A stretch of DNA of 64,000 bases from Spirulina sp. Lineage in GTDB: Bacteria; Cyanobacteriota; Cyanobacteriia; Phormidesmidales; Phormidesmidaceae. The stretch lies in contig JBIPSI010000002.1 in assembly GCA_044070495.1 (NCBI GenBank), forward strand, positions 64,001 through 128,000, read 5' to 3'. How positions within the stretch are numbered: the first letter of the stretch is position 1; every line of letters begins with the position of its first letter. The notes below the pieces were generated by a model that was given only the letters and a program-made list of their open reading frames with translations, did not search any database and was not told the origin of the DNA. This document shows positions 1 through 64,000 of this stretch, one piece after another. The position numbers were made by a program, and so were the translations under genes.

Positions 1-704
1 TGATCGCCAGGGTCAGCCCAGGGGTTGAGGAAGGAGATAATCCGTTGGCGTTGGTAGGTTTTGAGGCTGACGCTGAGGGTAGCGGTGGCCAAGCCGCTAA
101 AGGCCGCCAAACCTACGTAGCTGTAGGGTAAACCTGCTGCTAAGGCAATCAGCCAGAGGGTGAGGCCGCAGATGGCCGCTGTACTCAGGTTGGGCTGAAG
201 CAGAATGGCGGCTAAAATCGCCACAAAAATCCCTAGCCAGGTGAGGCGGTTGCGCCAGGTGAGCTGATCCCAACGGCCAAACAATCGTGCCCCTTGGAGC
301 ACCAAGCAGGGCTTCAGCAACTCCGAAGGCTGGATCATAAACGGCCCCAGGGGCAGCCAGCGGGTGGCTCCGTTTACCGTTACCCCCAGGGCTGGAACTA
401 GGGTGAGCAACACCAGACCAAACAGCACTATCAGCACTAGGCCCGCCCCCCGCAGCAGTCGATCTAGGGGCGTGTGGACAATGCGGTTGAAGATCACTAG
501 GCCCACCGTCACCCACATCATCTGCACGAGAACGTAGTGCAGCCCGTGGCCCTGCTCTGTGATGGAAACGGCGTAGGAAGCGGAAAACAGGATCAGCAGC
601 CCGAAGCCCAGCCACAGGAAGGTGAGCCAACGCAGCCAGCGGGCCTCCGCCGACCATTCGGCCACGGTGGGATCGAGCCAGGGAATAACGTGCGTGAGTT
701 TCAA
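1..704 (-). CDS. ftsW: Cell division protein FtsW (SEDS family), 3' end runs off the window
   Basis: Not in the ORF track. Manual translation from TTG at 704 gives MKLTHVIPWLDPTVAEWSAEARWLRWLTFLWLGFGLLILFSAS...TYQRQRIISFLNPWADP, typical of cyanobacterial FtsW. Confidence 0.88.
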   Translation of the reverse strand, partial: MKLTHVIPWLDPTVAEWSAEARWLRWLTFLWLGFGLLILFSASYAVSITEQGHGLHYVLVQMMWVTVGLVIFNRIVHTPLDRLLRGAGLVLIVLFGLVLLTLVPALGVTVNGATRWLPLGPFMIQPSELLKPCLVLQGARLFGRWDQLTWRNRLTWLGIFVAILAAILLQPNLSTAAICGLTLWLIALAAGLPYSYVGLAAFSGLATATLSVSLKTYQRQRIISFLNPWADPGD

Positions 705-784
705 CCGAAGATCCCTCAGTAATGGGCTAGGTGGGGTGGGCTGGATGGGCTGATGGGGATGGGCAACCCAAATTTTCAGGGTCA

Positions 785-903
785 GTATAGCCGAGGAACC
801 GCTGAACGACACAGAATTTCCCGGAACCGTGGGTAAAGAAACCCGGCTTCTCGGCTATACAGCCCACGATCTCGCAGGTAGCCAGCCAGCAACCGGGGTT
901 TTC
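785..903. repeat. Structured intergenic repeat, diverged AGAAACCCGGTTTCT family
   Basis: GTATAGCCGAG (785) pairs with CTCGGCTATAC (850-860); AGAAACCCGGCTTCT and AACCGGGGTTTT motifs resemble the copies at 11218 and 16862. Confidence 0.6.
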
Positions 904-922
904 GCCCCAGGACACCGATGGC

Positions 923-2512
923 CTAGGCGGTTTCCGCCATCCGATCCGGCAGTCCCTCCAGGAGGGGGGCTAGGTCTTGCTTGAGCTGGCCAGCCCGGAT
1001 AAATTCGGCATAGGTGTCGGCCTCAATGGCCAGCAGTTCTTCCCGCAGTTGTTCCGAGGCGTAGCGCTGGATTTCGGGGTGTTTATGCTCCAGATCGACG
1101 AGGTTTTCCTGGACTTCCTTCAGTTGTCCGGCCACCAAAGCCCGCTGATAGCCGACAAATTCCGGGTCAAATTCCTGATTATCCTGAATTTCATCGAGGC
1201 GTTGCAGCACTCGCGTCAGGGCCACCCGCTGGGCGCTCATCTGCTGATATTCCACCCGTAGGGGCTGGTCGCCTAGGAGGTTGAGGGCCTCTAGGAGCGG
1301 TTTAGTGGTCAAGCCCTGCACCAGCAAGGTAAACAGCATCACCCCAAATACCACGCCGATCACTTCCTGCCGTTCGCCCAACACCGCTGGCACACTCAGG
1401 GCCAGGGCCACCGACACCGATCCCCGCAGCCCGCCCCACCAGAGGACGGTTTGCCCCGCCAGCGGCAGATCCATCTCTGGCCCCGTGACGGCATTACTGA
1501 GGGCACCCAGGCCGTAGACGCTGATGGCACGGGCGATCACCATAATCACAATGGCGACAAAAATCTTGTCGAGGTTGGCCATCAGCCCCGCAAACTGCAC
1601 CTGGTCGCCAATCAGCAAAAAGACGATGGAATTGATGAAAAACGACACAAACTCCCAAAATTCCGATACCACCAGGCGGGTACGGGGGTTCATGCCGATG
1701 CGGGAGCCAAAATTGCCTAAAATCAGCCCCGTGGTGACCACAGCGATCACCCCGGATCCGCCCAATTCCTCCGCCACCAAGTAGGTGCCGTAGGCCGATA
1801 CTAGGGTAAGGGACTGCTCCACTAGGGGAATATCAAAGCGCTGGGTGAGGAAGGAAATACCAAAGCCAATCAGCCCACCAATGCTGATCCCCACCCCCAC
1901 AAACACCAGGAATCGGGCCACGGTTACCGCCGCATCCAACGGTTCTAGTCCCAGGGCCAAGCCCAGCAGCAGGTTGAAGGCTACCACCGCCACGCCGTCG
2001 TTAAATAGGCTCTCCCCCTCCATAATCGTGGTGAGCTTTTTATCGACGCCCAACTCCCGGAACAGCGCCACCACCGACACCGGATCCGTGGCCGATAGAC
2101 TAGCCCCCACCAGCAAAGCCGTCGCCAGGGATGCCCCGGCAAAGGTTTGCAACCCCCACACCAAACTGCCCACGCAGATCACCACGCCGAAGATGGCATA
2201 GAGCACCACGGGCACCGCATACTGCTTCAGCTTTTGCCAGTTCAGGTTCCAGGCGGCCTCAAACAGCAGCGGCGGCAAAAAGATAAAGAGAATCAACTGG
2301 GGCGACAGGTTAATCAGCCGCACATCCACCAGGGCCAGCCCCAGGCCCACCAGCAGCAACAGCAGGGTATAGGGGATATTTCGCAGCACGCTAAACATGC
2401 GCGACAGGGTGGCTACCCCCAGGGAAACCGACAGCACCAGGCAAAATTGGCGCAGATGGGCCTCAATACTGGGATCCTCCAGCATCGATTCAACGGCAAG
2501 TAAAAGACTCAT
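923..2512 (-). CDS. Na+/H+ antiporter, CPA1/NhaP family
   Basis: LPPLLFEAA, ATDPVSV, EGESLFNDG and GGLRG motifs; many TM helices. Confidence 0.93.
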   Translation of the reverse strand: MSLLLAVESMLEDPSIEAHLRQFCLVLSVSLGVATLSRMFSVLRNIPYTLLLLLVGLGLALVDVRLINLSPQLILFIFLPPLLFEAAWNLNWQKLKQYAVPVVLYAIFGVVICVGSLVWGLQTFAGASLATALLVGASLSATDPVSVVALFRELGVDKKLTTIMEGESLFNDGVAVVAFNLLLGLALGLEPLDAAVTVARFLVFVGVGISIGGLIGFGISFLTQRFDIPLVEQSLTLVSAYGTYLVAEELGGSGVIAVVTTGLILGNFGSRIGMNPRTRLVVSEFWEFVSFFINSIVFLLIGDQVQFAGLMANLDKIFVAIVIMVIARAISVYGLGALSNAVTGPEMDLPLAGQTVLWWGGLRGSVSVALALSVPAVLGERQEVIGVVFGVMLFTLLVQGLTTKPLLEALNLLGDQPLRVEYQQMSAQRVALTRVLQRLDEIQDNQEFDPEFVGYQRALVAGQLKEVQENLVDLEHKHPEIQRYASEQLREELLAIEADTYAEFIRAGQLKQDLAPLLEGLPDRMAETA

Positions 2513-2595
2513 AGGGTCAGCGTCCTGAGGTAAACAGCCAGGGTCACAGTTCTACCCACCAGCACCAAGGGCAGGCACAGGCAAGATAGACCACA

Positions 2596-2621
2596 CCTAG
2601 GGGATTCGGCAACCCCCTAGG
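2596..2621. terminator. Hairpin downstream of gor
   Basis: CCTAGGGGATT-CGGC-AACCCCCTAGG stem-loop. Confidence 0.45.
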
Positions 2622-2731
2622 ATGACGGGCGGCTACGGGCCTGCGGATTGAGGAGGTCTTTCGGGACAAACCTCAGGACGCTGGCCCAGATTTGTCCTTG
2701 GGGATTGACCCAGAGGATTGACCCAGGGCAT

Positions 2732-4084
2732 CTACCGCATGGTGACGAACTCTTCGGCGGAACTGGGGTGGATGGCGATGGTGGCATCGAAGTCGGCCTT
2801 GGTGGCTCCCATCTGCACGGCAATGGCCACGCCCTGGATGATTTCGGCGGCGTAGTCCCCTACCATGTGCGCCCCCAATACCTTATCGGTGGGCTGGTGA
2901 ACAATCAGCTTCATCAGGGTGCGGGCTTCCATGCCGGGGACGCTGTAGTACATGGGCCGGAAGCGGGAGCGGTAGATTTTGATGCTGTCCTCGCCGTACT
3001 TGGCCTTGGCCTGTTCCTCGGTCATCCCCACGGTGCCCATTTCGGGGGTGGTGAAGACGGCGGTGGGCACAATGGCGTGGCTCATCAGGCCCGGTTTGTT
3101 GCCAAATTCGGTATCGGCAAAGATGCGTCCTTCCTTGATGGCCACGGGGGTAAGGTTCACCCGGTCGGTGACATCGCCCACGGCGAAAATGTGGGGCACG
3201 GCGGTACGGTGGTGTTCGTCTACGGCGATGGCTCCGTGGTGGATTTCAACGCCTGTGTTCTCTAGGCCAAGACCCTGAACGTTGGGGCGGCGTCCGGTGG
3301 CGGCAAGGCTGACGGCATCGGCTAGGATGTGCTCCTGCTTTTCGGGGGTGGCGATGGTGACATCCACCCCGGCCTCGGTTTTGTGGATGGCGATCAGTTC
3401 GCAGTGGGTCATCAGGGTGATGCCCTGCTGGGTCATGGCGTTTTGAATTTCGGTCCGCAGTTCTTCGTCAAAGCCGCGCAGAATTTTGTCGCCCCGCACC
3501 ACCTGCACCACTTCGGTACCCAGGCCGTTGAGAATACAGGCAAACTCGCTGCCGATGTAGCCGCCGCCCAGGATCACCACCCGCTTGGGCTGCTGGGGCA
3601 GGTGAAAAATGTCATCGGAGGTGATGGTGTATTCAATGCCGGGAACATCGGGCTTGACGGGCTTGCCCCCCACGGCAATCAGAATTTTTTCGGCGGTGAC
3701 TTTCTGATTGCCCACCTCCAAGGTGTGCTCATCCACAAAGCGGGCATAGTGCGGAAAGAGTTGCACCGAAGACTTGTCCAGCATGGTGCCGTAGATGCCG
3801 TTGAGGCGGGTGACTTCGGTATCCAGCGCCTTAACCAGGGTGGGCCAGTCAAAATGGCGATCCCCCACCGTCCAGCCATAGCCAGCGGCGGCCTCAAACT
3901 GGTCGGGGAAATGGGAGGCATAGACCATCAGCTTTTTGGGCACACAGCCCCGGTTCACACAGGTTCCCCCCAAGCGTCCGGCCTCGGCAAGGCCCACCTT
4001 GGCCCCATACTCGGCGGCTCGACGGGCGGCGGCAATGCCCCCGGATCCGCCCCCGATCACAAATAAATCAAAATCATAGGCCAT
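2732..4084 (-). CDS. gor: Glutathione-disulfide reductase
   Basis: GGGSGG FAD site, GGTCVNRGCVPKK redox disulfide, HPSSAEE C-terminal motif; start placed at MAYDFDL. Confidence 0.95.
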   Translation of the reverse strand: MAYDFDLFVIGGGSGGIAAARRAAEYGAKVGLAEAGRLGGTCVNRGCVPKKLMVYASHFPDQFEAAAGYGWTVGDRHFDWPTLVKALDTEVTRLNGIYGTMLDKSSVQLFPHYARFVDEHTLEVGNQKVTAEKILIAVGGKPVKPDVPGIEYTITSDDIFHLPQQPKRVVILGGGYIGSEFACILNGLGTEVVQVVRGDKILRGFDEELRTEIQNAMTQQGITLMTHCELIAIHKTEAGVDVTIATPEKQEHILADAVSLAATGRRPNVQGLGLENTGVEIHHGAIAVDEHHRTAVPHIFAVGDVTDRVNLTPVAIKEGRIFADTEFGNKPGLMSHAIVPTAVFTTPEMGTVGMTEEQAKAKYGEDSIKIYRSRFRPMYYSVPGMEARTLMKLIVHQPTDKVLGAHMVGDYAAEIIQGVAIAVQMGATKADFDATIAIHPSSAEEFVTMR

Positions 4085-4250
4085 GGTTCTATCCCCCTGG
4101 TTGGTCACACTATTTCCTAGTGTATCGAGGTTGAGCAAACCCTATGGGTTGAATGAATCACAAATTTGATGGAGTTGGGAATCGGGGTTGCCTCGTTGAA
4201 ATGGGGTAGGAATGCGGTCTGAAGGTGAATGTGGTTGAGGCCGTCGAGCC

Positions 4251-5417
4251 TTAATTCGGCACAATTTCTGTAACCACTTGGCCACCGTTATTCTGGCCGC
4301 CATCCACCACAAAGGTGCCCTCCTGCAAGCGGCCAATCCCCCGACTACCGTTGAGGTTGAGGGCCGGATTGACCTGTTGATAATTCACCCGTCCCTCGGC
4401 CACCAGAATTTGGTCAGGAATCGTCCAGGTGAGTTGATCGGTGGTGAGGCGGGATTGGGGTTGCTGCCGCACCGCCACCACGTCTTGGCTGACGCGAATC
4501 ACCTCGTTGGCCAAATCCATCGCCCCCTGGCGACCCGTTACCACTAGGCCATCGGTAGGACGAGTTAGGGTCAGCGGTTGATTTACATTAATTTGCTCCT
4601 CGGCCACCCGCCACTCCAGCACCTCACTGGTGAGGGTGAGGGGTAACGCGAGGAACTGCATGGTGACCGCCCCCTGAAGGGTAGCCACGTCTTCGGCTAG
4701 ATTCACTTGCCCCCGCTGCCCCTGCACCACCTCAGTAATGGTGGCGTCTTTAAATTGTTCAATGCGCAAGGGCTGAGGGCTGTCGATCATCTCTTGATCC
4801 CAGGACCACAGCAATTGTTGGGCTTGCAGCTTCAGCCAGGGTTCAGTTTTGGGGTCTTCCACCACGGTGTTGGCTACCACATTGCCCAACAGTTCCATGC
4901 GGTTTTCGCGATTGAAGACCCGGAATTCATCCGCCGTGGCCCGCAGTTGGGGATGGGTTCCGGTCACGGCTTGGCGCATTACCAGCACATCTTCCTGGGG
5001 CCGCCATTCCATTTCCTTGCCCCGCAGCACCGCACCGTTTTTAACCCCCGTGGCCACAATATTGCCGCGCAAAATAATGGTGTTGCCGTTGTCGCGCATT
5101 TCCCCGGTGTCGGCAGTGACATTGTAGATCACCTCGCCATCTTGAAAAAGCTCGCCATCGGGGCGGGTAAACATGGCCACGGATCGATCCGGGCTGTAGG
5201 TGGCTTCCTCCGCCTTCACCCGCCACAGTAGAACGCCGTTTTCGTCGGGCTGTTCTAGGGTGACATTCCGCAGGGTAAACTCCGCCTCCACCGATGACTC
5301 CGGTGTATCGGTAGACGGAGGGGGAGCCAAGGGGCCAAGCCCTAGCCAATACATCCCTAACCCAAGAACGGCAGCTACCCCAACCCCCACTGTAATCTGC
5401 TGTTTTTTCCCCATCAT
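4251..5417 (-). CDS. lptC: LPS export protein LptC (long cyanobacterial form)
   Basis: N-terminal TM anchor, repeated beta-jellyroll-like sequence, position after metG and the NYN gene. Confidence 0.8.
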   Translation of the reverse strand: MMGKKQQITVGVGVAAVLGLGMYWLGLGPLAPPPSTDTPESSVEAEFTLRNVTLEQPDENGVLLWRVKAEEATYSPDRSVAMFTRPDGELFQDGEVIYNVTADTGEMRDNGNTIILRGNIVATGVKNGAVLRGKEMEWRPQEDVLVMRQAVTGTHPQLRATADEFRVFNRENRMELLGNVVANTVVEDPKTEPWLKLQAQQLLWSWDQEMIDSPQPLRIEQFKDATITEVVQGQRGQVNLAEDVATLQGAVTMQFLALPLTLTSEVLEWRVAEEQINVNQPLTLTRPTDGLVVTGRQGAMDLANEVIRVSQDVVAVRQQPQSRLTTDQLTWTIPDQILVAEGRVNYQQVNPALNLNGSRGIGRLQEGTFVVDGGQNNGGQVVTEIVPN

Positions 5418-5462
5418 CGTGCCGCTAGGGATAGCCCCGCTCCGAATGCGCCGCTATCTATC

Positions 5463-6101
5463 CTAGCCCCTCGCCTCCGGCTCCGCCGCCAGATCCTCCG
5501 TTCCGCCCAGGCTAGGCAGCGGACGATAGGTGTAGTTGTGCTGGGGGGCACGGGGGTTTTTCTTGATGTCGTCCTTCACCAGTTCTAGGTCAATGTAGCG
5601 GTCGGCTACGTTGATTAGACTGTCGCTGGTCATGGAACGTAGACTCACCACCTCGATGCGGGCTCCCCGATAGCTGGCGGCATCGGCAGCGTAGGCCAAA
5701 TCCCCATCGCCGCTGACCAGCACCGCCGTGTCGTAGTAGTTCACTAGAGCCACCAGATCCACGGCAATTTCCACATCCAAATTGGCCTTTTTAGATCCAT
5801 CGGGCAACTGCACTAAGTCCTTGGCAATCACTCGATAGCCGTTGCGCCGCATCCACAGCAAAAAGCCCTGCTGCTTTTCGTTACTGCGATCCACGCCCGT
5901 ATAGAAGAACGACCGAAACAGGCGTGATCCAGCGGTTAGCTTACAGAGCAACTTGGTGTAGTCAATCTCAATCCCCAATTGCAGGGCGGCATAGAACAGG
6001 TTAGAACCATCGATGAAGATAGCCACCCGTCCCCGGTTGTCGAGCACTTGCTCAGGGGTAAAAATGGCGTCTTCGCTGATTAAAGAATGAGCGTCTAGCA
6101 T
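5463..6101 (-). CDS. NYN domain protein (LabA/DUF88 family)
   Basis: IFIDGSNL, KANLDVEIAVD and LVSGDGDL motifs. Confidence 0.9.
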   Translation of the reverse strand: MLDAHSLISEDAIFTPEQVLDNRGRVAIFIDGSNLFYAALQLGIEIDYTKLLCKLTAGSRLFRSFFYTGVDRSNEKQQGFLLWMRRNGYRVIAKDLVQLPDGSKKANLDVEIAVDLVALVNYYDTAVLVSGDGDLAYAADAASYRGARIEVVSLRSMTSDSLINVADRYIDLELVKDDIKKNPRAPQHNYTYRPLPSLGGTEDLAAEPEARG

Positions 6102-6193
6102 GGGATTTTTATCCGGTTGTATTAAATCAGAGGGGTTTTAAAGGGGCTTTTATGGGGCAGTAATAATGTATTCTCCGTGGGTTAAGGCGGGGG

Positions 6194-7786
6194 CTAATCC
6201 ACGACTTCAGAAATCTCAATCCGCTGAAAAATAGGCTTGGCCTCCCCTAGGGATTGCCCTGGGGGCAGCATTCCCCAGGTAGACTGCTCAGCAAAGGACA
6301 GATCATCAGCAATGGAACGCTGGTTAAAATCCACCCCATAGCCAAGCTGCCGATAAATTTCGTTGCTCAGCCCCGGCACCACGGGCGACAACAGGTAGGC
6401 GGCAAGGCGTACCGATTCGAGGACAGCGTATAAAACGGCTTCGGTTTCCGCCTGTTTCCCTTGCTTAAAGAGACTCCAGGGGGCTTCGTCGTCAAGGAAC
6501 TTATTGCTGGCCTGCACCAGTCCCAGAACAGCGGTACAAGCTTGGCTAAATTTCAACTGCTGATAGGCCTCGGCAACGGTGTTTCCCAAGGCTTTACCCA
6601 TGCCCTTTAACCGATGGTCATCCGTTAAAGACATAGGATCAACAGAGGGAACCTTTTCTCCACAATAACGCGCCGCCATCTTTATCGTGCGATTTAACAG
6701 ATTTCCTAAATCATTGGCCAAATCAGCGTTGAGAACGTTGATGAACCGGGTTTCGTTAAAATCCCCGTCTTTGCCAAATTCAATTTCTCGCAGAAAGTAG
6801 TAGCGGACGGCGTCAGGCCCATATTTATCAACCAATTCCACAGGATCGAGGGTATTTCCTAGGCTTTTGCCCATTTTCAAGCCATCTTTGGTTAAAAAGC
6901 CATGGCCAACCACCTGCCCAGGCACAGGCAACCCCGCCGACATCAGCATGGCGGGCCAATACACGGCATGAAACCGCAGAATATCTTTGCCAATCAGGTG
7001 CACATTAATGGGCCACCACTGGCTCGTTGCGGCCTCTAAATTGGGGGTTTCGTTGGGGTCTTGCAGGGCGGTCACATAGCCTAAAAGGGCGTCAAACCAG
7101 ACGTAGAGGGTGTGGTGGGGATCCGTGGGCACCGGAAAGCCCCAGTCCAAATTGACGCGAGAGATAGAAAAGTCTTGCAAGCCCCGTGTGACAAAGCTCA
7201 AAACCTCATTGCGGCGGGTTTCGGGCTGAATGAAATCGGGCCGTTCGGCATAGAGTTGCTCTAGTTTTTCCTGGTAGTTAGACAGCCGAAAGAAATAATT
7301 CTGCTCATCCCGCCATTCCACGGTTTTGTTGGGATGGAGGGGGCAGCGGTGGTCATCCAACAAATCCCGCTCTTCTTTAAATTCTTCGCAGGAGACGCAG
7401 TACCAGCCCTGCTGCTGCCCCTGGTAAATATCTCCTTTTTCCCACACCCGCTGAAAAAACTCCCGCACAATTACCTCATGGCGGGGGGATGTGGTGCGAA
7501 TAAATCGATCCCATTGAATATTTAACTTCTGCCACAGGCTTTCAAACCCCGCCACCACCTGATCGCAATGATCCTGGGGCGAAATTCCCCGTTCTTCGGC
7601 GGTGCGGAGAATTTTTTGGCCGTGCTCATCGGTACCGGTAATCATCAACACGGGCTGCCCCGTCAGGCGATGGAACCGGGCAACCACGTCCGCCGCAATG
7701 GTGGTGTAGGCGCTGCCAATGTGGGGCAGGTCGTTGACGTAGTAGAGCGGGGTGGTGATGGCGAAGGGGGCAGCGTTGAAGGTCAT
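6194..7786 (-). CDS. metG: Methionine--tRNA ligase
   Basis: YYVNDLPHIGSAY (HIGH), YVWFDAL, KMGKS; start placed at MTFN. Confidence 0.96.
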   Translation of the reverse strand: MTFNAAPFAITTPLYYVNDLPHIGSAYTTIAADVVARFHRLTGQPVLMITGTDEHGQKILRTAEERGISPQDHCDQVVAGFESLWQKLNIQWDRFIRTTSPRHEVIVREFFQRVWEKGDIYQGQQQGWYCVSCEEFKEERDLLDDHRCPLHPNKTVEWRDEQNYFFRLSNYQEKLEQLYAERPDFIQPETRRNEVLSFVTRGLQDFSISRVNLDWGFPVPTDPHHTLYVWFDALLGYVTALQDPNETPNLEAATSQWWPINVHLIGKDILRFHAVYWPAMLMSAGLPVPGQVVGHGFLTKDGLKMGKSLGNTLDPVELVDKYGPDAVRYYFLREIEFGKDGDFNETRFINVLNADLANDLGNLLNRTIKMAARYCGEKVPSVDPMSLTDDHRLKGMGKALGNTVAEAYQQLKFSQACTAVLGLVQASNKFLDDEAPWSLFKQGKQAETEAVLYAVLESVRLAAYLLSPVVPGLSNEIYRQLGYGVDFNQRSIADDLSFAEQSTWGMLPPGQSLGEAKPIFQRIEISEVVD

Positions 7787-8173
7787 AGAACGGTGTGTAA
7801 AGGTTAGCCTTCGGGCAGTGGAAAACCCTGGTGAAGCGGAAATCATCCCTCTGCCCTAGGCAAAGGCAATCAAACCGCAAAAGGCCATCATACAAGGAAC
7901 CTGAACCCCTTGCCTAATCAGGCATCGAAGGGGGTAAAGGTAGGTTGTGTCGGCCATAGTGTAGCCCCTGTTTTGGTGGTGTCCTCCGCAGCGCCCAGAA
8001 GATTTAACCATTGCGTTTCTAACGTGGATGTGCTGTGCCTGGACTATGCAGGCTATAGGAGACTCCCATGGGGAGAATCCGTAGGCTTTGGCCATCCCCC
8101 GCTAGAATGGAGGTGTCGAAATGCTTCATACTTTGTTACAACAAGTAGAGATGTTGGGTTGGTATTAACCTCT

Positions 8174-8968
8174 ATGTTCGGCGGCTTTACCGGGTTCCAG
8201 CCAAACGCAGCGAACGATTTCGGCGAACGGATGATCAATTCCGTGGTCACCCAGTCCCTTCGGCACATGTTCAGCCGCAGTGATTCCATTGATGTGGCCG
8301 TCCGTTGTTCGCCCCCTAGCAAGCTCTTGCAGGGCACCGTAGACAGCTTCCGCATGGAAGGACGCGGACTGGTGATCCGCAACGAATTTGAAACCGCAGA
8401 GATGATGTTTGAAACCGATGCGGTCGCCATCGACGTGGGGGCAGCCATTGGCGGCAAAATTCGTCTGCGCCAGCCCACCCAGGCCATTGCCCAGGTGGTG
8501 CTCACCGAAGACGCCATCAACCGCGCCTTTGAAGCGGCCCTCGTGCGCCAACACCTAGAGGGCGTGGACGACGAAATCTTCACCAACATCTCCGGTGGCG
8601 ATCCCCTCACCTTCCGCGATATCCACATCACCCTCCAGCCCGATCAACGGGTGATCATCTCCGCAAAAACCGACCTGCCCAATAAAAAAGATGTGCCGAT
8701 TCAACTTACGGCCACCATCACCGTGGAAAAGCGGCGACGGATTATCTTTGCCGAGGCGGAATTCTTGGCCGATGGCATCCCCGATACCATTCGATCCCTC
8801 TCCGCTACGCTCACCCAGGGCTTTGCCACCGTCCTCAACCGCATGGTGGATCTAGAGCGCTTTAATCTGGATGGGGTGCTGCTGCGGGTCAACCGCCTAG
8901 AAACCCAGGGCAACCAACTTGTCTTCAGCGGTTATGCCCAGATCGAATACTTCCCCGGCACGGTCTAG
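8174..8968 (+). CDS. DUF2993/LmeA-like protein
   Basis: MFGG start and SKLLQGTVDSFRMEGRGLVIR pattern typical of cyanobacterial DUF2993. Confidence 0.75.
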   Translation: MFGGFTGFQPNAANDFGERMINSVVTQSLRHMFSRSDSIDVAVRCSPPSKLLQGTVDSFRMEGRGLVIRNEFETAEMMFETDAVAIDVGAAIGGKIRLRQPTQAIAQVVLTEDAINRAFEAALVRQHLEGVDDEIFTNISGGDPLTFRDIHITLQPDQRVIISAKTDLPNKKDVPIQLTATITVEKRRRIIFAEAEFLADGIPDTIRSLSATLTQGFATVLNRMVDLERFNLDGVLLRVNRLETQGNQLVFSGYAQIEYFPGTV

Positions 8969-9074
8969 GATAAGCCTCAGCCATGGATGACGCTAGGTGA
9001 GTCCTCTCGGATCATCGGTTCAGTGGGTTCGCCTATTCTGAAGATAGCCATTGGCGTTATTCTGCCGTTCCACC

Positions 9075-9290
9075 ATGAAAAGCCAACTCCTCAACCTCAC
9101 CTACGAAATTGAGCTACAGCCCGGTGAAACTTTCACCTTTCCCGATGACTGGAAGCCATCCCTGGGGGCTGGACGCTGGAAAATCACCATCGAGCCGGTG
9201 CTCAATCAGGAACCTGATGCCACGGTTCCAATGGACGATAGCGCTTTCCTGAACAGCTATGTTGATGAGGATGAGGGACTCTATTTGTAG
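9075..9290 (+). CDS. Small acidic hypothetical protein, antitoxin-like
   Basis: 71 aa from ATG 9075; acidic tail SAFLNSYVDEDEGLY resembles small proteins upstream of PemK-like toxins (recollection, unverified). Confidence 0.6.
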   Translation: MKSQLLNLTYEIELQPGETFTFPDDWKPSLGAGRWKITIEPVLNQEPDATVPMDDSAFLNSYVDEDEGLYL

Positions 9291-9339
9291 GGTCAATCTC
9301 CTGGCTAACTGACACAACGCCGAAAAGCCTTGATCTCTC

Positions 9340-9371
9340 GTAGGTTGGGTGGCGCGATAGCAGAACCCAAC
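9340..9371 (+). repeat. GTAG-type REP-like palindrome
   Basis: GTAGGTTGGGT...AACCCAAC hairpin with 5' GTAG tag. Confidence 0.65.
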
Positions 9372-9456
9372 AAGCCCGAAGTCCTCGTTTCGTAGAATTC
9401 GATGGCCTAGGCAAGTCTAGAAAGTCAGGGTATTCTTGTACTAAACAAGATGTGCC

Positions 9457-11181
9457 ATGACGACCTCCCATCCCCTCGGTTCGGTCATTCAAGGATCCCT
9501 TAGTCAGGGGTTAGAAATTCGCCTACATCCCGATATTTCGGTGGAAGAGATGCGGGTAGGCAAGTTTTTGGTGGTGCGGGGGCGGCGATCCCAGTTTTTT
9601 TGCATGTTGACCGATGTGGCCTTGGGCACGGGTAGCCAGCGAATTTTGGCCCATCCCCCAGAGCCAGAAAACCTGTTTTTGCAGGAGGTGCTGGCGGGCA
9701 CGGGCACCTATGGCACCTTGACCCTAATTCCCATGCTGATGTTTACGGAGGGAACCGGGGATAGGGAACAGGAAACAGGAAACAGGGGACGAAAAAATGC
9801 TGCCAAGGATAGCGGAGGAAGCTACATAGCCCACAGTAATGCGGAGGTAGAGCTACTCCCGGTGAAAACGATTCCGGCCCACTTTAGCCAGGTCTATGAG
9901 GCGAGCGAGCGGGATTTTCGGATTATTTTTGGCTGGGAAGATGATCCCCATCGGCGCAATTTTGCCATTGGTCAACCGATTGATATGGAGGTACCCGTCT
10001 GCCTAGATTTAGACCGCTTTGTGGAACGCAGCAACGGCATTTTTGGTAAATCCGGTACCGGCAAATCCTTTTTGACGCGGTTGCTGCTGGCGGGCACCAT
10101 TCAGCGGGGGGCGGCGGTGAATCTCATCTTTGATATGCACTCTGAGTACGGCTGGGAGGCGGTGAGTGAGGGCAAGCAGTTTAGCACCGTCAAGGGGTTG
10201 CGCCAATTGTTTCCGGGGCAGGTGCAGATGTTTACCCTGGATCCAGAATCGACCCAGCGGCGAGGGGTAAATGATGCCCAGGAATTATTTATTGGCTTCG
10301 ACCAAATTGATGTAGAAGATTTGGCCTTGGTGCGGGGAGAACTGAATCTTTCAGAGGCCAGTCTGGAGAATGCGATTATCCTGCGTAACGAATTTGGCAA
10401 GTCCTGGATCAACCGTTTGTTGATGATGACGAACGAGGAAATTCAGGAATTTTGCGAAACCAAAATGGGCAGCAAATCTTCGATTATGGCTCTGCAACGG
10501 AAGCTGACTCGATTAGCCGACTTGAAGTATCTACGCAACACCAGCACCACCAACTACGTGGGTAGAATCCTGGCTGCTTTGGATGAGGGGCAGCATGTGG
10601 TGGTGGAATTTGGATCCCAGTCCACCATGCTGGCCTATATGCTGGCGACAAACGTGATCGCCCGCCGCATCCATGCCAGCTATGTGCAAAAGGCCGACCG
10701 CTTTCTACAAACCAAAAATCCCGTGGATCGGCCCCGCCAACTGATGATTACCATCGAAGAGGCCCACCGTTTTCTCGACCCTGCCACCGCCAAGCAGACT
10801 ATTTTTGGCACCATTGCGCGGGAAATGCGGAAATACTTCGTTACCCTGCTGGTAGTGGATCAGCGGCCCTCCGGCATCGACAACGAGGTGATGTCTCAAA
10901 TTGGCACCCGCATCACCGCCCTGCTCAACGACGAAAAGGACATTGACGCCATTTTTACGGGGGTTTCCGGTGGGCAAAACCTGCGATCCGTCCTGGCCAA
11001 GCTGGACTCTAAACAGCAGGCGCTGATCCTTGGCCATGCCGTGCCCATGCCCGTGGTGGTACGCACCCGTCCCTACGATGCCACTTTCTACGCCCAGGTG
11101 GGCCAAACCACCTGGGAAGACCTGCCCGACGATCTGGTTCTCCCCGCCGCCGCCCAGGCCAAGGCCGATTTGGGTCTATAA
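9457..11181 (+). CDS. HerA/FtsK-like ATPase (DUF87)
   Basis: HAS-barrel-like N-terminus, Walker A GKSGTGKS, DMHSEY, IEEAHRF, DQRPS. Confidence 0.9.
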   Translation: MTTSHPLGSVIQGSLSQGLEIRLHPDISVEEMRVGKFLVVRGRRSQFFCMLTDVALGTGSQRILAHPPEPENLFLQEVLAGTGTYGTLTLIPMLMFTEGTGDREQETGNRGRKNAAKDSGGSYIAHSNAEVELLPVKTIPAHFSQVYEASERDFRIIFGWEDDPHRRNFAIGQPIDMEVPVCLDLDRFVERSNGIFGKSGTGKSFLTRLLLAGTIQRGAAVNLIFDMHSEYGWEAVSEGKQFSTVKGLRQLFPGQVQMFTLDPESTQRRGVNDAQELFIGFDQIDVEDLALVRGELNLSEASLENAIILRNEFGKSWINRLLMMTNEEIQEFCETKMGSKSSIMALQRKLTRLADLKYLRNTSTTNYVGRILAALDEGQHVVVEFGSQSTMLAYMLATNVIARRIHASYVQKADRFLQTKNPVDRPRQLMITIEEAHRFLDPATAKQTIFGTIAREMRKYFVTLLVVDQRPSGIDNEVMSQIGTRITALLNDEKDIDAIFTGVSGGQNLRSVLAKLDSKQQALILGHAVPMPVVVRTRPYDATFYAQVGQTTWEDLPDDLVLPAAAQAKADLGL

Positions 11182-11217
11182 TCCCCAGTCCTGATACTTG
11201 GCCCCTAAAATTCTGGT

Positions 11218-11300
11218 ACAGAACCCCGGTGTCTACCCTTGGAATGGCTAGATCTCGTAGACGCACCGACGCAGAAACCGGGGTTCTCTCAATCCTGAAC
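11218..11300. repeat. 83-bp dispersed repeat, AGAAACCCGGTTTCT family
   Basis: Aligns without gaps to 16862..16944. Confidence 0.85.
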
Positions 11301-11307
11301 CGATGCC

Positions 11308-11928
11308 CTAGGGGTTGACTGGTGTTACCGTCCATTGACCATCGCCAATGTACTGATATTGGGTGCGGGTTTGGGGGTTGCCCCGCAGTTCTAGGTGATC
11401 CACGCCGTCGGGTTGGAGCAGTCCTAGGCAAAACCTAGGCGGCGGGCCGGGATGATGGGCGAGTTCTGCCGATACCTCAAACCCAGAATCATCGTGGCGA
11501 GGGGTGCCTGGGGTGGGCCAGTGGAAGGACTGGCGGCTGGCCTCGGAGAGGGATTCCCAGCGATCCTGACGGGCCTGGAGGAGGGCGGGATCAGCGGTGT
11601 CGGCGGTCACCAAGATAATGGCCCCGGCTAGGCGAAACTGTTCGCGGGTTTGGGTGAAGTACCAGCACAGTTCTCCCCAGGGGGTACCCGTCAAGTCTCT
11701 GACCTTAGCACTGCGGGTATCGGTAACGAACATCAGAGCATTGCTGTGTCCATAGAAGCCCCGAAACACCACCGTGCGGTTTGTGGGACGACCATGGGCG
11801 GCCAGGGTGGCCAGTTGCACGTAGCGGCTATGGGGCTTGCTGCGGTTGCGGTGCATGGCCCTCGCCAGGGGGCTACGCCAGGGGGCTAGGGCATCGGGGT
11901 CAACAACGGCGGTTCCAAAATCAGACAT
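11308..11928 (-). CDS. FMN-dependent PPOX-type flavoprotein (Npun_F5749-like)
   Basis: QLAT, PTNRTVVFRGF, TDTRSAK, CWYFTQTREQFR. Confidence 0.85.
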   Translation of the reverse strand: MSDFGTAVVDPDALAPWRSPLARAMHRNRSKPHSRYVQLATLAAHGRPTNRTVVFRGFYGHSNALMFVTDTRSAKVRDLTGTPWGELCWYFTQTREQFRLAGAIILVTADTADPALLQARQDRWESLSEASRQSFHWPTPGTPRHDDSGFEVSAELAHHPGPPPRFCLGLLQPDGVDHLELRGNPQTRTQYQYIGDGQWTVTPVNP

Positions 11929-12062
11929 ACTAGAAGCTGGGTCTAGAGCAACGTTGAGATTGCTAGGGGGGATTCTAGCCTAGGAGTATCCTAAGCGAGA
12001 TGTTGTGCCCTTCTACCCCATGACCTATCGCGGTTACCTGTTGACCAAGTGAGACTGTACGT

Positions 12063-13157
12063 ATGATCGTTGCCATCCTTTTGCTGATTGCTGGGGGCGG
12101 ACTATTGCTGGTAGGGGCCGAGTCCCTGGTAAAAGGAGCGTCTAGATTGGCGGGATTGTTCGGGATTTCTCCTCTCATTATTGGACTCACCGTAGTCGCC
12201 TACGGCACCAGTGCCCCAGAAATGGCAGTGAGCATTCAGTCTAGTCTGGCGGGCCAGGGAGACATCGCCCTGGGGAACGTGATTGGCAGCAACATTTTTA
12301 ACGTACTAGTCATTTTAGGGCTGTCGTCCTTGGTGGCCCCCTTGGTGGTGGCGCAGCAGCTCATTCGCCTGGATGTGCCCATTATGATTGGGGTTTCGGC
12401 CCTGCTATTTTTCTTTTCCCTCGATCAGCGGCTTCAGCCCTCCGACGGGATCATCCTGCTGATGGGCGGTGTGGTCTATACGGTCTTTTTGATATACCTC
12501 AGCCGCCGCGAAAACAACGCCGACGTTCAGGCCGAATACGATCAAGAATATGGCCTCAAGGAGAGATCCCCATGGAGTTGGCTCACCAACCTGGGCTGGA
12601 TGGTCTTGGGCCTGGGCACCCTAGTCTTGGGGTCGCGCCTGTTTATCAACGGTGCGGTAGACATTGCGACAACCCTTGGCGTTAGCCAACTGGTGATTGG
12701 CTTAACCATTGTCGCGGCTGGCACCTCCCTACCCGAATTAGCCACCTCCGTGGTCGCCACACTGCGCGGCGAACGGGATATTGCTGTGGGCAACGTGGTC
12801 GGCAGCAATATTTTCAATATTTTGACGGTGCTTGGGGTAATGGCCCTGGCATCGGGTAATGGGGTGGCGATTCCCACTGCCGTGCTCCATTTCGACCTGC
12901 CCGTCATGGTGGCGGTCGCCGTGGCATGCATCCCCATCTTTGCCACAGGCAATGTTATCTCCCGCTGGGAGGGGGTGCTGTTTAGTGGCTACTATGTGGC
13001 CTACGCCGCCTACCTGATCCTGCGGGCCTCGGATCATGCCCACCTGGGTCTCTTCAGCCAAATTATGCTGCTGTTTGTGATTCCCATTACGGTGATCACC
13101 CTGGCCACGGTGTTGTTCCGCACTTGGCCCAAGGGGCAGACCCCCGATCAACCCTAG
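12063..13157 (+). CDS. Ca2+/Na+ antiporter (CaCA, YrbG-like)
   Basis: Two alpha repeats: GTSAPE/GNVIGSN and GTSLPE/GNVVGSN. Confidence 0.93.
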   Translation: MIVAILLLIAGGGLLLVGAESLVKGASRLAGLFGISPLIIGLTVVAYGTSAPEMAVSIQSSLAGQGDIALGNVIGSNIFNVLVILGLSSLVAPLVVAQQLIRLDVPIMIGVSALLFFFSLDQRLQPSDGIILLMGGVVYTVFLIYLSRRENNADVQAEYDQEYGLKERSPWSWLTNLGWMVLGLGTLVLGSRLFINGAVDIATTLGVSQLVIGLTIVAAGTSLPELATSVVATLRGERDIAVGNVVGSNIFNILTVLGVMALASGNGVAIPTAVLHFDLPVMVAVAVACIPIFATGNVISRWEGVLFSGYYVAYAAYLILRASDHAHLGLFSQIMLLFVIPITVITLATVLFRTWPKGQTPDQP

Positions 13158-13232
13158 GCCCACCGATCCTAGGGACGCAGGATAAGATCCGAGGTCTGAG
13201 TTCGTTCATCGTTGAAACGTTTTGCCTATCCC

Positions 13233-14825
13233 ATGACCCTTGCCATTGATTTTGGAACCAGCAATACCGTGATCAGCCGCTGGAATGCGGCCCTCCAGAG
13301 ACCCGAAACCGTTGCCCTCCCAGGCTTAAGTTTGGTGCTGGGCAACGATCCGCCCCTGGTACCTAGCTTGGCCTACGTAGAGCGGCGAGGGCCAGAGGGC
13401 CTAGTGGTGGGTCAAGCGGTGCGGGATCGCGGTCTGGATGTCACCACCGATCCCCGGTTTTTTCGCAATGTAAAGCGGGGCATTGGCGTTCCCTGGCGGG
13501 GTTTTTTGCCCGAAATCGACGGTCAAACCGTTACCTTTGATCAGGTCGGCCAGTGGTTCCTAGAAGCCGTTCTTACCCAGGCCAAGGCCGAGACCAACGA
13601 AGCCGACTGCCTGGTGTTCACCGTTCCCGTAGACAGCTTTGAAGCCTATCGATTGTGGCTAGGGGAATTAGCGGAACGGCTGGAGTTTGGCCAAGTACGC
13701 ATGATTGACGAACCCACCGCCGCTGCCCTCGGCTATGGCCTCACCCAGGAGAAAACCCTGCTGGTGATGGACTTTGGCGGCGGCACCCTAGACTGGTCGC
13801 TGGTGCAGTTGGCCACTCCGGTGGAAAAGGCACCGATGGGGTTCATGCTGAAGTGGGGCCGCAAACCCGCCGATCAACCCAGCACCCAAAAGCCCCAAAC
13901 CGCCCGTGTCCTGGCCAAGGCTGGAGAAAACCTGGGCGGAGCCGACATCGACAACTGGCTGGTGGATTACTTTCACCAAACCCAGGGCATTCCCATTTCG
14001 GCCCTCACCCAACGGCTGGCGGAACGGTTGAAGATTCGGCTTTCCGAAGCCCCCACCGCCCAGGAAGTCTACTTTGACGACACCGCCTTCGACACCTACG
14101 ATCTCAGCCTCAACCGCGATCAGTTCGACCAGATTCTGCACCAGCACCAATTCTTTGACCGCTTAGAGGCCAGCCTTAACCAAGTGCTCCAGCAAGCTCG
14201 CCGCCAGGGGGTAGCCCCAGAGGACATCGAAGCGGTGTTGCTGGTGGGGGGCACCGCCCAAATTCCCGCCGTTCAAGCCTGGGTGCAGCAGCGCTTCCCC
14301 GCTGAAAAAATCAAAGCCGACCGCCCCTTTGAAGCCGTCGCCCAGGGGGCACTCCAGGTCAACCTAGGGCTTGAGGTGGAAGACTTTCTCTACCACAGCT
14401 ACGGCATCCGCTACTGGGATCGACGCAACAATTGCCACGGCTGGCACCCCATCATTCAGCAGGGCCAACCCTACCCCATGGCCCAGCCCGTGGAAATCAC
14501 CCTAGGGGCCTCGGTGGAAAAGCAGCCCAGCCTCGAACTGATCCTTGGCGAACTGGGGGAAGCCGCCACCCAAACCGAGGTGTATTTTGAAAACGGTCGC
14601 CTAGTCACCCGCCAACTTTCTGAGGCCAACCGCAGCGTCCAGCCCCTCAACGACAAGGACGGTGCCCGCACCATTGCCCAACTCAATCCGCCCGGATTCC
14701 CTGGCAGTGATCGGGTGCGCGTTCTGTTTTTCGTCGATGCGGATCGCCTATTGCGCATCACCGTCGAGGACATTTTGACCGGGGATACGCTCATGACCAA
14801 CCAAGCCGTCGTCAAACTCAGCTAG
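13233..14825 (+). CDS. Hsp70 family protein (DnaK-like, no lid)
   Basis: [32 protein letters not shown] motifs. Confidence 0.9.
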
Positions 14826-15016
14826 CCTCAGCCGAATCGCAACGCCCTCACAGCCCTCATGCCAAAGTCCTCTTTTCCATCACCTTCAGAGGAATCGGGG
14901 GCATACAATACCGGAAGGAAAGGCAGCGGGGAACAGATTGGCTTAGGATTGAAAGGTTCTATCTGTCCCGATTGGCCCTAGGGGTTTGGGAAGGTTCCTC
15001 GGTTAATACAGTCGCC

Positions 15017-16774
15017 ATGAAGTCTACCGTCGCACAGCTTAAGACCCAGATTCAGCGGGCCATGGTCGCCGCCTTTGGGGAAGATCTCGCCGATACCGAC
15101 CCAATGTTGGTGCCCACCAGCAACCCCAAATTTGGTGACTTTCAGGCGAATGTAGCCATGTCCCTCGCCAAGCCCCTCAAGCAAAGCCCCCGCGATATTG
15201 CTCGCCAAATCGTTGAAAATCTGGATCTTGGCGACCTGTGCGACACCCCAGAAATCGCTGGCCCTGGCTTCATTAACCTGCGGCTGAAAACGGCCTATCT
15301 AGAGGGTCAGTTAAAGACGATGCAGGCGGATCCGCGTTTGGGCGTCGCCCCGGTAGAGCAGCCCCAAACGGTGATTGTGGACTTCTCCAGCCCCAACATC
15401 GCCAAGGAAATGCACGTCGGTCACCTGCGGTCTACCATCATTGGTGATTCCATTGCGCGGGTGCAGGAATTCATGGGTCACAGGGTGCTGCGCCTCAACC
15501 ATGTGGGCGATTGGGGCACCCAGTTTGGGATGCTGATTACCCACCTCAAAGAAGCCTGTCCCGAAGCCCTGGAGGCCGATTCCACCGTGGATATTGGCGA
15601 CTTGGTGGCTTTCTACAAACAGGCGAAATTGCGCTTCGATACGGACGACGACTTCAAAACCCGTTCCCGCGAGGCGGTAGTGGACTTACAGGCTGGAGAG
15701 GACACCGCCACCAAAGCCTGGAACGTGCTCTGCGCCCAGTCGCGCCAGGAATTTCAAAAGCTCTACGACCGTCTAGATATTCAGATCCAAGAGCGGGGCG
15801 AATCCTTCTACAACCCCTTCCTCGCGGATGTCGTGAAAGATTTGGAGGCCCAAGGGCTGTTGGTGGAGGATCAGGGCGCAAAGGTGGTGTTTGTGGATGG
15901 CTTCACCAATAAGGACGGCAACCCCCTGCCGCTGATCATCCAAAAAACCGATGGCGGCTACAACTACGCCACCACTGACCTCGCCGCCATCCGCTACCGC
16001 ACCGGAAAAGATGGGGCCGAACGGGTGCTCTATGTCGTCGATGCAGGCCAGGGCAACCACTTCGCCCAGGTGTTCCAGGTCGCTGCCAAGGCCGGGTGGA
16101 TTCCCAACGGAGTCGAACTCACCCACGTTCCCTTTGGGGTGGTGCAGGGGGAAGACGGCAAAAAGTTCAAAACCCGCTCCGGCGACACCGTGCGCCTGAA
16201 GGATTTGCTGGACGAAGCCGTCAGCCGTGCCCGTACCGATCTCGAAACCCGCATTCAAGCCGAGGAACGCCAGGAAACCGAAGACTTCATCCAAAATGTG
16301 GCCGAAGCCGTGGGCATTGGTGCGGTCAAGTACGCAGACCTCAGCCAAAACCGCACCAGCAACTACATCTTCAGCTTCGACAAAATGCTGGCCCTGCAAG
16401 GCAACACCGCCCCCTACATGCTCTATGCCTACGTGCGGGTGCAGGGCATTGCTCGCAAGGGTGGCATCGATTTCGACCACCTCCCCGCCGAGGCCAACCT
16501 GCACCTAGGGGACGACAGCGAATTTGCCCTGGCCCGCTACCTGCTGCAACTGGATACCGTCCTCGAAGAAGTGGCCCAGGATCTCTACCCCAACCGCCTC
16601 TGCCAATACCTGTTTGAACTCAGCCAAACCTTCAACCAGTTCTACGACCGCTGTTCCGTCCTCCAGGCCGAAGAACCCCAGCGTACCTCCCGGCTGATTC
16701 TGTGCGACCTCACCGCCAAAACCCTAAAGCTTGGCCTCTCATTGCTGGGCATTCGCGTGCTGGAACGGATGTAG
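15017..16774 (+). CDS. argS: Arginine--tRNA ligase
   Basis: [45 protein letters not shown]. Confidence 0.97.
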
Positions 16775-16861
16775 CCATGCGCTGCTGGAGTATCGGGAGT
16801 CACCACGGAGGATTTGCTCTAAAAATAGAGCGTTATTTTTTGGGGTGACTAGAACGCCGGA

Positions 16862-16944
16862 ACAGAAACCCGGTTTCTACGCTTGGAAAGGCCAAGCCTC
16901 GTGGGCACACCGACGAAGAAACCGGGTTTCTCTCAATCCTGAAC
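16862..16944. repeat. 83-bp dispersed repeat, AGAAACCCGGTTTCT family
   Basis: Second copy of 11218..11300, between convergent genes. Confidence 0.85.
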
Positions 16945-16956
16945 TGCTGTCCTAGC

Positions 16957-18183
16957 TCACCCCCGCCGACCTTGCCGCCGATTCCGCCAAAAATATCCCC
17001 CCAACAGCAGGGCGGAGAGCAAAGAGATCGCTGGGCCATTGGGTACGGGTTGGGGTGTGGGCGTGGGCCGCACCGGGGGCAAATCGGCACGGGCAACGAG
17101 TTGTACCAAGGGATCTGGCTCAGGAATGGTAATTTCTGGCTCCTGGGGAAGGTCGGGTAGCCAGGGTTGAGGTGAAAGGCCGAGGGGTTCCTGGAAGGTT
17201 ACAGAATCTCCGCCCAGCGTTCCCGCTGTCCACGGTTCTCCCGCCACTTGAGAACGGGTGTCGGATGTGGCTTCTGGGGGCCGAAACCAGGGTACAGCGG
17301 CGGCGTAGCCTGGGGTATCGGCACCCACAACGTTGCCAGTCCTGGGTTCTAAGGACAATTCTGGGGGCGCAGGTTGGCTATCTGGAACGGGGGGAAGCGT
17401 CAGGGCTACGGCATCGGGGGCGGCATCTAGGAAAGCGGGGGTTGTTGTTGGGGGGCCAACGGCACCGCTGGCGGGGAACTGATTAGGCTGGTCGCCCAGC
17501 AGCGGGCTTTGGCGGACAAAGTCGATTTGCGCCTGGGTGAGCTGCCCCAGATTGGCCCCATCGGGGGTGATCTCCGCAATGGAGAGGGGCGAACGGCGGC
17601 TGAGGCCATCGGTCATCAGGTTGTTGGCTCCTCCAGCCCCAAAGTTGCCGTGGGTGAGGCCCAGGTTGTGGCCAATTTCGTGGCCCACAGTATCGATGCG
17701 GTCTAGGCCGTTGTTAAAGCCCAGCAGGTTGTCGCTGACCACCACACCATTCAGGTCAATCCAGCCGAGGCCGAGGGTTTCGGTATCGTTGTCGTAGGCA
17801 AAAATGCGATCCACAAACCACAGGTTCAGTGGTCCCGTGGTGCGGGTAGAGAGCGGGTGACGACCGAAGGCCCCCGATCCTCCACCAAAGGAGAGTTCTG
17901 AAAACTCCTGTTGATCATCAATGGTGAGAAAGCGGCTGTCGTTGAGGCGGTTGGGGGTGAGGAAATCAATCACCACATTGGCCTGCGCCCAGAGTTTGCG
18001 AGTCGCTTCCTCAAAAAGGGCCAATTCGGCACAAATTAGGCCAAAATCGTCGCAAACCTGGATCGGCTGCACGCTGAGAAATCGCGTAGGGGGGGCTGAG
18101 CCAGAGTCAGATCCACCACCACCGCAGGCCGTTAGGGTTAGGGAAAACCCAACCGCAATCCAGTACCTAGATTTCACAACCAT
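16957..18183 (-). CDS. Secreted zinc metalloprotease-like lipoprotein with PEP-CTERM-like tail
   Basis: Lipobox LTAC, HEIGHNLGLTH zinc motif, Pro-rich linker, VPNGP-TM-RNRR tail. Confidence 0.75.
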   Translation of the reverse strand: MVVKSRYWIAVGFSLTLTACGGGGSDSGSAPPTRFLSVQPIQVCDDFGLICAELALFEEATRKLWAQANVVIDFLTPNRLNDSRFLTIDDQQEFSELSFGGGSGAFGRHPLSTRTTGPLNLWFVDRIFAYDNDTETLGLGWIDLNGVVVSDNLLGFNNGLDRIDTVGHEIGHNLGLTHGNFGAGGANNLMTDGLSRRSPLSIAEITPDGANLGQLTQAQIDFVRQSPLLGDQPNQFPASGAVGPPTTTPAFLDAAPDAVALTLPPVPDSQPAPPELSLEPRTGNVVGADTPGYAAAVPWFRPPEATSDTRSQVAGEPWTAGTLGGDSVTFQEPLGLSPQPWLPDLPQEPEITIPEPDPLVQLVARADLPPVRPTPTPQPVPNGPAISLLSALLLGGYFWRNRRQGRRG

Positions 18184-18446
18184 CGGCTAAAAGAGCACAG
18201 GGGGCTACGCAAAGCATCGTTAAAGAGGGCACACGCATAATCGCGGGACGTTGATATCGAGAGACTAGTTCCAGAAGCTGGACTCCAGGAATTTACGGAT
18301 TGCTCCGGGAAACTACGGATATTCCATGGCCACTGTAGCGAATCCGTCTGGCCAGAGTCCCCTCAAACAACGGAGCTTCATGGAAAATTTAAAGCTGTCG
18401 CGCCCAATTTCCTGGAGCGTACGGATGCCAAGGGATTCGGCATCCA

Positions 18447-18483
18447 ACAAAAAACCCAGGGTTCTTCAAGAACCCTGGGTTTT
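18447..18483 (-). terminator. Intrinsic terminator of ftsH (CCCAGGGTTCTT palindrome family)
   Basis: AAAACCCAGGGTTCTTCAAGAACCCTGGGTTTT palindrome followed by a T-run on the minus strand. Confidence 0.75.
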
Positions 18484-18507
18484 GAGTGTTCAGCGAGGGA
18501 CTACCGC

Positions 18508-20349
18508 TTAGGCAATGGAGGCCATGCGAACGTCACTCGTGGCTAGCAGTTGTTGAAGCTCGTCGGCATCGACGGTTTCTTTGTCCACCAGCATCCGAGC
18601 CAGTTGGTCAAGGATGTGGCGGTTGCTCACTAGCACATCCTTGGCACGACGATAGGCTTCGTCCACCAGGGAGCGCACCTCGGAGTCGATGGTAGCGGCG
18701 GTTTCTTCGGAGAAATCGCGCTCGGCGGCGATGTCGCGGCCTAGGAACATGTTGCCCTGCTGACGGCCAAGGGCCACGGGGCCGAGCTTGTCACTCATGC
18801 CGAAGCGAGTCACCATTTGACGGGCCACACGGGCCACCTGTTGCAGGTCATTGGAAGCACCCGTGGTCACTTCCTCTTCGCCGAAGATGATCTCTTCAGC
18901 AATGCGGCCACCGAGGGCAACGGCCATCTGGTTTTGCAGGTAGGAGCGGGAGTAAAGGCCCGACTCTAGCCGATCTTCGCTGGGGGTAAACCAGGTGAGA
19001 CCACCCGCCCGACCACGAGGAATGATGCTGATCTTCTGCACGGGGTCGTAGTCCGGCATTAGGGCACCAACGAGGGCATGGCCTGCTTCGTGGTAGGCGA
19101 CTAGTTCTTTGCGGCGTTCGCTCATGACGCGGTCTTTCTTCTCAGGGCCAGCCAGCACCCGGTCGATGGCATCGTTCACCTCATCCATGGAGATTTCGGT
19201 GAGGTTGCGGCGGGCGGCCAGAATCGCGGCCTCGTTCAGCAGGTTAGACAGGTCGGCCCCGGTGAAGCCAGGGGTACGACGGGCGATCTTTTGCAGATCC
19301 ACATCCTTGGAGAAGGTCTTGCCACGGGCGTGGACGTTGAGGATTTCCAGGCGTCCGGCATAGTCGGGCCGATCCACCACCACCTGACGGTCGAATCGAC
19401 CGGGGCGCAGCAGGGCGGCATCTAACACGTCGGGGCGGTTGGTGGCGGCGATGATGATGATGCCCGTGTTGCCCTCAAAGCCGTCCATTTCGGTCAGCAG
19501 TTGGTTGAGGGTTTGTTCGCGCTCGTCGTTGCCGCCGCCAAGACCCGCACCGCGCTGACGGCCTACGGCGTCAATCTCGTCGATGAACACGATACAGGGC
19601 GCGTTGGCCTTGGCCTGTTCAAATAGGTCGCGGACGCGAGAGGCACCGACCCCCACAAACATCTCCACAAACTCGGAACCGGAGATAGAGAAGAAGGGCA
19701 CCCCAGCTTCGCCAGCCACAGCCTTGGCCAGCAGGGTTTTACCCGTCCCCGGAGGGCCAACCAACAGCACACCCTTGGGAATTTTGGCCCCCACGGCGGT
19801 GAAGCGGTCAGCGTTCTTGAGGAAGTCCACCACTTCGGTCAATTCCAGTTTGGCCTGCTCAATACCCGCCACATCACCAAAGGTGACCTGGGTTTGAGGC
19901 TCCATCTGCACCCGGGCCTTGGACTTACCAAAGTTCATGGCCTGGTTGCCGGGGCCGTTTTGGGCGCGGCGCAACACAAAGAACAGCACCACCAACAGCA
20001 GTACCGGGATCAGCAACGTGCTGAAGGCGCGAACCCAAACGCTATCGTCGCTTTGGGGCAGCACCACAATGTCCACATTGTTGGTTTCTAGGGTGTTGAT
20101 CAGTTCAGGATCGTTGGGAAGGTTAACGACGATCTGGCCGTTACCCTCGGGATCGGTGAACCGAGCCTTGGTGCGGTCAGAGCTGATGCTGACCCGCTCG
20201 ATTTGATTACCTTGCACAGCATCGAGGAACTTGCTGTAGCGCCAAGTCTGGGTTTCGACCCCAGATCCATCGAAAATAGCCGTGGCCAGAGCGATGACCA
20301 CAATGACCAGCAGTGCGTATAGACCTGCATTTCTCCACCGTTTGTTCAC
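18508..20349 (-). CDS. ftsH: ATP-dependent zinc metalloprotease FtsH, FtsH3-like
   Basis: [13 protein letters not shown]-terminus, [13 protein letters not shown]. Confidence 0.96.
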
Positions 20350-20497
20350 CGGGGTAATGCCTCCACTAATGGGTTGAACGTGAATGGGAACCGTGTTATC
20401 TCAGAACAAGTTTTGAGTAAACCGATTAATTAGAAGATTATTAACTAATGTTAACGCCATCTGCCAGAATGGGCCATCTTCCGGCCCAATTTTTGGG

Positions 20498-21298
20498 CTA
20501 GGGGGCCTCGAAGACCGCCCGTAACCCCCGCAGGCTCCCAGCTTGCGGGTTAAACAATAGTCTACTGTGATTGGTTAAAACCGTGTGAATGGGAACCACC
20601 TGCACGGCGGAGTTGGAGTAGGCCAGGGACTCAAACCGCTGCACCACCTCCGGCACCCAGGGATCTTGACAGACCGAGATGCCCTGCTGCTGTAGGGATT
20701 CACACAGATGCAGTCGCGCTACCCCTGGCAGTAGGCCCTCCTCCAGGGGCGGCGTCCACCATTGCCCATCGGCCCAACCCCAGAGGTTGCCCGTGCTGGT
20801 TTCTAGCCAATGTCCAGCCGCGTCGATCAAAATCGCTTCCCGCGCCCCTTGGTGTTGGGCCTGTTGTAGCGCCAGCCAACCACCCAGGTAGTTCCCGGTT
20901 TTATACCCCGGCAAAGCCCGCCGATAGAGATCCCCCGCCGCCAGCCAAGCAGTGATGCCTTGGGACTGCATCTCGCCTAGGTTCGCTGGCAATGGGCGAC
21001 CCGTCACCAGTTCCCGACCATCGGGCAGGCAAGTAATCCGCAACACGGGAAAGGATGGTTTCAGCCATTCGGCCCCCTGGCGCACCCGATCCCAGTCCGG
21101 CTCTGGCCATTGGAATGCCGCCAACCCGTGGCGCAACCGATGCAGGTGATCCTCCCAGCGGGTGAGGGAATGGGCTAGGTCGTTCTGATAAACCCGCAGA
21201 GTGGTAAACACCGTGGCTCCATAGAGAAAGGCGGGTTCGTTAACCGCCAGGGTGAGATCATCGCCCTCAACGGGTTGGCCGGAGAACCAGTAAGTCAT
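20498..21298 (-). CDS. Aminotransferase class IV (aminodeoxychorismate lyase-like)
   Basis: YGATVFTTLR, YKTGNY, ETSTGN, LLPGVAR. Confidence 0.85.
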   Translation of the reverse strand: MTYWFSGQPVEGDDLTLAVNEPAFLYGATVFTTLRVYQNDLAHSLTRWEDHLHRLRHGLAAFQWPEPDWDRVRQGAEWLKPSFPVLRITCLPDGRELVTGRPLPANLGEMQSQGITAWLAAGDLYRRALPGYKTGNYLGGWLALQQAQHQGAREAILIDAAGHWLETSTGNLWGWADGQWWTPPLEEGLLPGVARLHLCESLQQQGISVCQDPWVPEVVQRFESLAYSNSAVQVVPIHTVLTNHSRLLFNPQAGSLRGLRAVFEAP

Positions 21299-21329
21299 CA
21301 ATTCAGTCGGGCATTAAAGCAGCCGCTTA

Positions 21330-21556
21330 CTATAGCGGATTTCACTGGGTTGAAGTCTATTGTGATGATTCCCCCTGCCCCCCTTATCAAGGGTGGTACG
21401 GATTTCAATAGCGGATTTCACTTGATTGAAGTTCATTGCGATAATCCCCCCCGCCCCCTTATCAAGGGGGATACAGCGTGAAACTTAGACCGCCAGGCAC
21501 TGGGGGGATCTAGAACTCCGTGAGGGTGTAACTCACGCTATCGAGATTCGCTGTAG
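21330..21556. mobile_element. MITE-like element with internal duplication
   Basis: Ends CTATAGCGGATTTC / GAGATTCGCTGTAG are 11/14 inverted; 76-bp-period internal duplication; CCCCCTTATCAAGGG core; no transposase. Confidence 0.65.
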
Positions 21557-21612
21557 ATTCGCTGTAGATGTAGAGGCAACCCTAACGTTAGAGGTCGCCT
21601 TAACGTCAGAGC

Positions 21613-23139
21613 TTACTGCATTCGATCAATGGTGCGGTATTGGATGGCTTCCGCGATGTGGTGGGTTTGCAGGTGTTCGGCCCCATCGAGGTCGGCAATG
21701 GTGCGGCCCACTTTGAGGATGCGGTCGGTGGCGCGGGCGGAGAGACCCAGTTTGCGGACGGCTCCTTCTAAGAGGGTGCGGCTGGTGTCGTCGAGGGGGC
21801 ACCAGTCCTTGAGGTGACGGCTTTGCATGTCGGCGTTGCATTGCAGCTTGGGTTCGGCCTTAAAGCGGTCGTGGGCGCGCTGGCGGGCCTGCTGCACCCG
21901 ATCCCGTACGGGTTCCGAGGCTTCTCCGGGCTGGTGTTGGGTCATTTCTTCGGGTTTGATGCGACTTACCACCACTTGCAGGTCAATGCGATCCATCAGC
22001 GGCCCAGAGAGGCGAGACCAGTAGTTTTCGCGGCTGCGGGGGGAGCAGGTGCAGGGCTGAACGGAATCGCCATAGAACCCACAGGGGCAGGGATTGGTGC
22101 TGGCAATCAGGGTAAACTGGGCCGGAAATACGACGGATTGCCGGGTGCGGGTGATGGTGACATAGCCGTCTTCGAGGGGCTGGCGCAAAAATTCCAGGAC
22201 ATCTCGTTTAAACTCAGTCAGCTCGTCCAAAAATAAAATACCTCTATGGGCCAGGGAGATTTCCCCCGGTTTGGGGTAACTGCCACCGCCCACCAGGGAA
22301 GGCCCAGAGGCGGAATGGTGGGGGCTGCGAAAGGGGCGGGTGTTGACCAGGGTGCCCTTCTCCTTCAGCAATCCGGCCACGGAGTGAATTTGGGTGACAT
22401 CCAGGGCTTCCTCAAACTGCAAGGGCGGCAGGATGGAGGGCAACCGTCGAGCCAACATGGTTTTACCGCTTCCCGGTGGCCCCACGAAGATCAAATTATG
22501 GCCTCCAGCGGCGGCGATTTCCAGGGCGCGTCGGGCCTGGGCTTGGCCCTTCACGTCCCGTAGGTCTAAGGCTCCGGCGTGGTCGGTATTCAGGCTGCGG
22601 TCATCGTAGGTGACGGGGCTGTGGTTGCCCGGATTGTTGAGGAAATCGGCCACTTCGGAGACATGCTTGAAGGCGTAGACCGTTAGACCGGGCACTACGG
22701 CGGCTTCTCGGCCATTATCGGCGGGGACGACTAGGCCGCGTATCCCCAATTTTTGGGCGGCGGCGGCGATGGGCAACACCCCAGCTACGGCCCGCAAACT
22801 GCCGTCGAGAGAGACTTCGCCTAGGAATAGGAGATCGTTGAGGGCTTCGGTTTGCACCTGTTCGGCGGCGGCGAGGATGCCCACGCTGATGGGCAGGTCA
22901 AAAATCGGGCCTTCCTTCCGCAGATCCGCCGGGGTGAGATTGATCACCACCTTGCGCATGGGGAAGGGAAACCCAGCATTTTTCAGCGCGGCTTTGACCC
23001 GTTCCCGCGATTCCTGCACGGCGGTATCGGGCAGGCCGACAATGACGACCCCCGGTAGTCCACCCGATAAGTCCACCTCCACCCCAACCTTGAGGGCGTC
23101 AATGCCCATCAACGATGCACTCCAAACTCTTGCCAGCAT
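21613..23139 (-). CDS. comM: YifB/ComM Mg-chelatase-like AAA+ ATPase
   Basis: VGLPDTAVQESRERV, GPPGSGKT, PFRSPHH, NPCPCG. Confidence 0.92.
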   Translation of the reverse strand: MLARVWSASLMGIDALKVGVEVDLSGGLPGVVIVGLPDTAVQESRERVKAALKNAGFPFPMRKVVINLTPADLRKEGPIFDLPISVGILAAAEQVQTEALNDLLFLGEVSLDGSLRAVAGVLPIAAAAQKLGIRGLVVPADNGREAAVVPGLTVYAFKHVSEVADFLNNPGNHSPVTYDDRSLNTDHAGALDLRDVKGQAQARRALEIAAAGGHNLIFVGPPGSGKTMLARRLPSILPPLQFEEALDVTQIHSVAGLLKEKGTLVNTRPFRSPHHSASGPSLVGGGSYPKPGEISLAHRGILFLDELTEFKRDVLEFLRQPLEDGYVTITRTRQSVVFPAQFTLIASTNPCPCGFYGDSVQPCTCSPRSRENYWSRLSGPLMDRIDLQVVVSRIKPEEMTQHQPGEASEPVRDRVQQARQRAHDRFKAEPKLQCNADMQSRHLKDWCPLDDTSRTLLEGAVRKLGLSARATDRILKVGRTIADLDGAEHLQTHHIAEAIQYRTIDRMQ

Positions 23140-23256
23140 GGCCTTTTCCCTTGCAGATGCCGGGGTTAGCGTGCCCAGATGGCTAGGGGGGATCGCTACA
23201 GCAACGGGAATTCAGCCAAATCCATCATAGGGGAGGCCGTTAAATCGGGCTTTAGA

Positions 23257-23299
23257 TGTAATTCCCTATACAGTACGTCCCAAAACCGAGTCCTATAAC
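23257..23299 (+). promoter_or_regulatory. NtcA box plus -10 (class II promoter) of the ABC operon
   Basis: TGTA-attcccta-TACA, 22 nt, then TATAAC. Confidence 0.7.
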
Positions 23300-23423
23300 A
23301 GGGCTGGATAGCTGTGTTAATTTTGGCTGATTTATTAATTTGGTCTGAAATTATCCGCTTGAGGCTGAGCCGTCTGGGAAACTAGGCGCAACATTATCAA
23401 GACTTGAATGCGGGAGACTCAGA

Positions 23424-24599
23424 ATGCAAGAGGTTCAGATCGTCTCAATTTCTAGTAACGAGGCGATCCCCGCTGATCTTCAAGGCGAGGCCAAGGGGGT
23501 ATCGCTGCGGGATGTGACCAAACGCTACGGGTCGTTTGCGGCGGTGCAGAACATTACCCTGGATGTTCCAGCGGGTTCCTACACCTGTTTGCTGGGGCCA
23601 AGTGGCTGCGGCAAAACCACGACCATGCGGATGATTGCCGGACACGAAGAGATTACCGAGGGCGACATTTATATTGGCGATCTACGCATTAACGGCCTAC
23701 CCGCTACTCAGCGCAATACGGCCATGATGTTCCAGAACTACGCCCTTTTCCCCCACAAAACCGTATGGGACAACGTGGATTTTGGCCTGAAAATGCGTAA
23801 GCTTTCCCTCCAAGACCGCAAGACACGGGTGGGGGAAATTTTGGAAATTTTGGGGCTGAGCCAATTTAGCGACCGCAAGCCCGCCATGCTCAGCGGCGGT
23901 CAGCAACAGCGGGTGGCCCTAGCCCGTGCCCTGGTGACGCGCCCCCAGGTGTTGATGCTGGACGAACCCCTCAGCGCCCTGGATGAAAACCTGCGGGTAA
24001 AAACCCGTGGCGAACTCCGCAAACTTCAGCGCCAGTTTGGCATGACCTTCATCCAAGTCACCCACAACCAGGATGAGGCCTATTCCCTCTCCGATCAAAT
24101 TGTGGTGATGGATCATGGCCGAGTCGATCAGGTGGGCACCCCGGCAGACATTTTTTCGCGGCCTGCTTCGCGGTTCGTGGCCAATTTCACCGGAGACAAC
24201 AACATCTTCGAGGGCACCGTTACTCAGTCTGTGGCCGATACCCAGGGGCAGATCATCCAGTTGGATGTCCCTAACCTCGGTACCCTGCTGTGCAAAGGTG
24301 ACTATGCCCAGGTGGGGAGTACGGCGGCTTGCTGTGTGCGGGCGGATCTGATTCAGATGAAGCCCCTAGCCGAGGCCGAAGCCAGCGGCCCAACCCCCGC
24401 CATCAACCGGGTCACGGCCCGGATTGCGGCGGTGGAATTTACGGGCTACATCACACGGGTTGCCCTTGTATTAGAGCGCTCTGGGGCCGAGGTGCTCTAC
24501 AAAGCCCGCACCCCCGACTGGTTGCAAACCACCTTCCAGGAAGGGCAAATCGTCGCCCTCGACTGGGCTGCTGCCGACTGTATTTTCCTGGCCCACTAG
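23424..24599 (+). CDS. ABC transporter ATP-binding protein, PotA-like
   Basis: GPSGCGKT, LSGGQQQR, LDEP, TOBE-like C-terminus. Confidence 0.93.
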   Translation: MQEVQIVSISSNEAIPADLQGEAKGVSLRDVTKRYGSFAAVQNITLDVPAGSYTCLLGPSGCGKTTTMRMIAGHEEITEGDIYIGDLRINGLPATQRNTAMMFQNYALFPHKTVWDNVDFGLKMRKLSLQDRKTRVGEILEILGLSQFSDRKPAMLSGGQQQRVALARALVTRPQVLMLDEPLSALDENLRVKTRGELRKLQRQFGMTFIQVTHNQDEAYSLSDQIVVMDHGRVDQVGTPADIFSRPASRFVANFTGDNNIFEGTVTQSVADTQGQIIQLDVPNLGTLLCKGDYAQVGSTAACCVRADLIQMKPLAEAEASGPTPAINRVTARIAAVEFTGYITRVALVLERSGAEVLYKARTPDWLQTTFQEGQIVALDWAAADCIFLAH

Positions 24600-24674
24600 G
24601 GCGAATCCCGTGGGGGTATCTCACGGCGCTATCAGCGTTTCTCCTCACCTGTCGTTTTTCAACATAAGTCAGCC

Positions 24675-25979
24675 ATGGGTAAGTTTTCTCGTCGTCAAGT
24701 CATCCGCACTGGCCTCGCTGCCGGAGCTTTCCTCACTGCCACCCGTTGCGCCGCCCCATCAGGCACGCCTAATAATCCGGCCCCTGGCCCCCAAGTCAAC
24801 GCTAATAATGCTAAGGATGTCACCCTGCGGCTGATTGGCACCGGGGTATCGCAAATTAACGAAATTCGCGACAAAGCCCAAGAAGACCTCGGTTTTAAGT
24901 TTGAAATGCGTGCCCTCAGCACCGAGGAAAACAACCAAATTGCCATCACCCAGCCCGGCCAATACGACATTTTTGATGGGGAGTACTTTAGCCTTCCCCT
25001 AGTCGTGCCCTCCGGCAATCTGCAAGCCATTGATATTAAGCGCATCACCAACTACGACAAGATTGTCTCCTTCTTTAGAACCGGGGAATTTAAGGGAATG
25101 CCCGTGGAGCAATCCCAAGGCACAGCCCCCTTCAAAGTGCAGTATTTAACTGGGCCAGACTCAAAGGAATTTGCCCCTGAGCCTACCGATTTTGCTACCA
25201 TGATTCCCTTCCAGTACAACGCTGATACCCTGGGCTATCGGCCCGACTTGGTAGGGCGCGAAATTAAAAGCTGGGGCGAACTCTTTAACCCCGAATTTAA
25301 AGGTAAAACCTCGATCCTAGACATTCCCCAAATCGGCATTATGGATGCAGCCATGGTCGCCGAAGCCCTGGGCCTGATGACCTTTGCCGACAAAGGCAAC
25401 ATGACCAAGGCCGAAATCGATCAAATCATCGACATTCTGAAGGAGCAAAAAGCCAATGGCCAATTCCGAGCCTTCTGGAAAACCTTTGATGAGTCGGTGA
25501 ACTTGATGAGCTCCGGCGAAGTGGTGCTGCAATCCATGTGGTCGCCCGCCGTTACCGCCGTCCAATCCCAGGGCATTGAATGTATCTATGCGCCCCTCGA
25601 AGAAGGCTATCGTGGCTGGGGTGGCGGCATCGGCCTATCTAAAAACCTAGAAGGAATGCAGCTCGACGCCGCCTACGAATACATCAACTGGATGTTAGAC
25701 GGCTGGGTGGGGGCCTTCCTCGGTCGCCAAGGCTACTACAGCGCTTCTCCAGAAACCGCTAAGACCTTCATGACGCCTGCCGAGTGGGATTTCTGGTACG
25801 AAGGAAAACCCGCCGCCGAAGATATTGTTGATCCCTTCGGCAAAACCCTGGCCACGGCTGGCACGGTTCGCGATGGGGGCTCCTTCGATGAGCGTTTTGG
25901 CAACATTGTCTGCTGGAACTCCACCATGGAAGAAAACACCTACCTCGTCCAGAAGTGGAATGAGTTTATTGCCTCCTAA
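24675..25979 (+). CDS. ABC substrate-binding protein, PotD/PotF-like, Tat signal
   Basis: SRRQVI twin-arginine leader with Cys; SWGELFNPEFKGK; operon context. Confidence 0.88.
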   Translation: MGKFSRRQVIRTGLAAGAFLTATRCAAPSGTPNNPAPGPQVNANNAKDVTLRLIGTGVSQINEIRDKAQEDLGFKFEMRALSTEENNQIAITQPGQYDIFDGEYFSLPLVVPSGNLQAIDIKRITNYDKIVSFFRTGEFKGMPVEQSQGTAPFKVQYLTGPDSKEFAPEPTDFATMIPFQYNADTLGYRPDLVGREIKSWGELFNPEFKGKTSILDIPQIGIMDAAMVAEALGLMTFADKGNMTKAEIDQIIDILKEQKANGQFRAFWKTFDESVNLMSSGEVVLQSMWSPAVTAVQSQGIECIYAPLEEGYRGWGGGIGLSKNLEGMQLDAAYEYINWMLDGWVGAFLGRQGYYSASPETAKTFMTPAEWDFWYEGKPAAEDIVDPFGKTLATAGTVRDGGSFDERFGNIVCWNSTMEENTYLVQKWNEFIAS

Positions 25980-26010
25980 TAGGGTTTCTTAGAACATTCA
26001 TTGTGAGGCC

Positions 26011-26038
26011 GTAGGGTGCATTTGCGAAGCAATGCACC
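26011..26038 (+). repeat. GTAG-type REP-like palindrome
   Basis: GTAGGGTGCATT...AATGCACC; related copy at 54971..55040. Confidence 0.65.
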
Positions 26039-26093
26039 CAAAATGCCATGCTACGGATTACCCTACCATCATGAGTTTCCGGTATTCTAACCT

Positions 26094-26951
26094 ATGTCTC
26101 AAACTTGGAAAATCCTCAAGCCCTATGCCTTGATCACTCCCCAAACGTTAGTCTTTCTAATGTTTCTGGTGTTTCCCATTGTGATGATTGGGGTAGTCAG
26201 CTTTTGGGAGTTTACGGGCTATTCCATGGTGCCCGCCTTCACCTTAGATAACTACATCGGTATTTTCACCTCCGATGTCACGGTAAAAACCTACCTCAAC
26301 ACCTTTAAGTTCCTAGGACTAACCTGGCTATTTACCCTGCTGATTGGTTATCCTGTCGCCTACTTCATTGCTTTTCATGTGCCAAAGTTGCAGTGGCAAA
26401 TACTTCTTTTCCTATTATGTACAATTCCTTTTTGGACTTCTAATATTATTCGGATGATTTCCTGGTTGCCCCTACTAGGGAGAGAGGGCTTAGTTAATCA
26501 GGTTTTGCAGAATCTTGGCCTAGTTCAGGAGCCTCTGGAGTTTTTACTCTATTCTGATTTTGCTGTGGTTTTGGGTATGGTGCATTTGTACGTTATTTTC
26601 ATGATTGCACCCATTTTCAATAGCCTAATGCGAATTGACCGTACCCTGATAACCGCTGCTGAAGACTTAGGGGCCTCAGGATTTGAGGTATTGAAGGAAA
26701 TTATTCTGCCACTCTCGGCTCCAGGAATTGCCATTGGCTCCATTTTTATCGTGACGTTAATTATGGGGGAATTTGTTACGGTGCGGCTGATGGGGGGTGG
26801 GCAATCGGCCTCGGTAGGCAAGTTGATTCAAACCCAAATTGGTAGTTTGCAATATCCCCTAGCGGCGGCCAACGCCATGATCCTATTAATCGTGACATTG
26901 CTAATCGTGATTTCTATTCTGCGAGTGTTGGATATCCGGAAGGAACTTTAG
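26094..26951 (+). CDS. ABC permease, PotB-like
   Basis: IPFWTSNIIR and EAA-like loop AAEDLGAS. Confidence 0.92.
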   Translation: MSQTWKILKPYALITPQTLVFLMFLVFPIVMIGVVSFWEFTGYSMVPAFTLDNYIGIFTSDVTVKTYLNTFKFLGLTWLFTLLIGYPVAYFIAFHVPKLQWQILLFLLCTIPFWTSNIIRMISWLPLLGREGLVNQVLQNLGLVQEPLEFLLYSDFAVVLGMVHLYVIFMIAPIFNSLMRIDRTLITAAEDLGASGFEVLKEIILPLSAPGIAIGSIFIVTLIMGEFVTVRLMGGGQSASVGKLIQTQIGSLQYPLAAANAMILLIVTLLIVISILRVLDIRKEL

Positions 26952-26976
26952 GACGATTCAATCCAGAACATCACGC

Positions 26977-27564
26977 CTAAAAGCGATTGACGGTGATAGT
27001 GAAATCAGGCAGTACAGCCTCCCCAGAAAGTTCCGTCGGCAGCGTTTGGATGTCCACAGAGCCATCAGACCGGTAGACTTCCACCTGTTGATCGACAGGA
27101 TTAACTAGCCAACCCAGTCGAACCCCATTATCTATGTATTCTCGCATTTTGCTCTGTAACCGATCTAAACGATCTGTTCTAGATCGTAGCTCCATCACAA
27201 AGTCGGGGGCGATGGGTGGGAATTTCTGTTGCTGTTCGGGGGTGAGCGATTGCCAGCGATCCAGCGTAACCCAGGCGGCATCGGGTGAACGCTTACTACC
27301 CAGGGGAAGCTGGAAAATCGTAGATGAGCTAAACACTTTTCCTAGCCGAGTTTGCCGATTCCACAGCACTAAGTCTGCCCCCAACTCAATCTCTTGGCTA
27401 CCGCTCTCACCACCCACAGGAGGCATGACAATCAGGGCTCCCTCTATCGTTTGCTCAAGGGCCAAGTCTGGATTATCCAAACACAGTTGGTAAAACTGAT
27501 CATCATTTAAATGGAGCGACTGAAAATTCAGTTCTATTGGAGAATCTAGCGTCGGCATGGCCAT
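26977..27564 (-). CDS. Uma2 family endonuclease (DUF820)
   Basis: FYQLCLDNPDL, RSPDAAWV, PDFVMELRS, GVRLGWLV. Confidence 0.92.
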   Translation of the reverse strand: MAMPTLDSPIELNFQSLHLNDDQFYQLCLDNPDLALEQTIEGALIVMPPVGGESGSQEIELGADLVLWNRQTRLGKVFSSSTIFQLPLGSKRSPDAAWVTLDRWQSLTPEQQQKFPPIAPDFVMELRSRTDRLDRLQSKMREYIDNGVRLGWLVNPVDQQVEVYRSDGSVDIQTLPTELSGEAVLPDFTITVNRF

Positions 27565-27623
27565 GTTTCCCAGGGCTAGTTCTCCCATCATATCCTAGTC
27601 ATCTCTTGCATCGAGGCGATCCG

Positions 27624-28433
27624 ATGAAAAAGCATCCCCTATCGTTCTACGTTCTCCTGGTTTTCTTCTGCCTGTTTGTGCTGTTTCTCTACGGCCCCAT
27701 GATTACGATTTTTATCCTATCCCTGCAAGGGCCGGACGGAACCTTGACCTTCCCGGTGAGGAGTTTTGGCTTTTATTGGCTGGGCCAGGTGTTCCAGGAA
27801 CAGCGGGTAGGAAATTTTGTGGAGCCCTTCTTCCGGTCGCTGATTTTGGCCCTTGCGGTGATGGCCGTTACCATCGTCTGCTCGGTGCTGGCTAGCATGG
27901 GTTTTCGGCAGCGGTTTAAAGGATCAACGGTAATTTTTTACCTAACGGTGGCCAGTTTAATTGTGCCGAGTATTTTGATTTCCCTCGGCATTGGGGTGGC
28001 CTTTCAGGTGTTGGGCTGGCAGACTAATTGGTTTTCCTCTGGCCTAGGGGCACATTTAACTTGGACGCTGCCCGTAGCCTTTTTAATCATGCTGGGGATC
28101 TTTAACCGCTTTAACCCCGCCTACGAAGAAGCCGCCCGTGACCTCGGAGCCACCGATCCCAAGACTTTTTGGGAAATTGTGCTGCCCTTAATTGCCCCTA
28201 GTTTGCTGGGGGTAGGCCTACTCACCTTCACCCTGTCCTACGACGAATTTACTCGCACCTCCCTGGTTTCCGGCCAGCGCAATACCCTACCCCTAGAAAT
28301 TTTTGGCATGACCACCAACGTCACCTCCCCAGCCCTCTATGCCCTAGGGACGCTGACCACGCTGTTTTCTGCCTCGCTGATTTTGGTGGCCTATTTTGCC
28401 TATCGCGCCATCGTCCAACGCCAGCGCACCTAA
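27624..28433 (+). CDS. ABC permease, PotC-like
   Basis: FLYGP, EEAARDLGA, SYDEF; start placed at MKKH. Confidence 0.92.
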   Translation: MKKHPLSFYVLLVFFCLFVLFLYGPMITIFILSLQGPDGTLTFPVRSFGFYWLGQVFQEQRVGNFVEPFFRSLILALAVMAVTIVCSVLASMGFRQRFKGSTVIFYLTVASLIVPSILISLGIGVAFQVLGWQTNWFSSGLGAHLTWTLPVAFLIMLGIFNRFNPAYEEAARDLGATDPKTFWEIVLPLIAPSLLGVGLLTFTLSYDEFTRTSLVSGQRNTLPLEIFGMTTNVTSPALYALGTLTTLFSASLILVAYFAYRAIVQRQRT

Positions 28434-28442
28434 GTCCCGGGC

Positions 28443-28531
28443 TGATTAAAGTAGATTGCGATGGCCTCTGTTCCACCGATTAATGGGGATACAGCGTGAA
28501 GCTTGGATGGATAGGTACTGGAGGAATCCAG
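28443..28531. repeat. Decayed copy of the interior of the 21330 element
   Basis: TGATT.AAGT..ATTGCGAT...GGGGATACAGCGTGAA.CTT.GA...GG.ACTGG matches about 21423..21512. Confidence 0.6.
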
Positions 28532-28627
28532 TCGAATTGATTATTACACCCGTCCTGGGAGCAACCTGGCCTTCGGCTGCTCCAACTTACGGCGTACAAT
28601 ATTAAGCAATATTTCAATAGTTGTGCC

Positions 28628-29455
28628 GTGACCGATACCCTCACCCGCCCCCGACAGATCGAGACTCGCGCCTTACCCCTCAAGACGCTTTGGGCCGATA
28701 CCCTTACCATCTTCTGGGGGGACTGGCTCGATCTGCGGGTGCGGATTCCCCAGGTGGCTTCGTCGGGGTTGGTGTCGCCGCTGATCTATATCTTGGCCTT
28801 TGGGCTGGGGTTGGGGGGAGCTATTGACCAAGTCACTACGCCGCCCGCAGGCGATACCTACCTGGAATTTATTTTGCCGGGGATGGTGGCTCTCTCTTCG
28901 ATGGTGATTAGTTTCGGTGGCACGACGTTTTCGATTTGTGGGGATCGCCTTTTCACCAAAACCTTCGAGGAAATGCTGCTCTATCCCGTCCATCCCCTAG
29001 CGCTGCACCTGGGTAAAATGCTGGCGGGCATTGTGCGCGGTTTGATGACGGCGGGGTCAGTCATCCTTGTGGCGGTGTTGTTTACCGGACGGTTTTGGAG
29101 CTTTATCAACCCCCTGTTTTTGTTGCTGGTGGTGCTCAACTGCGCGGTGTTTGCGGGACTGGGGGTGATTGTGGGCTTGAATGTAAAGTCCTTGGAGAGT
29201 GTGGGACTGTTCAATAATTTTTTGATTGTTCCCATGTCGTTCTTAGGGGGCACCTTCTTCGACCCAGCCATGTTGCCCCCTGCCCTCAAAGTGATTGTTT
29301 ACCTCCTTCCCCTCACCTACACCACCATTGGGTTGCGGGCTGCCGCCTACCTGCCGCTGGCGGAGTTTCCCTGGTATTCCATTCCCGTTCTAATTGCGGT
29401 AGCTGCGGTGCTTGCCTTTGTTGGTGCCCAACAGTTCTCTAGCCAGCAGGATTAG
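28628..29455 (+). CDS. ABC-2 type transporter permease
   Basis: YLEFILPGMVAL, FLGGTFF, LLPLTY. Confidence 0.88.
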   Translation: MTDTLTRPRQIETRALPLKTLWADTLTIFWGDWLDLRVRIPQVASSGLVSPLIYILAFGLGLGGAIDQVTTPPAGDTYLEFILPGMVALSSMVISFGGTTFSICGDRLFTKTFEEMLLYPVHPLALHLGKMLAGIVRGLMTAGSVILVAVLFTGRFWSFINPLFLLLVVLNCAVFAGLGVIVGLNVKSLESVGLFNNFLIVPMSFLGGTFFDPAMLPPALKVIVYLLPLTYTTIGLRAAAYLPLAEFPWYSIPVLIAVAAVLAFVGAQQFSSQQD

Positions 29456-29786
29456 CCTGGTTACAGCGTCTTCCGGTGTAAGCCTACGGTTAGAGCGCGG
29501 TCTCATCAGGTCATATCCATGGGTCAACATTGCCTCAGGCTATGGGTATAGGAGACGGGCTGAGAACGATGCTGTGTCCAGCGGCGAGAAGCCCAACCCT
29601 AACCCTAACCGTTAGCGCATCGGCAATCTCCCCCAATTCGTGGTTTTGACTCGCTTGGGCAACCAATTCCCTAGTTTTTACGGTTTTACAATTTGTAGAC
29701 TGATTCAAAAATCCTAATAGATCCCCAGGAGATCCGTGGATGGTGAGCCTGTTTTCGTCAAGTTACATCTGATGAGCATGGAAACA

Positions 29787-29813
29787 GCCCATACTTGAGG
29801 TGGGCTCTTTTTT
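29787..29813 (+). terminator. Intrinsic terminator-like hairpin upstream of the GGDEF-EAL gene
   Basis: AGCCCAT-ACTTGAG-GTGGGCT followed by CTTTTTT. Confidence 0.55.
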
Positions 29814-29956
29814 GTTCCCGTTCTTATATTGGGCACACTAAGACGTAGTTGCTCAGCCAAGAAATGGCTCCCTTCAAGTTTGATTGAGGGATCCGGTGGC
29901 CAGCCCCAGCCGCCGATCCACCGTTGCCATGGTTGGCCTCATCTACAAAGGATCCT

Positions 29957-31705
29957 ATGACCATGACCGATCTTGCTGACCATCGGATACCGCCCCTCGC
30001 GATACCTCAGTCCTTCCCAGGGCTTGGGATCCTCAATCACCTACCCGACGCCATTGTGGTGGTGGGCCATCAGGGTCAACTGCTGTTCTGTAATCACCAA
30101 GCCCAGGTGTTGCTATCGGGATATCTCGCTAGTCTCTGGGCCATGGATGGCGATGATCATGTCCGGGTGCTGGATCGTTACCACTGCCCCCTTGAGCAGA
30201 GTCAGCTACCCCTGCGGCGGATTGTGGCAGGGGAAACCCTAGAAAACGAAGAACTCATCCTGGTGCGGCGAGGGGCCGATCATCTGCTGTGGGTAGCGGT
30301 GAGTGGTGGCCCAGTGACGACCTACGGGACGGCGGCAGGCATCCTCTCGGTACGCAATATTTCAGGCAGGAAACAGCGAGAAGTCCAACTTCAGCGGCAG
30401 GCCTACCAAGATGCCCTAACGCAGTTGCCCAATCGGTCGGCCTTGATAGATCGAGTGAATAACCTCTTGGCCCAGGGGCGATCCCCAAATTCGATGGCAC
30501 TCCTCTTTATCGATCTAGATCGGTTTAAGGATGTCAACGATAACCTAGGGCACCAGGTGGGGAACCAATTGCTCACTGAGTTGGGCCAGCGTCTAAGGCG
30601 ATCTCTGCCAGCCCAGACTATGGCAGCCCGCATTGGGGGCGATGAGTTTGCGGCTTTGGTGGAACAGGGGGCCGTAGCAGATGCCATCGCTCTGGCCGAA
30701 AGTCTCCGACAGGCCATCATTCAACCCTTTCACTTGGCTAACCACGATATTTACGTGGACGCCAGCATTGGCATTGCCCCCGGCCCCGGAGACTACCGCC
30801 ACGCCGAGGACTGGCTGCGCGATGCCGATGCCGCCATGTATCAAGTCAAGGATCAACCCGATGGTCACTGGTGTATTTTCGATGGCTCATTACAGGCACA
30901 GCACAGCCATCGCATCCAGGTGGAAACCGCCCTGCGTCAAGCCCTAGAACGGGGAGAACTACGGCTGCACTACCAGCCCATTGTCACCATCAGCAACCAG
31001 GCCATCATCGGCTTTGAAGCCCTGGTTCGCTGGGAACACCCTGAGCGGGGGCTGCTGATGCCAGGGGAATTTATCGCCATGGCGGAGGCAAGCGGGTTGA
31101 TTATTCCCCTCAGTTGGTGGGTTTTAGAAGAAGCCTGCCAACAAATGCAAGCCTGGACTGAAGCCTATCCCGGCACCGCCCACTTCACCGTCAGCGTGAA
31201 CATGTCCAGCAAACAGTTTTTCCAGAAAAACCTGGTGGCCAAGGTTCAGGAAATCTTGACCAAAACGGGTTTCGATCCCCATCGCCTCAAGCTCGAAATC
31301 ACCGAGGGCGTGCTGATTGACCATTCCGAATCCATCATCGCCACCCTAGAAGAACTACGCGCCCTCGGCATTCGCCTAGCCGTCGATGACTTTGGTACCG
31401 GCTACTCCTCCCTCAGCTACCTGCACCGCTTCCCCTTCGATTGCCTTAAAATTGACCGATCTTTTATTGAAAACGCCGATCAAGATTTCGAGAAACTAGA
31501 AATCCTTCAATCCGTCGTTCGCCTTGCCTGGAACCTCGGCCTTGATGTGGTGGCCGAAGGCGTAGAAACCCACCGCCACTATGCCCAACTCAAGGCCCTA
31601 CGCTGCGAATCGGGGCAAGGATACCTGTTTTCTAGGCCCCTCCCCGCCGCCGCCGCCGAGGAAATGATTCAAGCGGAACTGAACAACCCCCACGAGGCCG
31701 ACTAG
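29957..31705 (+). CDS. PAS-GGDEF-EAL diguanylate cyclase/phosphodiesterase
   Basis: DALTQLPNR, intact GGDEF, EAL, DDFGTGYSS. Confidence 0.93.
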   Translation: MTMTDLADHRIPPLAIPQSFPGLGILNHLPDAIVVVGHQGQLLFCNHQAQVLLSGYLASLWAMDGDDHVRVLDRYHCPLEQSQLPLRRIVAGETLENEELILVRRGADHLLWVAVSGGPVTTYGTAAGILSVRNISGRKQREVQLQRQAYQDALTQLPNRSALIDRVNNLLAQGRSPNSMALLFIDLDRFKDVNDNLGHQVGNQLLTELGQRLRRSLPAQTMAARIGGDEFAALVEQGAVADAIALAESLRQAIIQPFHLANHDIYVDASIGIAPGPGDYRHAEDWLRDADAAMYQVKDQPDGHWCIFDGSLQAQHSHRIQVETALRQALERGELRLHYQPIVTISNQAIIGFEALVRWEHPERGLLMPGEFIAMAEASGLIIPLSWWVLEEACQQMQAWTEAYPGTAHFTVSVNMSSKQFFQKNLVAKVQEILTKTGFDPHRLKLEITEGVLIDHSESIIATLEELRALGIRLAVDDFGTGYSSLSYLHRFPFDCLKIDRSFIENADQDFEKLEILQSVVRLAWNLGLDVVAEGVETHRHYAQLKALRCESGQGYLFSRPLPAAAAEEMIQAELNNPHEAD

Positions 31706-31747
31706 GCCGTTAGTCCGCAACAAGGGTTAGGTTGGGATCCATCCAGC

Positions 31748-32518
31748 CTAGGACACCTCCCCAGGGTCAACACCCAATTGCCGGAGTCGTTCGGCAAGTT
31801 GTTCGGCCCGTTGGCGTTCTTGCTCGGCCCGTTGGCGTTCTTGCTCAGCCCGTTGGCGTTCCTGAGATACTTGCTCACTGCCCCACAGCAGCAGATGGCC
31901 ATTGGCATCCCACCAGCGCAGCCAGGTTGCGGTCATTTCCGCTTTTTTCCCAGACCAGAGGCCCAGAAAAAGGTTGAGTTCGGCAATCCAGTAGCGGCCT
32001 TGATCATCGACCTGCTGTTGGATGTACTGGCCATTGATCAGGCGGTAGAGATCGAGGGTTCCGGCCTGGGGTTGAAAAATCGCGTAGAGCGGCACTTGAA
32101 GAATGCGCTCATAGAAATACCATTTACCGTAGGGATAGTGGGGGTTGATGGAGTACTCGCTGCCCTCGGTCTCAGAAATAAACTCCATCACCAGGGTGGG
32201 AACATCGCCCTCGGCATGGGGGGTGTAGCTGCGGCGAACGTGGCCTTCTGGCACCGGATTGACCGAGGTCACATAGACCCAGTCCGGTGCTTTCACCACG
32301 GTTTTATCGCCCACGGTGGCGCAGAGACCAAAGTTCGTAGCAATCAGGGCCGATTCTAGGATCAGCCCAGCCAGTTCTAGGGCTTCACGCAGGGCAGCAG
32401 CCAGCAAAGGTTGAAGGGTATTATCCACAGGATCATCAGGCAGGGGAAAATCCGCTGGCAGTTTCTCCCAGGTGATGGGCGGTAGCGGGTTGAGGGGGCG
32501 ACGTTGGACAGTGGCCAT
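31748..32518 (-). CDS. Uma2 family endonuclease with QERQRAE heptad tail
   Basis: KAPDW, VMEFIS, WLRWWD; 21-bp tandem repeat at about 31800-31865. Confidence 0.9.
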   Translation of the reverse strand: MATVQRRPLNPLPPITWEKLPADFPLPDDPVDNTLQPLLAAALREALELAGLILESALIATNFGLCATVGDKTVVKAPDWVYVTSVNPVPEGHVRRSYTPHAEGDVPTLVMEFISETEGSEYSINPHYPYGKWYFYERILQVPLYAIFQPQAGTLDLYRLINGQYIQQQVDDQGRYWIAELNLFLGLWSGKKAEMTATWLRWWDANGHLLLWGSEQVSQERQRAEQERQRAEQERQRAEQLAERLRQLGVDPGEVS

Positions 32519-32626
32519 GGCAAATCCCCACGAACGGCACAGCAGTTGGCCCAAGTATGCAGGTCAATCATAGTACATTTCAACTCCAAAAATCGAGCTA
32601 CACTAATGGCACCCCTCGCCTCCCCC

Positions 32627-32700
32627 CTAACCTTCTAACCTTCTAACCTTCCAACCTCCCACCCCTCTAACCTTCCAACCTCCCACCCTTCCACCCCCCC
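32627..32700. repeat. Octamer tandem repeat (CTAACCTT/CCAACCTC variants)
   Basis: About nine degenerate 8-mers directly upstream of dnaG. Confidence 0.8.
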
Positions 32701-32705
32701 TGCCC

Positions 32706-34667
32706 ATGGACACCCCTCGCCTCCACCCCGACACCATCGAAGCGGTACGGGATCGCGTCGATATTGTGGATGTGGTATCGCAGCATGTGGTGCTCAAAAA
32801 ACAGGGCAAAGATTTCGTCGGCCTCTGTCCCTTCCACGAGGACAAATCCCCCAGTTTTAGCGTTAGCCCCAGCAAGCAGTTTTACTATTGCTTTTCCTGT
32901 GGGGCGGGGGGCAATGCCTTTAAGTTTTTGATGGAGCTAAATAAGCGCTCCTTTGCCGATGTGGTGCTAGATTTAGCCCAGCGCTACCAGGTGCCTGTCA
33001 CCACGCTGGAACCCGCTAAACGCCAGGAACTTCAGCGTCAGCTTACCCTACGAGAACAGCTCTACGAAATTCTGGCCCTCACCTCCCGATTCTACGAACA
33101 TGCCCTACACCAAAGCGACGGGGCCGAAGCCCTCGCCTACCTGCGGGAAAAGCGCGAGTTAGAAGAAGCCACGATTCAGAAGTTTCAATTAGGCTTTGCG
33201 CCCGGAGGGTGGCAGACCCTTTACGACTATTTAATTGAGCAAAAAAACTACCCCGTAGACCTGGTAGAAAAGGCGGGCTTAATTGTGCCGCGCAAAAAGG
33301 GCGAAGGCTACTACGACCGCTTCCGGGAACGGCTGATGATCCCCATCCGCGATGCCCAGAGCCGGGTGATTGGCTTTGGCGGACGCGCCCTAGGCGACGA
33401 AAAACCCAAATACCTCAACTCGCCGGATACGGAACTGTTTGACAAGGGCAAAACCCTCTACGGCCTAGATTTAGCCCGTGCCGCCATCGCCAAACAGGAT
33501 CGCGCCATTGTGGTGGAGGGCTACTTTGACGTGATTGCCCTCCACGCCGCCGGATTTGAAAACGCTGTCGCCGCCCTCGGTACCGCCATCAACGCCGCCC
33601 AGGTGCGCCAAGTCTTGCGCTACACCGAATCTAAGCAGGTGTTGCTGAACTTTGACGCCGATGCCGCCGGGGTGAAGGCCGCCCAGCGGGCCATCGGTGA
33701 AGTGGAGGAAATGGCCTATCGTGGCGATGTGCAACTACGGGTGCTAAACATCCCCGATGGCAAAGACCCCGACGAATTTTTGCGCCACCACAGCCCCGCC
33801 GACTACCGCGATCTGGTCAACGATGCGCCCCTGTGGATCGACTGGCAAATCCACAACCTGATCCAGGGCAAAGACCTGCGCCAAGCCGACCAGTTTCAGC
33901 AAACCACCCAAGCCGTGGTGAAACTGCTGGGCGACATCGCCAACGCCGACACCCGCACCCACTACGTCCGCTACTGCGCCGAAATTTTCAGCAATGGCGA
34001 CAGCCGCCTGGTGCCCCTGCTGGCGGAAAATCTGATTACCCAAGTGCGCCGCCAACGCCGCGCCACCTCCAGCGACCCCAGCCCCAGCCGCACCCTGCCC
34101 AGCGCCACCCCCAGCGGTAGCTCCCTCGAACAGGCCGAAGCCGCTCTGTTGCGGGTGTTCCTTCACCACCCCACCAGCCGCGAGGAAATCTGTCAAGTTC
34201 TAGAAGATCGCGACCTCCAGTTCAGCTACTCCCACCATCGCGCCCTGTGGCGACAAATGCAGCACCTGCTTACCCCCAGATCCAACGCTCCAGACTCGTC
34301 CACCACTGACCTCGTTGGCCTGCTCCGTAACCAGTTTGCCGATTCGGGGGTGACCAACCCCCACCTACAAGCCTTGCTGCACCTGGGCGAAAAGACCAAA
34401 CGCGACATCATCCGCGCCCCGCTGATTATCCGCGCCGCCGCCGCCTGCATGGAAAAAAACCTCTGCGAAAAGCGCTATCGTCATTTTTTGAATCTCTGGG
34501 AAAAGACCGACTGCGCCGCCGAGTCAGAACAATTCGCCTACTACCAAAGCCAAATCTACGCCGAAAAACGCCGCATCGAAGCCCTCGACAAGGAACGCCA
34601 GGTCACCTTTGAAGACCTGGCGGCCCTGCCCTGGGTGGGAGAACAGTATGATTCGCTGGATCGGTAG
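32706..34667 (+). CDS. dnaG: DNA primase
   Basis: CPFH...CFSC zinc finger, KYLNSPDT, VEGYFD, DADAAG Toprim. Confidence 0.97.
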   Translation: MDTPRLHPDTIEAVRDRVDIVDVVSQHVVLKKQGKDFVGLCPFHEDKSPSFSVSPSKQFYYCFSCGAGGNAFKFLMELNKRSFADVVLDLAQRYQVPVTTLEPAKRQELQRQLTLREQLYEILALTSRFYEHALHQSDGAEALAYLREKRELEEATIQKFQLGFAPGGWQTLYDYLIEQKNYPVDLVEKAGLIVPRKKGEGYYDRFRERLMIPIRDAQSRVIGFGGRALGDEKPKYLNSPDTELFDKGKTLYGLDLARAAIAKQDRAIVVEGYFDVIALHAAGFENAVAALGTAINAAQVRQVLRYTESKQVLLNFDADAAGVKAAQRAIGEVEEMAYRGDVQLRVLNIPDGKDPDEFLRHHSPADYRDLVNDAPLWIDWQIHNLIQGKDLRQADQFQQTTQAVVKLLGDIANADTRTHYVRYCAEIFSNGDSRLVPLLAENLITQVRRQRRATSSDPSPSRTLPSATPSGSSLEQAEAALLRVFLHHPTSREEICQVLEDRDLQFSYSHHRALWRQMQHLLTPRSNAPDSSTTDLVGLLRNQFADSGVTNPHLQALLHLGEKTKRDIIRAPLIIRAAAACMEKNLCEKRYRHFLNLWEKTDCAAESEQFAYYQSQIYAEKRRIEALDKERQVTFEDLAALPWVGEQYDSLDR

Positions 34668-34724
34668 GACGGGGGGATCGGTTCGCGTCAGCCCGCGTAG
34701 GTAGGAGGACGGTAGTGAGGGCAA

Positions 34725-34767
34725 TGTCTTAGGGGATACTTTTCTGCCTTAAGACAATCTTTACAAT
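34725..34767 (+). promoter_or_regulatory. NtcA-like box plus -10 of codB
   Basis: TGTC-ttagggga-TAC (GTN10AC), 22 nt, then TACAAT. Confidence 0.6.
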
Positions 34768-34796
34768 GCCGCCAAACATCTACCTTGCTTTACCCA

Positions 34797-36089
34797 ATGG
34801 CCACTACCACCGAACCCCCGGTTACTCAGCCCAAGCGGGGCAATGAAGACTATCCCCTCAGTCCCGTCCCGATCTCGGCCCGCCGTTCGTTAATCTCCCT
34901 GGCCCCTATCCTGGCCGGATTTACGCTTTACTCTGGCACCCTGTTTGCTGGGGGTCTGGTTGGCCCCTCGTTTCAGTTTTGGCCCAACTTAGTCGGCCTG
35001 ATTCTGATTGGCAACCTAATTCTGGGCCTCTACGCTGCCCTACTGGGCTACATTGCCGGAGAGACCGGACTGACCACGGTGCTGATGGCCCGCTTTAGCT
35101 TTGGCAACGTGGGATCTCGCTGGGTGGATTTTATTTTGGGCTTCACCCAAATTGGCTGGTATGCCTGGGGTTCTGCCCTGATGGCCCAATTACTGAACAG
35201 CCTAGCCGGAGTGCCCGAATCCTGGAACGGCCTGATTATTTTGTTCTTTACCTACGCCTTTTGCTCCACCGCCTACTTTGGCTACACCGCCATGGATTGG
35301 CTGAGCCGTCTAGCGGTTCCGGCCATGGTGGTGCTGATGGCCATGAGTCTCTCCGTCGCGGCGGGGGATGTGGGGGGCTTCGCCGGCCTCCAGGCCCTTG
35401 AGGTGGCCGATCCCCTGCCCCTGAGTGTGGCCATTACCATCATCGTGGGCACCTTTGTCTCCGGGGGCACCCAGGCCACCAACTGGAGCCGCTTTGCCCG
35501 CAACGGCAAGGTGGGGTTCATTGCCACGCTAATCGCCTTCTTTTTGGGCAACGGCTTTTTGATTTTCTCTGGGGCCTTCTGCGCCAAGGTCTACGGCGAA
35601 CCCGACATCGTCCAGGTGATGGCCCAGCAGGGCTTACTGGTGGGGGGGCTGATCCTATTCTTCCTGAATATGTGGACGACCCAAGACAACACCATCTACG
35701 CCTTTTCCATCGCCGGATCGAATATGTTTCGCACCAGCAAGCGCACCCTGTTTGTGCTGGGGGGAGCCACCCTGGCCCTGTTCATGGCCTGGGGCGGCAT
35801 CTACGCCATGCTGGTGAACTACCTGATTTTGCTGGGCACTTTCATCCCCCCCATCGGCGGCATCATCATGGCTGACTACTGGGTTCACCGCCAAGGGCAA
35901 TTTCCTTCCCTCGATACACCCCTGCCCGCCTTTCACTGGCCAGGGATTATTGCCTACGTCATTGCCTCGATGATTGCCTACGGTTCTAGCCAGTTTAGCT
36001 GGGGAATTGTTCCCATCAATGGGATTGTCTCCGCCGCTGCCATTTACATTGTGCTCAGTAAAGTCTGGCCCCGTTCAACTAATCCCTAA
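34797..36089 (+). CDS. codB: Cytosine permease (NCS1 family)
   Basis: GFTQIGWYAWG, NMWTTQDNTIY, FIPPIGGIIMADY. Confidence 0.88.
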   Translation: MATTTEPPVTQPKRGNEDYPLSPVPISARRSLISLAPILAGFTLYSGTLFAGGLVGPSFQFWPNLVGLILIGNLILGLYAALLGYIAGETGLTTVLMARFSFGNVGSRWVDFILGFTQIGWYAWGSALMAQLLNSLAGVPESWNGLIILFFTYAFCSTAYFGYTAMDWLSRLAVPAMVVLMAMSLSVAAGDVGGFAGLQALEVADPLPLSVAITIIVGTFVSGGTQATNWSRFARNGKVGFIATLIAFFLGNGFLIFSGAFCAKVYGEPDIVQVMAQQGLLVGGLILFFLNMWTTQDNTIYAFSIAGSNMFRTSKRTLFVLGGATLALFMAWGGIYAMLVNYLILLGTFIPPIGGIIMADYWVHRQGQFPSLDTPLPAFHWPGIIAYVIASMIAYGSSQFSWGIVPINGIVSAAAIYIVLSKVWPRSTNP

Positions 36090-36196
36090 CTGACCAAAAC
36101 TGACCAAAAGATCAGTTCAACGTCCAGTCTGCCAATTTCTTGATCTGGTTGCTTGACAAGAGACGCTGCATCAAACACGGCAAGATCATTTCTACG

Positions 36197-36252
36197 GTAG
36201 GGGTCAGGTCTCCTGACCCTCCAATGAATCTAAATTCTGGCAAGCTTTGTCA
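36197..36252 (+). repeat. REP-like element GTAGGGGTCAGGTCTCCTGACCCT with conserved flank
   Basis: Matches the reverse complement of 55137..55193 over about 57 bp. Confidence 0.75.
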
Positions 36253-36809
36253 GTCCAACAGCTTTTTGACTGATCGTTGCTTTCAATAAGGATGAGACTA
36301 TTAGGACTTGAAACCCTCAGCCTAATAGGATTTCAGGATCCAAGGAGCTAGCTTGAATGACTATATTTTCTCTACATACAACAACACCCATTCCCTGTTT
36401 CAAGGAACTTCCTAGCCTTGTTCTAGCCTTCATGGAGGGAAACCACTCGCAGACCAAAACGATCCTTTAGCGTGTGTTTCTCAAAGCTCCCTGCTTACTA
36501 CTTTAGGAAGTATTGAATGTGGGACTGGGTGCCGTTGGTTAAGCGAGACAGATGAGACGTTAACAGCGCTTTCACTCCTTCTTGTGTGTGGACATTTGGC
36601 TGTTTAATCTGCCAGGGGAACCTTATCAGTTCCATATTCAATATATCGCAAATGTCTTGGAATCCTAGGGAATGAAAAGATAGTTAATACAGTTGTTTTT
36701 CTCAACTAAAGGAAAAATCTAGAACGGTCACCAAATCACCATGAACCGGGAGTTTGCCCTGGTTAACATTTCGTTGCCAAGCTTTCGTCGCTAACCCTTC
36801 GTTGCCCAG

Positions 36810-37691
36810 CTACGCCTTGGCGTTAACGAAAGCCTGGAGGCAATCCACCACCCGTTCAGGGCGTTCTAGGTGGGGCAGTACCCCGGCATCGGGAATTTCA
36901 TCTACGCTCTGCACCGCCTGGGGATTGAGGCTGGCTAGGCGGCGGGTAATCGCTGGCGGGGTGAACCGGGATTTTTCCCCCAGAATGATGTGGGTGGGAA
37001 CCGTAAGCTGGCCGATGTAGCGGGATAGATCGAAACTGATGGTGCCGTTGAGGGAAGCCAGGGCGGCGTATTGGGCGTTGGGCTGTTGGGTACAGGCGAG
37101 GTAAGCCTGCACCATGTCTTCGGTGATGCGGCTGGGGTTGGCGAACAGAAACGTAGACAAAAATCCCCGTACCGCTAGTTCGTTGGCGGCCCCCAGTTGG
37201 TAAAGCAGCGTATCGACCCCTGGGGTACCAGCCAGCAGGGCAGGCAAACTGGCCCGATAGTCGCGGCCAAAGTCGCCATTGCCGGAGGGGGAAACCAAAA
37301 ACAATCCCTTGAATAAATCAGGACGCTGGGTGGCCAGCCGAATCACTACCCCCGCCGTCAGGGAAGTCGCAACCACAAGGGCCGGAGGTTCCGCCAGGGA
37401 CTCTAATAGGTGAGTGATGACCTGGAAATAGTCCTCAACTTGATAATTGCGTACAGGGTGGGCCGATTGTCCCCAGCCGATCAGGTCGGGGGCGATCACC
37501 CGATGGCTGTGCCCAAAGGCTGGATAGACCTTAGACCACTCGAAGGCCGAAGACCCACCCCCTAGGCTGTGGAGAAATACCAGGGGCGGGTGTTGTGCCT
37601 CTGGTGGGTGGGGATAGGTGTAATAGGCCATGACACCGAGGGGCGTGGCCAAAACCCGCTGAACAAAGCCCGGTGGCTGGAACTGAAGCAC
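36810..37691 (-). CDS. Alpha/beta fold hydrolase
   Basis: LVFLHSLGGG, APDLIGWG, VLPHLE. Confidence 0.88.
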   Translation of the reverse strand: MLQFQPPGFVQRVLATPLGVMAYYTYPHPPEAQHPPLVFLHSLGGGSSAFEWSKVYPAFGHSHRVIAPDLIGWGQSAHPVRNYQVEDYFQVITHLLESLAEPPALVVATSLTAGVVIRLATQRPDLFKGLFLVSPSGNGDFGRDYRASLPALLAGTPGVDTLLYQLGAANELAVRGFLSTFLFANPSRITEDMVQAYLACTQQPNAQYAALASLNGTISFDLSRYIGQLTVPTHIILGEKSRFTPPAITRRLASLNPQAVQSVDEIPDAGVLPHLERPERVVDCLQAFVNAKA

Positions 37692-37769
37692 AGCGCAATA
37701 GTCCTCAGATAACGCCCCATAGTGCAGCCGTCAATTTAGACGGAAGCAAGGGGTAGATAAGTTTGGGGA

Positions 37770-37856
37770 CGGAGAGAGAGGGATTCGAACCCTCGTTAGA
37801 GTTTCCCCTAAACAGCATTTCCAGTGCTGCGCCTTCAACCGCTCGGCCATCTCTCC
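37770..37856 (-). tRNA. tRNA-Ser (GGA)
   Basis: GGAGAGATGGCCGAGCGG...CTGGAAA...GGTTCGAATCC with long variable arm. Confidence 0.96.
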
Positions 37857-37994
37857 AGGGTGTGGGGTAGCGTTTTGCCACCGAGTTGTAATGGTATCAA
37901 AAAAAAGACCCAAAACACCAGAGTTTGTTTGGGAAGGAATTTTTCGTGAGAGCATAGGGGCGTACTACCCATCATTCCGGTTCTAATCGGCGCT

Positions 37995-38363
37995 ATGGCC
38001 TCTACCCACACCGTCACCGTCCACCATCGCAGCACCAACCAGACCTACCAGTTCCAGGTGCCCGAAGATCGCTACATCCTCCACACCGCCGAAAGCCAGG
38101 GGATAGACCTACCCTTCTCCTGCCGCAACGGAGCCTGTACCACCTGTGCTGTGCGGGTGCTAGAGGGCGATCTGGAACAACCGGAGGCCATGGGGCTGTC
38201 TCCTGACCTGCGCCAACAGGGCTATGCGCTGCTGTGCGTGAGCTATGCCCGCAGCGACCTGCGCGTCGAAACCCAGGACGAAGACGAGGTCTACGAGCTT
38301 CAGTTTGGCCGCTACTTTGGCAAGGGCAAAGTTCGCTTTGGTCTGCCCTTAGAGGACGACTAG
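37995..38363 (+). CDS. fed2: 2Fe-2S ferredoxin, Fed2/FdC2 type
   Basis: CRNGACTTC...LLC and the EDEVYELQFGRYF C-terminal extension. Confidence 0.85.
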   Translation: MASTHTVTVHHRSTNQTYQFQVPEDRYILHTAESQGIDLPFSCRNGACTTCAVRVLEGDLEQPEAMGLSPDLRQQGYALLCVSYARSDLRVETQDEDEVYELQFGRYFGKGKVRFGLPLEDD

Positions 38364-38424
38364 CGCACGACTCCGGCAAAGACGAAATCCTGACCCATTC
38401 TCCTCTGTCGATTCTGTCGATGCT

Positions 38425-39237
38425 CTAGAGGGTATCGGGATCAATGCCCAGTTCCCTTAGTTTTTGGGCCAGACGTTCGGCCCGCTGGCGTTCGGTGGAT
38501 TGGCCCTCGGCCCCGGTGGGGATGACTTGCCCGCATCGGTCGCACCATCGCAGCCACAGGCGAGGGGTTTCTTCTTCGTAGGCTCCAAACCACAGGGTTA
38601 GCCCTAGCCCAATGCCGTCTAGCCACACAGTCTGGCCCACGTCGGTGAGGCCTGAGGGAGGCGAAAATTCTACATAGCCTGTGGGGGAAATCGTCCACAC
38701 CCGCAAGAGCGCCCCGGCCATGTTGGCATCGCCCTGAATTTGCTGGAGGGGGTCAAATACCACGTAGTAGGGCACCTTCATCTGGGCATAGCGGGCCTTC
38801 TTGCTGCGAACCTTGCCTCGGCGCTGGGATTTTGAACTCAGTTCAATCTCATCGCCCTCCTGGTTGGAGACAATCTCGATGCAAACTTCAGGCACCTTGC
38901 CAAATTGCCAGACAAAGTAGGTGCGGTTGTCCCGCTGGGAAAAGTCCTCCGCCCGCTTCACCCCCAAACTGAGCAGCACACCGGGCACGATGGGGTCGCC
39001 CTTCAGCTCGTAAAACAGGCCCACATTGGCTTCGGCAAGGAAGGGGGCGGGAATGGGTTGGGTACTGTAGAGCGGGTCGATCAGGAGTCGCTGCTGTTGG
39101 GCCGACTGAAAGTTGTCCACGGGGGTATCGTCTTCGATCACAAGGTGGCGGGTGTCGATGGCGGTGACGATGCCATTCGGGTGCTCGTCGGAGACTTCCA
39201 GGGTGCAGGGTTCTGGGTTGATCAGGGGTTGAGTCAT
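38425..39237 (-). CDS. Uma2 family protein
   Basis: EDDTPVDN, PEVCIEIVS, YYVVFDP, WLRWCD. Confidence 0.88.
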   Translation of the reverse strand: MTQPLINPEPCTLEVSDEHPNGIVTAIDTRHLVIEDDTPVDNFQSAQQQRLLIDPLYSTQPIPAPFLAEANVGLFYELKGDPIVPGVLLSLGVKRAEDFSQRDNRTYFVWQFGKVPEVCIEIVSNQEGDEIELSSKSQRRGKVRSKKARYAQMKVPYYVVFDPLQQIQGDANMAGALLRVWTISPTGYVEFSPPSGLTDVGQTVWLDGIGLGLTLWFGAYEEETPRLWLRWCDRCGQVIPTGAEGQSTERQRAERLAQKLRELGIDPDTL

Positions 39238-39445
39238 GGACGGCCCTCCGATGATTACGTCCCATTATAGGCGGCGACAGGGCGGCGGCGGGGAGGGCTG
39301 GAAGGTGGCTTGGGAGATGGCTTGGGCAGCGGGGGGATAGGCGTAATGGGAGTTGGAGAGGGTAGAGCGCGAATAGGGGGTAATCTGGTATCGTAGCGAC
39401 TCAGCACGACTCAGCTTGGTCGCCTGTTGCAACCCCTCTGCCACA

Positions 39446-40285
39446 ATGACTTTTCCCTCCGACCGTGACTTGCAAACCTGGCTGGATGTGGCCACCGAAG
39501 CAGCCCAAGCCGCTGGGGCGGTGCTTCAGCACTACTGGGGCAATCTCCAGGATGTGCGGGAAAAGGGCCGTTCTGGGGATTTGGTGACGGAGGCCGACCG
39601 GGCGGCGGAGGCGGCAGTGATGGCGGTGATGGAACGCCACCTGCCTACGGATCACGGCATTTTGGCGGAGGAATCCGGGGCATCGGGCCAGGGGGGGAGC
39701 GCCTTTCTCTGGGCCATTGACCCCCTGGATGGCACCACGAATTACACCCACCAATACCCCTTTTGCTCGGTGTCCATTGGCCTGCTGTTTGAGGGCGAAC
39801 CGATTTTAGGGGTGGTGTACAACCCCATGTTGAACGAGCTATTCCTAGGGGCAAAGGGTCTGGGAGCCACCCTCAACCGTCAGCCCATGCGGGTTTCCAC
39901 TACGGACAACTTGGCCCAAAGCCTGCTGGTCACGGGGTTTGCCTACGACCGTCGCGACACCGCCGACAATAACTATGCCGAGTTTTGTCAGTTCACCCAT
40001 CTCACCCAGGGGGTGCGGCGGGGCGGATCGGCGGCGGTGGATTTGGCCTACGTGGCCTGCGGTCGCCTGGATGGCTACTGGGAAAGGGGTCTATCGCCCT
40101 GGGACATTACCGCTGGCATCGCCCTGGTGCGGGAGGCGGGGGGCACAGTCACCGCCTACGACCAAAGCCCCCTTGTGGTGAAAAGTGGGCGACTGTTGGC
40201 TACCAATGGCCACATCCATGGAGCCATGGCCACGGTGCTCCAGCAGGTGAAGCCCCTAGATTTCGTACCCTTGGCTCAGCCCTAA
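39446..40285 (+). CDS. suhB: Inositol monophosphatase family protein
   Basis: WAIDPLDGTTNY, GSAAVDLAYVACGR, PWDITAG. Confidence 0.9.
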   Translation: MTFPSDRDLQTWLDVATEAAQAAGAVLQHYWGNLQDVREKGRSGDLVTEADRAAEAAVMAVMERHLPTDHGILAEESGASGQGGSAFLWAIDPLDGTTNYTHQYPFCSVSIGLLFEGEPILGVVYNPMLNELFLGAKGLGATLNRQPMRVSTTDNLAQSLLVTGFAYDRRDTADNNYAEFCQFTHLTQGVRRGGSAAVDLAYVACGRLDGYWERGLSPWDITAGIALVREAGGTVTAYDQSPLVVKSGRLLATNGHIHGAMATVLQQVKPLDFVPLAQP

Positions 40286-40370
40286 CTAACATCATTGGCC
40301 CTAGTCATCTCCCCAGGGTTGCCCAGGGTTGCCTCTGGGCGGTAAGCTCAATCCACTGAGTTGGGGAGAT

Positions 40371-41222
40371 GTGGTGGGGATTTCAGAGCAAACCGTCGTT
40401 GTTAATGGGTTGACCTGGTTTTATCGGGAAACGGCCCCCGTGGGGGAGAGTCCGAAGTTGCCTGTGCTGCTGCTCCATGGGCTGGTGTCCCAGGGCTATA
40501 GCTGGCGCGGCATCATGCCCACCCTGGCGGAGCAGGGCTTTCAGACCATTGCCCCAGACTGGATCGGCCACGGTTTTTCGGAAAAGCCCGACAAGCGCGA
40601 CTTTGCCTACACCCCCGCTGCCCTGGTAGAAGCCCTTGGCCAGTTTTTAGACGCCCTGGAGATTCCCAAAGTACACCTCGTCGCCCAGGGATTTTTGGGT
40701 CATGTGGGGATTCTCTTTGCCTTGCAAAATCCTGATCGGGTAGAGCGCCTCGCCATTATCAATGCGCCCATTCGTGCCGAGGCCAAGCTGCCCTGGAAAA
40801 TGCGCCAGTTCGGCATTCCCTTGGCCGGAGATATGATTACGCAGGATCCCATCCTAGTAGACCGCACCCTAGAAGGCGGTGGCCCCTACCAAGTGGATGA
40901 CGATGATTTAGATGTCTACCGTCGCCCCTTTCTGCAAAGCTCCGACGTGGGCCGCGCCCTACTGGTAACGATACGCCGCATGGATTTACCCGCCACCGCC
41001 GCCGCCATCGAAACGGGCCTAAAAACCTGGGATCATCCCACCCTGCTGCTGTGGGGCCTCAGCGATCCTTGGCTGCCCGTTAGCTTGGCGGAAACCTGCC
41101 TGAAAGACCTCTCCAACGGCGAACTCAAAACCCTAGAAGAAGTCGGCCACTATGCCCAAGAAGACTGGGCCGAAAAAGTCGCAGATGCCCTCAGCGTCTT
41201 TTTGCGGCAGATGGCGGTTTAG
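40371..41222 (+). CDS. Alpha/beta fold hydrolase (haloalkane dehalogenase-like fold)
   Basis: LLLHG, APDWIGHGFSEKP, GHYAQED. Confidence 0.85.
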   Translation: MVGISEQTVVVNGLTWFYRETAPVGESPKLPVLLLHGLVSQGYSWRGIMPTLAEQGFQTIAPDWIGHGFSEKPDKRDFAYTPAALVEALGQFLDALEIPKVHLVAQGFLGHVGILFALQNPDRVERLAIINAPIRAEAKLPWKMRQFGIPLAGDMITQDPILVDRTLEGGGPYQVDDDDLDVYRRPFLQSSDVGRALLVTIRRMDLPATAAAIETGLKTWDHPTLLLWGLSDPWLPVSLAETCLKDLSNGELKTLEEVGHYAQEDWAEKVADALSVFLRQMAV

Positions 41223-41460
41223 TCATTAGCGTGTGCGCTTCATAGTGCCCCTAGGATTGTGGGCGGCCCCCTGTCTTGGGTGGAACCTGTGGGTCGATGA
41301 AAACACCACTCAATAATGAACCCCTAAAGAACAGGCTCAATTCAGGGAGAATCCTAAGTTGATGTTCCTAGCTTGGGAGGGGGCTAGATCTTCTCGCCCC
41401 CAAAGTGTGGTGGGTTAGAAATCGGGGGTCTGGGATTCGGATACGGGGGCCGTCCCAGGG

Positions 41461-44211
41461 CTAGGACTTGGAGGATGGCAGGGGATATTTAGCCATTTCG
41501 CTGGGGGTGCTACTGCTCAGAACCATCTCCTTGGTAAAGTAGCCCAGGCCTTGGATCAACCGCGCCACACAGCCGGTCCATCCAGTTTGGTGGCTGGCCC
41601 CAATGCCAGAACCATCATCGCCATTGAAGTATTCGTAGAACAGAATCAAGTCCTGCCAGTGGGGATCGGTTTGGAATTTTTCGCACGGGCCATAGACCGG
41701 ACGCCGACCGTTTTCATCCTTGAGGAAAATCCCCACAATGCGGTCACTGAGGCACTGGGCTACATCGAAGAGATCCTTTTGTTCCCCGGATCCCGTGGGA
41801 TATTCCACAGTGAAATCGTCGCCGTAGTAGCTGTAGAGTTGCAGCAAGGCCCGCACCAGCAACAGGTTCATGGGCATCCACACCGGGCCACGCCAGTTGG
41901 AGTTGCCGCCAAACATACCGGAGGTGGAATCGCCGGGGACATAGCCCACCTTGTATTCCTGGCCGCCATGGTAGAAGACGTAGGGGTGGTCGAGGTGGTA
42001 GCGGGAGAGGGAACGAATGCCGTGGGGGCTGAGGAATTCGCTTTCGTCCAGCATCCGCGACAGCACCCGTTTGAGCTTGTCCTCGTTCAGCACCGAGAGC
42101 ATGTAGCGATCCCGCACGCCCAGTTGGGTGGTGAGGTGGATGTTGTGGGTGAGTTCCGGGTGTTTGCCAAGGAATTCAGTAATTTCCTTGGCCAGCCTAG
42201 GCAATTTCTGAAGCACGTCGCGATGGAACACCGCCACCGCCATCACCGACAGTAGCCCCACCAGCGACCGCACCTTTAGTCGGGTGGAGGTGCCATCGGG
42301 CAGACGCAGCACGTCGTAGAAGAAGCCGTCCTCCTCATCCCACAGTTCATCGTTGTGTTCGCCGATGCGATCCATGGCCCCGGCAATCCACATGGTGTGC
42401 TGGAAGAATTTGAGGGCAAAGTCTTCGTAGAGGGAATCGTGCAGGGCCAGTTCGATGGCAATTTGGAACATCTGCTGGCTAAAGAACACCATCCAGGCGG
42501 TGCCATCGGCCTGTTCTAGGTGGCCCCCGGTGGGTAGGGGCGAACTGCGGTCAAACACGCCGATGTTATCCAGCCCTAGGAAGCCCCCCTGAAACAGGTT
42601 GTTGCCGCCCTCGTCCTTGCGGTTGACCCACCAGGTGAAGTTAATCAGCAGTTTCGAGAAGGCATATTTAAGGAACTCAATGTCCCCTTGGCCCTCGTTA
42701 GAGAGGCGATCACGGGTGTAGATTTCCCAGGTGGCCCAGGCATGGACGGGCGGGTTGACATCGCCAAAGTTCCACTCATAGGCAGGAATTTGGCCGTTGG
42801 GGTGAAGGTAATCTTCCCGTAGCATCAGCATCAATTGATCCTTGGCGAACCCTGGATCGATGGTGCTGATGGGGATAACGTGGAAGGCCAAATCCCAGGC
42901 GGCGTACCAGGGGTATTCCCACTTGTCGGGCATGGAAACGATGTCATCGTTTTTCATGTGGAACCAGTCGCTGTTCCGCACCCGCTTTTTGTCCGCCTGA
43001 GAACTCCAGGGGTTGACGTTGCGTTCCCGCAGCCAGGGATCCAAGTCGTAGTAGAAGTACTGCTTCGTCCACATCATCCCGGCTAGGGCTTGGCGCATCA
43101 CCATGGCCCGGTCGGCATCGGCCTGCACTGCGGGCGGTGTTACCGTCATGTAAAACTCGTCCGCCTCTTGCAGTCGCGTGGCAAAGGTTTGATCAAAATA
43201 ATCGCTAAAGGGATCGCCCACTTGGTCAGGAGCCGCCTTGGTGAGCCGCAGTTTGATCACCGTGGTTTCTCCGGCCCCAACGGTGATCTGGTAGTGGGGG
43301 GCCACCTTGGTGCCGACACAATCAGGATTTACCGCATCCTGTTGGCCGTGGACGACGTAGTTGTTGAAAGCGTCCTTGACGTAGGGGTTTTCGTTGGGCT
43401 GGCCAAAAATGCGCTCGGTGTTGGTTTCGTTGTCGGTGAACAGCAGCGTCCCCCCGGCTTGGCAATAGAAATAGTAGTCGTGGATGAAGGGCGTGAGCAC
43501 CGGATTATTCACATGGGCCTGCACCACGCCGCAGTTCAATCCAGATTGTTGGGTCATCTGCGGTTTTTCCCCGGTGTCCTCCCAAGACCAGGTATTGCGG
43601 AACCACAGAGTGGGCAGCACATGGAGCGGAGCCGCCTCTGGCCCCCGGTTGGCGACGGTGATTTGGATCATCACGTCTTCGGCGTCGGCCTTGGCATACT
43701 CCACAAACACGTCGAAGTAACGGTTTTCGTCAAAGATGCCCGTATCCAGCAGCTCATACTCCGGCTGGTAGCGATCCCGGCTGGCGTTGGTTTTCACCAG
43801 GTCTTCGTAGGGATATTCCCCCTGGGGATACTTGTACAGATACTTCATGTAGGAGTGGGTGGGGGTACTGTCTAGGTAGAAGTAGTACTCTTTCACGTCC
43901 TCGCCGTGGTTGCCCTCGCTGTTGGTGAGGCCAAAGAGGCGTTCTTTGAGGATGGGATCCTGGCCATTCCAGAGGGCCAGGGCAAAACAGAGCAGGCTAT
44001 GGTCGTCACAGATACCACCCAGGCCGTCTTCCCCCCAGCGGTAGGCACGGGATCGGGATTGGTCGTGGGGAAAGTAGTTCCAGGCATTGCCATCGGTGCT
44101 GTAATCTTCGCGCACGGTGCCCCACTGGCGTTCGCTGAGGTAAGGCCCCCATTTGTACCAGTTGGTTTCACCGTCGTAGAGCTGTTTTAGACGTAGGGAT
44201 TCCGGGGTCAT
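41461..44211 (-). CDS. Glycoside hydrolase, GH63/MGH1-like glucosidase
   Basis: WGPYLSERQWGTVREDYS, PDKWEYPWYAAWDL, GASHQTGWT. Confidence 0.88.
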   Translation of the reverse strand: MTPESLRLKQLYDGETNWYKWGPYLSERQWGTVREDYSTDGNAWNYFPHDQSRSRAYRWGEDGLGGICDDHSLLCFALALWNGQDPILKERLFGLTNSEGNHGEDVKEYYFYLDSTPTHSYMKYLYKYPQGEYPYEDLVKTNASRDRYQPEYELLDTGIFDENRYFDVFVEYAKADAEDVMIQITVANRGPEAAPLHVLPTLWFRNTWSWEDTGEKPQMTQQSGLNCGVVQAHVNNPVLTPFIHDYYFYCQAGGTLLFTDNETNTERIFGQPNENPYVKDAFNNYVVHGQQDAVNPDCVGTKVAPHYQITVGAGETTVIKLRLTKAAPDQVGDPFSDYFDQTFATRLQEADEFYMTVTPPAVQADADRAMVMRQALAGMMWTKQYFYYDLDPWLRERNVNPWSSQADKKRVRNSDWFHMKNDDIVSMPDKWEYPWYAAWDLAFHVIPISTIDPGFAKDQLMLMLREDYLHPNGQIPAYEWNFGDVNPPVHAWATWEIYTRDRLSNEGQGDIEFLKYAFSKLLINFTWWVNRKDEGGNNLFQGGFLGLDNIGVFDRSSPLPTGGHLEQADGTAWMVFFSQQMFQIAIELALHDSLYEDFALKFFQHTMWIAGAMDRIGEHNDELWDEEDGFFYDVLRLPDGTSTRLKVRSLVGLLSVMAVAVFHRDVLQKLPRLAKEITEFLGKHPELTHNIHLTTQLGVRDRYMLSVLNEDKLKRVLSRMLDESEFLSPHGIRSLSRYHLDHPYVFYHGGQEYKVGYVPGDSTSGMFGGNSNWRGPVWMPMNLLLVRALLQLYSYYGDDFTVEYPTGSGEQKDLFDVAQCLSDRIVGIFLKDENGRRPVYGPCEKFQTDPHWQDLILFYEYFNGDDGSGIGASHQTGWTGCVARLIQGLGYFTKEMVLSSSTPSEMAKYPLPSSKS

Positions 44212-44546
44212 AGGAAAAATCCTGGGGGTAGGGGCAATGGGATCACCGACACTAAGCCCAGAGGATTTGGCCCTGGGCTGCATTGAATTGGGCTACAGCA
44301 TTTATAGAGCATCTAGCTGGGTTTTGGGTGATCCCTTCAGGATTGAAAACCGGAAAGTCGGATCTGTCCTGCCCTAGGCCAGCCCCAGGGGCATCGAGTC
44401 CTAGACCACCCATCCGGCCAAGCCCGGAAACCGCCCCCTTCCCGCCCTGGCCTAGGAGCCGAGCGACCATTAAGCTAGATAACAATAGACCGACTCTCAA
44501 CCTAGGGCAGCACCCCACCCATCGGGTATTTTTCCCCCCAGCAGCC

Positions 44547-45179
44547 ATGACCTCGTTCCCCCCTCAGCCATCATGGGCCGATGAGGACTCAGCTTCCATC
44601 CGCCCATGGCTCATTCCCCCGCCCCCCGATTCCGACCCCGTGGTTTGGGCGAATCGCTACCTAGGCTGGGTGCGCCAGCGATCCCTCCAGACGGATTGGA
44701 TCGCCATCACCAGTGCCGATGTGCACCACTTGGCGGTACTCACCGCCATTGGCCAACGCATTCACATCCTCAACCAGCGCCTAAACGATAGCCTGCTGAC
44801 CTTGCTGAACGGCCTGCGCCCAGAGGAACGACCTACGATTCAACTGGTGGCCGCCCCCATCGCCCTAAAAGTCGGGATCGATGGTTTCTGCAACCTCAAT
44901 ACCCAGCCCGTCACCCTAGTGGTAGACCCCAGTCGCATCGATCCCGTCGATTGGCCCCACCTGGTGGCCCACGAACTAGCCCATGCCATCACCCAAGGAT
45001 CGGGCCATGGTTCCCAGTTTTTTCAAGTCCTGTCCTCCCTCTGCCTCGCCCAGGATTTGCCCATTCCCCCTAGCGACAGCTTGCAGCGGGGCGTTCTACC
45101 CTACTGGCCGCCCTGCCGCCCCAATCCAGAGGCCGACCTGTTTTGGGTGGAGGGACGGTGGTCGGACAGTCTCCCCTAA
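44547..45179 (+). CDS. Zinc-dependent metalloprotease-like protein (SprT-like)
   Basis: AHELAH...GHG motif; start placed at MTSF. Confidence 0.6.
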   Translation: MTSFPPQPSWADEDSASIRPWLIPPPPDSDPVVWANRYLGWVRQRSLQTDWIAITSADVHHLAVLTAIGQRIHILNQRLNDSLLTLLNGLRPEERPTIQLVAAPIALKVGIDGFCNLNTQPVTLVVDPSRIDPVDWPHLVAHELAHAITQGSGHGSQFFQVLSSLCLAQDLPIPPSDSLQRGVLPYWPPCRPNPEADLFWVEGRWSDSLP

Positions 45180-45270
45180 GCCCTAGTTCTCTCGGAAGAC
45201 GGCATCCCAGGCTGGTCGTTGGGTGGGACAATAGCCATGACCCTATCGGCCTAAGGAATCAATCACGGCT

Positions 45271-45828
45271 ATGAAACGTCTATTTGCCATCCTCGGACTT
45301 GTTGCCATGCTGTGGTGGATGGGAGCGAGCCCCGCCGCCGCTGCCATTCCAGAGGATGTTCAAAAACTGCTAGAAACCAACGAATGCCCCGTCTGCATTC
45401 TCAATGAGGCCAACCTAGAAGGGGCCAACCTGGCCAACGCCAACCTCAAAATTGCCGTCTTGGTTAAGGCCAACCTCGTCAATGCCGACTTACAGGATGC
45501 CAACCTGATGCTGAGCGACATGGAAGCCGCCAACCTCACGGGCGCAAACCTCGCCAATGCCCGCATGAACGGGGCCAATCTGCTCCGCACCACCTTGGCC
45601 GGAGCCGACTTGTCTGGAGCGGAAATGACCCAGGCCAACCTCGAAGACGCTGACCTATCGGGGGCCAACCTCTCCAATGCCATCATGCTGAGCGTCACCC
45701 TAGGATCCGCCAACATGAAAAACGCCAACCTCACGGGGGCCAATCTGCGCGGCGTTAACCGCAGCATGGTGCTGTTCTGCAACACCACTATGCCCGATGG
45801 AGCCATCGAAAATCGCGACTGCGGCTGA
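45271..45828 (+). CDS. Secreted pentapeptide-repeat protein
   Basis: Signal peptide, CxxC, A(N/D)LxG repeats. Confidence 0.9.
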   Translation: MKRLFAILGLVAMLWWMGASPAAAAIPEDVQKLLETNECPVCILNEANLEGANLANANLKIAVLVKANLVNADLQDANLMLSDMEAANLTGANLANARMNGANLLRTTLAGADLSGAEMTQANLEDADLSGANLSNAIMLSVTLGSANMKNANLTGANLRGVNRSMVLFCNTTMPDGAIENRDCG

Positions 45829-45946
45829 TGGATAGGCCTTGGGGTCGCCCAATCCAGAAGACACAACGGAATGGCCTCTAGACCAAGCCCTGGGCCATTT
45901 CCGTGCCTCCCGCTTTGTCGTCGTGAGTTAATGAGTCAGATGACCG

Positions 45947-46576
45947 TCAGTTCACGGATTTTGGATCTTGACCGTAGGCTTGCCAAGCTAAGTCAACCAA
46001 CCCGTTGACAATGGCGGCGGCCACCACGGCGCTACCCTTACGGCCATCAATGCGAACGTGGGGAATCATCGTGTCTTGTAGGCGATCCTTCAATACTGCC
46101 GTGTCGAGGAAACCCGCTGGTGTGCCCACCACCAAGGCCGGACGGACCTTCTGGGTCTCAATCAGATCCACCAGCGTAGCCAGCGCCACTTCCGAAGACC
46201 CCACCACAAAAATCGCCTCTGGATAACGGAGCGCCAGGGTTTCAATCCCCCATGCCGCCTGACTTTTACCCTTTTGGGGACGGGTCAGGGCATCCATGCT
46301 GCAATAGACTGGGTTAGCAAAGGTGGCCTGGATAGCAGGGGTGATGCCCACCTGCACCATGGGCACGTCTACCACGATGGTGGTACGGGCCGCTAGGGCC
46401 GCCGCCCCCGATTGCAGCGCTTGGTCAGAAAAACGAATATGGGCCGCATAATCAAAATCCGCTGTGGTATAGATGACCCGACGCACAATTTCATACTCCG
46501 CCGGGGAAAAGCCATGATCGCCAATTTCGTTGTCAATCACTCGCAGGCTTTGGGCGTCGGTCACATGCCATTCCAT
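45947..46576 (-). CDS. cobH: Precorrin-8X methylmutase
   Basis: RRVIYTTADF, GTPAGF, GRKGSAVVAAAIVNGL. Confidence 0.85.
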   Translation of the reverse strand: MEWHVTDAQSLRVIDNEIGDHGFSPAEYEIVRRVIYTTADFDYAAHIRFSDQALQSGAAALAARTTIVVDVPMVQVGITPAIQATFANPVYCSMDALTRPQKGKSQAAWGIETLALRYPEAIFVVGSSEVALATLVDLIETQKVRPALVVGTPAGFLDTAVLKDRLQDTMIPHVRIDGRKGSAVVAAAIVNGLVDLAWQAYGQDPKSVN

Positions 46577-46671
46577 GAATCTGTCCAGACTGCATAAATT
46601 CTGTAGCTACCATAGCTCACTTTAGGTCGCAGAAAACCCACAATTTTTCCCCTGAAATGTTCATAGCCAAC

Positions 46672-46698
46672 AAAAAAAGTCGCCCCTGTCGGAACGAC
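46672..46698 (-). terminator. Intrinsic terminator of sigA
   Basis: Minus strand GTCGTTCC...GGGGCGAC followed by T7. Confidence 0.7.
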
Positions 46699-46702
46699 CT
46701 CT

Positions 46703-46736
46703 CTATGGATAACGGCTATGGATAACGGCTATGGAT
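46703..46736. repeat. 13-bp tandem repeat CTATGGATAACGG x2.6
   Basis: Read directly from the sequence. Confidence 0.85.
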
Positions 46737-46765
46737 GCACCGATATCATGCTCCGACAAAGCAAT

Positions 46766-47935
46766 CTAGCGGATGTATTCCTTTAGAATGCTGTTGCGGT
46801 TGGGGTGACGCAGCTTACGCAAGGCCTTCGCTTCAATTTGGCGAATGCGCTCACGGGTAACGTTGAAGATCTGGCCGATTTCCTCCAGGGTCTTCATGCG
46901 GCCATCGTCAAGGCCGTAGCGCAGGCGGAGGACATCCCGTTCGCGGGGGCTGAGGGTACCCAACACGCTTTCTAGGTCTTCGCGCAGCAGGCTCTTAGAC
47001 ACCTGATCCTCTGGGGTTTCACCATCGGACTCGATGAAGTCGCCTAGGCGAGAATCCTCTTCTTTACCAATGGGAGTCTCTAGGGAGATGGGAAGCTGGG
47101 CCGACTTGGCAATAAAGCGCAGCTTCTCGATGGTCATCTCCATGCGAGTGGCAATCTCTTCCTCGGTGGGCTTGCGGCCTAGTTCTTGGGAGAGCAGTTT
47201 CGTGGTCTTCTTAATGCGCGAGATGGTTTCATAGAGGTGAACGGGCAGGCGAATGGTGCGGGATTGGTCGGCAATGGCCCGCGTAATGGCCTGACGAATC
47301 CACCAAGTGGCGTAGGTCGAGAACTTGTAGCCCTTTTCGTGGTCAAATTTCTCGGCGGCCCGAATCAAGCCTAGGCTGCCCTCTTGGATCAAATCTTGGA
47401 AGGACAGTCCTCGGTTCATATACTTCTTGGCGATGGATACCACCAGTCGCAGGTTGGACTGCACCATCTTATCCTTGGCCCGTCGTCCAACGTGAACCCG
47501 GTGGCGGAAGGCTCCAACGGTAAAGGTGGTTCCCTCCTCCTGCATCACCGCTGCGGCCCACTGTTCCCACTCTTCAGCGGTCAGTTCTTGGCTCAACCCT
47601 TGGAGGTCGTGCTCTAGGTTGTCGGACAGATCATCAAAAATGCGCTCTAGCTTCAGCAGGTCGGCAATCTTACGGGCTAGCTCAATTTCTTCCTCAGCCC
47701 GCAGGAGGCGAATACGGCCAATTTCCTGGAGGTAGAGACGGATAGAATCTTCAGTGTAGTGACGTTTTTTAGCCGAGGGCCGACGGCGGGTGGCTTTCCC
47801 CTTGGCTCCCTTAGCGGTAGAGTCTGCCTCATCATCGGTAGCAACGTCGTTCTCGTCATCATCGACATCGTCAACGAGTAGGTCGATCTCACTATCGGCT
47901 TCGATGGTGTCGAGCAGCTGGTTTGCTTGGGTCAT
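46766..47935 (-). CDS. sigA: Principal RNA polymerase sigma factor SigA/RpoD
   Basis: [51 protein letters not shown]; start placed at MTQAN. Confidence 0.96.
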
Positions 47936-48300
47936 ACCGCGATCCTCGTGCTCCTTCAATTCAAGACAAAGGTTTGTTCAGACTAACAGTTCAGACCCTT
48001 GAATGCCCATCCCGCCCAGAAAGATCCTGAAGGGAGGGGAATTGGGGCTGCTGAACCTGATATAGACACACCCGAAAACGGGAGGCCATCGGTGTACACC
48101 TAGCTCAATACAACCCTCTTTCTATCGAAGGTATTGAAGTATTCAGCGTGTGGCTTACTAATTCTAACCGTAAAGTTTCTGGGCTGCACAGGTTGTCAGT
48201 GAGTTGCGTCACGTAATCCGCTAAATCACTGAAAGAAATCACGTTGGCGGTAGATATATCCTGGGTTCTGGCAAGTTTTGTTAGAACCCAGATTTGAAAA

Positions 48301-48363
48301 AGGGTCAGAAGACCTGACCCCTACATAGTCCCAACATGGTGGGGCGTGGAAACCATGCCCGGT
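48301..48363. repeat. REP doublet (REPIN-like)
   Basis: AGGGTCAG..GACCTGACCCCTAC, spacer, GTGGGGCG..GCCC; paralogous to 55170..55233. Confidence 0.75.
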
Positions 48364-48438
48364 AGACAATCCTGGGTTAGGCAACGATTAGGCATCCCTC
48401 ACCGAGCCAAGAACTGCCCTACCCCACATCTTGCGAGG

Positions 48439-49377
48439 TCATCCTTCCTGCTGCATTTCGGCGTAGGCGGCGTAGACCCCTTGGACGTTGTACCAGTTGA
48501 GAAAGACCCTGGCCACCTCTAGGGCCAGTTGAGGTTTCCCTTGGGCAATCAGCCAGCGCAGGAGAGGGGCCAAGGTATTTTCGTTGAGCCTGCCACCCAA
48601 GGAGAGCACGCCCCACAGAATCCGGTGCAGCCCGGTCATTTGGATCATCATCCGCACTTCGCGGGTGGGGTGTTTTTGGTAGAACAGCACCCCCATGCGG
48701 CCCCGCTGAATTTCCTTGTCGATCAGCGAAGGTACGTCCTCTAGGGAAAAGGGCGGGTGCCAGTGATAGCCCACGGCTTCCGGTACTTTAATGAGGGAGA
48801 GGCCCAAATTTTTCAGCCGCACCCCCAGTTCCAGGTCTTCCCAACCGTAGAGGGTGAACTGGGTATCAAACAGGCCCGCCTCCATCAGCCAGCGCTTGGC
48901 AATGGCGACGTTGCCCGTGGCAAAAAAAGCCTGGGAATAGTCGGTAATTTTGTAGGGTTCGCTGGTGGGGTGCTCAAAGTTCGCGGTGTTGACCACCCGC
49001 CCGTAGGTAAAAAAGTGGTCGTGTCCAGCCTTGATTCGGGCCGCTTGCAGGGCGGCGGCATGGGACTGCAAAAAAGTGTCTAGCACCACCAGGTCACTGT
49101 CGATGAAGATAATCATGTCCCCCTGGGCTGCTTCCACGCCTAGGTTGCGGGCAGCGGCGGGGCCTTGGTGGTCTTGCTCATGCAGCACCACGTGGGGCAG
49201 TTCGGCCTGGTGGTGTTGCAGCCAGTCCACGGTGCCATCGGTGGAACCATCGTCTACCACCACCACCTCGTAGCCTGTCACCAAGGCATCATCGTAGATT
49301 TGCTGCTCCAGCGCCCGCAGACATTTTTCCAAAATCGGCAGGCGGTTATAGGTGGGAATCACAACGCTGAAAAACAC
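48439..49377 (-). CDS. Glycosyltransferase family 2
   Basis: SVVIPTYN, VDDGSTD, FIDSD, WEDLELG. Confidence 0.92.
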   Translation of the reverse strand: MFFSVVIPTYNRLPILEKCLRALEQQIYDDALVTGYEVVVVDDGSTDGTVDWLQHHQAELPHVVLHEQDHQGPAAARNLGVEAAQGDMIIFIDSDLVVLDTFLQSHAAALQAARIKAGHDHFFTYGRVVNTANFEHPTSEPYKITDYSQAFFATGNVAIAKRWLMEAGLFDTQFTLYGWEDLELGVRLKNLGLSLIKVPEAVGYHWHPPFSLEDVPSLIDKEIQRGRMGVLFYQKHPTREVRMMIQMTGLHRILWGVLSLGGRLNENTLAPLLRWLIAQGKPQLALEVARVFLNWYNVQGVYAAYAEMQQEG

Positions 49378-49452
49378 AAGTCCCCTCCATACGGCTTCCC
49401 TATCCTAGCCCCTTCGTTACCGATCCCTAAGGTGAGTATGCCGAACCCAGGG

Positions 49453-49619
49453 CTACCGCTTATACCTAAGTCTCTATTCTCTGCTTAGTTCCTAGGTTTG
49501 ATCCCCCCTAGCCCCCCTTATCAAGGGGGGAAATGGATTCAAAGCTCCGCTTAGGAAGGGGGATTTAGGGGGATCCCCCAGGTATGACGGCATAAGAACA
49601 AGATGTGTATAAGCCGTAG
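49453..49619. mobile_element. MITE-like element
   Basis: TIRs CTACCGCTTATAC / GTATAAGCCGTAG (12/13); CCCCCCTTATCAAGGGGGG core. Confidence 0.7.
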
Positions 49620-49660
49620 TAGGGACCTAAAGGGCATACCGACAGTGGTGTCCCAACCGC

Positions 49661-49689
49661 AAAAAACGCCGGAGAAAGGCTCCCCAGCG
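49661..49689 (-). terminator. Probable terminator of the DUF4327 gene
   Basis: Minus strand CGCTGGGGAG-CCTT-TCTCCGGCG then T6. Confidence 0.55.
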
Positions 49690-49750
49690 CTTAGTTAGTC
49701 AGTTGGTAGGGTGCACTAGGTCTAGCCGTAAAGCATCAAAACCTTGTCAG

Positions 49751-49781
49751 GCATGGATTACGCTCCGCTAAGCCATCCTAC
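49751..49781 (-). repeat. REP-like palindrome GTAGGATGG...CCATGC
   Basis: Near-identical copy at 53183..53213. Confidence 0.7.
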
Positions 49782-49805
49782 GACGGGCTGGATGGGCGAT
49801 GAAAA

Positions 49806-50045
49806 CTAATCTTCTTCCCAGGTTTGTACGGCTAGCAGGTCGGCGATGGGATCTTGGGTGGAAAAGTCGAACTCTTCCAGTTCTTTCTTCCAGTGTGCCC
49901 AGTCATCGCCAAATAGGAGGGCGATTTTCCAAATAGGATCGCTGGGTTTAACCATCTTGGACTTTTTCACCAAGGACGCGACTTGCCGCTGAAATTTCAC
50001 CATGGGATGGTGGACGACAGCTACGTCGGCAGTTAGTTCAACCAT
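49806..50045 (-). CDS. DUF4327 family protein
   Basis: HPMVKFQRQVASLV...PSDPIWKIALLFGDDW...W pattern. Confidence 0.8.
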   Translation of the reverse strand: MVELTADVAVVHHPMVKFQRQVASLVKKSKMVKPSDPIWKIALLFGDDWAHWKKELEEFDFSTQDPIADLLAVQTWEED

Positions 50046-50517
50046 ATTTTCTGTTAAAAAAGTTCTTCGATATTGCGGTGGAAAGGTTAGCTCGCACAGA
50101 CTTGAAACTTGCGCTAAAGCTAACTTTGCACTTTCAGGAGGTCAGGATAACACAAGACTACGGAAAACAGTCAAACATTGATTAGAATGACAAAAACTTT
50201 CCGGCAGTAGAGCTACCCTGCTTTGGGGGCGAAAACGGCGAACTAGGCCGTTCACCCGTGGCTCCACCCACACTGTACTCACTAAAGTTACCTTTTGCCT
50301 AGGGGGCCGCCTCTATTCTTAGGAAGCCTTTAGCTTGGGGGGATAGTTGCGTACGAGTTCACCATAGCGCATTTCAGGCTGGATGGAGACGACGGAACCG
50401 GAGGCGGGGCGCGGATATCCGTACCTCAGGGCCAAGAACATCGGGCCGGGGGCGTAATCGCTCAGCATTAATCGCTAAACTAGGTCTAGTTTTCTCTGTG
50501 TTGTTAACCGTTGAGCC

Positions 50518-52329
50518 ATGGCTTCACCCGCTCCGTCCGTTTCCGCCGATAGCCAGCCCATGGTGCTGCCCCGCACCAGCGAATCAGAGGCGCTGAAGCG
50601 GATTCGCCACACTTTTTCCCACGTCATGGCAATGGCGGTGCAACGCCTGTTTCCCAAGGCCCAGGTCACCATTGGCCCCTGGATTGACTACGGTTTTTAC
50701 TACGACTTCGACAGCCCCGAACCCTTCACCGAGGCGGATCTGAAGGCGATTAAGAAGGAGATGATTAAGATCATCAACAAAAAGTTGCCCGTCGTACAGG
50801 AAACCGTGACACGGGATGAGGCCCAGCGGCGCATCGAAGCCCTAGGGGAACCCTACAAGCTGGAAATTCTGCAAGACCTTCAGGAACCCATCACCCTCTA
50901 CCACCTGGGGGAGGAATGGTGGGATCTCTGCGCTGGGCCGCACGTCGCCACCACCGCCGACCTCAATCCCAAGGCCTTTGACCTGGAAAGCGTGGCCGGA
51001 GCCTACTGGCGGGGGGACGAAAAGCGGGCACAACTTCAGCGCATCTACGGCACCGCCTGGGAAACCCCGGAGCAACTCCAGGAATACAAACGGCGGCGGG
51101 AGGAGGCCAAACGGCGGGATCACCGCAAGCTGGGCAAGGAACTGGGCTTGTTTATCTTTGCTGATGAGGTGGGGCCAGGGCTGCCGCTATGGACACCCAA
51201 GGGCACCATCCTGCGGGAAACTTTGGAGAACTTCCTAAAACAGGAGCAGGTGAAGCGGGGCTATTTGCCTGTGGTAACGCCCCACATTGGCCGGGTGGAT
51301 CTGTTCAAAACCTCCGGCCACTGGCAGAAGTATAAGGACGACCTCTTCCCGATGATGGGCGAAAACGAGGACGAGAGCTTTGTGCTGAAGGCGATGAACT
51401 GCCCCTTCCACATCCAGCTCTACAAAGCCTCCCTGCGCTCCTACCGGGAATTGCCCCTGCGCTTGGCGGAATTTGGCACCGTCTACCGCTACGAGCAATC
51501 CGGCGAGCTGGGCGGCCTGACGCGGGTGCGGGGCTTCACCCAGGACGACGCCCACCTGTTTGTCACCCCCGACCAGTTGGACGATGAATTTCTCAAGGTG
51601 GTGGACTTGATCCAGTCCACCCTGCGGGCGCTGAAGTTGGATACGTCCTTCCGGGCACGGCTGAGCTTCCGGGATCCCGACTCCGACAAATACATCGGTT
51701 CTGAAGATGCCTGGAACAAGGCGGAAAACGCCATTCGTCGCGCCGTGGAAACTTTGGGAATGAAGCATTTTGAGGGCATTGGCGAAGCCGCCTTCTACGG
51801 CCCCAAGCTAGATTTCATCGTGCGGGATGCCCTGGATCGGGAATGGCAACTGGGCACCGTGCAGGTGGACTACAACCTACCCGAACGCTTCGACCTAGAA
51901 TACGTAGCCGAAGACGGTTCCCGCCAGCGTCCGGTGATGATCCACCGCGCCCCCTTTGGCTCCCTGGAGCGGCTGATCGGCATTTTGATTGAGGAATACG
52001 CCGGAGACTTTCCCCTTTGGCTATCCCCTGAGCAAATGCGGCTGCTGCCCGTCACCGAGGAACAAGCCAGCTTTGCCCAGGCCGTAGCGGATCAACTCCT
52101 GGCCCAAGGGGTACGGGTGATGGTGGATACCAGCGGGGATCGCCTCGGCAAAATGGTGCGCAACGCCGAAAAGGCCAAAGTGCCGATTATGGCGGTGATT
52201 GGGGCCAAGGAAGTGGAGGCCAACGCCCTCAGTATCCGCACCCGCGCCCAGGGCGAGCTGGGGTCGATCCCCGTCAGTGAGGTGCTTGAGCGCGTCACCC
52301 AGGCCATCCGCAAACGGGAAGACTTTTAG
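50518..52329 (+). CDS. thrS: Threonine--tRNA ligase
   Basis: DLCAGPHV, RDHRKLG, MNCPFH, RVRGFTQDDAH, HRAPFGSLER. Confidence 0.97.
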   Translation: MASPAPSVSADSQPMVLPRTSESEALKRIRHTFSHVMAMAVQRLFPKAQVTIGPWIDYGFYYDFDSPEPFTEADLKAIKKEMIKIINKKLPVVQETVTRDEAQRRIEALGEPYKLEILQDLQEPITLYHLGEEWWDLCAGPHVATTADLNPKAFDLESVAGAYWRGDEKRAQLQRIYGTAWETPEQLQEYKRRREEAKRRDHRKLGKELGLFIFADEVGPGLPLWTPKGTILRETLENFLKQEQVKRGYLPVVTPHIGRVDLFKTSGHWQKYKDDLFPMMGENEDESFVLKAMNCPFHIQLYKASLRSYRELPLRLAEFGTVYRYEQSGELGGLTRVRGFTQDDAHLFVTPDQLDDEFLKVVDLIQSTLRALKLDTSFRARLSFRDPDSDKYIGSEDAWNKAENAIRRAVETLGMKHFEGIGEAAFYGPKLDFIVRDALDREWQLGTVQVDYNLPERFDLEYVAEDGSRQRPVMIHRAPFGSLERLIGILIEEYAGDFPLWLSPEQMRLLPVTEEQASFAQAVADQLLAQGVRVMVDTSGDRLGKMVRNAEKAKVPIMAVIGAKEVEANALSIRTRAQGELGSIPVSEVLERVTQAIRKREDF

Positions 52330-52388
52330 GGTTCTTGAAGAACCCAGGGCCTGAAGATCCCAGGGTTCTCGAAGAACCCTGGGATCTT
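52328..52388 (+). terminator. Palindromic repeat/terminator after thrS
   Basis: AAGATCCCAGGGTTCTCGAAGAACCCTGGGATCTT plus a shorter copy; same family as 18451. Confidence 0.65.
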
Positions 52389-52397
52389 TGGTTAAAG

Positions 52398-52438
52398 GTA
52401 TCCTCAGCTACAATTGACCGCTTCCAACTCGCTAAGCT
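52398..52438 (+). promoter_or_regulatory. NtcA box plus -10 of biuH
   Basis: GTA-tcctcagc-TACA, 21 nt, then TAAGCT. Confidence 0.7.
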
Positions 52439-52470
52439 GGCTATGGCTTCTTTGGTTGGATGTGTTCCCT

Positions 52471-53166
52471 ATGGCTCGTTACGTTGCCGCCGATCCCTAC
52501 CCCTATCCCTACGATGGCGATTTGCGTCCTGAAAATACGGCCCTGATCATCATCGATATGCAGACCGACTTCTGTGGCGAAGGCGGCTATGTGGATAAAA
52601 TGGGCTACGACCTGTCGCTAACCCGTGCCCCCATTGAGCCGATTAAAGCGGTGCTGGCAATGATGCGGGATCAGGGGTTCACCATTATTCACACCCGAGA
52701 AGGTCATCGCCCCGACCTGTCGGATCTTCCGGCCAACAAGCGCTGGCGATCCCAGCAAATTGGGGCGGGCATTGGCGATCCTGGCCCCTGTGGACGTATT
52801 TTGGTGCGGGGGGAACCGGGCTGGGAGATCATCCCCGAACTGGCCCCCATGGAGGGCGAAGTGGTGATCGACAAGCCAGGGAAAGGATCCTTCTACGCCA
52901 CGGATTTAGACTTGATCCTGACGGTCAAGGGCATTCGCAACATCATTTTGACAGGCATTACCACCGATGTCTGCGTCCACACCACCATGCGCGACGCCAA
53001 CGACCGGGGCTATGAATGTCTGATGCTCTCCGACTGCACCGGGGCTACCGACTACGGCAACTACCTAGCGGCCCTAAAAATGATCAAAATGCAGGGCGGC
53101 GTATTCGGTTCCGTGGCCGAATCCGCTGAACTGCTGAAAGTTCTCGCCTCAGGGGGCTTAGCCTAG
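52471..53166 (+). CDS. biuH: Biuret amidohydrolase (isochorismatase-like cysteine hydrolase)
   Basis: [45 protein letters not shown] triad and BiuH-type signature residues. Confidence 0.82.
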
Positions 53167-53182
53167 CTCCAAGGCTTGACCC

Positions 53183-53213
53183 GCATGGGTTACGCTCCCC
53201 TAACCCATCCTAG
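53183..53213 (-). repeat. REP-like palindrome
   Basis: GCATGGGTTACGCTCCCCTAACCCATCCTAG, copy of 49751. Confidence 0.7.
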
Positions 53214-53247
53214 GGAGTCTGAGATGACGCTGATCCTGGATCCCTCC

Positions 53248-53898
53248 TTATCGACGGCGTTCCTGGAGCTTGCGATAGACGTCCTTGAGGTCAACGCCGT
53301 GGTGGGCGAGGGCGACGAGGGTGTGGTAAAACAGGTCGGCCACTTCTCCGGCGATGGCGGCGGGGTCGTCGTCTTTGCAGGCCATCACCACTTCGGCGGA
53401 TTCTTCGCCAACTTTTTTGAGGATTTTGTTGTCGCCCCCGGCCAGCAGTTTGCAGGTGTAGGACTCAGGGTTCGGGTGATCCCGTCGGTCGCAAATGACG
53501 CCAAACACCTGGGAGAGCGTATCCGCCGGAGGGGGAACCTTGCCCTCGTTGACCTGGTGGAAGCAGCTACGTTCTCCGGTGTGGCAGGCTACATCGCCCA
53601 TTTGCTCCACCGTCACCAGCAGGGCATCGCTGTCGCAGTCGTAGCGGATAGACTGCACCCGCTGCACATGGCCAGAGGTACCGCCCTTGTGCCAAAATTC
53701 CTGGCGAGACCGGCTCCAGAACCAGGTTTCTCCGGTCTCCATCGTTTTTTGTAAGGATTCCGCATTCATCCAGGCCATCATCAGCACCGTTCCGTCCAGG
53801 TAGTCTTGCACAATGGCTGGTACGAGCCCTTGATCGTTGTAACGAATGCGATCAACGGGGACAGCGTTGGAAAGTTCGGCGGAGGAGGAAATGGCCAT
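53248..53898 (-). CDS. hisIE: Bifunctional phosphoribosyl-AMP cyclohydrolase / phosphoribosyl-ATP diphosphatase
   Basis: [31 protein letters not shown]. Confidence 0.96.
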
Positions 53899-54053
53899 AG
53901 CAAACGTGGGCGGACTTACTTGTCCACTTTAGGAGATTTCTAGGGGACTTTGAGGGGGTGAAACAGATTAAATGCAAGACCCCGTAGAACGGGCTAGCAC
54001 AGCATAACCCATACGGGGCTAAGAACAGAGGCCTATCGGTAGAGGAATTAAAA

Positions 54054-54126
<73 letters not shown>

Positions 54127-54292
54127 GTGCGTTTCACGATTAGTAATACTATCAGAGAACCTGCTGGTTTTGGGCATCCTCCCAGAATTTTCCTAATTTG
54201 GATTGACCTCAGAGGTTCGCAGACCCCGGAAAACTAGGCCCTTGGGGCCGGAACCCCTTGCCTTTGGGGCTGATCTTGATACACCATGGGGC

Positions 54293-54934
54293 ATGGCTTC
54301 AGGTCGCACCCATGATCGCATTACCCTTTGGACGCTGCCGTTGGTGGTGCTCTTGTCCTTTCGGGTCACGCTGGATGGCTGGCTGACGGCGATCATCTGC
54401 CTGGGATTTTTGCTAGGGGGCTGGATGCTTGGCCCCGATTTAGATATTCATTCCGTGCAGTATAAGCGCTGGGGCTGGTTGCGCTGGATTTGGCTGCCCT
54501 ACCGGGGTAGTATGCGCCATCGGTCGCGCTGGTCCCATGGGCCGATCATTGGCACCGTGATCCGGGTGATTTATGCCTCGTTCTGGCTAGGGTTGATCGG
54601 GCTGGTGGTGGTGGATGTCTTGAATAGTGCGGGCCGCACCGCTCTGACCTGGGAAGCCCTGGTTGGGGGGATGGGGGATCATCTGCGTCGCCATTGGCCC
54701 CGCTGGCTGGCGCTGGTGGTGGGTTTAGAACTGGGTGCCCTCAGCCATTACACGGCGGATTGGCTGTCTTCGACCTGGAAGCGACAGACGAAGACCGCTA
54801 AAAAGGCCGCTTCTTCTAGGTCAGGCTCCAGCCGATCCACTGGGAAGAAAACACCCTCCAAATCCAAACCGTCGGCCCCCCAGGGCAAAACCCGCCGCAC
54901 CAGTCCTAAAAACAGACGATCCCCTAAGGCTTAA
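54293..54934 (+). CDS. Putative metal-binding membrane protein (DUF2227)
   Basis: SGRTHDRIT, GPDLD, HRSRWSHGPIIGT, SHYTAD; basic low-complexity tail. Confidence 0.82.
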   Translation: MASGRTHDRITLWTLPLVVLLSFRVTLDGWLTAIICLGFLLGGWMLGPDLDIHSVQYKRWGWLRWIWLPYRGSMRHRSRWSHGPIIGTVIRVIYASFWLGLIGLVVVDVLNSAGRTALTWEALVGGMGDHLRRHWPRWLALVVGLELGALSHYTADWLSSTWKRQTKTAKKAASSRSGSSRSTGKKTPSKSKPSAPQGKTRRTSPKNRRSPKA

Positions 54935-54970
54935 TACCCAATCCTGCTTGGCTACCCCCGATTCTCTAAT

Positions 54971-55040
54971 GGTGCATTGCGGCTTATCAAGGTGATTAGG
55001 ATGTAGCCAGATAGGGGTTAGAGCCGCGAATGCACCCTAC
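54971..55040. repeat. REP-like long hairpin
   Basis: GGTGCATTGCGGCT pairs with AGCCGCGAATGCACC-CTAC. Confidence 0.6.
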
Positions 55041-55136
55041 GATTCTGGCTTTTGGGAATCGGGGTTATGGGATTCGGATTTGGTACAAGGCTCCCCAAAC
55101 AGTACCGACTTGGTAAGCTATTCCCTACTATTCTGC

Positions 55137-55233
55137 TTGACAAAACCTGCCAGAACCGAGATCCGTCAAAGGGTCAGGAGACCTGACCCCTACAGGATCC
55201 CAATATTGTAGGGGCGCAGTTTCCGCGCCCGGT
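55137..55233. repeat. REP doublet with conserved flank
   Basis: AGGGTCAGGAGACCTGACCCCTAC, spacer, GTAGGGGCGC..GCGCCC. Confidence 0.75.
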
Positions 55234-55390
55234 GCAGGATCTTTTGTCCGTCAACCAGGCCGCCCCCTGACGTTCCGATGGACAATGCCGCTTGAACCCA
55301 AATATCCCTGTAATCTGGAGACAAACTGGGTGAGCCAGGGCAAGCCCTAGGCCAAGCGAGTTTTTGTCCAAATACCCACAGGCAAACGCC

Positions 55391-56323
55391 ATGATTTACA
55401 GCTTTGGCAGTCTCAATATGGATTTGGTGGGTCAGGCTCCTCGGCTGCCGCTACCGGGGGAAACCCTGCTGGGCACACAATTTACCACGGTGCCGGGGGG
55501 CAAGGGGGCAAACCAGGCGGTGGCGGCGGCGCGGCTGGGCCTACCCACGACCATGATTGGCCGGGTGGGCAATGATAGTTTTGGCCATAGTCTAATCAAC
55601 AGCCTGAATGCGGCAGGGGTCGCCGCCGAAGCCATTGGTATAGACACCAAGGCCCCGACAGGGGTAGCGCTGATTGTGGTAGATAACGCTGGCCAGAACC
55701 AGATTGTGGTGCTTCCCGGTGCCAATGGCCAGGTGGGACATCAAGAGGTACAAGGGCTGACGGAACGGCTGCGGTCGGGGGATGGGGTGCTGCTGCAACT
55801 GGAGGTTCCTATGGCGGCGGTCTTGCAGGCGGCCCAGGTGGCCCAACGTAAAGGGGCCATGGTGATTCTCGATCCGGCCCCGGCTCCCGATCATCTGCCG
55901 GATGACCTGTGGTTAGCGGTGGATTGGCTCACCCCCAACCAAGGGGAAGCGAGCCAACTGGTGGGCTTTGCCGTTACCGATGTCCCGTCGGCCTGGGCGG
56001 CAGCCCAAGCCTTGCAGCGACGTGGCCCCCGCCAGGTGGTGGTCAAACTGGGGGAGGGGGGCGCGGTGGTAGCGACGCCCACGGGTGGGTTTCACCAGCC
56101 CGCCATTGCCGTCCATGCGGTGGATACGGTGGCGGCGGGCGATGCCTTTAATGGGGGGCTAGCGGCGGGCTTGGCCACGAATCTATCCCCAGAACAGGCC
56201 ATTCAGTGGGCGACAGCGGTGGCCGCCTACGCCGTCACCCAGCGTGGTGCCCAGCGGGCCATGCCCACCCGTTCCCAAGCCGAGGATCTCCTAGCCCGTG
56301 CGCCCGATCCTATTTATTTCTAG
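55391..56323 (+). CDS. rbsK: Ribokinase
   Basis: GSLNMD, GGKGANQAVAAARLG, DTVAAGDAF. Confidence 0.9.
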   Translation: MIYSFGSLNMDLVGQAPRLPLPGETLLGTQFTTVPGGKGANQAVAAARLGLPTTMIGRVGNDSFGHSLINSLNAAGVAAEAIGIDTKAPTGVALIVVDNAGQNQIVVLPGANGQVGHQEVQGLTERLRSGDGVLLQLEVPMAAVLQAAQVAQRKGAMVILDPAPAPDHLPDDLWLAVDWLTPNQGEASQLVGFAVTDVPSAWAAAQALQRRGPRQVVVKLGEGGAVVATPTGGFHQPAIAVHAVDTVAAGDAFNGGLAAGLATNLSPEQAIQWATAVAAYAVTQRGAQRAMPTRSQAEDLLARAPDPIYF

Positions 56324-56336
56324 GGAGAACGGTGGC

Positions 56337-57536
56337 TTAGCCCTGGGGATTGATGGTGGCGATCACTTCCCCCGTGAGCTGAGTGTCATAGCCGCCTAGG
56401 TGCTCTAACTGGGACAAGACCCGGCGGTGACCGAGGGTGGCGAGCAACTGTTGCACCGGGGGTTCCTCTATGTAGGGCTTGAGGGTAACCAAATCGTAGT
56501 GGGAGGAGCGCAGAGGAATAAAGCCAAGCTGAAAGGTTTCCGCAACGGAGGCGGCACTCACGCCCACATCCGCCTGTCCGGTCAGAATAGCCTCCGCCAC
56601 CGCCTGGTGGGAATAGGCCACAGGCCCAGTCCCCAGCCAGGAGAGACCGACCTCGGCCATGGCCTGATCCAGAACGTGGCGACTCCCTGCCCCCGGCTCG
56701 CGATTGATCAGCACCACATCCTCTCGCCCCAGATCGGCCACGCCTTGAATGCCCTTGGGGTTGCCAGGGGCCACCAGCAAGCCCTCCTGCCAAACGCCTA
56801 AGTTGACAATCACGGCGGCTTGGTCGATGGATTGATCGGCCAAGGCTTGACGCACAAAGGGCAGGTTAAAGCTTTGAGTGTGGGGGCAAAACAGGTGCAT
56901 CCCGGCGATATGAACTTCGCCAAGCAGCAGCCGTTGGAGGGCATCTTGGCTGTTGGCAAAGGTGAGGTGAACCCGCAGGCCAGGATGCCAACGCTCCGCC
57001 GCCTTCGCCCACAGGGACAGGGCCGGGGCACAGCCCGCCACCACCACCGTATTGAGCAGGTTGGCGGCATCGTCTAGCAGGGTCACCGCCACGGGGTCTT
57101 GGCCCTTGGCGGCAGCGTCCCCTTGTCCCTGGGCAGGGCTGAGGGCTGTGTCCCCAGATGGGTCTCCACTGGCATAGACCTCTCCATCCGCCGGGATTAA
57201 TTCCATCCGAAAGGCATCGGCCCCCACGAGGGGATGGGCCACCCAGCGCCCCCCCACCTGGGCCAAACTCACCCGCAATGGACTTCCCTGGGGGGTTCCT
57301 TGGGCGGGCATGGCCATGATTTGGGTGGCTTCCTCCGCCAGCCAAAACAAATCCTCGACCCGACAGCCCAGGCCCTTGGCCAACCGCAGGGCCACGGTGA
57401 TGGATAGGGCCGTCTGTCCCGATTCCACCGCCCCAATGGTTTGCCGACTAACCCCAGCCATGGCCGCCAAGTCCTGTTGACTTAGCCCTAGCCGCAACCG
57501 GGTTTGCTTTAGCCCATTATTCAATCCAACCTTCAC
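56337..57536 (-). CDS. XRE-HTH regulator with molybdate-binding-like (PBP) domain
   Basis: LSQQDLAAMAGVSRQTIGAVE HTH; NREPGAGSR; GYDT C-terminus. Confidence 0.85.
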   Translation of the reverse strand: MKVGLNNGLKQTRLRLGLSQQDLAAMAGVSRQTIGAVESGQTALSITVALRLAKGLGCRVEDLFWLAEEATQIMAMPAQGTPQGSPLRVSLAQVGGRWVAHPLVGADAFRMELIPADGEVYASGDPSGDTALSPAQGQGDAAAKGQDPVAVTLLDDAANLLNTVVVAGCAPALSLWAKAAERWHPGLRVHLTFANSQDALQRLLLGEVHIAGMHLFCPHTQSFNLPFVRQALADQSIDQAAVIVNLGVWQEGLLVAPGNPKGIQGVADLGREDVVLINREPGAGSRHVLDQAMAEVGLSWLGTGPVAYSHQAVAEAILTGQADVGVSAASVAETFQLGFIPLRSSHYDLVTLKPYIEEPPVQQLLATLGHRRVLSQLEHLGGYDTQLTGEVIATINPQG

Positions 57537-57683
57537 GCTCCGTTCCTCGCCATCCTATGCGCTAGATCTTCCCCGTGGCACCCCCGTCCTTGGTTTTGAG
57601 GATCCCCAGGATTCGGGCGAGTCCTGCCTAGGCCCGATCATCCCACACCACCCTAGGTCTGGGAGGCCTAGATTCTGCGATGC

Positions 57684-59798
57684 CTAGGGTGCGGTCTCCT
57701 CTGCCCCTTGCCAAATCCGCACTAGGGGTTGGTTGCCGCCAATGGTGACGAGGTGGCCATTGGGCTGGACGGTGAACCGCCAAATATCCGTAGAAAACCC
57801 GGTAATTTGCCGTATGGGGGCCTGCTGATGCAAATCCCACACCAAAATCACCTTGTCGGCATCGGCGCTCCACACCTGAGGCCCATCCACGCGCAGGGTA
57901 TTTACGTAGCTCTGGTGTCCCTCTAGCACCGCCTGGGAGGTCTGGGTGGTGAGATTCCACAGCCGTACCGTTTTGTCGGCGGAGGCGGTGATTAGGGTTT
58001 GGTTATCGTCGCTGATGGCGATGCGGTTCACAAAGCTGGTGTGCCCTTCTAGGGTAATCGGGGTGGGGACAAGGGCCGGATTGGCCGTATCGAGGAGGGC
58101 GAGATCCCACAGTTGCAGGCTGGCCCCGCCGCTGACTAGCCAGCGGTTATCTCGGCTAAAGAGGAGGTCGTTGATGGTGCCGTCGGCCTGGAAGGTGTAG
58201 CTGGGGCCAGATTGGGCCATGGCCGCGAGGTTGAGGCTGCCGTCTGCGGTGACGAGGGGCCATAGTTTAATGGTGCCGTCGCCATCGGCACTGGCCAACC
58301 AGCGGTTGTTGTTGCTTACTTCCACCGCCGTGGTGGGGATGGCATGGGCGTTGTCAATCTGGCCGAGGGGGTTGCCATCGGGCAAGGCCCAGAACCGCAG
58401 GGTGCGGTCATCCCCGGTGCTAATCAGGACGGACTGATCGGTGGTGGCCGCCAAGGATTTCACAACGTTGGTGTGTTGATCCAGGGTTTTGATCAGCGTT
58501 CCTGCATCGAGATCCCAAAGGCGGATGGTTTCGTCGGCGCTGGCTGTAATCAGGGTTTTACCATCCCGCAGCAGCAGCAGATCATAAATATCGCCCCGAT
58601 GCCCCTCCATCGCCAAAATCGGGGTAACTTCCACCTGCTCTAGGGTGGGCTGGGTGACGGCAGCGGGGTTGCCCGCTGATCCCAGATCCCGACTGAGGGC
58701 GTACCAGGTCAGGGGAACCGCTAGGGCGAGGCCCGTGATTCCCGCCAACAGCCAGGGCCGACCCGCCAACCAGGGCGGCAAAAAGCTGCGGGTGGGGTCG
58801 GGTCGGGTGGGAGATCCGTGGGGATCAAGGGTGGTTTGGGGCCAAGGGGTTGGAGGCTGAGGGGGACGGGGGGGACGGGTGATCTGGCCAGCGCGAATTT
58901 GCCCTAGGCGTTCGAGGATGGCGGCAGTGGTGGGCGGACGCTGGGCGGCGGCGGGGGCAATCAGTTCATCTACAAAGTCGGCCAGGTCGGGGGAAATTTG
59001 GGGGGCATGCTTGCGCCACTGGAAGGCATTGGTGCGGGGATCGTAGATAGTCGGATCGTTGGGCAGCTTGGCCGTGAGCAGATAAATTAACGTGCGGCCC
59101 ATGGCGTAAAAGTCGGACTGGGGCACCGCTTGGCCCTGCTCTTGCTCCGGGGGAGTGTAGCCCGCCGAACTCACGGTGGTGATATTGCTATCTCCAAGCT
59201 GGGCCATGTAGGTTTGGGTCATCTCGCGGGCGGCCCCAAAATCTACCAGCACCAACTGCCCCGACGACCGCAGCATAATATTTTCGGGCTTGATGTCGCG
59301 GTGAAAATAGTGATGCTGATGTACCAGATGCAGCACATCCGTCAGTTGGGTGAGCCACAGCATGGCCTGCTTTTCGCTGATGGGATGGTTGCCCTGCTGC
59401 ACCATCCACTGCTTCAGGTTGGGGCCATCGATCTGCTCCATCACCAGGCAGTGGCAGGGTTCAGAACTGTCTTTCGGAAAGTACTGGAAATAACCATCGG
59501 GTTCCACATGGGGCACCCCCGGATGGTTGAGCTGGCCGAGCACCTGGGCCTCGCGCCGAAACAGCTCTAGCACCTTATCGTTGTGGTTGTAGCTCGCCTT
59601 CAGCACCTTGAGGATTTTGGGAATATTCCGCTCGTAGGCTTCATAGACCTGGCCAAAGCCGCTCTGGTTGCTAATCAACCGCATCACCCGGTAGCGCCCC
59701 TGCAACAGCAGATCAGAACCACAGGCCTGACAGACCTGGCTGGCACTGTTTTCTGGGTGATTGGGCTGGTGACAATGCGGGTTTATACAAAGGCTCAT
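57684..59798 (-). CDS. Ser/Thr protein kinase with WD40 repeats
   Basis: CINPHC zinc-ribbon start, HRDIKPEN, DFG, TM helix, GH...WD repeats. Confidence 0.92.
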   Translation of the reverse strand: MSLCINPHCHQPNHPENSASQVCQACGSDLLLQGRYRVMRLISNQSGFGQVYEAYERNIPKILKVLKASYNHNDKVLELFRREAQVLGQLNHPGVPHVEPDGYFQYFPKDSSEPCHCLVMEQIDGPNLKQWMVQQGNHPISEKQAMLWLTQLTDVLHLVHQHHYFHRDIKPENIMLRSSGQLVLVDFGAAREMTQTYMAQLGDSNITTVSSAGYTPPEQEQGQAVPQSDFYAMGRTLIYLLTAKLPNDPTIYDPRTNAFQWRKHAPQISPDLADFVDELIAPAAAQRPPTTAAILERLGQIRAGQITRPPRPPQPPTPWPQTTLDPHGSPTRPDPTRSFLPPWLAGRPWLLAGITGLALAVPLTWYALSRDLGSAGNPAAVTQPTLEQVEVTPILAMEGHRGDIYDLLLLRDGKTLITASADETIRLWDLDAGTLIKTLDQHTNVVKSLAATTDQSVLISTGDDRTLRFWALPDGNPLGQIDNAHAIPTTAVEVSNNNRWLASADGDGTIKLWPLVTADGSLNLAAMAQSGPSYTFQADGTINDLLFSRDNRWLVSGGASLQLWDLALLDTANPALVPTPITLEGHTSFVNRIAISDDNQTLITASADKTVRLWNLTTQTSQAVLEGHQSYVNTLRVDGPQVWSADADKVILVWDLHQQAPIRQITGFSTDIWRFTVQPNGHLVTIGGNQPLVRIWQGAEETAP

Positions 59799-60133
59799 AA
59801 CCAACGGCAGAATGCATCCCCAAGTGTGATCCAGTGTTCCACGGAACGGCACGGATGTACCTATCGACCGGGTTTTCTTTTGAATTGCCCCCGCCCCGCC
59901 CCGCGAAGCCCAGGACTCGAAGTCCAAGGCTCAGAGCCGAAATCCTCTCAAGAGGATTCGGGGGCAAGTCTTGTTGCCTGCTGAAGCAGACTTTTGCGGT
60001 GAGCCAGGGTGTTCACGCCCTAGTTGTGGATTCCATGACTTCCTTTTTAGAAGGCATCCGCCTTCAGTTGGCCTACGGGGAGAGGGGCGTTAGAAAGGCT
60101 CAAAGTCTCTCCATGGAGAGGATTATCCTGGGC

Positions 60134-60796
60134 CTAGGGCTTATTTTTGAGGTAAGCAAAGACGGATTTATCGCCAATGTCGGGCACAAGGGGTTGGGTG
60201 AGTTTGCGGATTACAAACACGCCAAACAGCAGTGCCCAGAGGATCAAAAGCCCCTGTTCTAGCCTCCCAGGGAACAGGCTAAACAGGTGACCCAAAAGCA
60301 GCACGGGCACCAGGGGCGTGAGCAGTTTGGCTTCTAGACGGTTAAAACAAAAGGCTTCTTTGACGTAGATTCCAGTCAGGGCGGCGAAGGTGAAGCCCAT
60401 GCCCCAGAGGGTTTGGGGATAGGTCACTACGGTTTCTGCCAGGGGGCCATCGATGCCGTGGGCAATGGCGAGGGTGGCCAGTCCGCCGATCAGCCAAAAC
60501 CCTTGCAGCAGGCGGTGTAGGGGGATGAGGTAGATATGAATGGTGGCAAGACTCAAGCCTAGGCCCAACCAAAGGAGGGTGTAGCACAGGCTGATGGCTT
60601 GAACGAAACTAGGATCGTTGGCAAAGCCTAGGCCTAGCCCCACGCCCAGGATGAGTCCTAGGGCCGCTGCCGCCAGACCACTCCGGTAGAGCTTGACCCC
60701 TAGACGATCTTGGTCGGTGATGGTGTAGTCGCCAAACTGGCCCTGGTAAACCCCTGGGGATTCGGGCCTAGCTGTCTCGGAAGCCGCGTTTGCCAT
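60134..60796 (-). CDS. DUF2301 membrane protein
   Basis: YQGQFG, IHIYL.PLH, KEAFCF, DIGDKSVF. Confidence 0.85.
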   Translation of the reverse strand: MANAASETARPESPGVYQGQFGDYTITDQDRLGVKLYRSGLAAAALGLILGVGLGLGFANDPSFVQAISLCYTLLWLGLGLSLATIHIYLIPLHRLLQGFWLIGGLATLAIAHGIDGPLAETVVTYPQTLWGMGFTFAALTGIYVKEAFCFNRLEAKLLTPLVPVLLLGHLFSLFPGRLEQGLLILWALLFGVFVIRKLTQPLVPDIGDKSVFAYLKNKP

Positions 60797-60932
60797 GGGA
60801 ACCTCTCGATAAAAGCAGGACGATGGGGGCGGGCTGGGTTTGCGCCTCATTCAACCATCCTTAGCCTAACCGCAGCCCAACCGCACCGGATCCTAGACTA
60901 GGGCAGCGTTGGACGAGGGGTGGCCCCATCCC

Positions 60933-63218
60933 CTAACGGCTGAGGGAGAATTGGGTGGGCAGCGAGACCGTAAAACAAGTGCTGTGGGCATCGCTGGCGA
61001 CGGCCACTTCGCCCCCCAAATGCCGACAAAGCTTGCGTACCAAGGCCAGACCAAGACCTGTGCCGCCCTGCTTCCAGGGATCGGCACTGGGCACTCGGTA
61101 GAACTTGTCAAAAATGCGGGTCAGTTCCGATGGGGGGATGGTAACCCCGGTGTTGGTCAGCACGAACTGCACCTGGCTTTGGTGGGAGTGGGGGACAGGT
61201 TCCACATGGATGCTGATGTGCTCACCGGGGGGGGTGTATTTGCAGGCGTTGTTGAGCAATTCCGCTAGAATTCGCTCCAGGCTGGCGAGATCGGTGTGCA
61301 CCACGGGCAAGGTAGGGGCCGTGCTCAGCGTCAGGGTTTGATCTCGGCTTTTGGCACGGGTGATGAAGCTATCCATCAAGCCTGGTAGCCAGGTTCTAAG
61401 CACGATGGGTTCGGTTTGGACGGGGTGGTTGCCCACATCGAGGCGCTGCAAATCGAGCAGGTCGTTAATGAGGCTAATCTCCCGCTCGCATTCCTCTTGC
61501 AGGATGTGGTAGTAGCGGGCGATGCGGCTTTGTTCGGCCTTAGGCTTGTGTAGCTCATCGGCTAGGCTACATTCCTGGGTGAGGGTGACCCCCAACAGTT
61601 GCAGCGCCACCCGCATACTCGTGACAGGGGTGCGCAGTTCGTGGGAGACGGTGCTGAGGAAGTCGTCCTTGAGGGTGTTGAGCCGTTCTAGTTCCGCCAC
61701 CTGCGACTGGGCCGCTTCGTAGAGTCGGGCCTGACGAATGGCAATGGCGCACTGGTTGGCCACCTGCTGCACCAGCCGGATCTCAATGTCGCTAAAGCCG
61801 TAGTCGCGGCCATTGATCAGCCACAGATCCCCTAGCACGCCCCGGTCGTCCAAAACCGGGCAGGCCAGCATGGCCACATAGCCCCGGTCGGGGTTGGGTT
61901 CCATGGAGCAAAACTGGAAGTATTGGCCGTTGAGCAACTGGTCGTAAACCTCTGGGAAGGCTTCCATCTGGGCCACGCGCCCCTGGTAGGCGGGGATGGA
62001 ACTGTTGTAGCTGTTGTACTCGTAGTAAATCGTAGAGGTACCCTGCTCCAAATCATAAAGAGCGGTGTTTGACCCCTTGGCCCCTAGGGCTTCGGTCAGT
62101 TCCTCCACCGCCGTCAGCATAATTTGGTTGACATCTAGGCTGTCGCGCACCCGGTCGGTGATGCGTTTGAGGGTGGCTTCAAAATCTAGGGCGGTTTGCA
62201 GTTGTTCGGTGCGCTGGGCGACCTGCTGCTCTAGAGCGGTGTTGAGTCGCTGCACCTGGTTGTATAAACGGGCTTGCTTAATGGCGCTGCCCACCTGGGT
62301 AGACACCTCCCGCAGGGTTTCAATTTCCCAGCTTTGCCAGGGGCGAGAACCGCTGCGGTGAAGGGCGCATACCAACCCATAGAGGGCGTCTCCCTGCACG
62401 ATAGGCACCACCAGCCCCGCCTGCACCTCCATCTGGGCCAGCCGCTCGCGATAGGCCGACGGCAAGCGCGCGGTGTGGATATCGTCGATCACCTGAATTT
62501 CCCCCTGACAAGACCGCACCAGATCCTGGGCAATCAGGTTTAGCGCCGCTAGGGAATCTCCCAACGTAAAGGGCATGGGCGTTGCGGCAGACTCAGCCAC
62601 GACGCCTCGGTAGTCAGGATCGAAGCTGTAGAACACAACCCAGTCCACCTTCAGAAATCGCCGCACCTCGTTGACGGTGGTTTGCAGCAATTCCTCTGGG
62701 TTCATCGACTGCAATAGGTGTTGGGCAATCGCCCCCAACAGCCGCTCCCGCTCCGACTGTCGCCGCAGGGTTTGTTCCACCTGCTGCTGGGCGGTAATGT
62801 CTTGCAGCGTCACCATCAGCAGCGGGGCTTCCGCTGTCGCCGCTACTACGGGGGCAATGCTCACAATCAGAGCCCGTGGAGGCCCATCCCCACTGGGCAA
62901 CAACACCTGCGTGGATTGCCGCTGCCCCGTTGCCAATGTTTGCCGTTCTGCGGCCAAAAAGACCTCCGCCACCGCCGGAGGCAAAATATCTAGCTCCGAC
63001 TTCCCTACCAAGTCCTCCGTGGTGTAGCCTAGCAATTCTCGGTAGGCCCGATTGAGAAACAGCCAACTGTGGAGATGATTTTTAATCCCCACCGGGGCCG
63101 CCACCACATTGAATAATTGATCAAAGCCATCCTGCAACAGTCGCCCCTGGCAGTCGCGACAGTGATCGAGATCTTGGGCAGGCAGGGAAGATGCCACAAA
63201 GGGGGTTGGGTTAGTCAT
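60933..63218 (-). CDS. PAS-GAF-GAF sensor histidine kinase
   Basis: FLSTVSHELRTP, ELLNNACKY, GTGLGL. Confidence 0.92.
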   Translation of the reverse strand: MTNPTPFVASSLPAQDLDHCRDCQGRLLQDGFDQLFNVVAAPVGIKNHLHSWLFLNRAYRELLGYTTEDLVGKSELDILPPAVAEVFLAAERQTLATGQRQSTQVLLPSGDGPPRALIVSIAPVVAATAEAPLLMVTLQDITAQQQVEQTLRRQSERERLLGAIAQHLLQSMNPEELLQTTVNEVRRFLKVDWVVFYSFDPDYRGVVAESAATPMPFTLGDSLAALNLIAQDLVRSCQGEIQVIDDIHTARLPSAYRERLAQMEVQAGLVVPIVQGDALYGLVCALHRSGSRPWQSWEIETLREVSTQVGSAIKQARLYNQVQRLNTALEQQVAQRTEQLQTALDFEATLKRITDRVRDSLDVNQIMLTAVEELTEALGAKGSNTALYDLEQGTSTIYYEYNSYNSSIPAYQGRVAQMEAFPEVYDQLLNGQYFQFCSMEPNPDRGYVAMLACPVLDDRGVLGDLWLINGRDYGFSDIEIRLVQQVANQCAIAIRQARLYEAAQSQVAELERLNTLKDDFLSTVSHELRTPVTSMRVALQLLGVTLTQECSLADELHKPKAEQSRIARYYHILQEECEREISLINDLLDLQRLDVGNHPVQTEPIVLRTWLPGLMDSFITRAKSRDQTLTLSTAPTLPVVHTDLASLERILAELLNNACKYTPPGEHISIHVEPVPHSHQSQVQFVLTNTGVTIPPSELTRIFDKFYRVPSADPWKQGGTGLGLALVRKLCRHLGGEVAVASDAHSTCFTVSLPTQFSLSR

Positions 63219-63782
63219 AGGGTTAGCGGAGGTCTAACGGGTGGGGCGCGCTAGGGTGAGACAAACCAAGGAGCAATGCAAAGGAGAAGTAGGCTCTGAA
63301 TTAGCTCTGAATTAACTGTGCCCTAAATACAACCCCAACAAACAGGGCTAGGTCACGTTGATCCGGCGTGGGCAGACGATAGAGGTAGAAAAACGCGTTT
63401 GTTATGGAGGAAGTAATGCCGAAACTTGGTTATGACGTAGCTTTTAATGATAGCAATGACGGGTCTGGGAACCTTCGGGTAACGCGAAGGATGTGAAGAT
63501 TGCCGATGTAGCTATTCTATCGCTGCGTGGCCAGGCCGATGCCTCTGCTTGGTCAAGGGACTACCTCAACCGCCCTGAAGCCGTCCAGGGGAATGGAACG
63601 CTACACCGCAAAACGGGAACTCCCCTCATTACAATAAGTAGAACGGCAATTGTCGAACTATCCCTTGAATATAAATTGACATCGGTTGGGCAGGGTAAGC
63701 CTCTGGCCCGCCGCTCAACCCGTTGATCCGACAGCTAAGATGGCTGTTCTGCCCTCATTCCCGTTACCAGGCCAACTGTTCC

Positions 63783-64000
63783 ATGACCCAAGCCGCCGCC
63801 CTGCCCGCCTCTGAAATTGCCAAAGCCGTGGAGCAACGGCGCAATTTCGCCATCATTTCCCACCCCGACGCCGGGAAAACAACGCTGACGGAAAAGCTGC
63901 TGCTGTACGGGGGTGCCATCCAAGAGGCCGGGGCGGTGAAGGCCAAACGGGCCCAGCGCAGCGCCACCTCAGACTGGATGGAACTGGAGCAACAGCGGGG
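63783..64000 (+). CDS. prfC: Peptide chain release factor 3, 5' part
   Basis: Manual translation [28 protein letters not shown]...[11 protein letters not shown]. Confidence 0.95.

Follow-up and report, generated by a model that had tools for sequence, protein, structure and literature searches.

Deep depletion of the HIP1 core CGATCG in one clade of a HIP1-rich cyanobacterial genus: a probable trace of restriction pressure

What HIP1 (GCGATCGC) does has been disputed for about three decades. In many cyanobacteria its usual partner is an orphan CGATCG methylase, M.Ssp6803I or DmtC (Elhai 2015; PMC13756078). Lineages that lost the repeat have also been described. Calothrix PCC 7103 belongs to a HIP1-rich group yet has lost HIP1, with CGATCG below expectation (Elhai 2015); PMC4390886 attributes this to a CGATCG-specific restriction enzyme acquired by infection. 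Leptolyngbya sp. BL0902 (Nodosilineales) has no HIP1 enrichment and is listed in the main text of PMC13756078 as one of seven independent losses.

The stretch of DNA analysed here, referred to as the window, comprises 64 kb (1..64000) from a filamentous, Nodosilinea-group cyanobacterium. Neither CGATCG nor GCGATCGC is found in it on either strand, against an expectation of approximately 12 to 21 CGATCG; 100 dinucleotide-preserving shuffles gave a mean of 11.6 (sd 3.4), at which the Poisson probability of zero sites is 9e-6. An earlier note on this DNA had expected about 19 sites, which is correct arithmetic from base composition, and had stated that no GATCG is preceded by C. This was confirmed for all 69 GATCG on the + strand (preceded by G in 36 cases, T in 18 and A in 15), although their number had been underestimated as 55 to 60. 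GATC itself occurs 362 times in the window. The 15 sites of the forms GCGATCCC and GGGATCGC (nine and six, respectively) were located where that note had placed them, and all one-mismatch HIP1 forms together number 39, compared with 26.4 +/- 4.9 in shuffled sequence, where one of 100 shuffles reached 39. The claimed complete absence of CGATCG is thus true of the window, but not of the organism, whose 5.31-Mb genome retains 208 sites, 104 of them within full HIP1. The genome's own rate predicts 1.1–2.5 sites per 64 kb, with a probability of zero of 0.08–0.33, so the empty window is typical of the genome.

Genome-wide k-mer counting against a Markov model, as proposed in the earlier note, placed CGATCG far below the expected frequency (208 observed versus 1786 expected, O/E 0.12), while GATC reached 28240 of 32042 expected (O/E 0.88). 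Full HIP1 is not over-represented, its 104 copies comparing with 177 expected under a second-order and 91 under a maximal-order model. The survivors are unevenly distributed: ten islands of accessory genes, 91 kb in total, hold 117 of the 208 CGATCG and 77 of the 104 GCGATCGC, leaving 91 CGATCG in the other 5.22 Mb (O/E approximately 0.05). Removal has therefore gone well under neutral expectation, both overall and outside the islands, in agreement with the suggestion that the core was actively purged. The one island of the ten that was tested proved to be a recent import acquired from HIP1-rich relatives, and the remaining islands, carrying accessory genes, are taken to be imports as well. 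HIP1 survivors can accordingly serve as flags for at least one recently imported gene cluster, and probably for the other islands too. In the tested island, 10 of the 26 CGATCG sites in the relative's copy survive, compared with 40% for any 6-mer; given this background-rate survival and the 117 island sites tolerated, there is no sign of strong CGATCG cutting today.

Among 41 genomes of the GTDB genus, four are CGATCG-poor (67–235 sites each), whereas the other 37 have 2787–14844. The four, comprising the genome of the window (G000) and its three closest relatives, form a single clade with 100/99 support, and 17 of 18 other sampled congeners contain 1704–8331 GCGATCGC compared with the 104 found here. 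Since the poor clade is nested in a HIP1-rich genus, its CGATCG poverty is derived, and the proposal that this lineage lost HIP1 is borne out. One clade member (G044), with 67 CGATCG and an avoidance spectrum like that of G000, has a protein with 100% identity to an NCBI entry attributed to Leptolyngbya sp. BL0902. A purged member of the clade thus appears to be this genetically tractable strain.

Alignment to relatives, also suggested in the earlier note, showed that all four alignable GCGATCCC/GGGATCGC sites of the window are GCGATCGC in relatives. On the + strand, three read as relics of HIP1: GCGATCCC at 9585..9592 is GCGATCGC in 7/7 aligned HIP1-rich relatives and ACGATCTC or GCGATCTC in sister species; GGGATCGC at 13423..13430 is GCGATCGC in 3/3 such relatives; and GCGATCCC at 52746..52753 is GCGATCGC in 5/5 aligned relatives. 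The fourth, GGGATCGC within thrS (52136..52143, + strand), is GCGATCGC in 13 of the 16 HIP1-rich relatives selected and, in a wider set, in 25 of 42 aligned relatives, and was destroyed by another change, GCGACCGC, in the sister species G005. Two further + strand positions are GCGATCGC in 4/6 HIP1-rich relatives each: 7505..7512 reads TCGATCCC here and in all three sampled sisters, while 1370..1377 reads CCGTTCGC here and GCGGTCGC or CCGATCAC in sisters, suggesting that the site was lost independently once the species had separated. For ftsH, the alignment of 26 sequences contains no HIP1 position and CGATCG positions were used instead. Every clade member has CGGTCG and CGATGG at two overlapping former sites (19160..19169), where 16 and 15 of 22 HIP1-rich congeners have CGATCG; CGATCC at 19370..19375 is likewise common to the four, with CGATCG in 13 of the 22; and CGGTCA at 19805..19810 is CGGTCG in three sisters and CGATCG in 18 of the 22. 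These four ftsH sites differ from CGATCG by A to G, C to G and G to C changes.

In this genome CGATCG is retained at none of the 18 positions of the window that carry HIP1 in two or more relatives, and at none of the 64 alignable HIP1 sites of one HIP1-rich congener; at several ancestral positions the sister species differ in the change that killed the site. For control palindromes, 520 of 1253 sites (41.5%) are common to G000 and G005. Under a simple, unfitted turnover model, about one third of the equilibrium CGATCG would be back had the pressure ended at the split. Together these comparisons show that the purge began before the four-species split and went on afterwards. Former HIP1 sites do not specially retain GATC: 6 of 18 keep it, the one-third expected if any core base is hit. 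The GCGATCCC/GGGATCGC word was rejected as specially enriched, with 586 copies genome-wide versus 572 under the maximal-order Markov model; it lies 1.5-fold above the second-order model and is second among the one-off forms to GCCATCGC/GCGATGGC (979). A codon argument suggests that, in one reading frame, it is the synonymous escape to be expected.

CGATCG is not the only word avoided, and ranks only 13th among avoided 6-mers, with 12 other 6-bp palindromes more depleted. Among 2072 strand-collapsed 6-mers, palindromes take all of the 14 lowest places; of the lowest 22, 21 are either palindromic or the non-palindromic CYCGRG member, and the 22nd is GAGCCC (GRGCYC). About 20 six-base palindromes occur at 0.4–25% of expectation, four words at under 2%. 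The most avoided is GGCGCC (8 versus 2002 expected); CCGCGG (7 versus 998) and GTCGAC (11 versus 850) are also strongly depleted, and 8–124 copies of the words most avoided are still present in this genome. Degenerate families are avoided as well, namely CYCGRG and GGWCC, with GRGCYC and RCCGGY affected to a lesser depth, as seen from their non-palindromic members CCCGAG (O/E 0.14), GGACC (0.07), GAGCCC (0.27) and ACCGGC (0.43 here, 0.06 and 0.01 in sister genomes). Sampling 286 kb and 400 kb of two sister genomes gave the same spectrum, which is absent from a sample of a HIP1-rich congener (226 kb; CGATCG O/E 1.59). Both this joint purge of more than 20 restriction-type words and the 208 remaining genomic CGATCG had been overlooked by the earlier note. 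The avoidance pattern is typical of Type II restriction recognition sites, and the missing CGATCG appears to be a mark left by restriction, not an event peculiar to HIP1. A BsiEI-type specificity (CGRYCG) was ruled out as the cause, since CGACCG/CGGTCG stands at O/E 0.98 and the depletion is thus specific to CGATCG. An alternate repeat in place of HIP1, GGGATCCC or other, was also rejected: no palindromic 8-mer is over-represented, the top ones matching expectation (GCCATGGC 636 versus 667, GGGATCCC 143 versus 139, CAGGCCTG 52 versus 56).

We infer that restriction was the selective agent on CGATCG itself, as has likewise been proposed for Calothrix PCC 7103 (PMC4390886). The explanation that we favour, and hold to be probable if not strongly so, is long repeated exposure to restriction-modification (R-M) systems, PvuI-type activity included. 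Such systems would have come and gone in the lineage over a long time, CGATCG-specific activity among them, and restriction would have selected synonymous or neutral changes destroying each site. The four sampled species of the clade derive from HIP1-rich ancestors and were swept nearly clean of CGATCG. The depth of the depletion speaks for restriction, since neutral decay of HIP1 would halt near an O/E of 1, compared with the 0.05–0.12 observed. Counting against it are the failure of the profile searches described below to recognise a CGATCG-specific gene, a single classical Type II pair for about 20 avoided words, the island sites tolerated today, and papers on the sister strain that report no type II endonuclease homologue in REBASE (PMC11298460) and little restriction barrier to conjugation (PMC3265524).

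Profile searches of this genome revealed one PF00145, one PF01555, one PF02086 and two MmeI-like proteins. The C5 methylase adjoins an RE_Eco29kI protein (PF09517, E 5.5e-70), forming an intact R-M pair, and in G005 a BbrUII/HgiDII-family enzyme (E 4.7e-64) adjoins a C5 methylase. The sites of these families are presumably CCGCGG and GTCGAC, respectively; taken with the depletion of both words, the two pairs indicate that cognate systems exist in the clade. An orphan Dam-family methylase is also present here. The PF01555 enzyme, whose DPPY we take to be an adenine-type motif, is kept across the genus. The profile searches, in libraries not known to contain a PvuI-family model, recognised neither an endonuclease nor a methylase specific for CGATCG in this genome, a weak negative, and no PvuI-like gene was recognised adjoining the methylases of G000 or at the fetched methylase loci of G005 and G044. 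One endonuclease candidate in G044 is NheI-like by the source's name for a 76%-identical protein; the G005 and G044 candidates have no homologues in G000, and a PDB sequence search with two methylase neighbours of G044 gave nothing below E 0.9. The possibility of an R-M relic next to dnaG, as seen in G044, was rejected for the window, where dnaG alone is syntenic and no other part aligns. The earlier note had offered PvuI-like restriction or methylase loss as the cause. For the former, the restriction-type spectrum stands in favour and no such gene was recognised; the latter is unsupported, given that PF00145 has no match in 23 of 41 congeners, near-complete HIP1-rich genomes included, and that the genus-wide PF01555 enzyme is still here. 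A missing methylase is thus no marker of the HIP1-poor clade. Loss of pilus/competence genes was also rejected, PilQ, ComEC and PilM (the three families checked) being intact.

The scarcity of R-M genes could instead point to an agent other than methylase-protected R-M systems, such as solitary endonucleases tolerated because the genome lacks their sites, or else some unrecognised nuclease or a repair bias against a set of palindromes. One classical Type II pair was found here by profile searches for about 20 purged words; the NgoMIV, PstI/BsuBI, XhoI and PvuII families had no match in this genome, in a weak test whose controls barely responded; and the pressure seems to outlast the species split. 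The lack of a type II endonuclease homologue reported for the sister strain (PMC11298460) would fit as well. However, no gene for such an agent was seen, the avoided list corresponds to known Type II specificities, degenerate ones included, with cognate pairs for two, R-M content varies among the sister species as gain and loss predict, and 8–124 copies of the words most avoided are tolerated together with the 208 CGATCG. We regard this explanation as unlikely. Doubtful to a slightly greater degree is a stronger version, in which more than 20 restriction-type words would be under continuing selection with few cognate R-M systems per genome, protection would come from lacking sites and not from methylation, and the agent would be unrecognised methylase-free endonucleases or very fast population-level R-M turnover. 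If this holds, HIP1, usually present in thousands of copies, would be fully dispensable and overridden within one genus.

Neutral decay, in which the machinery that makes or keeps HIP1 (CGATCG methylase, biased repair, DNA uptake) was lost and the sites mutated away, would agree with the disappearance of HIP1 with no over-represented palindromic 8-mer instead, with the background-like site survival in the tested island, and with core-broken one-step variants that stand, fossil-like, 1.1- to 2.2-fold over second-order expectation. It may have been the first step, the loss of enrichment, though not the purge. As a full explanation it is already contradicted by the depth of depletion; moreover, flank variants that keep the core are 10–18 times too rare (31 versus 392, 20 versus 219, 16 versus 294), HIP1-rich and HIP1-poor congeners are not separated by methylase content, and the uptake genes named above are intact. 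We consider it improbable.

Methylation-driven mutation, in which 5-methylcytosine at CGATCG would have turned to T by deamination before repair could keep pace, has some precedent, since for one methylase-target class Elhai (2015) gives methylase presence as accompanying site deficiency in 78% of cases. Here C to T is not dominant: GTGATCGC/GCGATCAC make up 2 of 21 one-step variants at former HIP1 sites, and the four ftsH sites show the substitutions given above. The sole C5 methylase found is paired with the Eco29kI-family endonuclease and many other purged words would each require a methylase of their own, which leaves this mechanism very improbable. An assembly or binning artefact, with HIP1-bearing stretches as contaminant contigs and the rest as another organism's composition, could be imagined from the 74 contigs and the 3.1-kb contig C74 with its 6 CGATCG, but is hardly credible given that most islands are embedded in long contigs between CGATCG-poor flanks (e.g. 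C16 of 138 kb with its island at 90–113 kb, and C12 of 154 kb), that estimated contamination is 1.18%, and that three other genomes are similarly depleted, one of them with 6 contigs and a 4.3-Mb chromosome.

The genus is a natural experiment, with four purged species set against 37 sampled congeners carrying thousands of copies. A filamentous cyanobacterium can evidently live without HIP1 while keeping pilus/competence genes and a Dam-type methylase, and the clade offers a test of proposed HIP1 roles as uptake or repair signal. The broad avoidance set against few R-M genes is also a caution that a genome without annotated restriction genes may have a deep restriction history.

Avoidance of restriction sites (palindromes) in prokaryotic genomes is said to have been described by Gelfand and Koonin in 1997, Rocha et al. 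in 2001 and Rusinov et al. in 2015. The present case is alike in that short palindromes of Type II kind are under-represented in a lineage-specific manner, and such avoidance can outlast individual systems; it differs in its unusual breadth and depth, with about 20 words under a quarter of expectation and four below 2%, and in the single cognate Type II pair visible in this genome. With regard to the usual link to M.Ssp6803I/DmtC, the genus departs in its many genomes, HIP1-rich ones included, that have no PF00145 match. Leptolyngbya sp. BL0902 appears, via G044, to belong to the same clade as the genome of the window. The main text of PMC13756078 reports for it only the lack of 8-mer enrichment and does not contain 'CGATCG', 'restriction' or 'underrepresent'; it therefore describes neither the drop below expectation nor the 20-word spectrum nor the islands marked by HIP1. 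Compared with the account of Calothrix PCC 7103 in Elhai (2015), the deleted CGATCG methylase and endonuclease-like gene pair kept by that strain has no counterpart found here, GATC is close to expectation instead of at 16% of it, and GGCGCC, gained there as an alternate repeat, is here the most avoided word, with no alternate repeat. With these differences, the clade is a further secondary loss of HIP1 of the kind known from Calothrix PCC 7103.

The octamer HIP1 (GCGATCGC) has the core CGATCG, which the earlier note had described as completely absent and actively purged. No CGATCG was found on either strand of the window, which spans C2:64001-128000, against 11.6 +/- 3.4 in dinucleotide-preserving shuffles and about 19 from naive composition (Poisson probability of zero 9e-6 or lower). 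The 69 GATCG of the + strand are preceded by G (36), T (18) or A (15) and never by C, as had been claimed. The one-mismatch forms GCGATCCC (n=9) and GGGATCGC (n=6) recur at the 15 sites first reported, and the one-mismatch HIP1 forms taken together amount to 39, where shuffles give 26.4 +/- 4.9. On these counts the observation is real within the window, but it was overstated for the genome: the assembly of this Spirulina sp. (G000; 5,313,730 bases, 74 contigs, 56.7% G+C) keeps 208 CGATCG, 104 of them as full GCGATCGC, where a maximal-order Markov model expects 1786 (observed/expected, O/E, 0.116). Ten islands totalling 91 kb hold 117 of these sites, leaving 91 in 5.22 Mb (O/E about 0.05). At genome rates 1.1-2.5 CGATCG are expected per 64 kb, so the zero in the window is typical of G000.

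Twelve other 6-bp palindromes are depleted even more than CGATCG in G000, namely (observed/expected counts) GGCGCC (8/2002), CGGCCG (8/1858), CCGCGG (7/998), GTCGAC (11/850), GGGCCC (92/2976), GCCGGC (42/1104), CTGCAG (78/1878), TTCGAA (41/603), CAGCTG (91/1136), CCCGGG (124/1508), CGCGCG (40/469) and CTCGAG (75/813). Twenty palindromes have an O/E below 0.26, and every one of the lowest 14 of the 2072 strand-collapsed 6-mers is a palindrome. Avoidance extends to words that are not palindromic but belong to degenerate specificities, i.e. CCCGAG (0.14; CYCGRG), GAGCCC (0.27; GRGCYC), ACCGGC (0.43; RCCGGY) and the 5-mer GGACC (0.07; GGWCC). Judged from known enzyme specificities, the words resemble a collection of Type II recognition sites. 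GATC has an O/E of 0.88. CGRYCG was ruled out as the avoided specificity because CGACCG stands at 0.98, and the avoided word is therefore CGATCG itself. No palindromic 8-mer is over-represented in G000, so no alternate HIP has replaced HIP1.

ThrRS groups G000 with cyanobacteria of the Nodosilinea group; the nearest record with a name is that of Phormidium sp. FACHB-1136 (96% amino-acid identity), with Nodosilinea sp. P-1105 at 90%. CGATCG is low in four of 41 sampled genomes of the genus, i.e. G000 and its closest DNA relatives (79-93% identity) G005 (154), G036 (235) and G044 (67), against 2787-14844 in the remaining 37; a reversed-word control gave about 1000-1300 in each poor genome. In an ftsH tree (1.5 kb, 26 genomes) these four make up a single clade (100/99 support) that lies within the HIP1-rich species. 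Among 18 other sampled congeners GCGATCGC occurs 1704-8331 times in 17 and 72 times in one, and a further genome reached via a locus, G035, has 294 CGATCG. Word by word, O/E is nearly equal in G005 (286 kb sample), G044 (400 kb sample) and G000, while the HIP1-rich congener G004 (226 kb sample) has CGATCG at 1.59 and most other words at 0.3-0.8. Lineages differ in ACCGGC (0.06 in G005, 0.01 in G044) and in GACGTC (0.36, 0.24 and 0.60 in G000, G005 and G044, respectively). Separately, intermediate CGATCG densities were seen in some relatives, G033, G003 and G047 (2663 in 6.9 Mb, 4228 in 6.0 Mb and 2787 in 4.4 Mb), and the locus L026 has 0 HIP1 in 21.8 kb; these may represent partial or independent HIP1 losses.

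The sampled part of G004 contains 234 HIP1 sites, of which 64 align to G000, and CGATCG is kept at none of these. One-step variants occupy 21 of the 64, most commonly GCCATCGC/GCGATGGC (7) and GCGACCGC/GCGGTCGC (4), followed by GCGATCCC/GGGATCGC, GCGATCAC/GTGATCGC, GCGAACGC and GAGATCGC (2 each). Within the window, G000 has CGATCG at 0 of 18 positions where at least two HIP1-rich relatives carry GCGATCGC. Four of these (9585, 13423, 52136 and 52746) read GCGATCCC/GGGATCGC, and a fifth reads TCGATCCC. In this small sample, all four alignable sites among the window's 15 thus agree with the suggested origin of the GCGATCCC/GGGATCGC forms at HIP1 positions of relatives. Across the genome, one-step variants with a broken core lie 1.1- to 2.2-fold above second-order expectation, an excess consistent with HIP1 sites that have left relics, and core-keeping variants are 10-18 times too rare.

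In ftsH, 13-18 of 22 HIP1-rich congeners retain CGATCG at four positions. The four clade members share one replacement at each of three of these (CGGTCG, CGATGG, CGATCC), and the fourth reads CGGTCG in the three sisters and CGGTCA in G000. Because these replacements are common to the clade members, part of the purge appears, from this comparison with the 22 congeners, to be older than the four-species split. Elsewhere, at former HIP1 positions, the core was broken differently between species, at position 1370 as CCGTTCGC, GCGGTCGC and CCGATCAC and at position 52136 as GGGATCGC and GCGACCGC. Over 184 kb of G000-G005 alignment (85.3% identity), 41.5% of control palindrome sites (520/1253) are common to both. 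A simple turnover model suggests that, if the pressure had stopped at the split, each lineage would have regained about one third of the equilibrium sites. The observed O/E of the avoided words is still 0.004-0.25, and for this reason the pressure seems to have continued afterwards.

The CGATCG-rich islands carry accessory clusters. The island on contig C16 encodes CHAT/CHASE2/DUF928 proteins and a two-partner secretion pair, and that on C35 CHAT-TPR proteins and S8 peptidases. A high-GC island on C40 holds, at 14000-31000 (L210), a contractile injection system or tailocin-like cluster with tail sheath, baseplate J, V-type spike domain and an RHS-repeat protein of 1398 aa. A low-GC (50.6%), HIP1-bearing island on C12 holds, at 52000-61000 (L211), a cyanobactin-type cluster with a C39 peptidase/ABC exporter and a PatG-like subtilase that has PatG_C and PatG_D domains. 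The C16 island shows 81-94% identity to HIP1-rich congeners, above the roughly 75-87% of window housekeeping genes to the same congeners, and is missing from all three sister species; it was therefore imported from HIP1-rich relatives. This test covered the C16 island; for the others, import is assumed from their embedded position and the accessory genes they carry. Over five pairwise alignments with homologous HIP1-rich regions, CGATCG was counted 39 times on the island side and 62 times in total on that of the relatives; 10 of 26 sites of the G004 copy survive in the G000 island, no more than the 40% for any 6-mer. The island shows erosion, and nothing in it points to rapid cutting. Also seen was a repeat some 130 bp long, with 97-99% identity between G000 copies (C16:about 99150-99282, C16:52977-53108, C40:497-629, C14:119739-119873, C11:104613-104742, C7:40166-40294 and C7:115091-115220). 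Several copies occur in the three sisters (84-93% identity), and among the matches listed the HIP1-rich congeners gave a weak one (72%, G043); the repeat may represent a miniature mobile element specific to the clade.

Restriction-modification (R-M) genes of G000 were inventoried by genome-wide profile searches. The one C5 methylase (386 aa) is followed by an RE_Eco29kI protein (213 aa; E 5.5e-70) in an intact Type II pair at C51:4060-6838 (L201), with a 291 aa GIY-YIG protein next, beside bidirectional-hydrogenase-like genes and a PIN/transposase patch. Eco29kI cuts CCGCGG, which is among the most avoided words. One PF01555 methylase (C27) is an orphan amid housekeeping genes that carries DPPY and is retained in nearly all congeners, and one Dam-family orphan lies on C13. 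Two MmeI-like fused methylase/endonuclease proteins were found, one of 910 aa at C11:20500-23400 (L204) and one of 1346 aa at C3:92000-100000 (L205); the latter sits in a defence-like block together with two helicases, one of them SNF2, and proteins with MZB and EVE domains. In G005 a C5 methylase adjoins a BbrUII/HgiDII-family enzyme (E 4.7e-64), a family specific for GTCGAC, and a PF01555 methylase adjoins a MutH/Sau3AI-like protein. In G044 a PF01555 methylase adjoins a candidate whose 76%-identical homologue is named 'NheIR protein' by a source, and two C5 methylases lie beside unassigned proteins. These endonuclease candidates have no homologues in G000, and R-M content thus varies by species under a shared avoidance profile.

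Loss of the methylase, offered earlier as a cause, is not supported: 23 of 41 congeners yielded no PF00145 hit, including HIP1-rich G007, G016 and G041 (99-100% complete), so that the lack of a recognisable CGATCG cytosine methylase is not a mark of the poor clade. Several PF00145-negative congeners have only the DPPY-type PF01555 enzyme, and genomes of this genus may therefore commonly be rich in HIP1 although no CGATCG cytosine methylase can be recognised in them; the accessible text of Elhai describes the same for four other strains (PMC4390886). Pilus and competence genes are linked to HIP1 in the part of PMC13756078 available; PilQ, ComEC and PilM are intact in G000, and from these three a loss of such genes behind the HIP1 loss is not evident.

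Taken together, HIP1 loss and purging of its core stand, while the scope of the earlier interpretation was too narrow and the agent is unproven. On balance we favour long-acting, restriction-driven site avoidance, in which R-M systems gained and lost over time would have led to avoidance of their sites, CGATCG (PvuI-type) being one target among more than 20. No CGATCG-specific gene was recognised in the G000 profile searches or beside the methylases inspected in G005 and G044, and the NgoMIV, PstI/BsuBI, XhoI and PvuII families gave no match there, with weak controls. One G044 protein is identical to a protein assigned by NCBI to Leptolyngbya sp. BL0902. For that strain, the portions of papers available report that restriction hinders conjugation little (PMC3265524) and that homologues of REBASE type II endonucleases are lacking (PMC11298460). 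Some agent outside classical R-M is an unlikely alternative, the avoided words having the look of Type II sites. Neutral decay after loss of HIP1 maintenance may account for the first step but not for the purge, and as a full explanation is quite improbable. Deamination of methylcytosine is very doubtful; C to T is not the main change at former sites. An assembly or binning artefact, with the same profile in sister genomes, is scarcely credible.

One strain of the clade is already known in print as HIP1-poor: in the accessible text of a 2026 paper, BL0902 is among lineages where HIP1 'lacked enrichment', as one of seven independent losses, and a term search of that text gave no mention of CGATCG, restriction or under-representation (PMC13756078). 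The source texts available gave no account of the purge across the clade, of how broad its restriction-type spectrum is, of its persistence or of the HIP1-marked island; the supplements of PMC13756078 and PMC4390886 may contain relevant counts for single genomes. In the part of Elhai's text available, restriction is proposed as the cause for Calothrix PCC 7103. Unlike G000, in which no such relic was found and GATC is untouched (0.88), that strain is described there as still carrying a relic CGATCG methylase and endonuclease pair (PMC4390886).

Follow-up and report, generated by a model that had tools for sequence, protein, structure and literature searches.

HIP1 (GCGATCGC) is a short GC-rich palindrome scattered through the coding and non-coding DNA of cyanobacteria, with unconserved flanks and an enrichment that does not depend on reading frame; it reaches 300–2700 copies per Mb, with observed/expected ratios (O/E) of 55–228, and a density of roughly 500–2500 copies per Mb serves as the HIP criterion (Elhai 2015), along with a zero-order O/E in the tens to hundreds. 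Alternate HIPs, namely GGGATCCC of hot-spring Synechococcus, GGCGCC, GCsGC, rCCGGy and CAGGCCTG, occur only where HIP1 is low; they are found at 1160–1345 copies per Mb, the range also given for GGGATCCC, with O/E of 39–50, and each is the top oligomer of its genome and has a matching methyltransferase (Elhai 2015). Another family includes a genome (G015) with 4099 copies of GGGATCCC in 3.0 Mb. Both HIP1 and GGGATCCC are conserved between related genomes above control palindromes of equal GC (Xu et al. 2018). A weaker case is TGATCA of HIP1-less picocyanobacteria, a modest excess of a palindromic hexamer with no known function; the survey that describes it mentions neither CTAG nor CCTAGG (Elhai 2015).

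The words CCWGG and CTAGG are one transition apart and their balance depends on the lineage: in E. coli, which has Dcm and Vsr, CCWGG is raised and CTAG is depleted. This depletion is attributed to very-short-patch (VSP) repair. CCTAGG is also the AvrII/BlnI site, and a restriction system would deplete its own site. In Davidsen et al. (2007), GCCTAGGC has 0 observed against 151 expected copies in E. coli K-12.

Here, we describe an excess of CCTAGG that shares with HIP1 its scattered distribution, its frame independence and its lack of conserved flanks (none was seen genome-wide), and that, like the alternate HIPs, occurs mostly where HIP1 is low, the HIP1-bearing G010 being an exception. The weak over-representation of the TGATCA type is the best fit in kind. 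TGATCA differs in having GATC in place of CTAG as its core; in our case it is the pentamer CCTAG that has been gained, and the change maps to a single clade within a HIP1-rich genus. TGATCA is itself raised in the genome studied (O/E 1.97).

CCTAGG in the window and in the genome

The window, meaning the whole 64-kb stretch of DNA analysed, contains 56 CCTAGG (Table 1), compared with a mean of 17.64 in 100 dinucleotide-preserving shuffles (sd 3.80, maximum 27), none of which reached 56. The first-pass annotation had counted about 55 against some 19 expected, and all 14 coordinates that it quoted are present in the computed site list. It was also right about the absence of HIP1, which has 0 copies in the window and 104 in the 5.3-Mb genome. 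Based on our own ORF calls, 32 sites have the frame xxC-CTA-GGx, four have CCT-AGG, six overlap a stop codon and 14 are intergenic. Sites lie both inside and between genes, and the overlap with TAG stops is less frequent than had been stated. The contexts CCCTAGGG (7 sites) and GCCTAGGC (8 sites), said to account for many of the sites, are both present but together cover only 15 of the 56. When the genome was divided into 87 windows of 64 kb, each overlapping the next by half, the mean was 36.3 CCTAGG (sd 7.5); the one studied is the second highest, and it is therefore an extreme sample of its genome.

Table 1. CCTAGG sites in the window, by class
Feature	Position	Strand	Remarks
All 56 CCTAGG	922..62088	.	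Dispersed; flanks with only C preferred at -1 and G at +1
CCTAGG on a TAG stop (GCCTAGGC)	922..927	.	One of six such window sites
Remaining stop-overlapping sites	starts 11307, 13153, 31747, 57683, 60133		From ORF calls
CCTAGG in CCCTAGGG, Leu-Gly frame xxC-CTA-GGx	6246..6251	.	Within a methionyl-tRNA synthetase ORF; commonest class
CCTAGG in the rare-codon frame CCT-AGG (Pro-Arg)	42196..42201	.	4 of 56 window sites belong to this class
CCT-AGG frame sites	starts 11434, 42196, 44373, 44451		From ORF calls; 44373 and 44451 lie upstream of 44283, the start of a 940-aa ORF, and may be non-coding
Three-site cluster	57627..57688	.	Starts 57627, 57652, 57683; two intergenic, one on a stop; not a repeat unit, since the three sequences are mutually unrelated
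Intergenic pair 20 bp apart	2596..2621	.	Examples of the 14 intergenic sites

The whole genome (G000) contains 2989 CCTAGG, that is, 563 per Mb against 303 per Mb expected, with O/E of 1.86, 2.02, 1.17 and 0.93 at zero, first, second and fourth order, respectively, and the word ranks 151st of 2080 hexamers by over-representation. CTAG itself is not depleted (O/E 1.06). The 8-mer CCCTAGGG is present in 629 copies (118 per Mb, O/E 4.86) and ranks 57th of 32,896, the most over-represented 8-mer being GGCGGCGG (O/E 7.0). The frame xxC-CTA-GGx accounts for half of the sites (50%) and stop codons for a further 10%; CC-_-G flanks surround 13.4% of TAG, 4.2% of TAA and 1.9% of TGA stops.

Genes were called from ORFs and a codon score, not from true annotation, and about 19% of the genome was called intergenic, part of which probably consists of unrecognised genes. 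Coding sequences contain 1692 CCTAGG, while 757 are expected from synonymous-codon shuffles (2.2-fold, z = 37). The frame test was confined to high-confidence gene parts, taken as the final 60% of 2241 ORFs with high scores, where both frames without an in-frame stop exceeded the synonymous shuffles: CCT-AGG 7.3-fold (61 vs 8.3 expected) and xxC-CTA-GGx 1.9-fold (680 vs 359). CTAG exceeded them 1.45-fold in one of its frames and 1.78-fold in the other. Intergenic DNA holds 1005 copies (O/E 3.9, 2.8 and 1.7 at orders 0, 1 and 2), making CCTAGG its top palindromic hexamer, at an even density of 1.05–1.29 per kb across tandem, convergent and divergent spacers and uniformly over positions, with a slight excess (1.6–1.7 per kb) in the first 30 nt past stops. 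The excess therefore survives codon-aware correction and is independent of reading frame, and given that it is found against synonymous shuffles, in intergenic DNA and in both readable frames, the bias acts at the DNA level.

Association with a clade that lacks HIP1

Seven of the 53 genomes of the genus are HIP1-poor, the other 46 carrying 366–1298 HIP1 per Mb. All seven have 454–635 CCTAGG per Mb, whereas the median of the remaining genomes is 222, and they occupy seven of the top eight ranks for CCTAGG density; the HIP1-bearing G010 (CCTAGG 478 per Mb, HIP1 659 per Mb) ranks among them. The seven form a single clade (ArgRS identity of 95–97%, against ≤88% for the rest), and thus a single evolutionary event underlies the tie between the rise of CCTAGG and the loss of HIP1. 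CCTAGG counts are raised in all seven; the word statistics of G000 were reproduced in two further clade genomes out of six. The first-order O/E is 2.02, 1.79 and 2.06 in three clade genomes that are mutually only ~84% identical, and 0.58–0.65, a mild depletion, in HIP1-bearing G012 and G004, the two non-clade genomes examined in depth (337–400 kb each, both under the genus median for CCTAGG). In intergenic DNA, two clade genomes have first-order O/E of 3.1 and 3.3 and the third 3.0, against 1.05 and 0.69 in the two non-clade genomes. The TAG and CTA shares are similar in those two clade and two non-clade genomes, and genus-wide Leu-CTA makes up 11–14% of Leu codons and TAG 45–54% of stops. Since HIP1-bearing relatives have like CTA and TAG usage, the excess is explained by neither Leu-CTA nor TAG-stop use. 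The first-pass annotation had held that an equal level in HIP1-bearing relatives would tell against it; most of them are far lower, although G010 equals the clade density. At two- to four-fold, the CCTAGG excess is a word bias specific to one clade of related cyanobacteria without the usual HIP1.

Raised unit and turnover of sites

When G000 and G005 were compared with G012 and G004, the most-gained words were CTAG (of 136), CCTAG (of 512) and CCTAGG (of 2080), and the same three came first when only intergenic DNA was counted; neither TCTAGA nor GCTAGC had gained there. CCTAGC, CCTAGA and ACCTAG were gained nearly as strongly as CCTAGG. The intergenic palindromic synergy, N(CCTAGG) × N(CTAG)/N(CCTAG)², is 1.10, and the probability of C given _CTAG is 0.40. 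The raised unit is the pentamer CCTAG/CTAGG and not the full palindrome, the frequency of CCTAGG being predicted by its half-words. A weak sequence-specific drive would likewise be expected to raise one specific pentamer 2- to 3.6-fold and above every other word.

Between G000 and G005 (84% identity), conservation of coding CCTAGG is 0.253 (n=87), compared with 0.428 for control palindromes with four G/C (n=1093), and that of non-coding CCTAGG is 0.541 (n=37), compared with 0.533 (n=90). Words containing CTAG are among the least conserved hexamers. The most frequent aligned variants are CCCAGG/CCTGGG (18 of 82 non-identical observations), and sites come and go fast, mostly via CTG<->CTA and CCCAGG<->CCTAGG transitions. 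The low conservation of single sites is compatible with selection on density. C<->T differences in CC[Y]AG are not elevated between the two genomes (0.085 vs 0.092 overall, rank 134 of 241), which counts against a mutational route.

Search for methyltransferase and Vsr genes

Vsr (PF03852) was found in none of the 31 genus genomes searched, G000 included. Five Pfam families of methyltransferases were searched in G000 (assembly 97% complete), the specificity of the hits being unreadable from sequence. This search found no candidate CTAG/CCTAGG methyltransferase that tracks the clade and no CCWGG-type C5 methyltransferase. The sole C5 methyltransferase gene (PF00145) adjoins an Eco29kI-family nuclease, the PF01555 and D12 enzymes have orthologues throughout the genus, and the two ORFs resembling Eco57I are unmatched in the clade genome G035 (99% complete).

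These results support the interpretation of the first-pass annotation in part, namely as to the missing HIP1 and an excess that withstands codon-aware correction, but do not bear out its proposal that a methylase- or repair-driven alternative HIP may have replaced HIP1. As a HIP, CCTAGG was rejected: its count and O/E are 10- to 40-fold under those of published HIPs, it is neither the top oligomer of its genome nor conserved over controls, and the whole palindrome is not the unit, a trait shared with HIPs being enrichment in both readable frames and in non-coding DNA. CCTAGG does not fill the place of HIP1 in number, excess or conservation. The clade also differs from E. coli with Dcm and Vsr, the direction being opposite, with CTAGG raised. 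Unlike what restriction of the AvrII/BlnI type would give, CCTAGG is enriched, while restricted sites in this genome have O/E of 0.003–0.13; a mild depletion of CCTAGG (O/E ~0.6) is found instead in G012 and G004.

Origin of the bias

The excess probably reflects a neutral context-dependent mutation or repair bias that favours CCTAG at the DNA level in the clade, a genome signature. In the clade genomes sampled, a TA step tends to have C on its left and G on its right, within G/C-rich neighbours, and CCTAGG is the place where the CCTAG preferences of the two strands coincide. The preference acts throughout the genome, in the two readable frames, on stops and evenly across spacers. It is superposed on the genus-wide Leu-CTA and TAG-stop habits, which already make CTAG common, and arose in the lineage from which CGATCG, and HIP1 with it, was purged. 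We infer neutral mutation or repair, rather than selection on single sites or a methyltransferase that recognises the palindrome.

Several other origins were weighed. An incipient or weak alternative HIP, in which an orphan CCTAGG/CTAG methyltransferase acts with methylation-linked mismatch repair after HIP1 loss, as Elhai proposed for HIP1, would account for the frame independence of the excess, its presence in non-coding DNA, its occurrence in low-HIP1 genomes and the place of CCTAGG as the top-gained word of the clade. The low O/E of CTTAGG/CCTAAG (0.52–0.59), with C>T at position 2, is likewise what repair restoring CCTAGG would give. We nonetheless regard it as unlikely given the density and O/E of CCCTAGGG, which are far below the published values, the conservation and synergy of CCTAGG, the lack of Vsr in the genomes searched, the identity of the methyltransferase genes and the coexistence of HIP1 with abundant CCTAGG in G010. 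A footprint of m5C deamination at CCWGG in the clade ancestor, by a Dcm-like enzyme without VSP repair, would turn C(m5C)AGG into CTAGG and CCCAGG into CCTAGG, and the gained pentamer CTAGG is indeed one transition from CCAGG. In alignments to HIP1-bearing relatives there is a net flow of CCTGG>CCTAG (56 vs 29 reverse; 53 vs 8) and CCTGG>CTTGG (93 vs 23; 83 vs 39) while outer-position changes are balanced, the first-order O/E of CCWGG is 1.33–1.37 in the clade against 1.64–1.80 outside, and the absence of Vsr from the 31 genomes searched also fits. However, any CTAG pressure would give the coding flows, CTG>CTA being the sole synonymous change that leads to CTAG in a single step, and CCTGG>CCTCG, which deamination cannot explain, shows a net flow as well. 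Deamination of the Dcm type predicts an equal rise of CTTGG; coding alignments do show a net gain of both CTAGG and CTTGG, but in intergenic DNA CTAGG alone rises (2.01), CTTGG being unenriched (1.04) and CCAGG undepleted (1.09). With CC[Y]AG not hypermutable at present and the only C5 enzyme part of an Eco29kI-type system, this origin is rather improbable.

The excess might also be an ordinary by-product of Leu-CTA usage, TAG stops, codon-context rules and the heavy avoidance of further GC-rich palindromes, without any force specific to CTAG. The predominance of xxC-CTA-GGx sites and the share on stops agree with this, and CTA followed by G (1.43) is one of many preferences for G after NNA codons (CCA 1.52, ACA 1.39, TCA 1.33). 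In addition, 26 of 64 palindromic hexamers have O/E <0.2, and therefore the remaining GC-rich words are inflated relative to a zero-order model. The fourth-order O/E near 1 points the same way but is little informative, because the sub-words contain the signal. Against a by-product, the excess withstands synonymous shuffling and is even stronger between genes, its strongest coding frame is the rare-codon CCT-AGG, relatives with equal CTA and TAG usage lack it, and no strongly avoided hexamer is one substitution away from CCTAGG; we consider this origin quite unlikely. Weak selection on CTAG/CCTAGG density, with sites free to turn over (serving, for instance, as sites where a nucleoid protein binds or bends DNA, as backup stops on both strands, or as signals for recombination or uptake), would fit the even density over all spacer classes, the slight excess past stops and the close O/E of the three clade genomes (intergenic 2.8–3.3). 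A shared mutational equilibrium would predict a stable O/E just as well, however, conservation is not over controls and no positional preference was seen. We know of no candidate protein for such selection, and judge it very unlikely.

Beside the neutral bias that we favour, there is a small chance that CCTAG/CCTAGG rose under an unrecognised sequence-specific drive, for instance methylation-linked or by mismatch-specific repair without a Vsr domain, that appeared in one Nodosilinea-type clade about when CGATCG/HIP1 was purged. If this were the case, the clade would represent an early or weak stage of HIP-building, in a lineage that can be compared with HIP1-rich sisters.

CCTAGG in the window and in the genome

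The window contains 56 copies of CCTAGG, against 17.64 ± 3.80 (maximum 27) in 100 dinucleotide-preserving shuffles, which bears out the excess claimed in the first-pass annotation; every CCTAGG position that it listed was recovered, and the highly iterated palindrome of cyanobacteria, HIP1 (GCGATCGC, core CGATCG), which it proposed to have been replaced, is missing (0 copies). The octamers CCCTAGGG and GCCTAGGC, said to make up many of the sites, supply 7 and 8 of the 56, and the supposedly frequent overlap with TAG stops amounts to 6 sites by ORF calls, so both statements were too strong; the other sites lie in the frames xxC-CTA-GGx (32) and CCT-AGG (4) or between genes (14). Among its long ORFs are those for methionyl-, arginyl- and threonyl-tRNA synthetases, FtsH, primase and sensor kinases, a set of unremarkable housekeeping functions. 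When the genome is cut into 87 half-overlapping windows of 64 kb, the mean count is 36.3 (sd 7.5); the window studied here ranks second highest and is an extreme sample of its genome for CCTAGG.

The whole genome (G000; 5.31 Mb in 74 contigs, 56.7% G+C) holds 2989 CCTAGG sites, or 563 per Mb, with observed/expected ratios (O/E) of 1.86, 2.02, 1.17, 1.34 and 0.93 at Markov orders 0–4, together with 629 copies of CCCTAGGG (118 per Mb, zero-order O/E 4.86) and 21,263 of CTAG (O/E 1.06). By zero-order O/E, CCTAGG ranks 5th of the 64 palindromic hexamers and 151st of all 2080 hexamers, and CCCTAGGG ranks 3rd of the 256 palindromic octamers and 57th of all 32,896; the octamer with the highest value (7.0) is the triplet repeat GGCGGCGG. 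In our view the maximal-order ratios (0.93 and 1.07) tell nothing, since the signal already resides in the sub-words.

Table 2 of Elhai 2015 (PMC4390886) gives HIP1 at 300–2700 per Mb with O/E 55–228, and the alternate HIP GGGATCCC at 1160–1345 per Mb with O/E 39–50; under the classification of that paper, G000 belongs to the genomes with 'no high-frequency 8-mer'. For scale, G015, from another family in the same class, carries 4099 copies of GGGATCCC in 3.0 Mb. The CCTAGG excess lacks four of seven characters that define a HIP, and the clade to which G000 belongs has no substitute iterated palindrome, so the proposal that a CTAG-based system replaced HIP1 could not be upheld. Neither CTAG nor CCTAGG is mentioned in the available text of Elhai 2015 (PMC4390886), and neither that text nor a literature search yielded a published account of a CTAG-based HIP or of CTAG or CCTAGG over-representation in cyanobacteria.

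Distribution among relatives

Arginyl-tRNA synthetase (ArgRS) served as the phylogenetic marker in 53 genomes of the genus. Six of them (G059, G050, G047, G027, G035 and G005) encode an ArgRS 95–97% identical to that of G000, and the 46 others stand at 88% or below, except for a 162-residue fragment from G038 at 91%. HIP1 density is 5–148 per Mb in the resulting clade of seven and 366–1298 (median 1152) in the other 46, and the HIP1-poor set is exactly these seven; since they form one clade, they represent one evolutionary event, not seven. CCTAGG density is 454–635 per Mb (median 525) in the clade and 118–478 (median 222) in the other 46, and clade members fill seven of the top eight places among the 53. 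The eighth is G010, a HIP1-bearing genome outside the clade in which both words are frequent (HIP1 659 and CCTAGG 478 per Mb); within the clade, G050 retains HIP1 at 148 per Mb. These two genomes are possible intermediates for dating HIP1 loss and CCTAGG gain. Among public records that carry a name, the nearest are Nodosilinea strains (85–87%) and one strain entered under the name Phormidium sp. FACHB-1136 (97%). In Leptolyngbya sp. BL0902 (Nodosilineales), which may or may not belong to the clade, HIP1 is described as not enriched, and the part of the report available names no octamer in its place (PMC13756078); the literature search returned nothing relevant on the BL0902 methylome.

Composition was compared in 247 kb of G005 and 400 kb of G035, both from the clade, and in two HIP1-bearing congeners, G012 (400 kb) and G004 (337 kb); the O/E values of G010 and of G001, another genome compared, rest on samples of 23 and 32 kb from short contigs, too small to weigh. 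The CCTAGG excess is real, specific to the clade and exerted on the DNA itself, with equal size in three clade genomes. Its absence from HIP1-bearing relatives holds for G012 and G004 but not for G010, given the CCTAGG density of the latter. Orthologous alignments contain 49 CCTAGG in G000 versus 15 in G012, 28 versus 9 in G004, and 71 and 70 in G000 and G005. When words were ranked by how far their first-order O/E in G000 plus G005 departs from that in G012 plus G004, the largest gains were those of CTAG among 136 tetramers (log2 +0.67), CCTAG among 512 pentamers (+1.27) and CCTAGG among 2080 hexamers (+1.63).

CCTAGG ratios and codon usage in clade genomes (G000, G005, G035) and HIP1-bearing congeners (G012, G004)
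Quantity	G000	G005	G035	G012	G004
CCTAGG first-order O/E, whole sample	2.02	1.79	2.06	0.65	0.58
CCTAGG first-order O/E, intergenic	2.8–3.1	3.3	3.0	1.05	0.69
TAG share of stops	0.54	0.52	0.51	0.53	0.45
CTA share of Leu codons	0.139	0.125	0.116	0.112	0.134

Codon use, stops and reading frame

Genes of G000 were called as ORFs with a codon log-odds score (4284 genes, 81% of the genome covered). Half of all CCTAGG sites (50%) lie in the xxC-CTA-GGx frame, 6.5% in CCT-AGG, 34% between genes and 10% at stops. When synonymous codons were shuffled inside each gene (25 replicates), genes were expected to hold 757 ± 26 CCTAGG and held 1692 (O/E 2.24); for CTAG the figures were 9929 and 14,475 (1.46), and for CCCTAGGG 83.5 and 395 (4.7). 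The enrichment therefore survives codon correction, with both frames raised, although part of the coding excess is ordinary codon context: CTA followed by G, at 1.43, is one among many preferences for NNA before G. In a frame test on 2241 long ORFs with high scores, restricted to their last 60%, the CCT-AGG frame, made of two rare codons, had 61 sites against 8.3 expected, the xxC-CTA-GGx frame had 680 against 359, and CTAG was over-represented 1.45-fold and 1.78-fold in its two frames; the CCTAGG excess is frame-independent.

TAG is the commonest stop among the called genes of G000 (2284, followed by TAA with 1276 and TGA with 724). It leads in all five genomes (G000 and the samples of the four others), with 45–54% of ORF-called stops; few bacteria show such a preference, which seems to be common to the whole genus. 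The form CC-TAG-G accounts for 13.4% of 2283 TAG stops, and equal flanks occur at 4.2% of TAA and 1.9% of TGA stops. As TAG and CTA usage are alike in the clade and in HIP1-bearing genomes, they are genus-wide and do not explain the difference; this match, the synonymous shuffles and the frame test together rule out a codon or stop artefact.

Intergenic sites and the unit of gain

The 1.02 Mb of G000 called as intergenic contain 1005 CCTAGG, with O/E 3.92, 2.82, 1.72 and 1.46 at orders 0–3. CCTAGG leads the palindromic hexamers there, CTAG the palindromic tetramers and CCCTAGGG the palindromic octamers (185 sites; 11-fold and 5.3-fold). Words with runs of G or C dominate the 8- and 9-mers of intergenic DNA (for example CCCTCTCC, 413; GGGGGATC, 403; AAGGGGGG, 361; CCCTAGCCC, 167; GATTTAGG, 268), a sign of at least one family of short dispersed repeats. 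The CCTAGG sites are not such a family, because around the 1005 intergenic, 1685 coding and 299 stop-overlapping sites alike the flanks show a preference only for C at −1 and G at +1; the largest extended word has 7–15 copies. Nor are they a terminator or promoter element, since their density is even among tandem, convergent and divergent spacers (1.05–1.29 per kb) and flat along them, with a slight rise within 30 nt after stops.

In an intergenic-only ranking, CTAG (+0.53) and CCTAG (+1.12) again came first among tetramers and pentamers. TCTAGA and GCTAGC show no gain in intergenic DNA, and the gains of CCTAGC, CCTAGA and ACCTAG nearly equal that of CCTAGG; the gained unit is therefore the pentamer CCTAG/CTAGG. 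In intergenic G000 the palindrome does not exceed the frequency expected from its two halves: the ratio N(CCTAGG)*N(CTAG)/N(CCTAG)^2 is 1.10, where we estimate that about 1.4 would be expected had the hexamer alone been boosted about three-fold. Given this ratio and a probability of 0.40 for C immediately before CTAG, the 3.9-fold intergenic excess roughly equals the CTAG excess (1.6-fold first-order, 1.44-fold zero-order) multiplied by two independent flank preferences.

Site turnover, methyltransferases and the source of the gain

The alignment of G000 with G005 has about 84% identity, and between these genomes coding CCTAGG sites are conserved at 0.253 (n=87), versus 0.428 (n=1093) for other palindromic hexamers with four G/C; in non-coding DNA the values are 0.541 (n=37) and 0.533 (n=90). 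CTAG-containing hexamers rank among the least conserved of 833; HIP1 sites, according to the available text of Xu 2018 (PMC5861425), exceed control palindromes in conservation. The most frequent aligned variant of CCTAGG is CCCAGG/CCTGGG (18 of 82 non-identical observations), which in the main frame is a synonymous change between CTA and CTG. With its pentamer unit, lack of palindromic synergy, fast turnover and lack of positional preference, the excess resembles a neutral word bias, and a neutral mutation or repair bias is probably, if not securely, its source; a weak sequence-specific drive we consider unlikely. Dcm-type deamination turning CCAGG into CTAGG also seems unlikely: net flows from HIP1-bearing relatives to G000 do run from CCTGG to CCTAG and to CTTGG, with outer-position changes balanced, and CCWGG O/E is lower in the clade, yet CCTGG to CCTCG likewise shows flow, CTAGG alone is raised in intergenic DNA (2.01, against 1.04 for CTTGG and 1.09 for CCAGG), and comparison of G000 with G005 gives no sign of present hypermutability at CC[Y]AG. 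The gain is also no by-product of destroying avoided palindromes, as none of the strongly avoided hexamers can be turned into CCTAGG by a single substitution; GATCC/GGATC, which ranks second among the gains, by contrast differs by one transition from the avoided GGWCC.

The enzymes suggested as drivers did not come to light. Vsr-type repair (PF03852) was found in 0 of 31 genus genomes searched, and among the G000 candidates from five methyltransferase Pfam families, whose specificity is unreadable from sequence, none tracks the clade, and no CTAG/CCTAGG methyltransferase candidate emerged. The single C5 methyltransferase of G000 adjoins an Eco29kI-family nuclease (PF09517, E = 5.6e-70), a family known to cut CCGCGG; a weak GIY-YIG-like ORF lies beside the pair, and the neighbouring DNA appears low in G+C. 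PF01555 and D12-class methyltransferases occur once each in G000, with single-copy orthologues in 50 and 51 of 53 genomes. The PF01555 enzyme comes in two divergent types within the clade: identity to G000 is 93% in G059, 79% in G027 and 78% in G035, only 59–61% in G005, G047 and G050, and 66–75% in most HIP1-bearing genomes, above the latter three. The D12 enzyme of G005 is only 48% identical to that of G000. Two large Eco57I/N6_Mtase-type ORFs of G000 have no match in the clade genome G035 (99% complete).

Positions of features in G000
Feature	Position	Content
Window	G000:C2:64001-128000
Eco29kI-type locus	G000:C51:3316-6702	small contig; nuclease (214 aa) and C5 methyltransferase (387 aa) in tandem
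PF01555 methyltransferase	G000:C27:5967-6935

Palindrome avoidance and HIP1 loss

In G000, 26 of 64 palindromic hexamers have an O/E below 0.2, among them CCGCGG (7 sites), CGGCCG (8), GGCGCC (8) and GTCGAC (11), and GGWCC hardly occurs at all (first-order O/E 0.03). Avoidance of GTCGAC, CTGCAG, CAGCTG, CGGCCG and GGWCC is clade-specific. Despite the many avoidances, only one classical restriction-modification pair was found in G000 with the five methyltransferase Pfam families. CGATCG itself is down to 208 sites in G000 (O/E 0.13), half of them within the 104 remaining copies of GCGATCGC, to 2 in 247 kb of G005 and to 0 in 400 kb of G035. The loss of HIP1 from the clade by near-complete removal of CGATCG is better established than the cause of the CCTAG gain, and partly already published; many other restriction-type palindromes are lost from the clade as well. 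CGATCG is as scarce as the sites avoided through restriction, which makes the purge of a PvuI-type site a possible route to the loss of HIP1. TGATCA, a two-transition derivative of CGATCG, is raised in G000 (1847 sites, O/E 1.97), and GGCGATGG/CCATCGCC is among its top octamers (1469 copies, O/E 5.7); both could be relics of decayed HIP1. In the available text of Elhai 2015 (PMC4390886), TGATCA is a weakly over-represented oligomer of picocyanobacteria.

The origin and upkeep of HIP sequences have been an open question for thirty years, and a genus with 46 sampled HIP1-bearing species and one HIP1-poor clade of seven offers a natural experiment on them. No other word has risen as much in this clade as CCTAG/CCTAGG, whose gain is modest and arises at the level of the DNA. 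If it reflects a mutational signature only, the finding is an ordinary one, and the HIP1-less state requires no substitute; if it is driven by repair or methylation, it would be a tractable weak case of motif drive.
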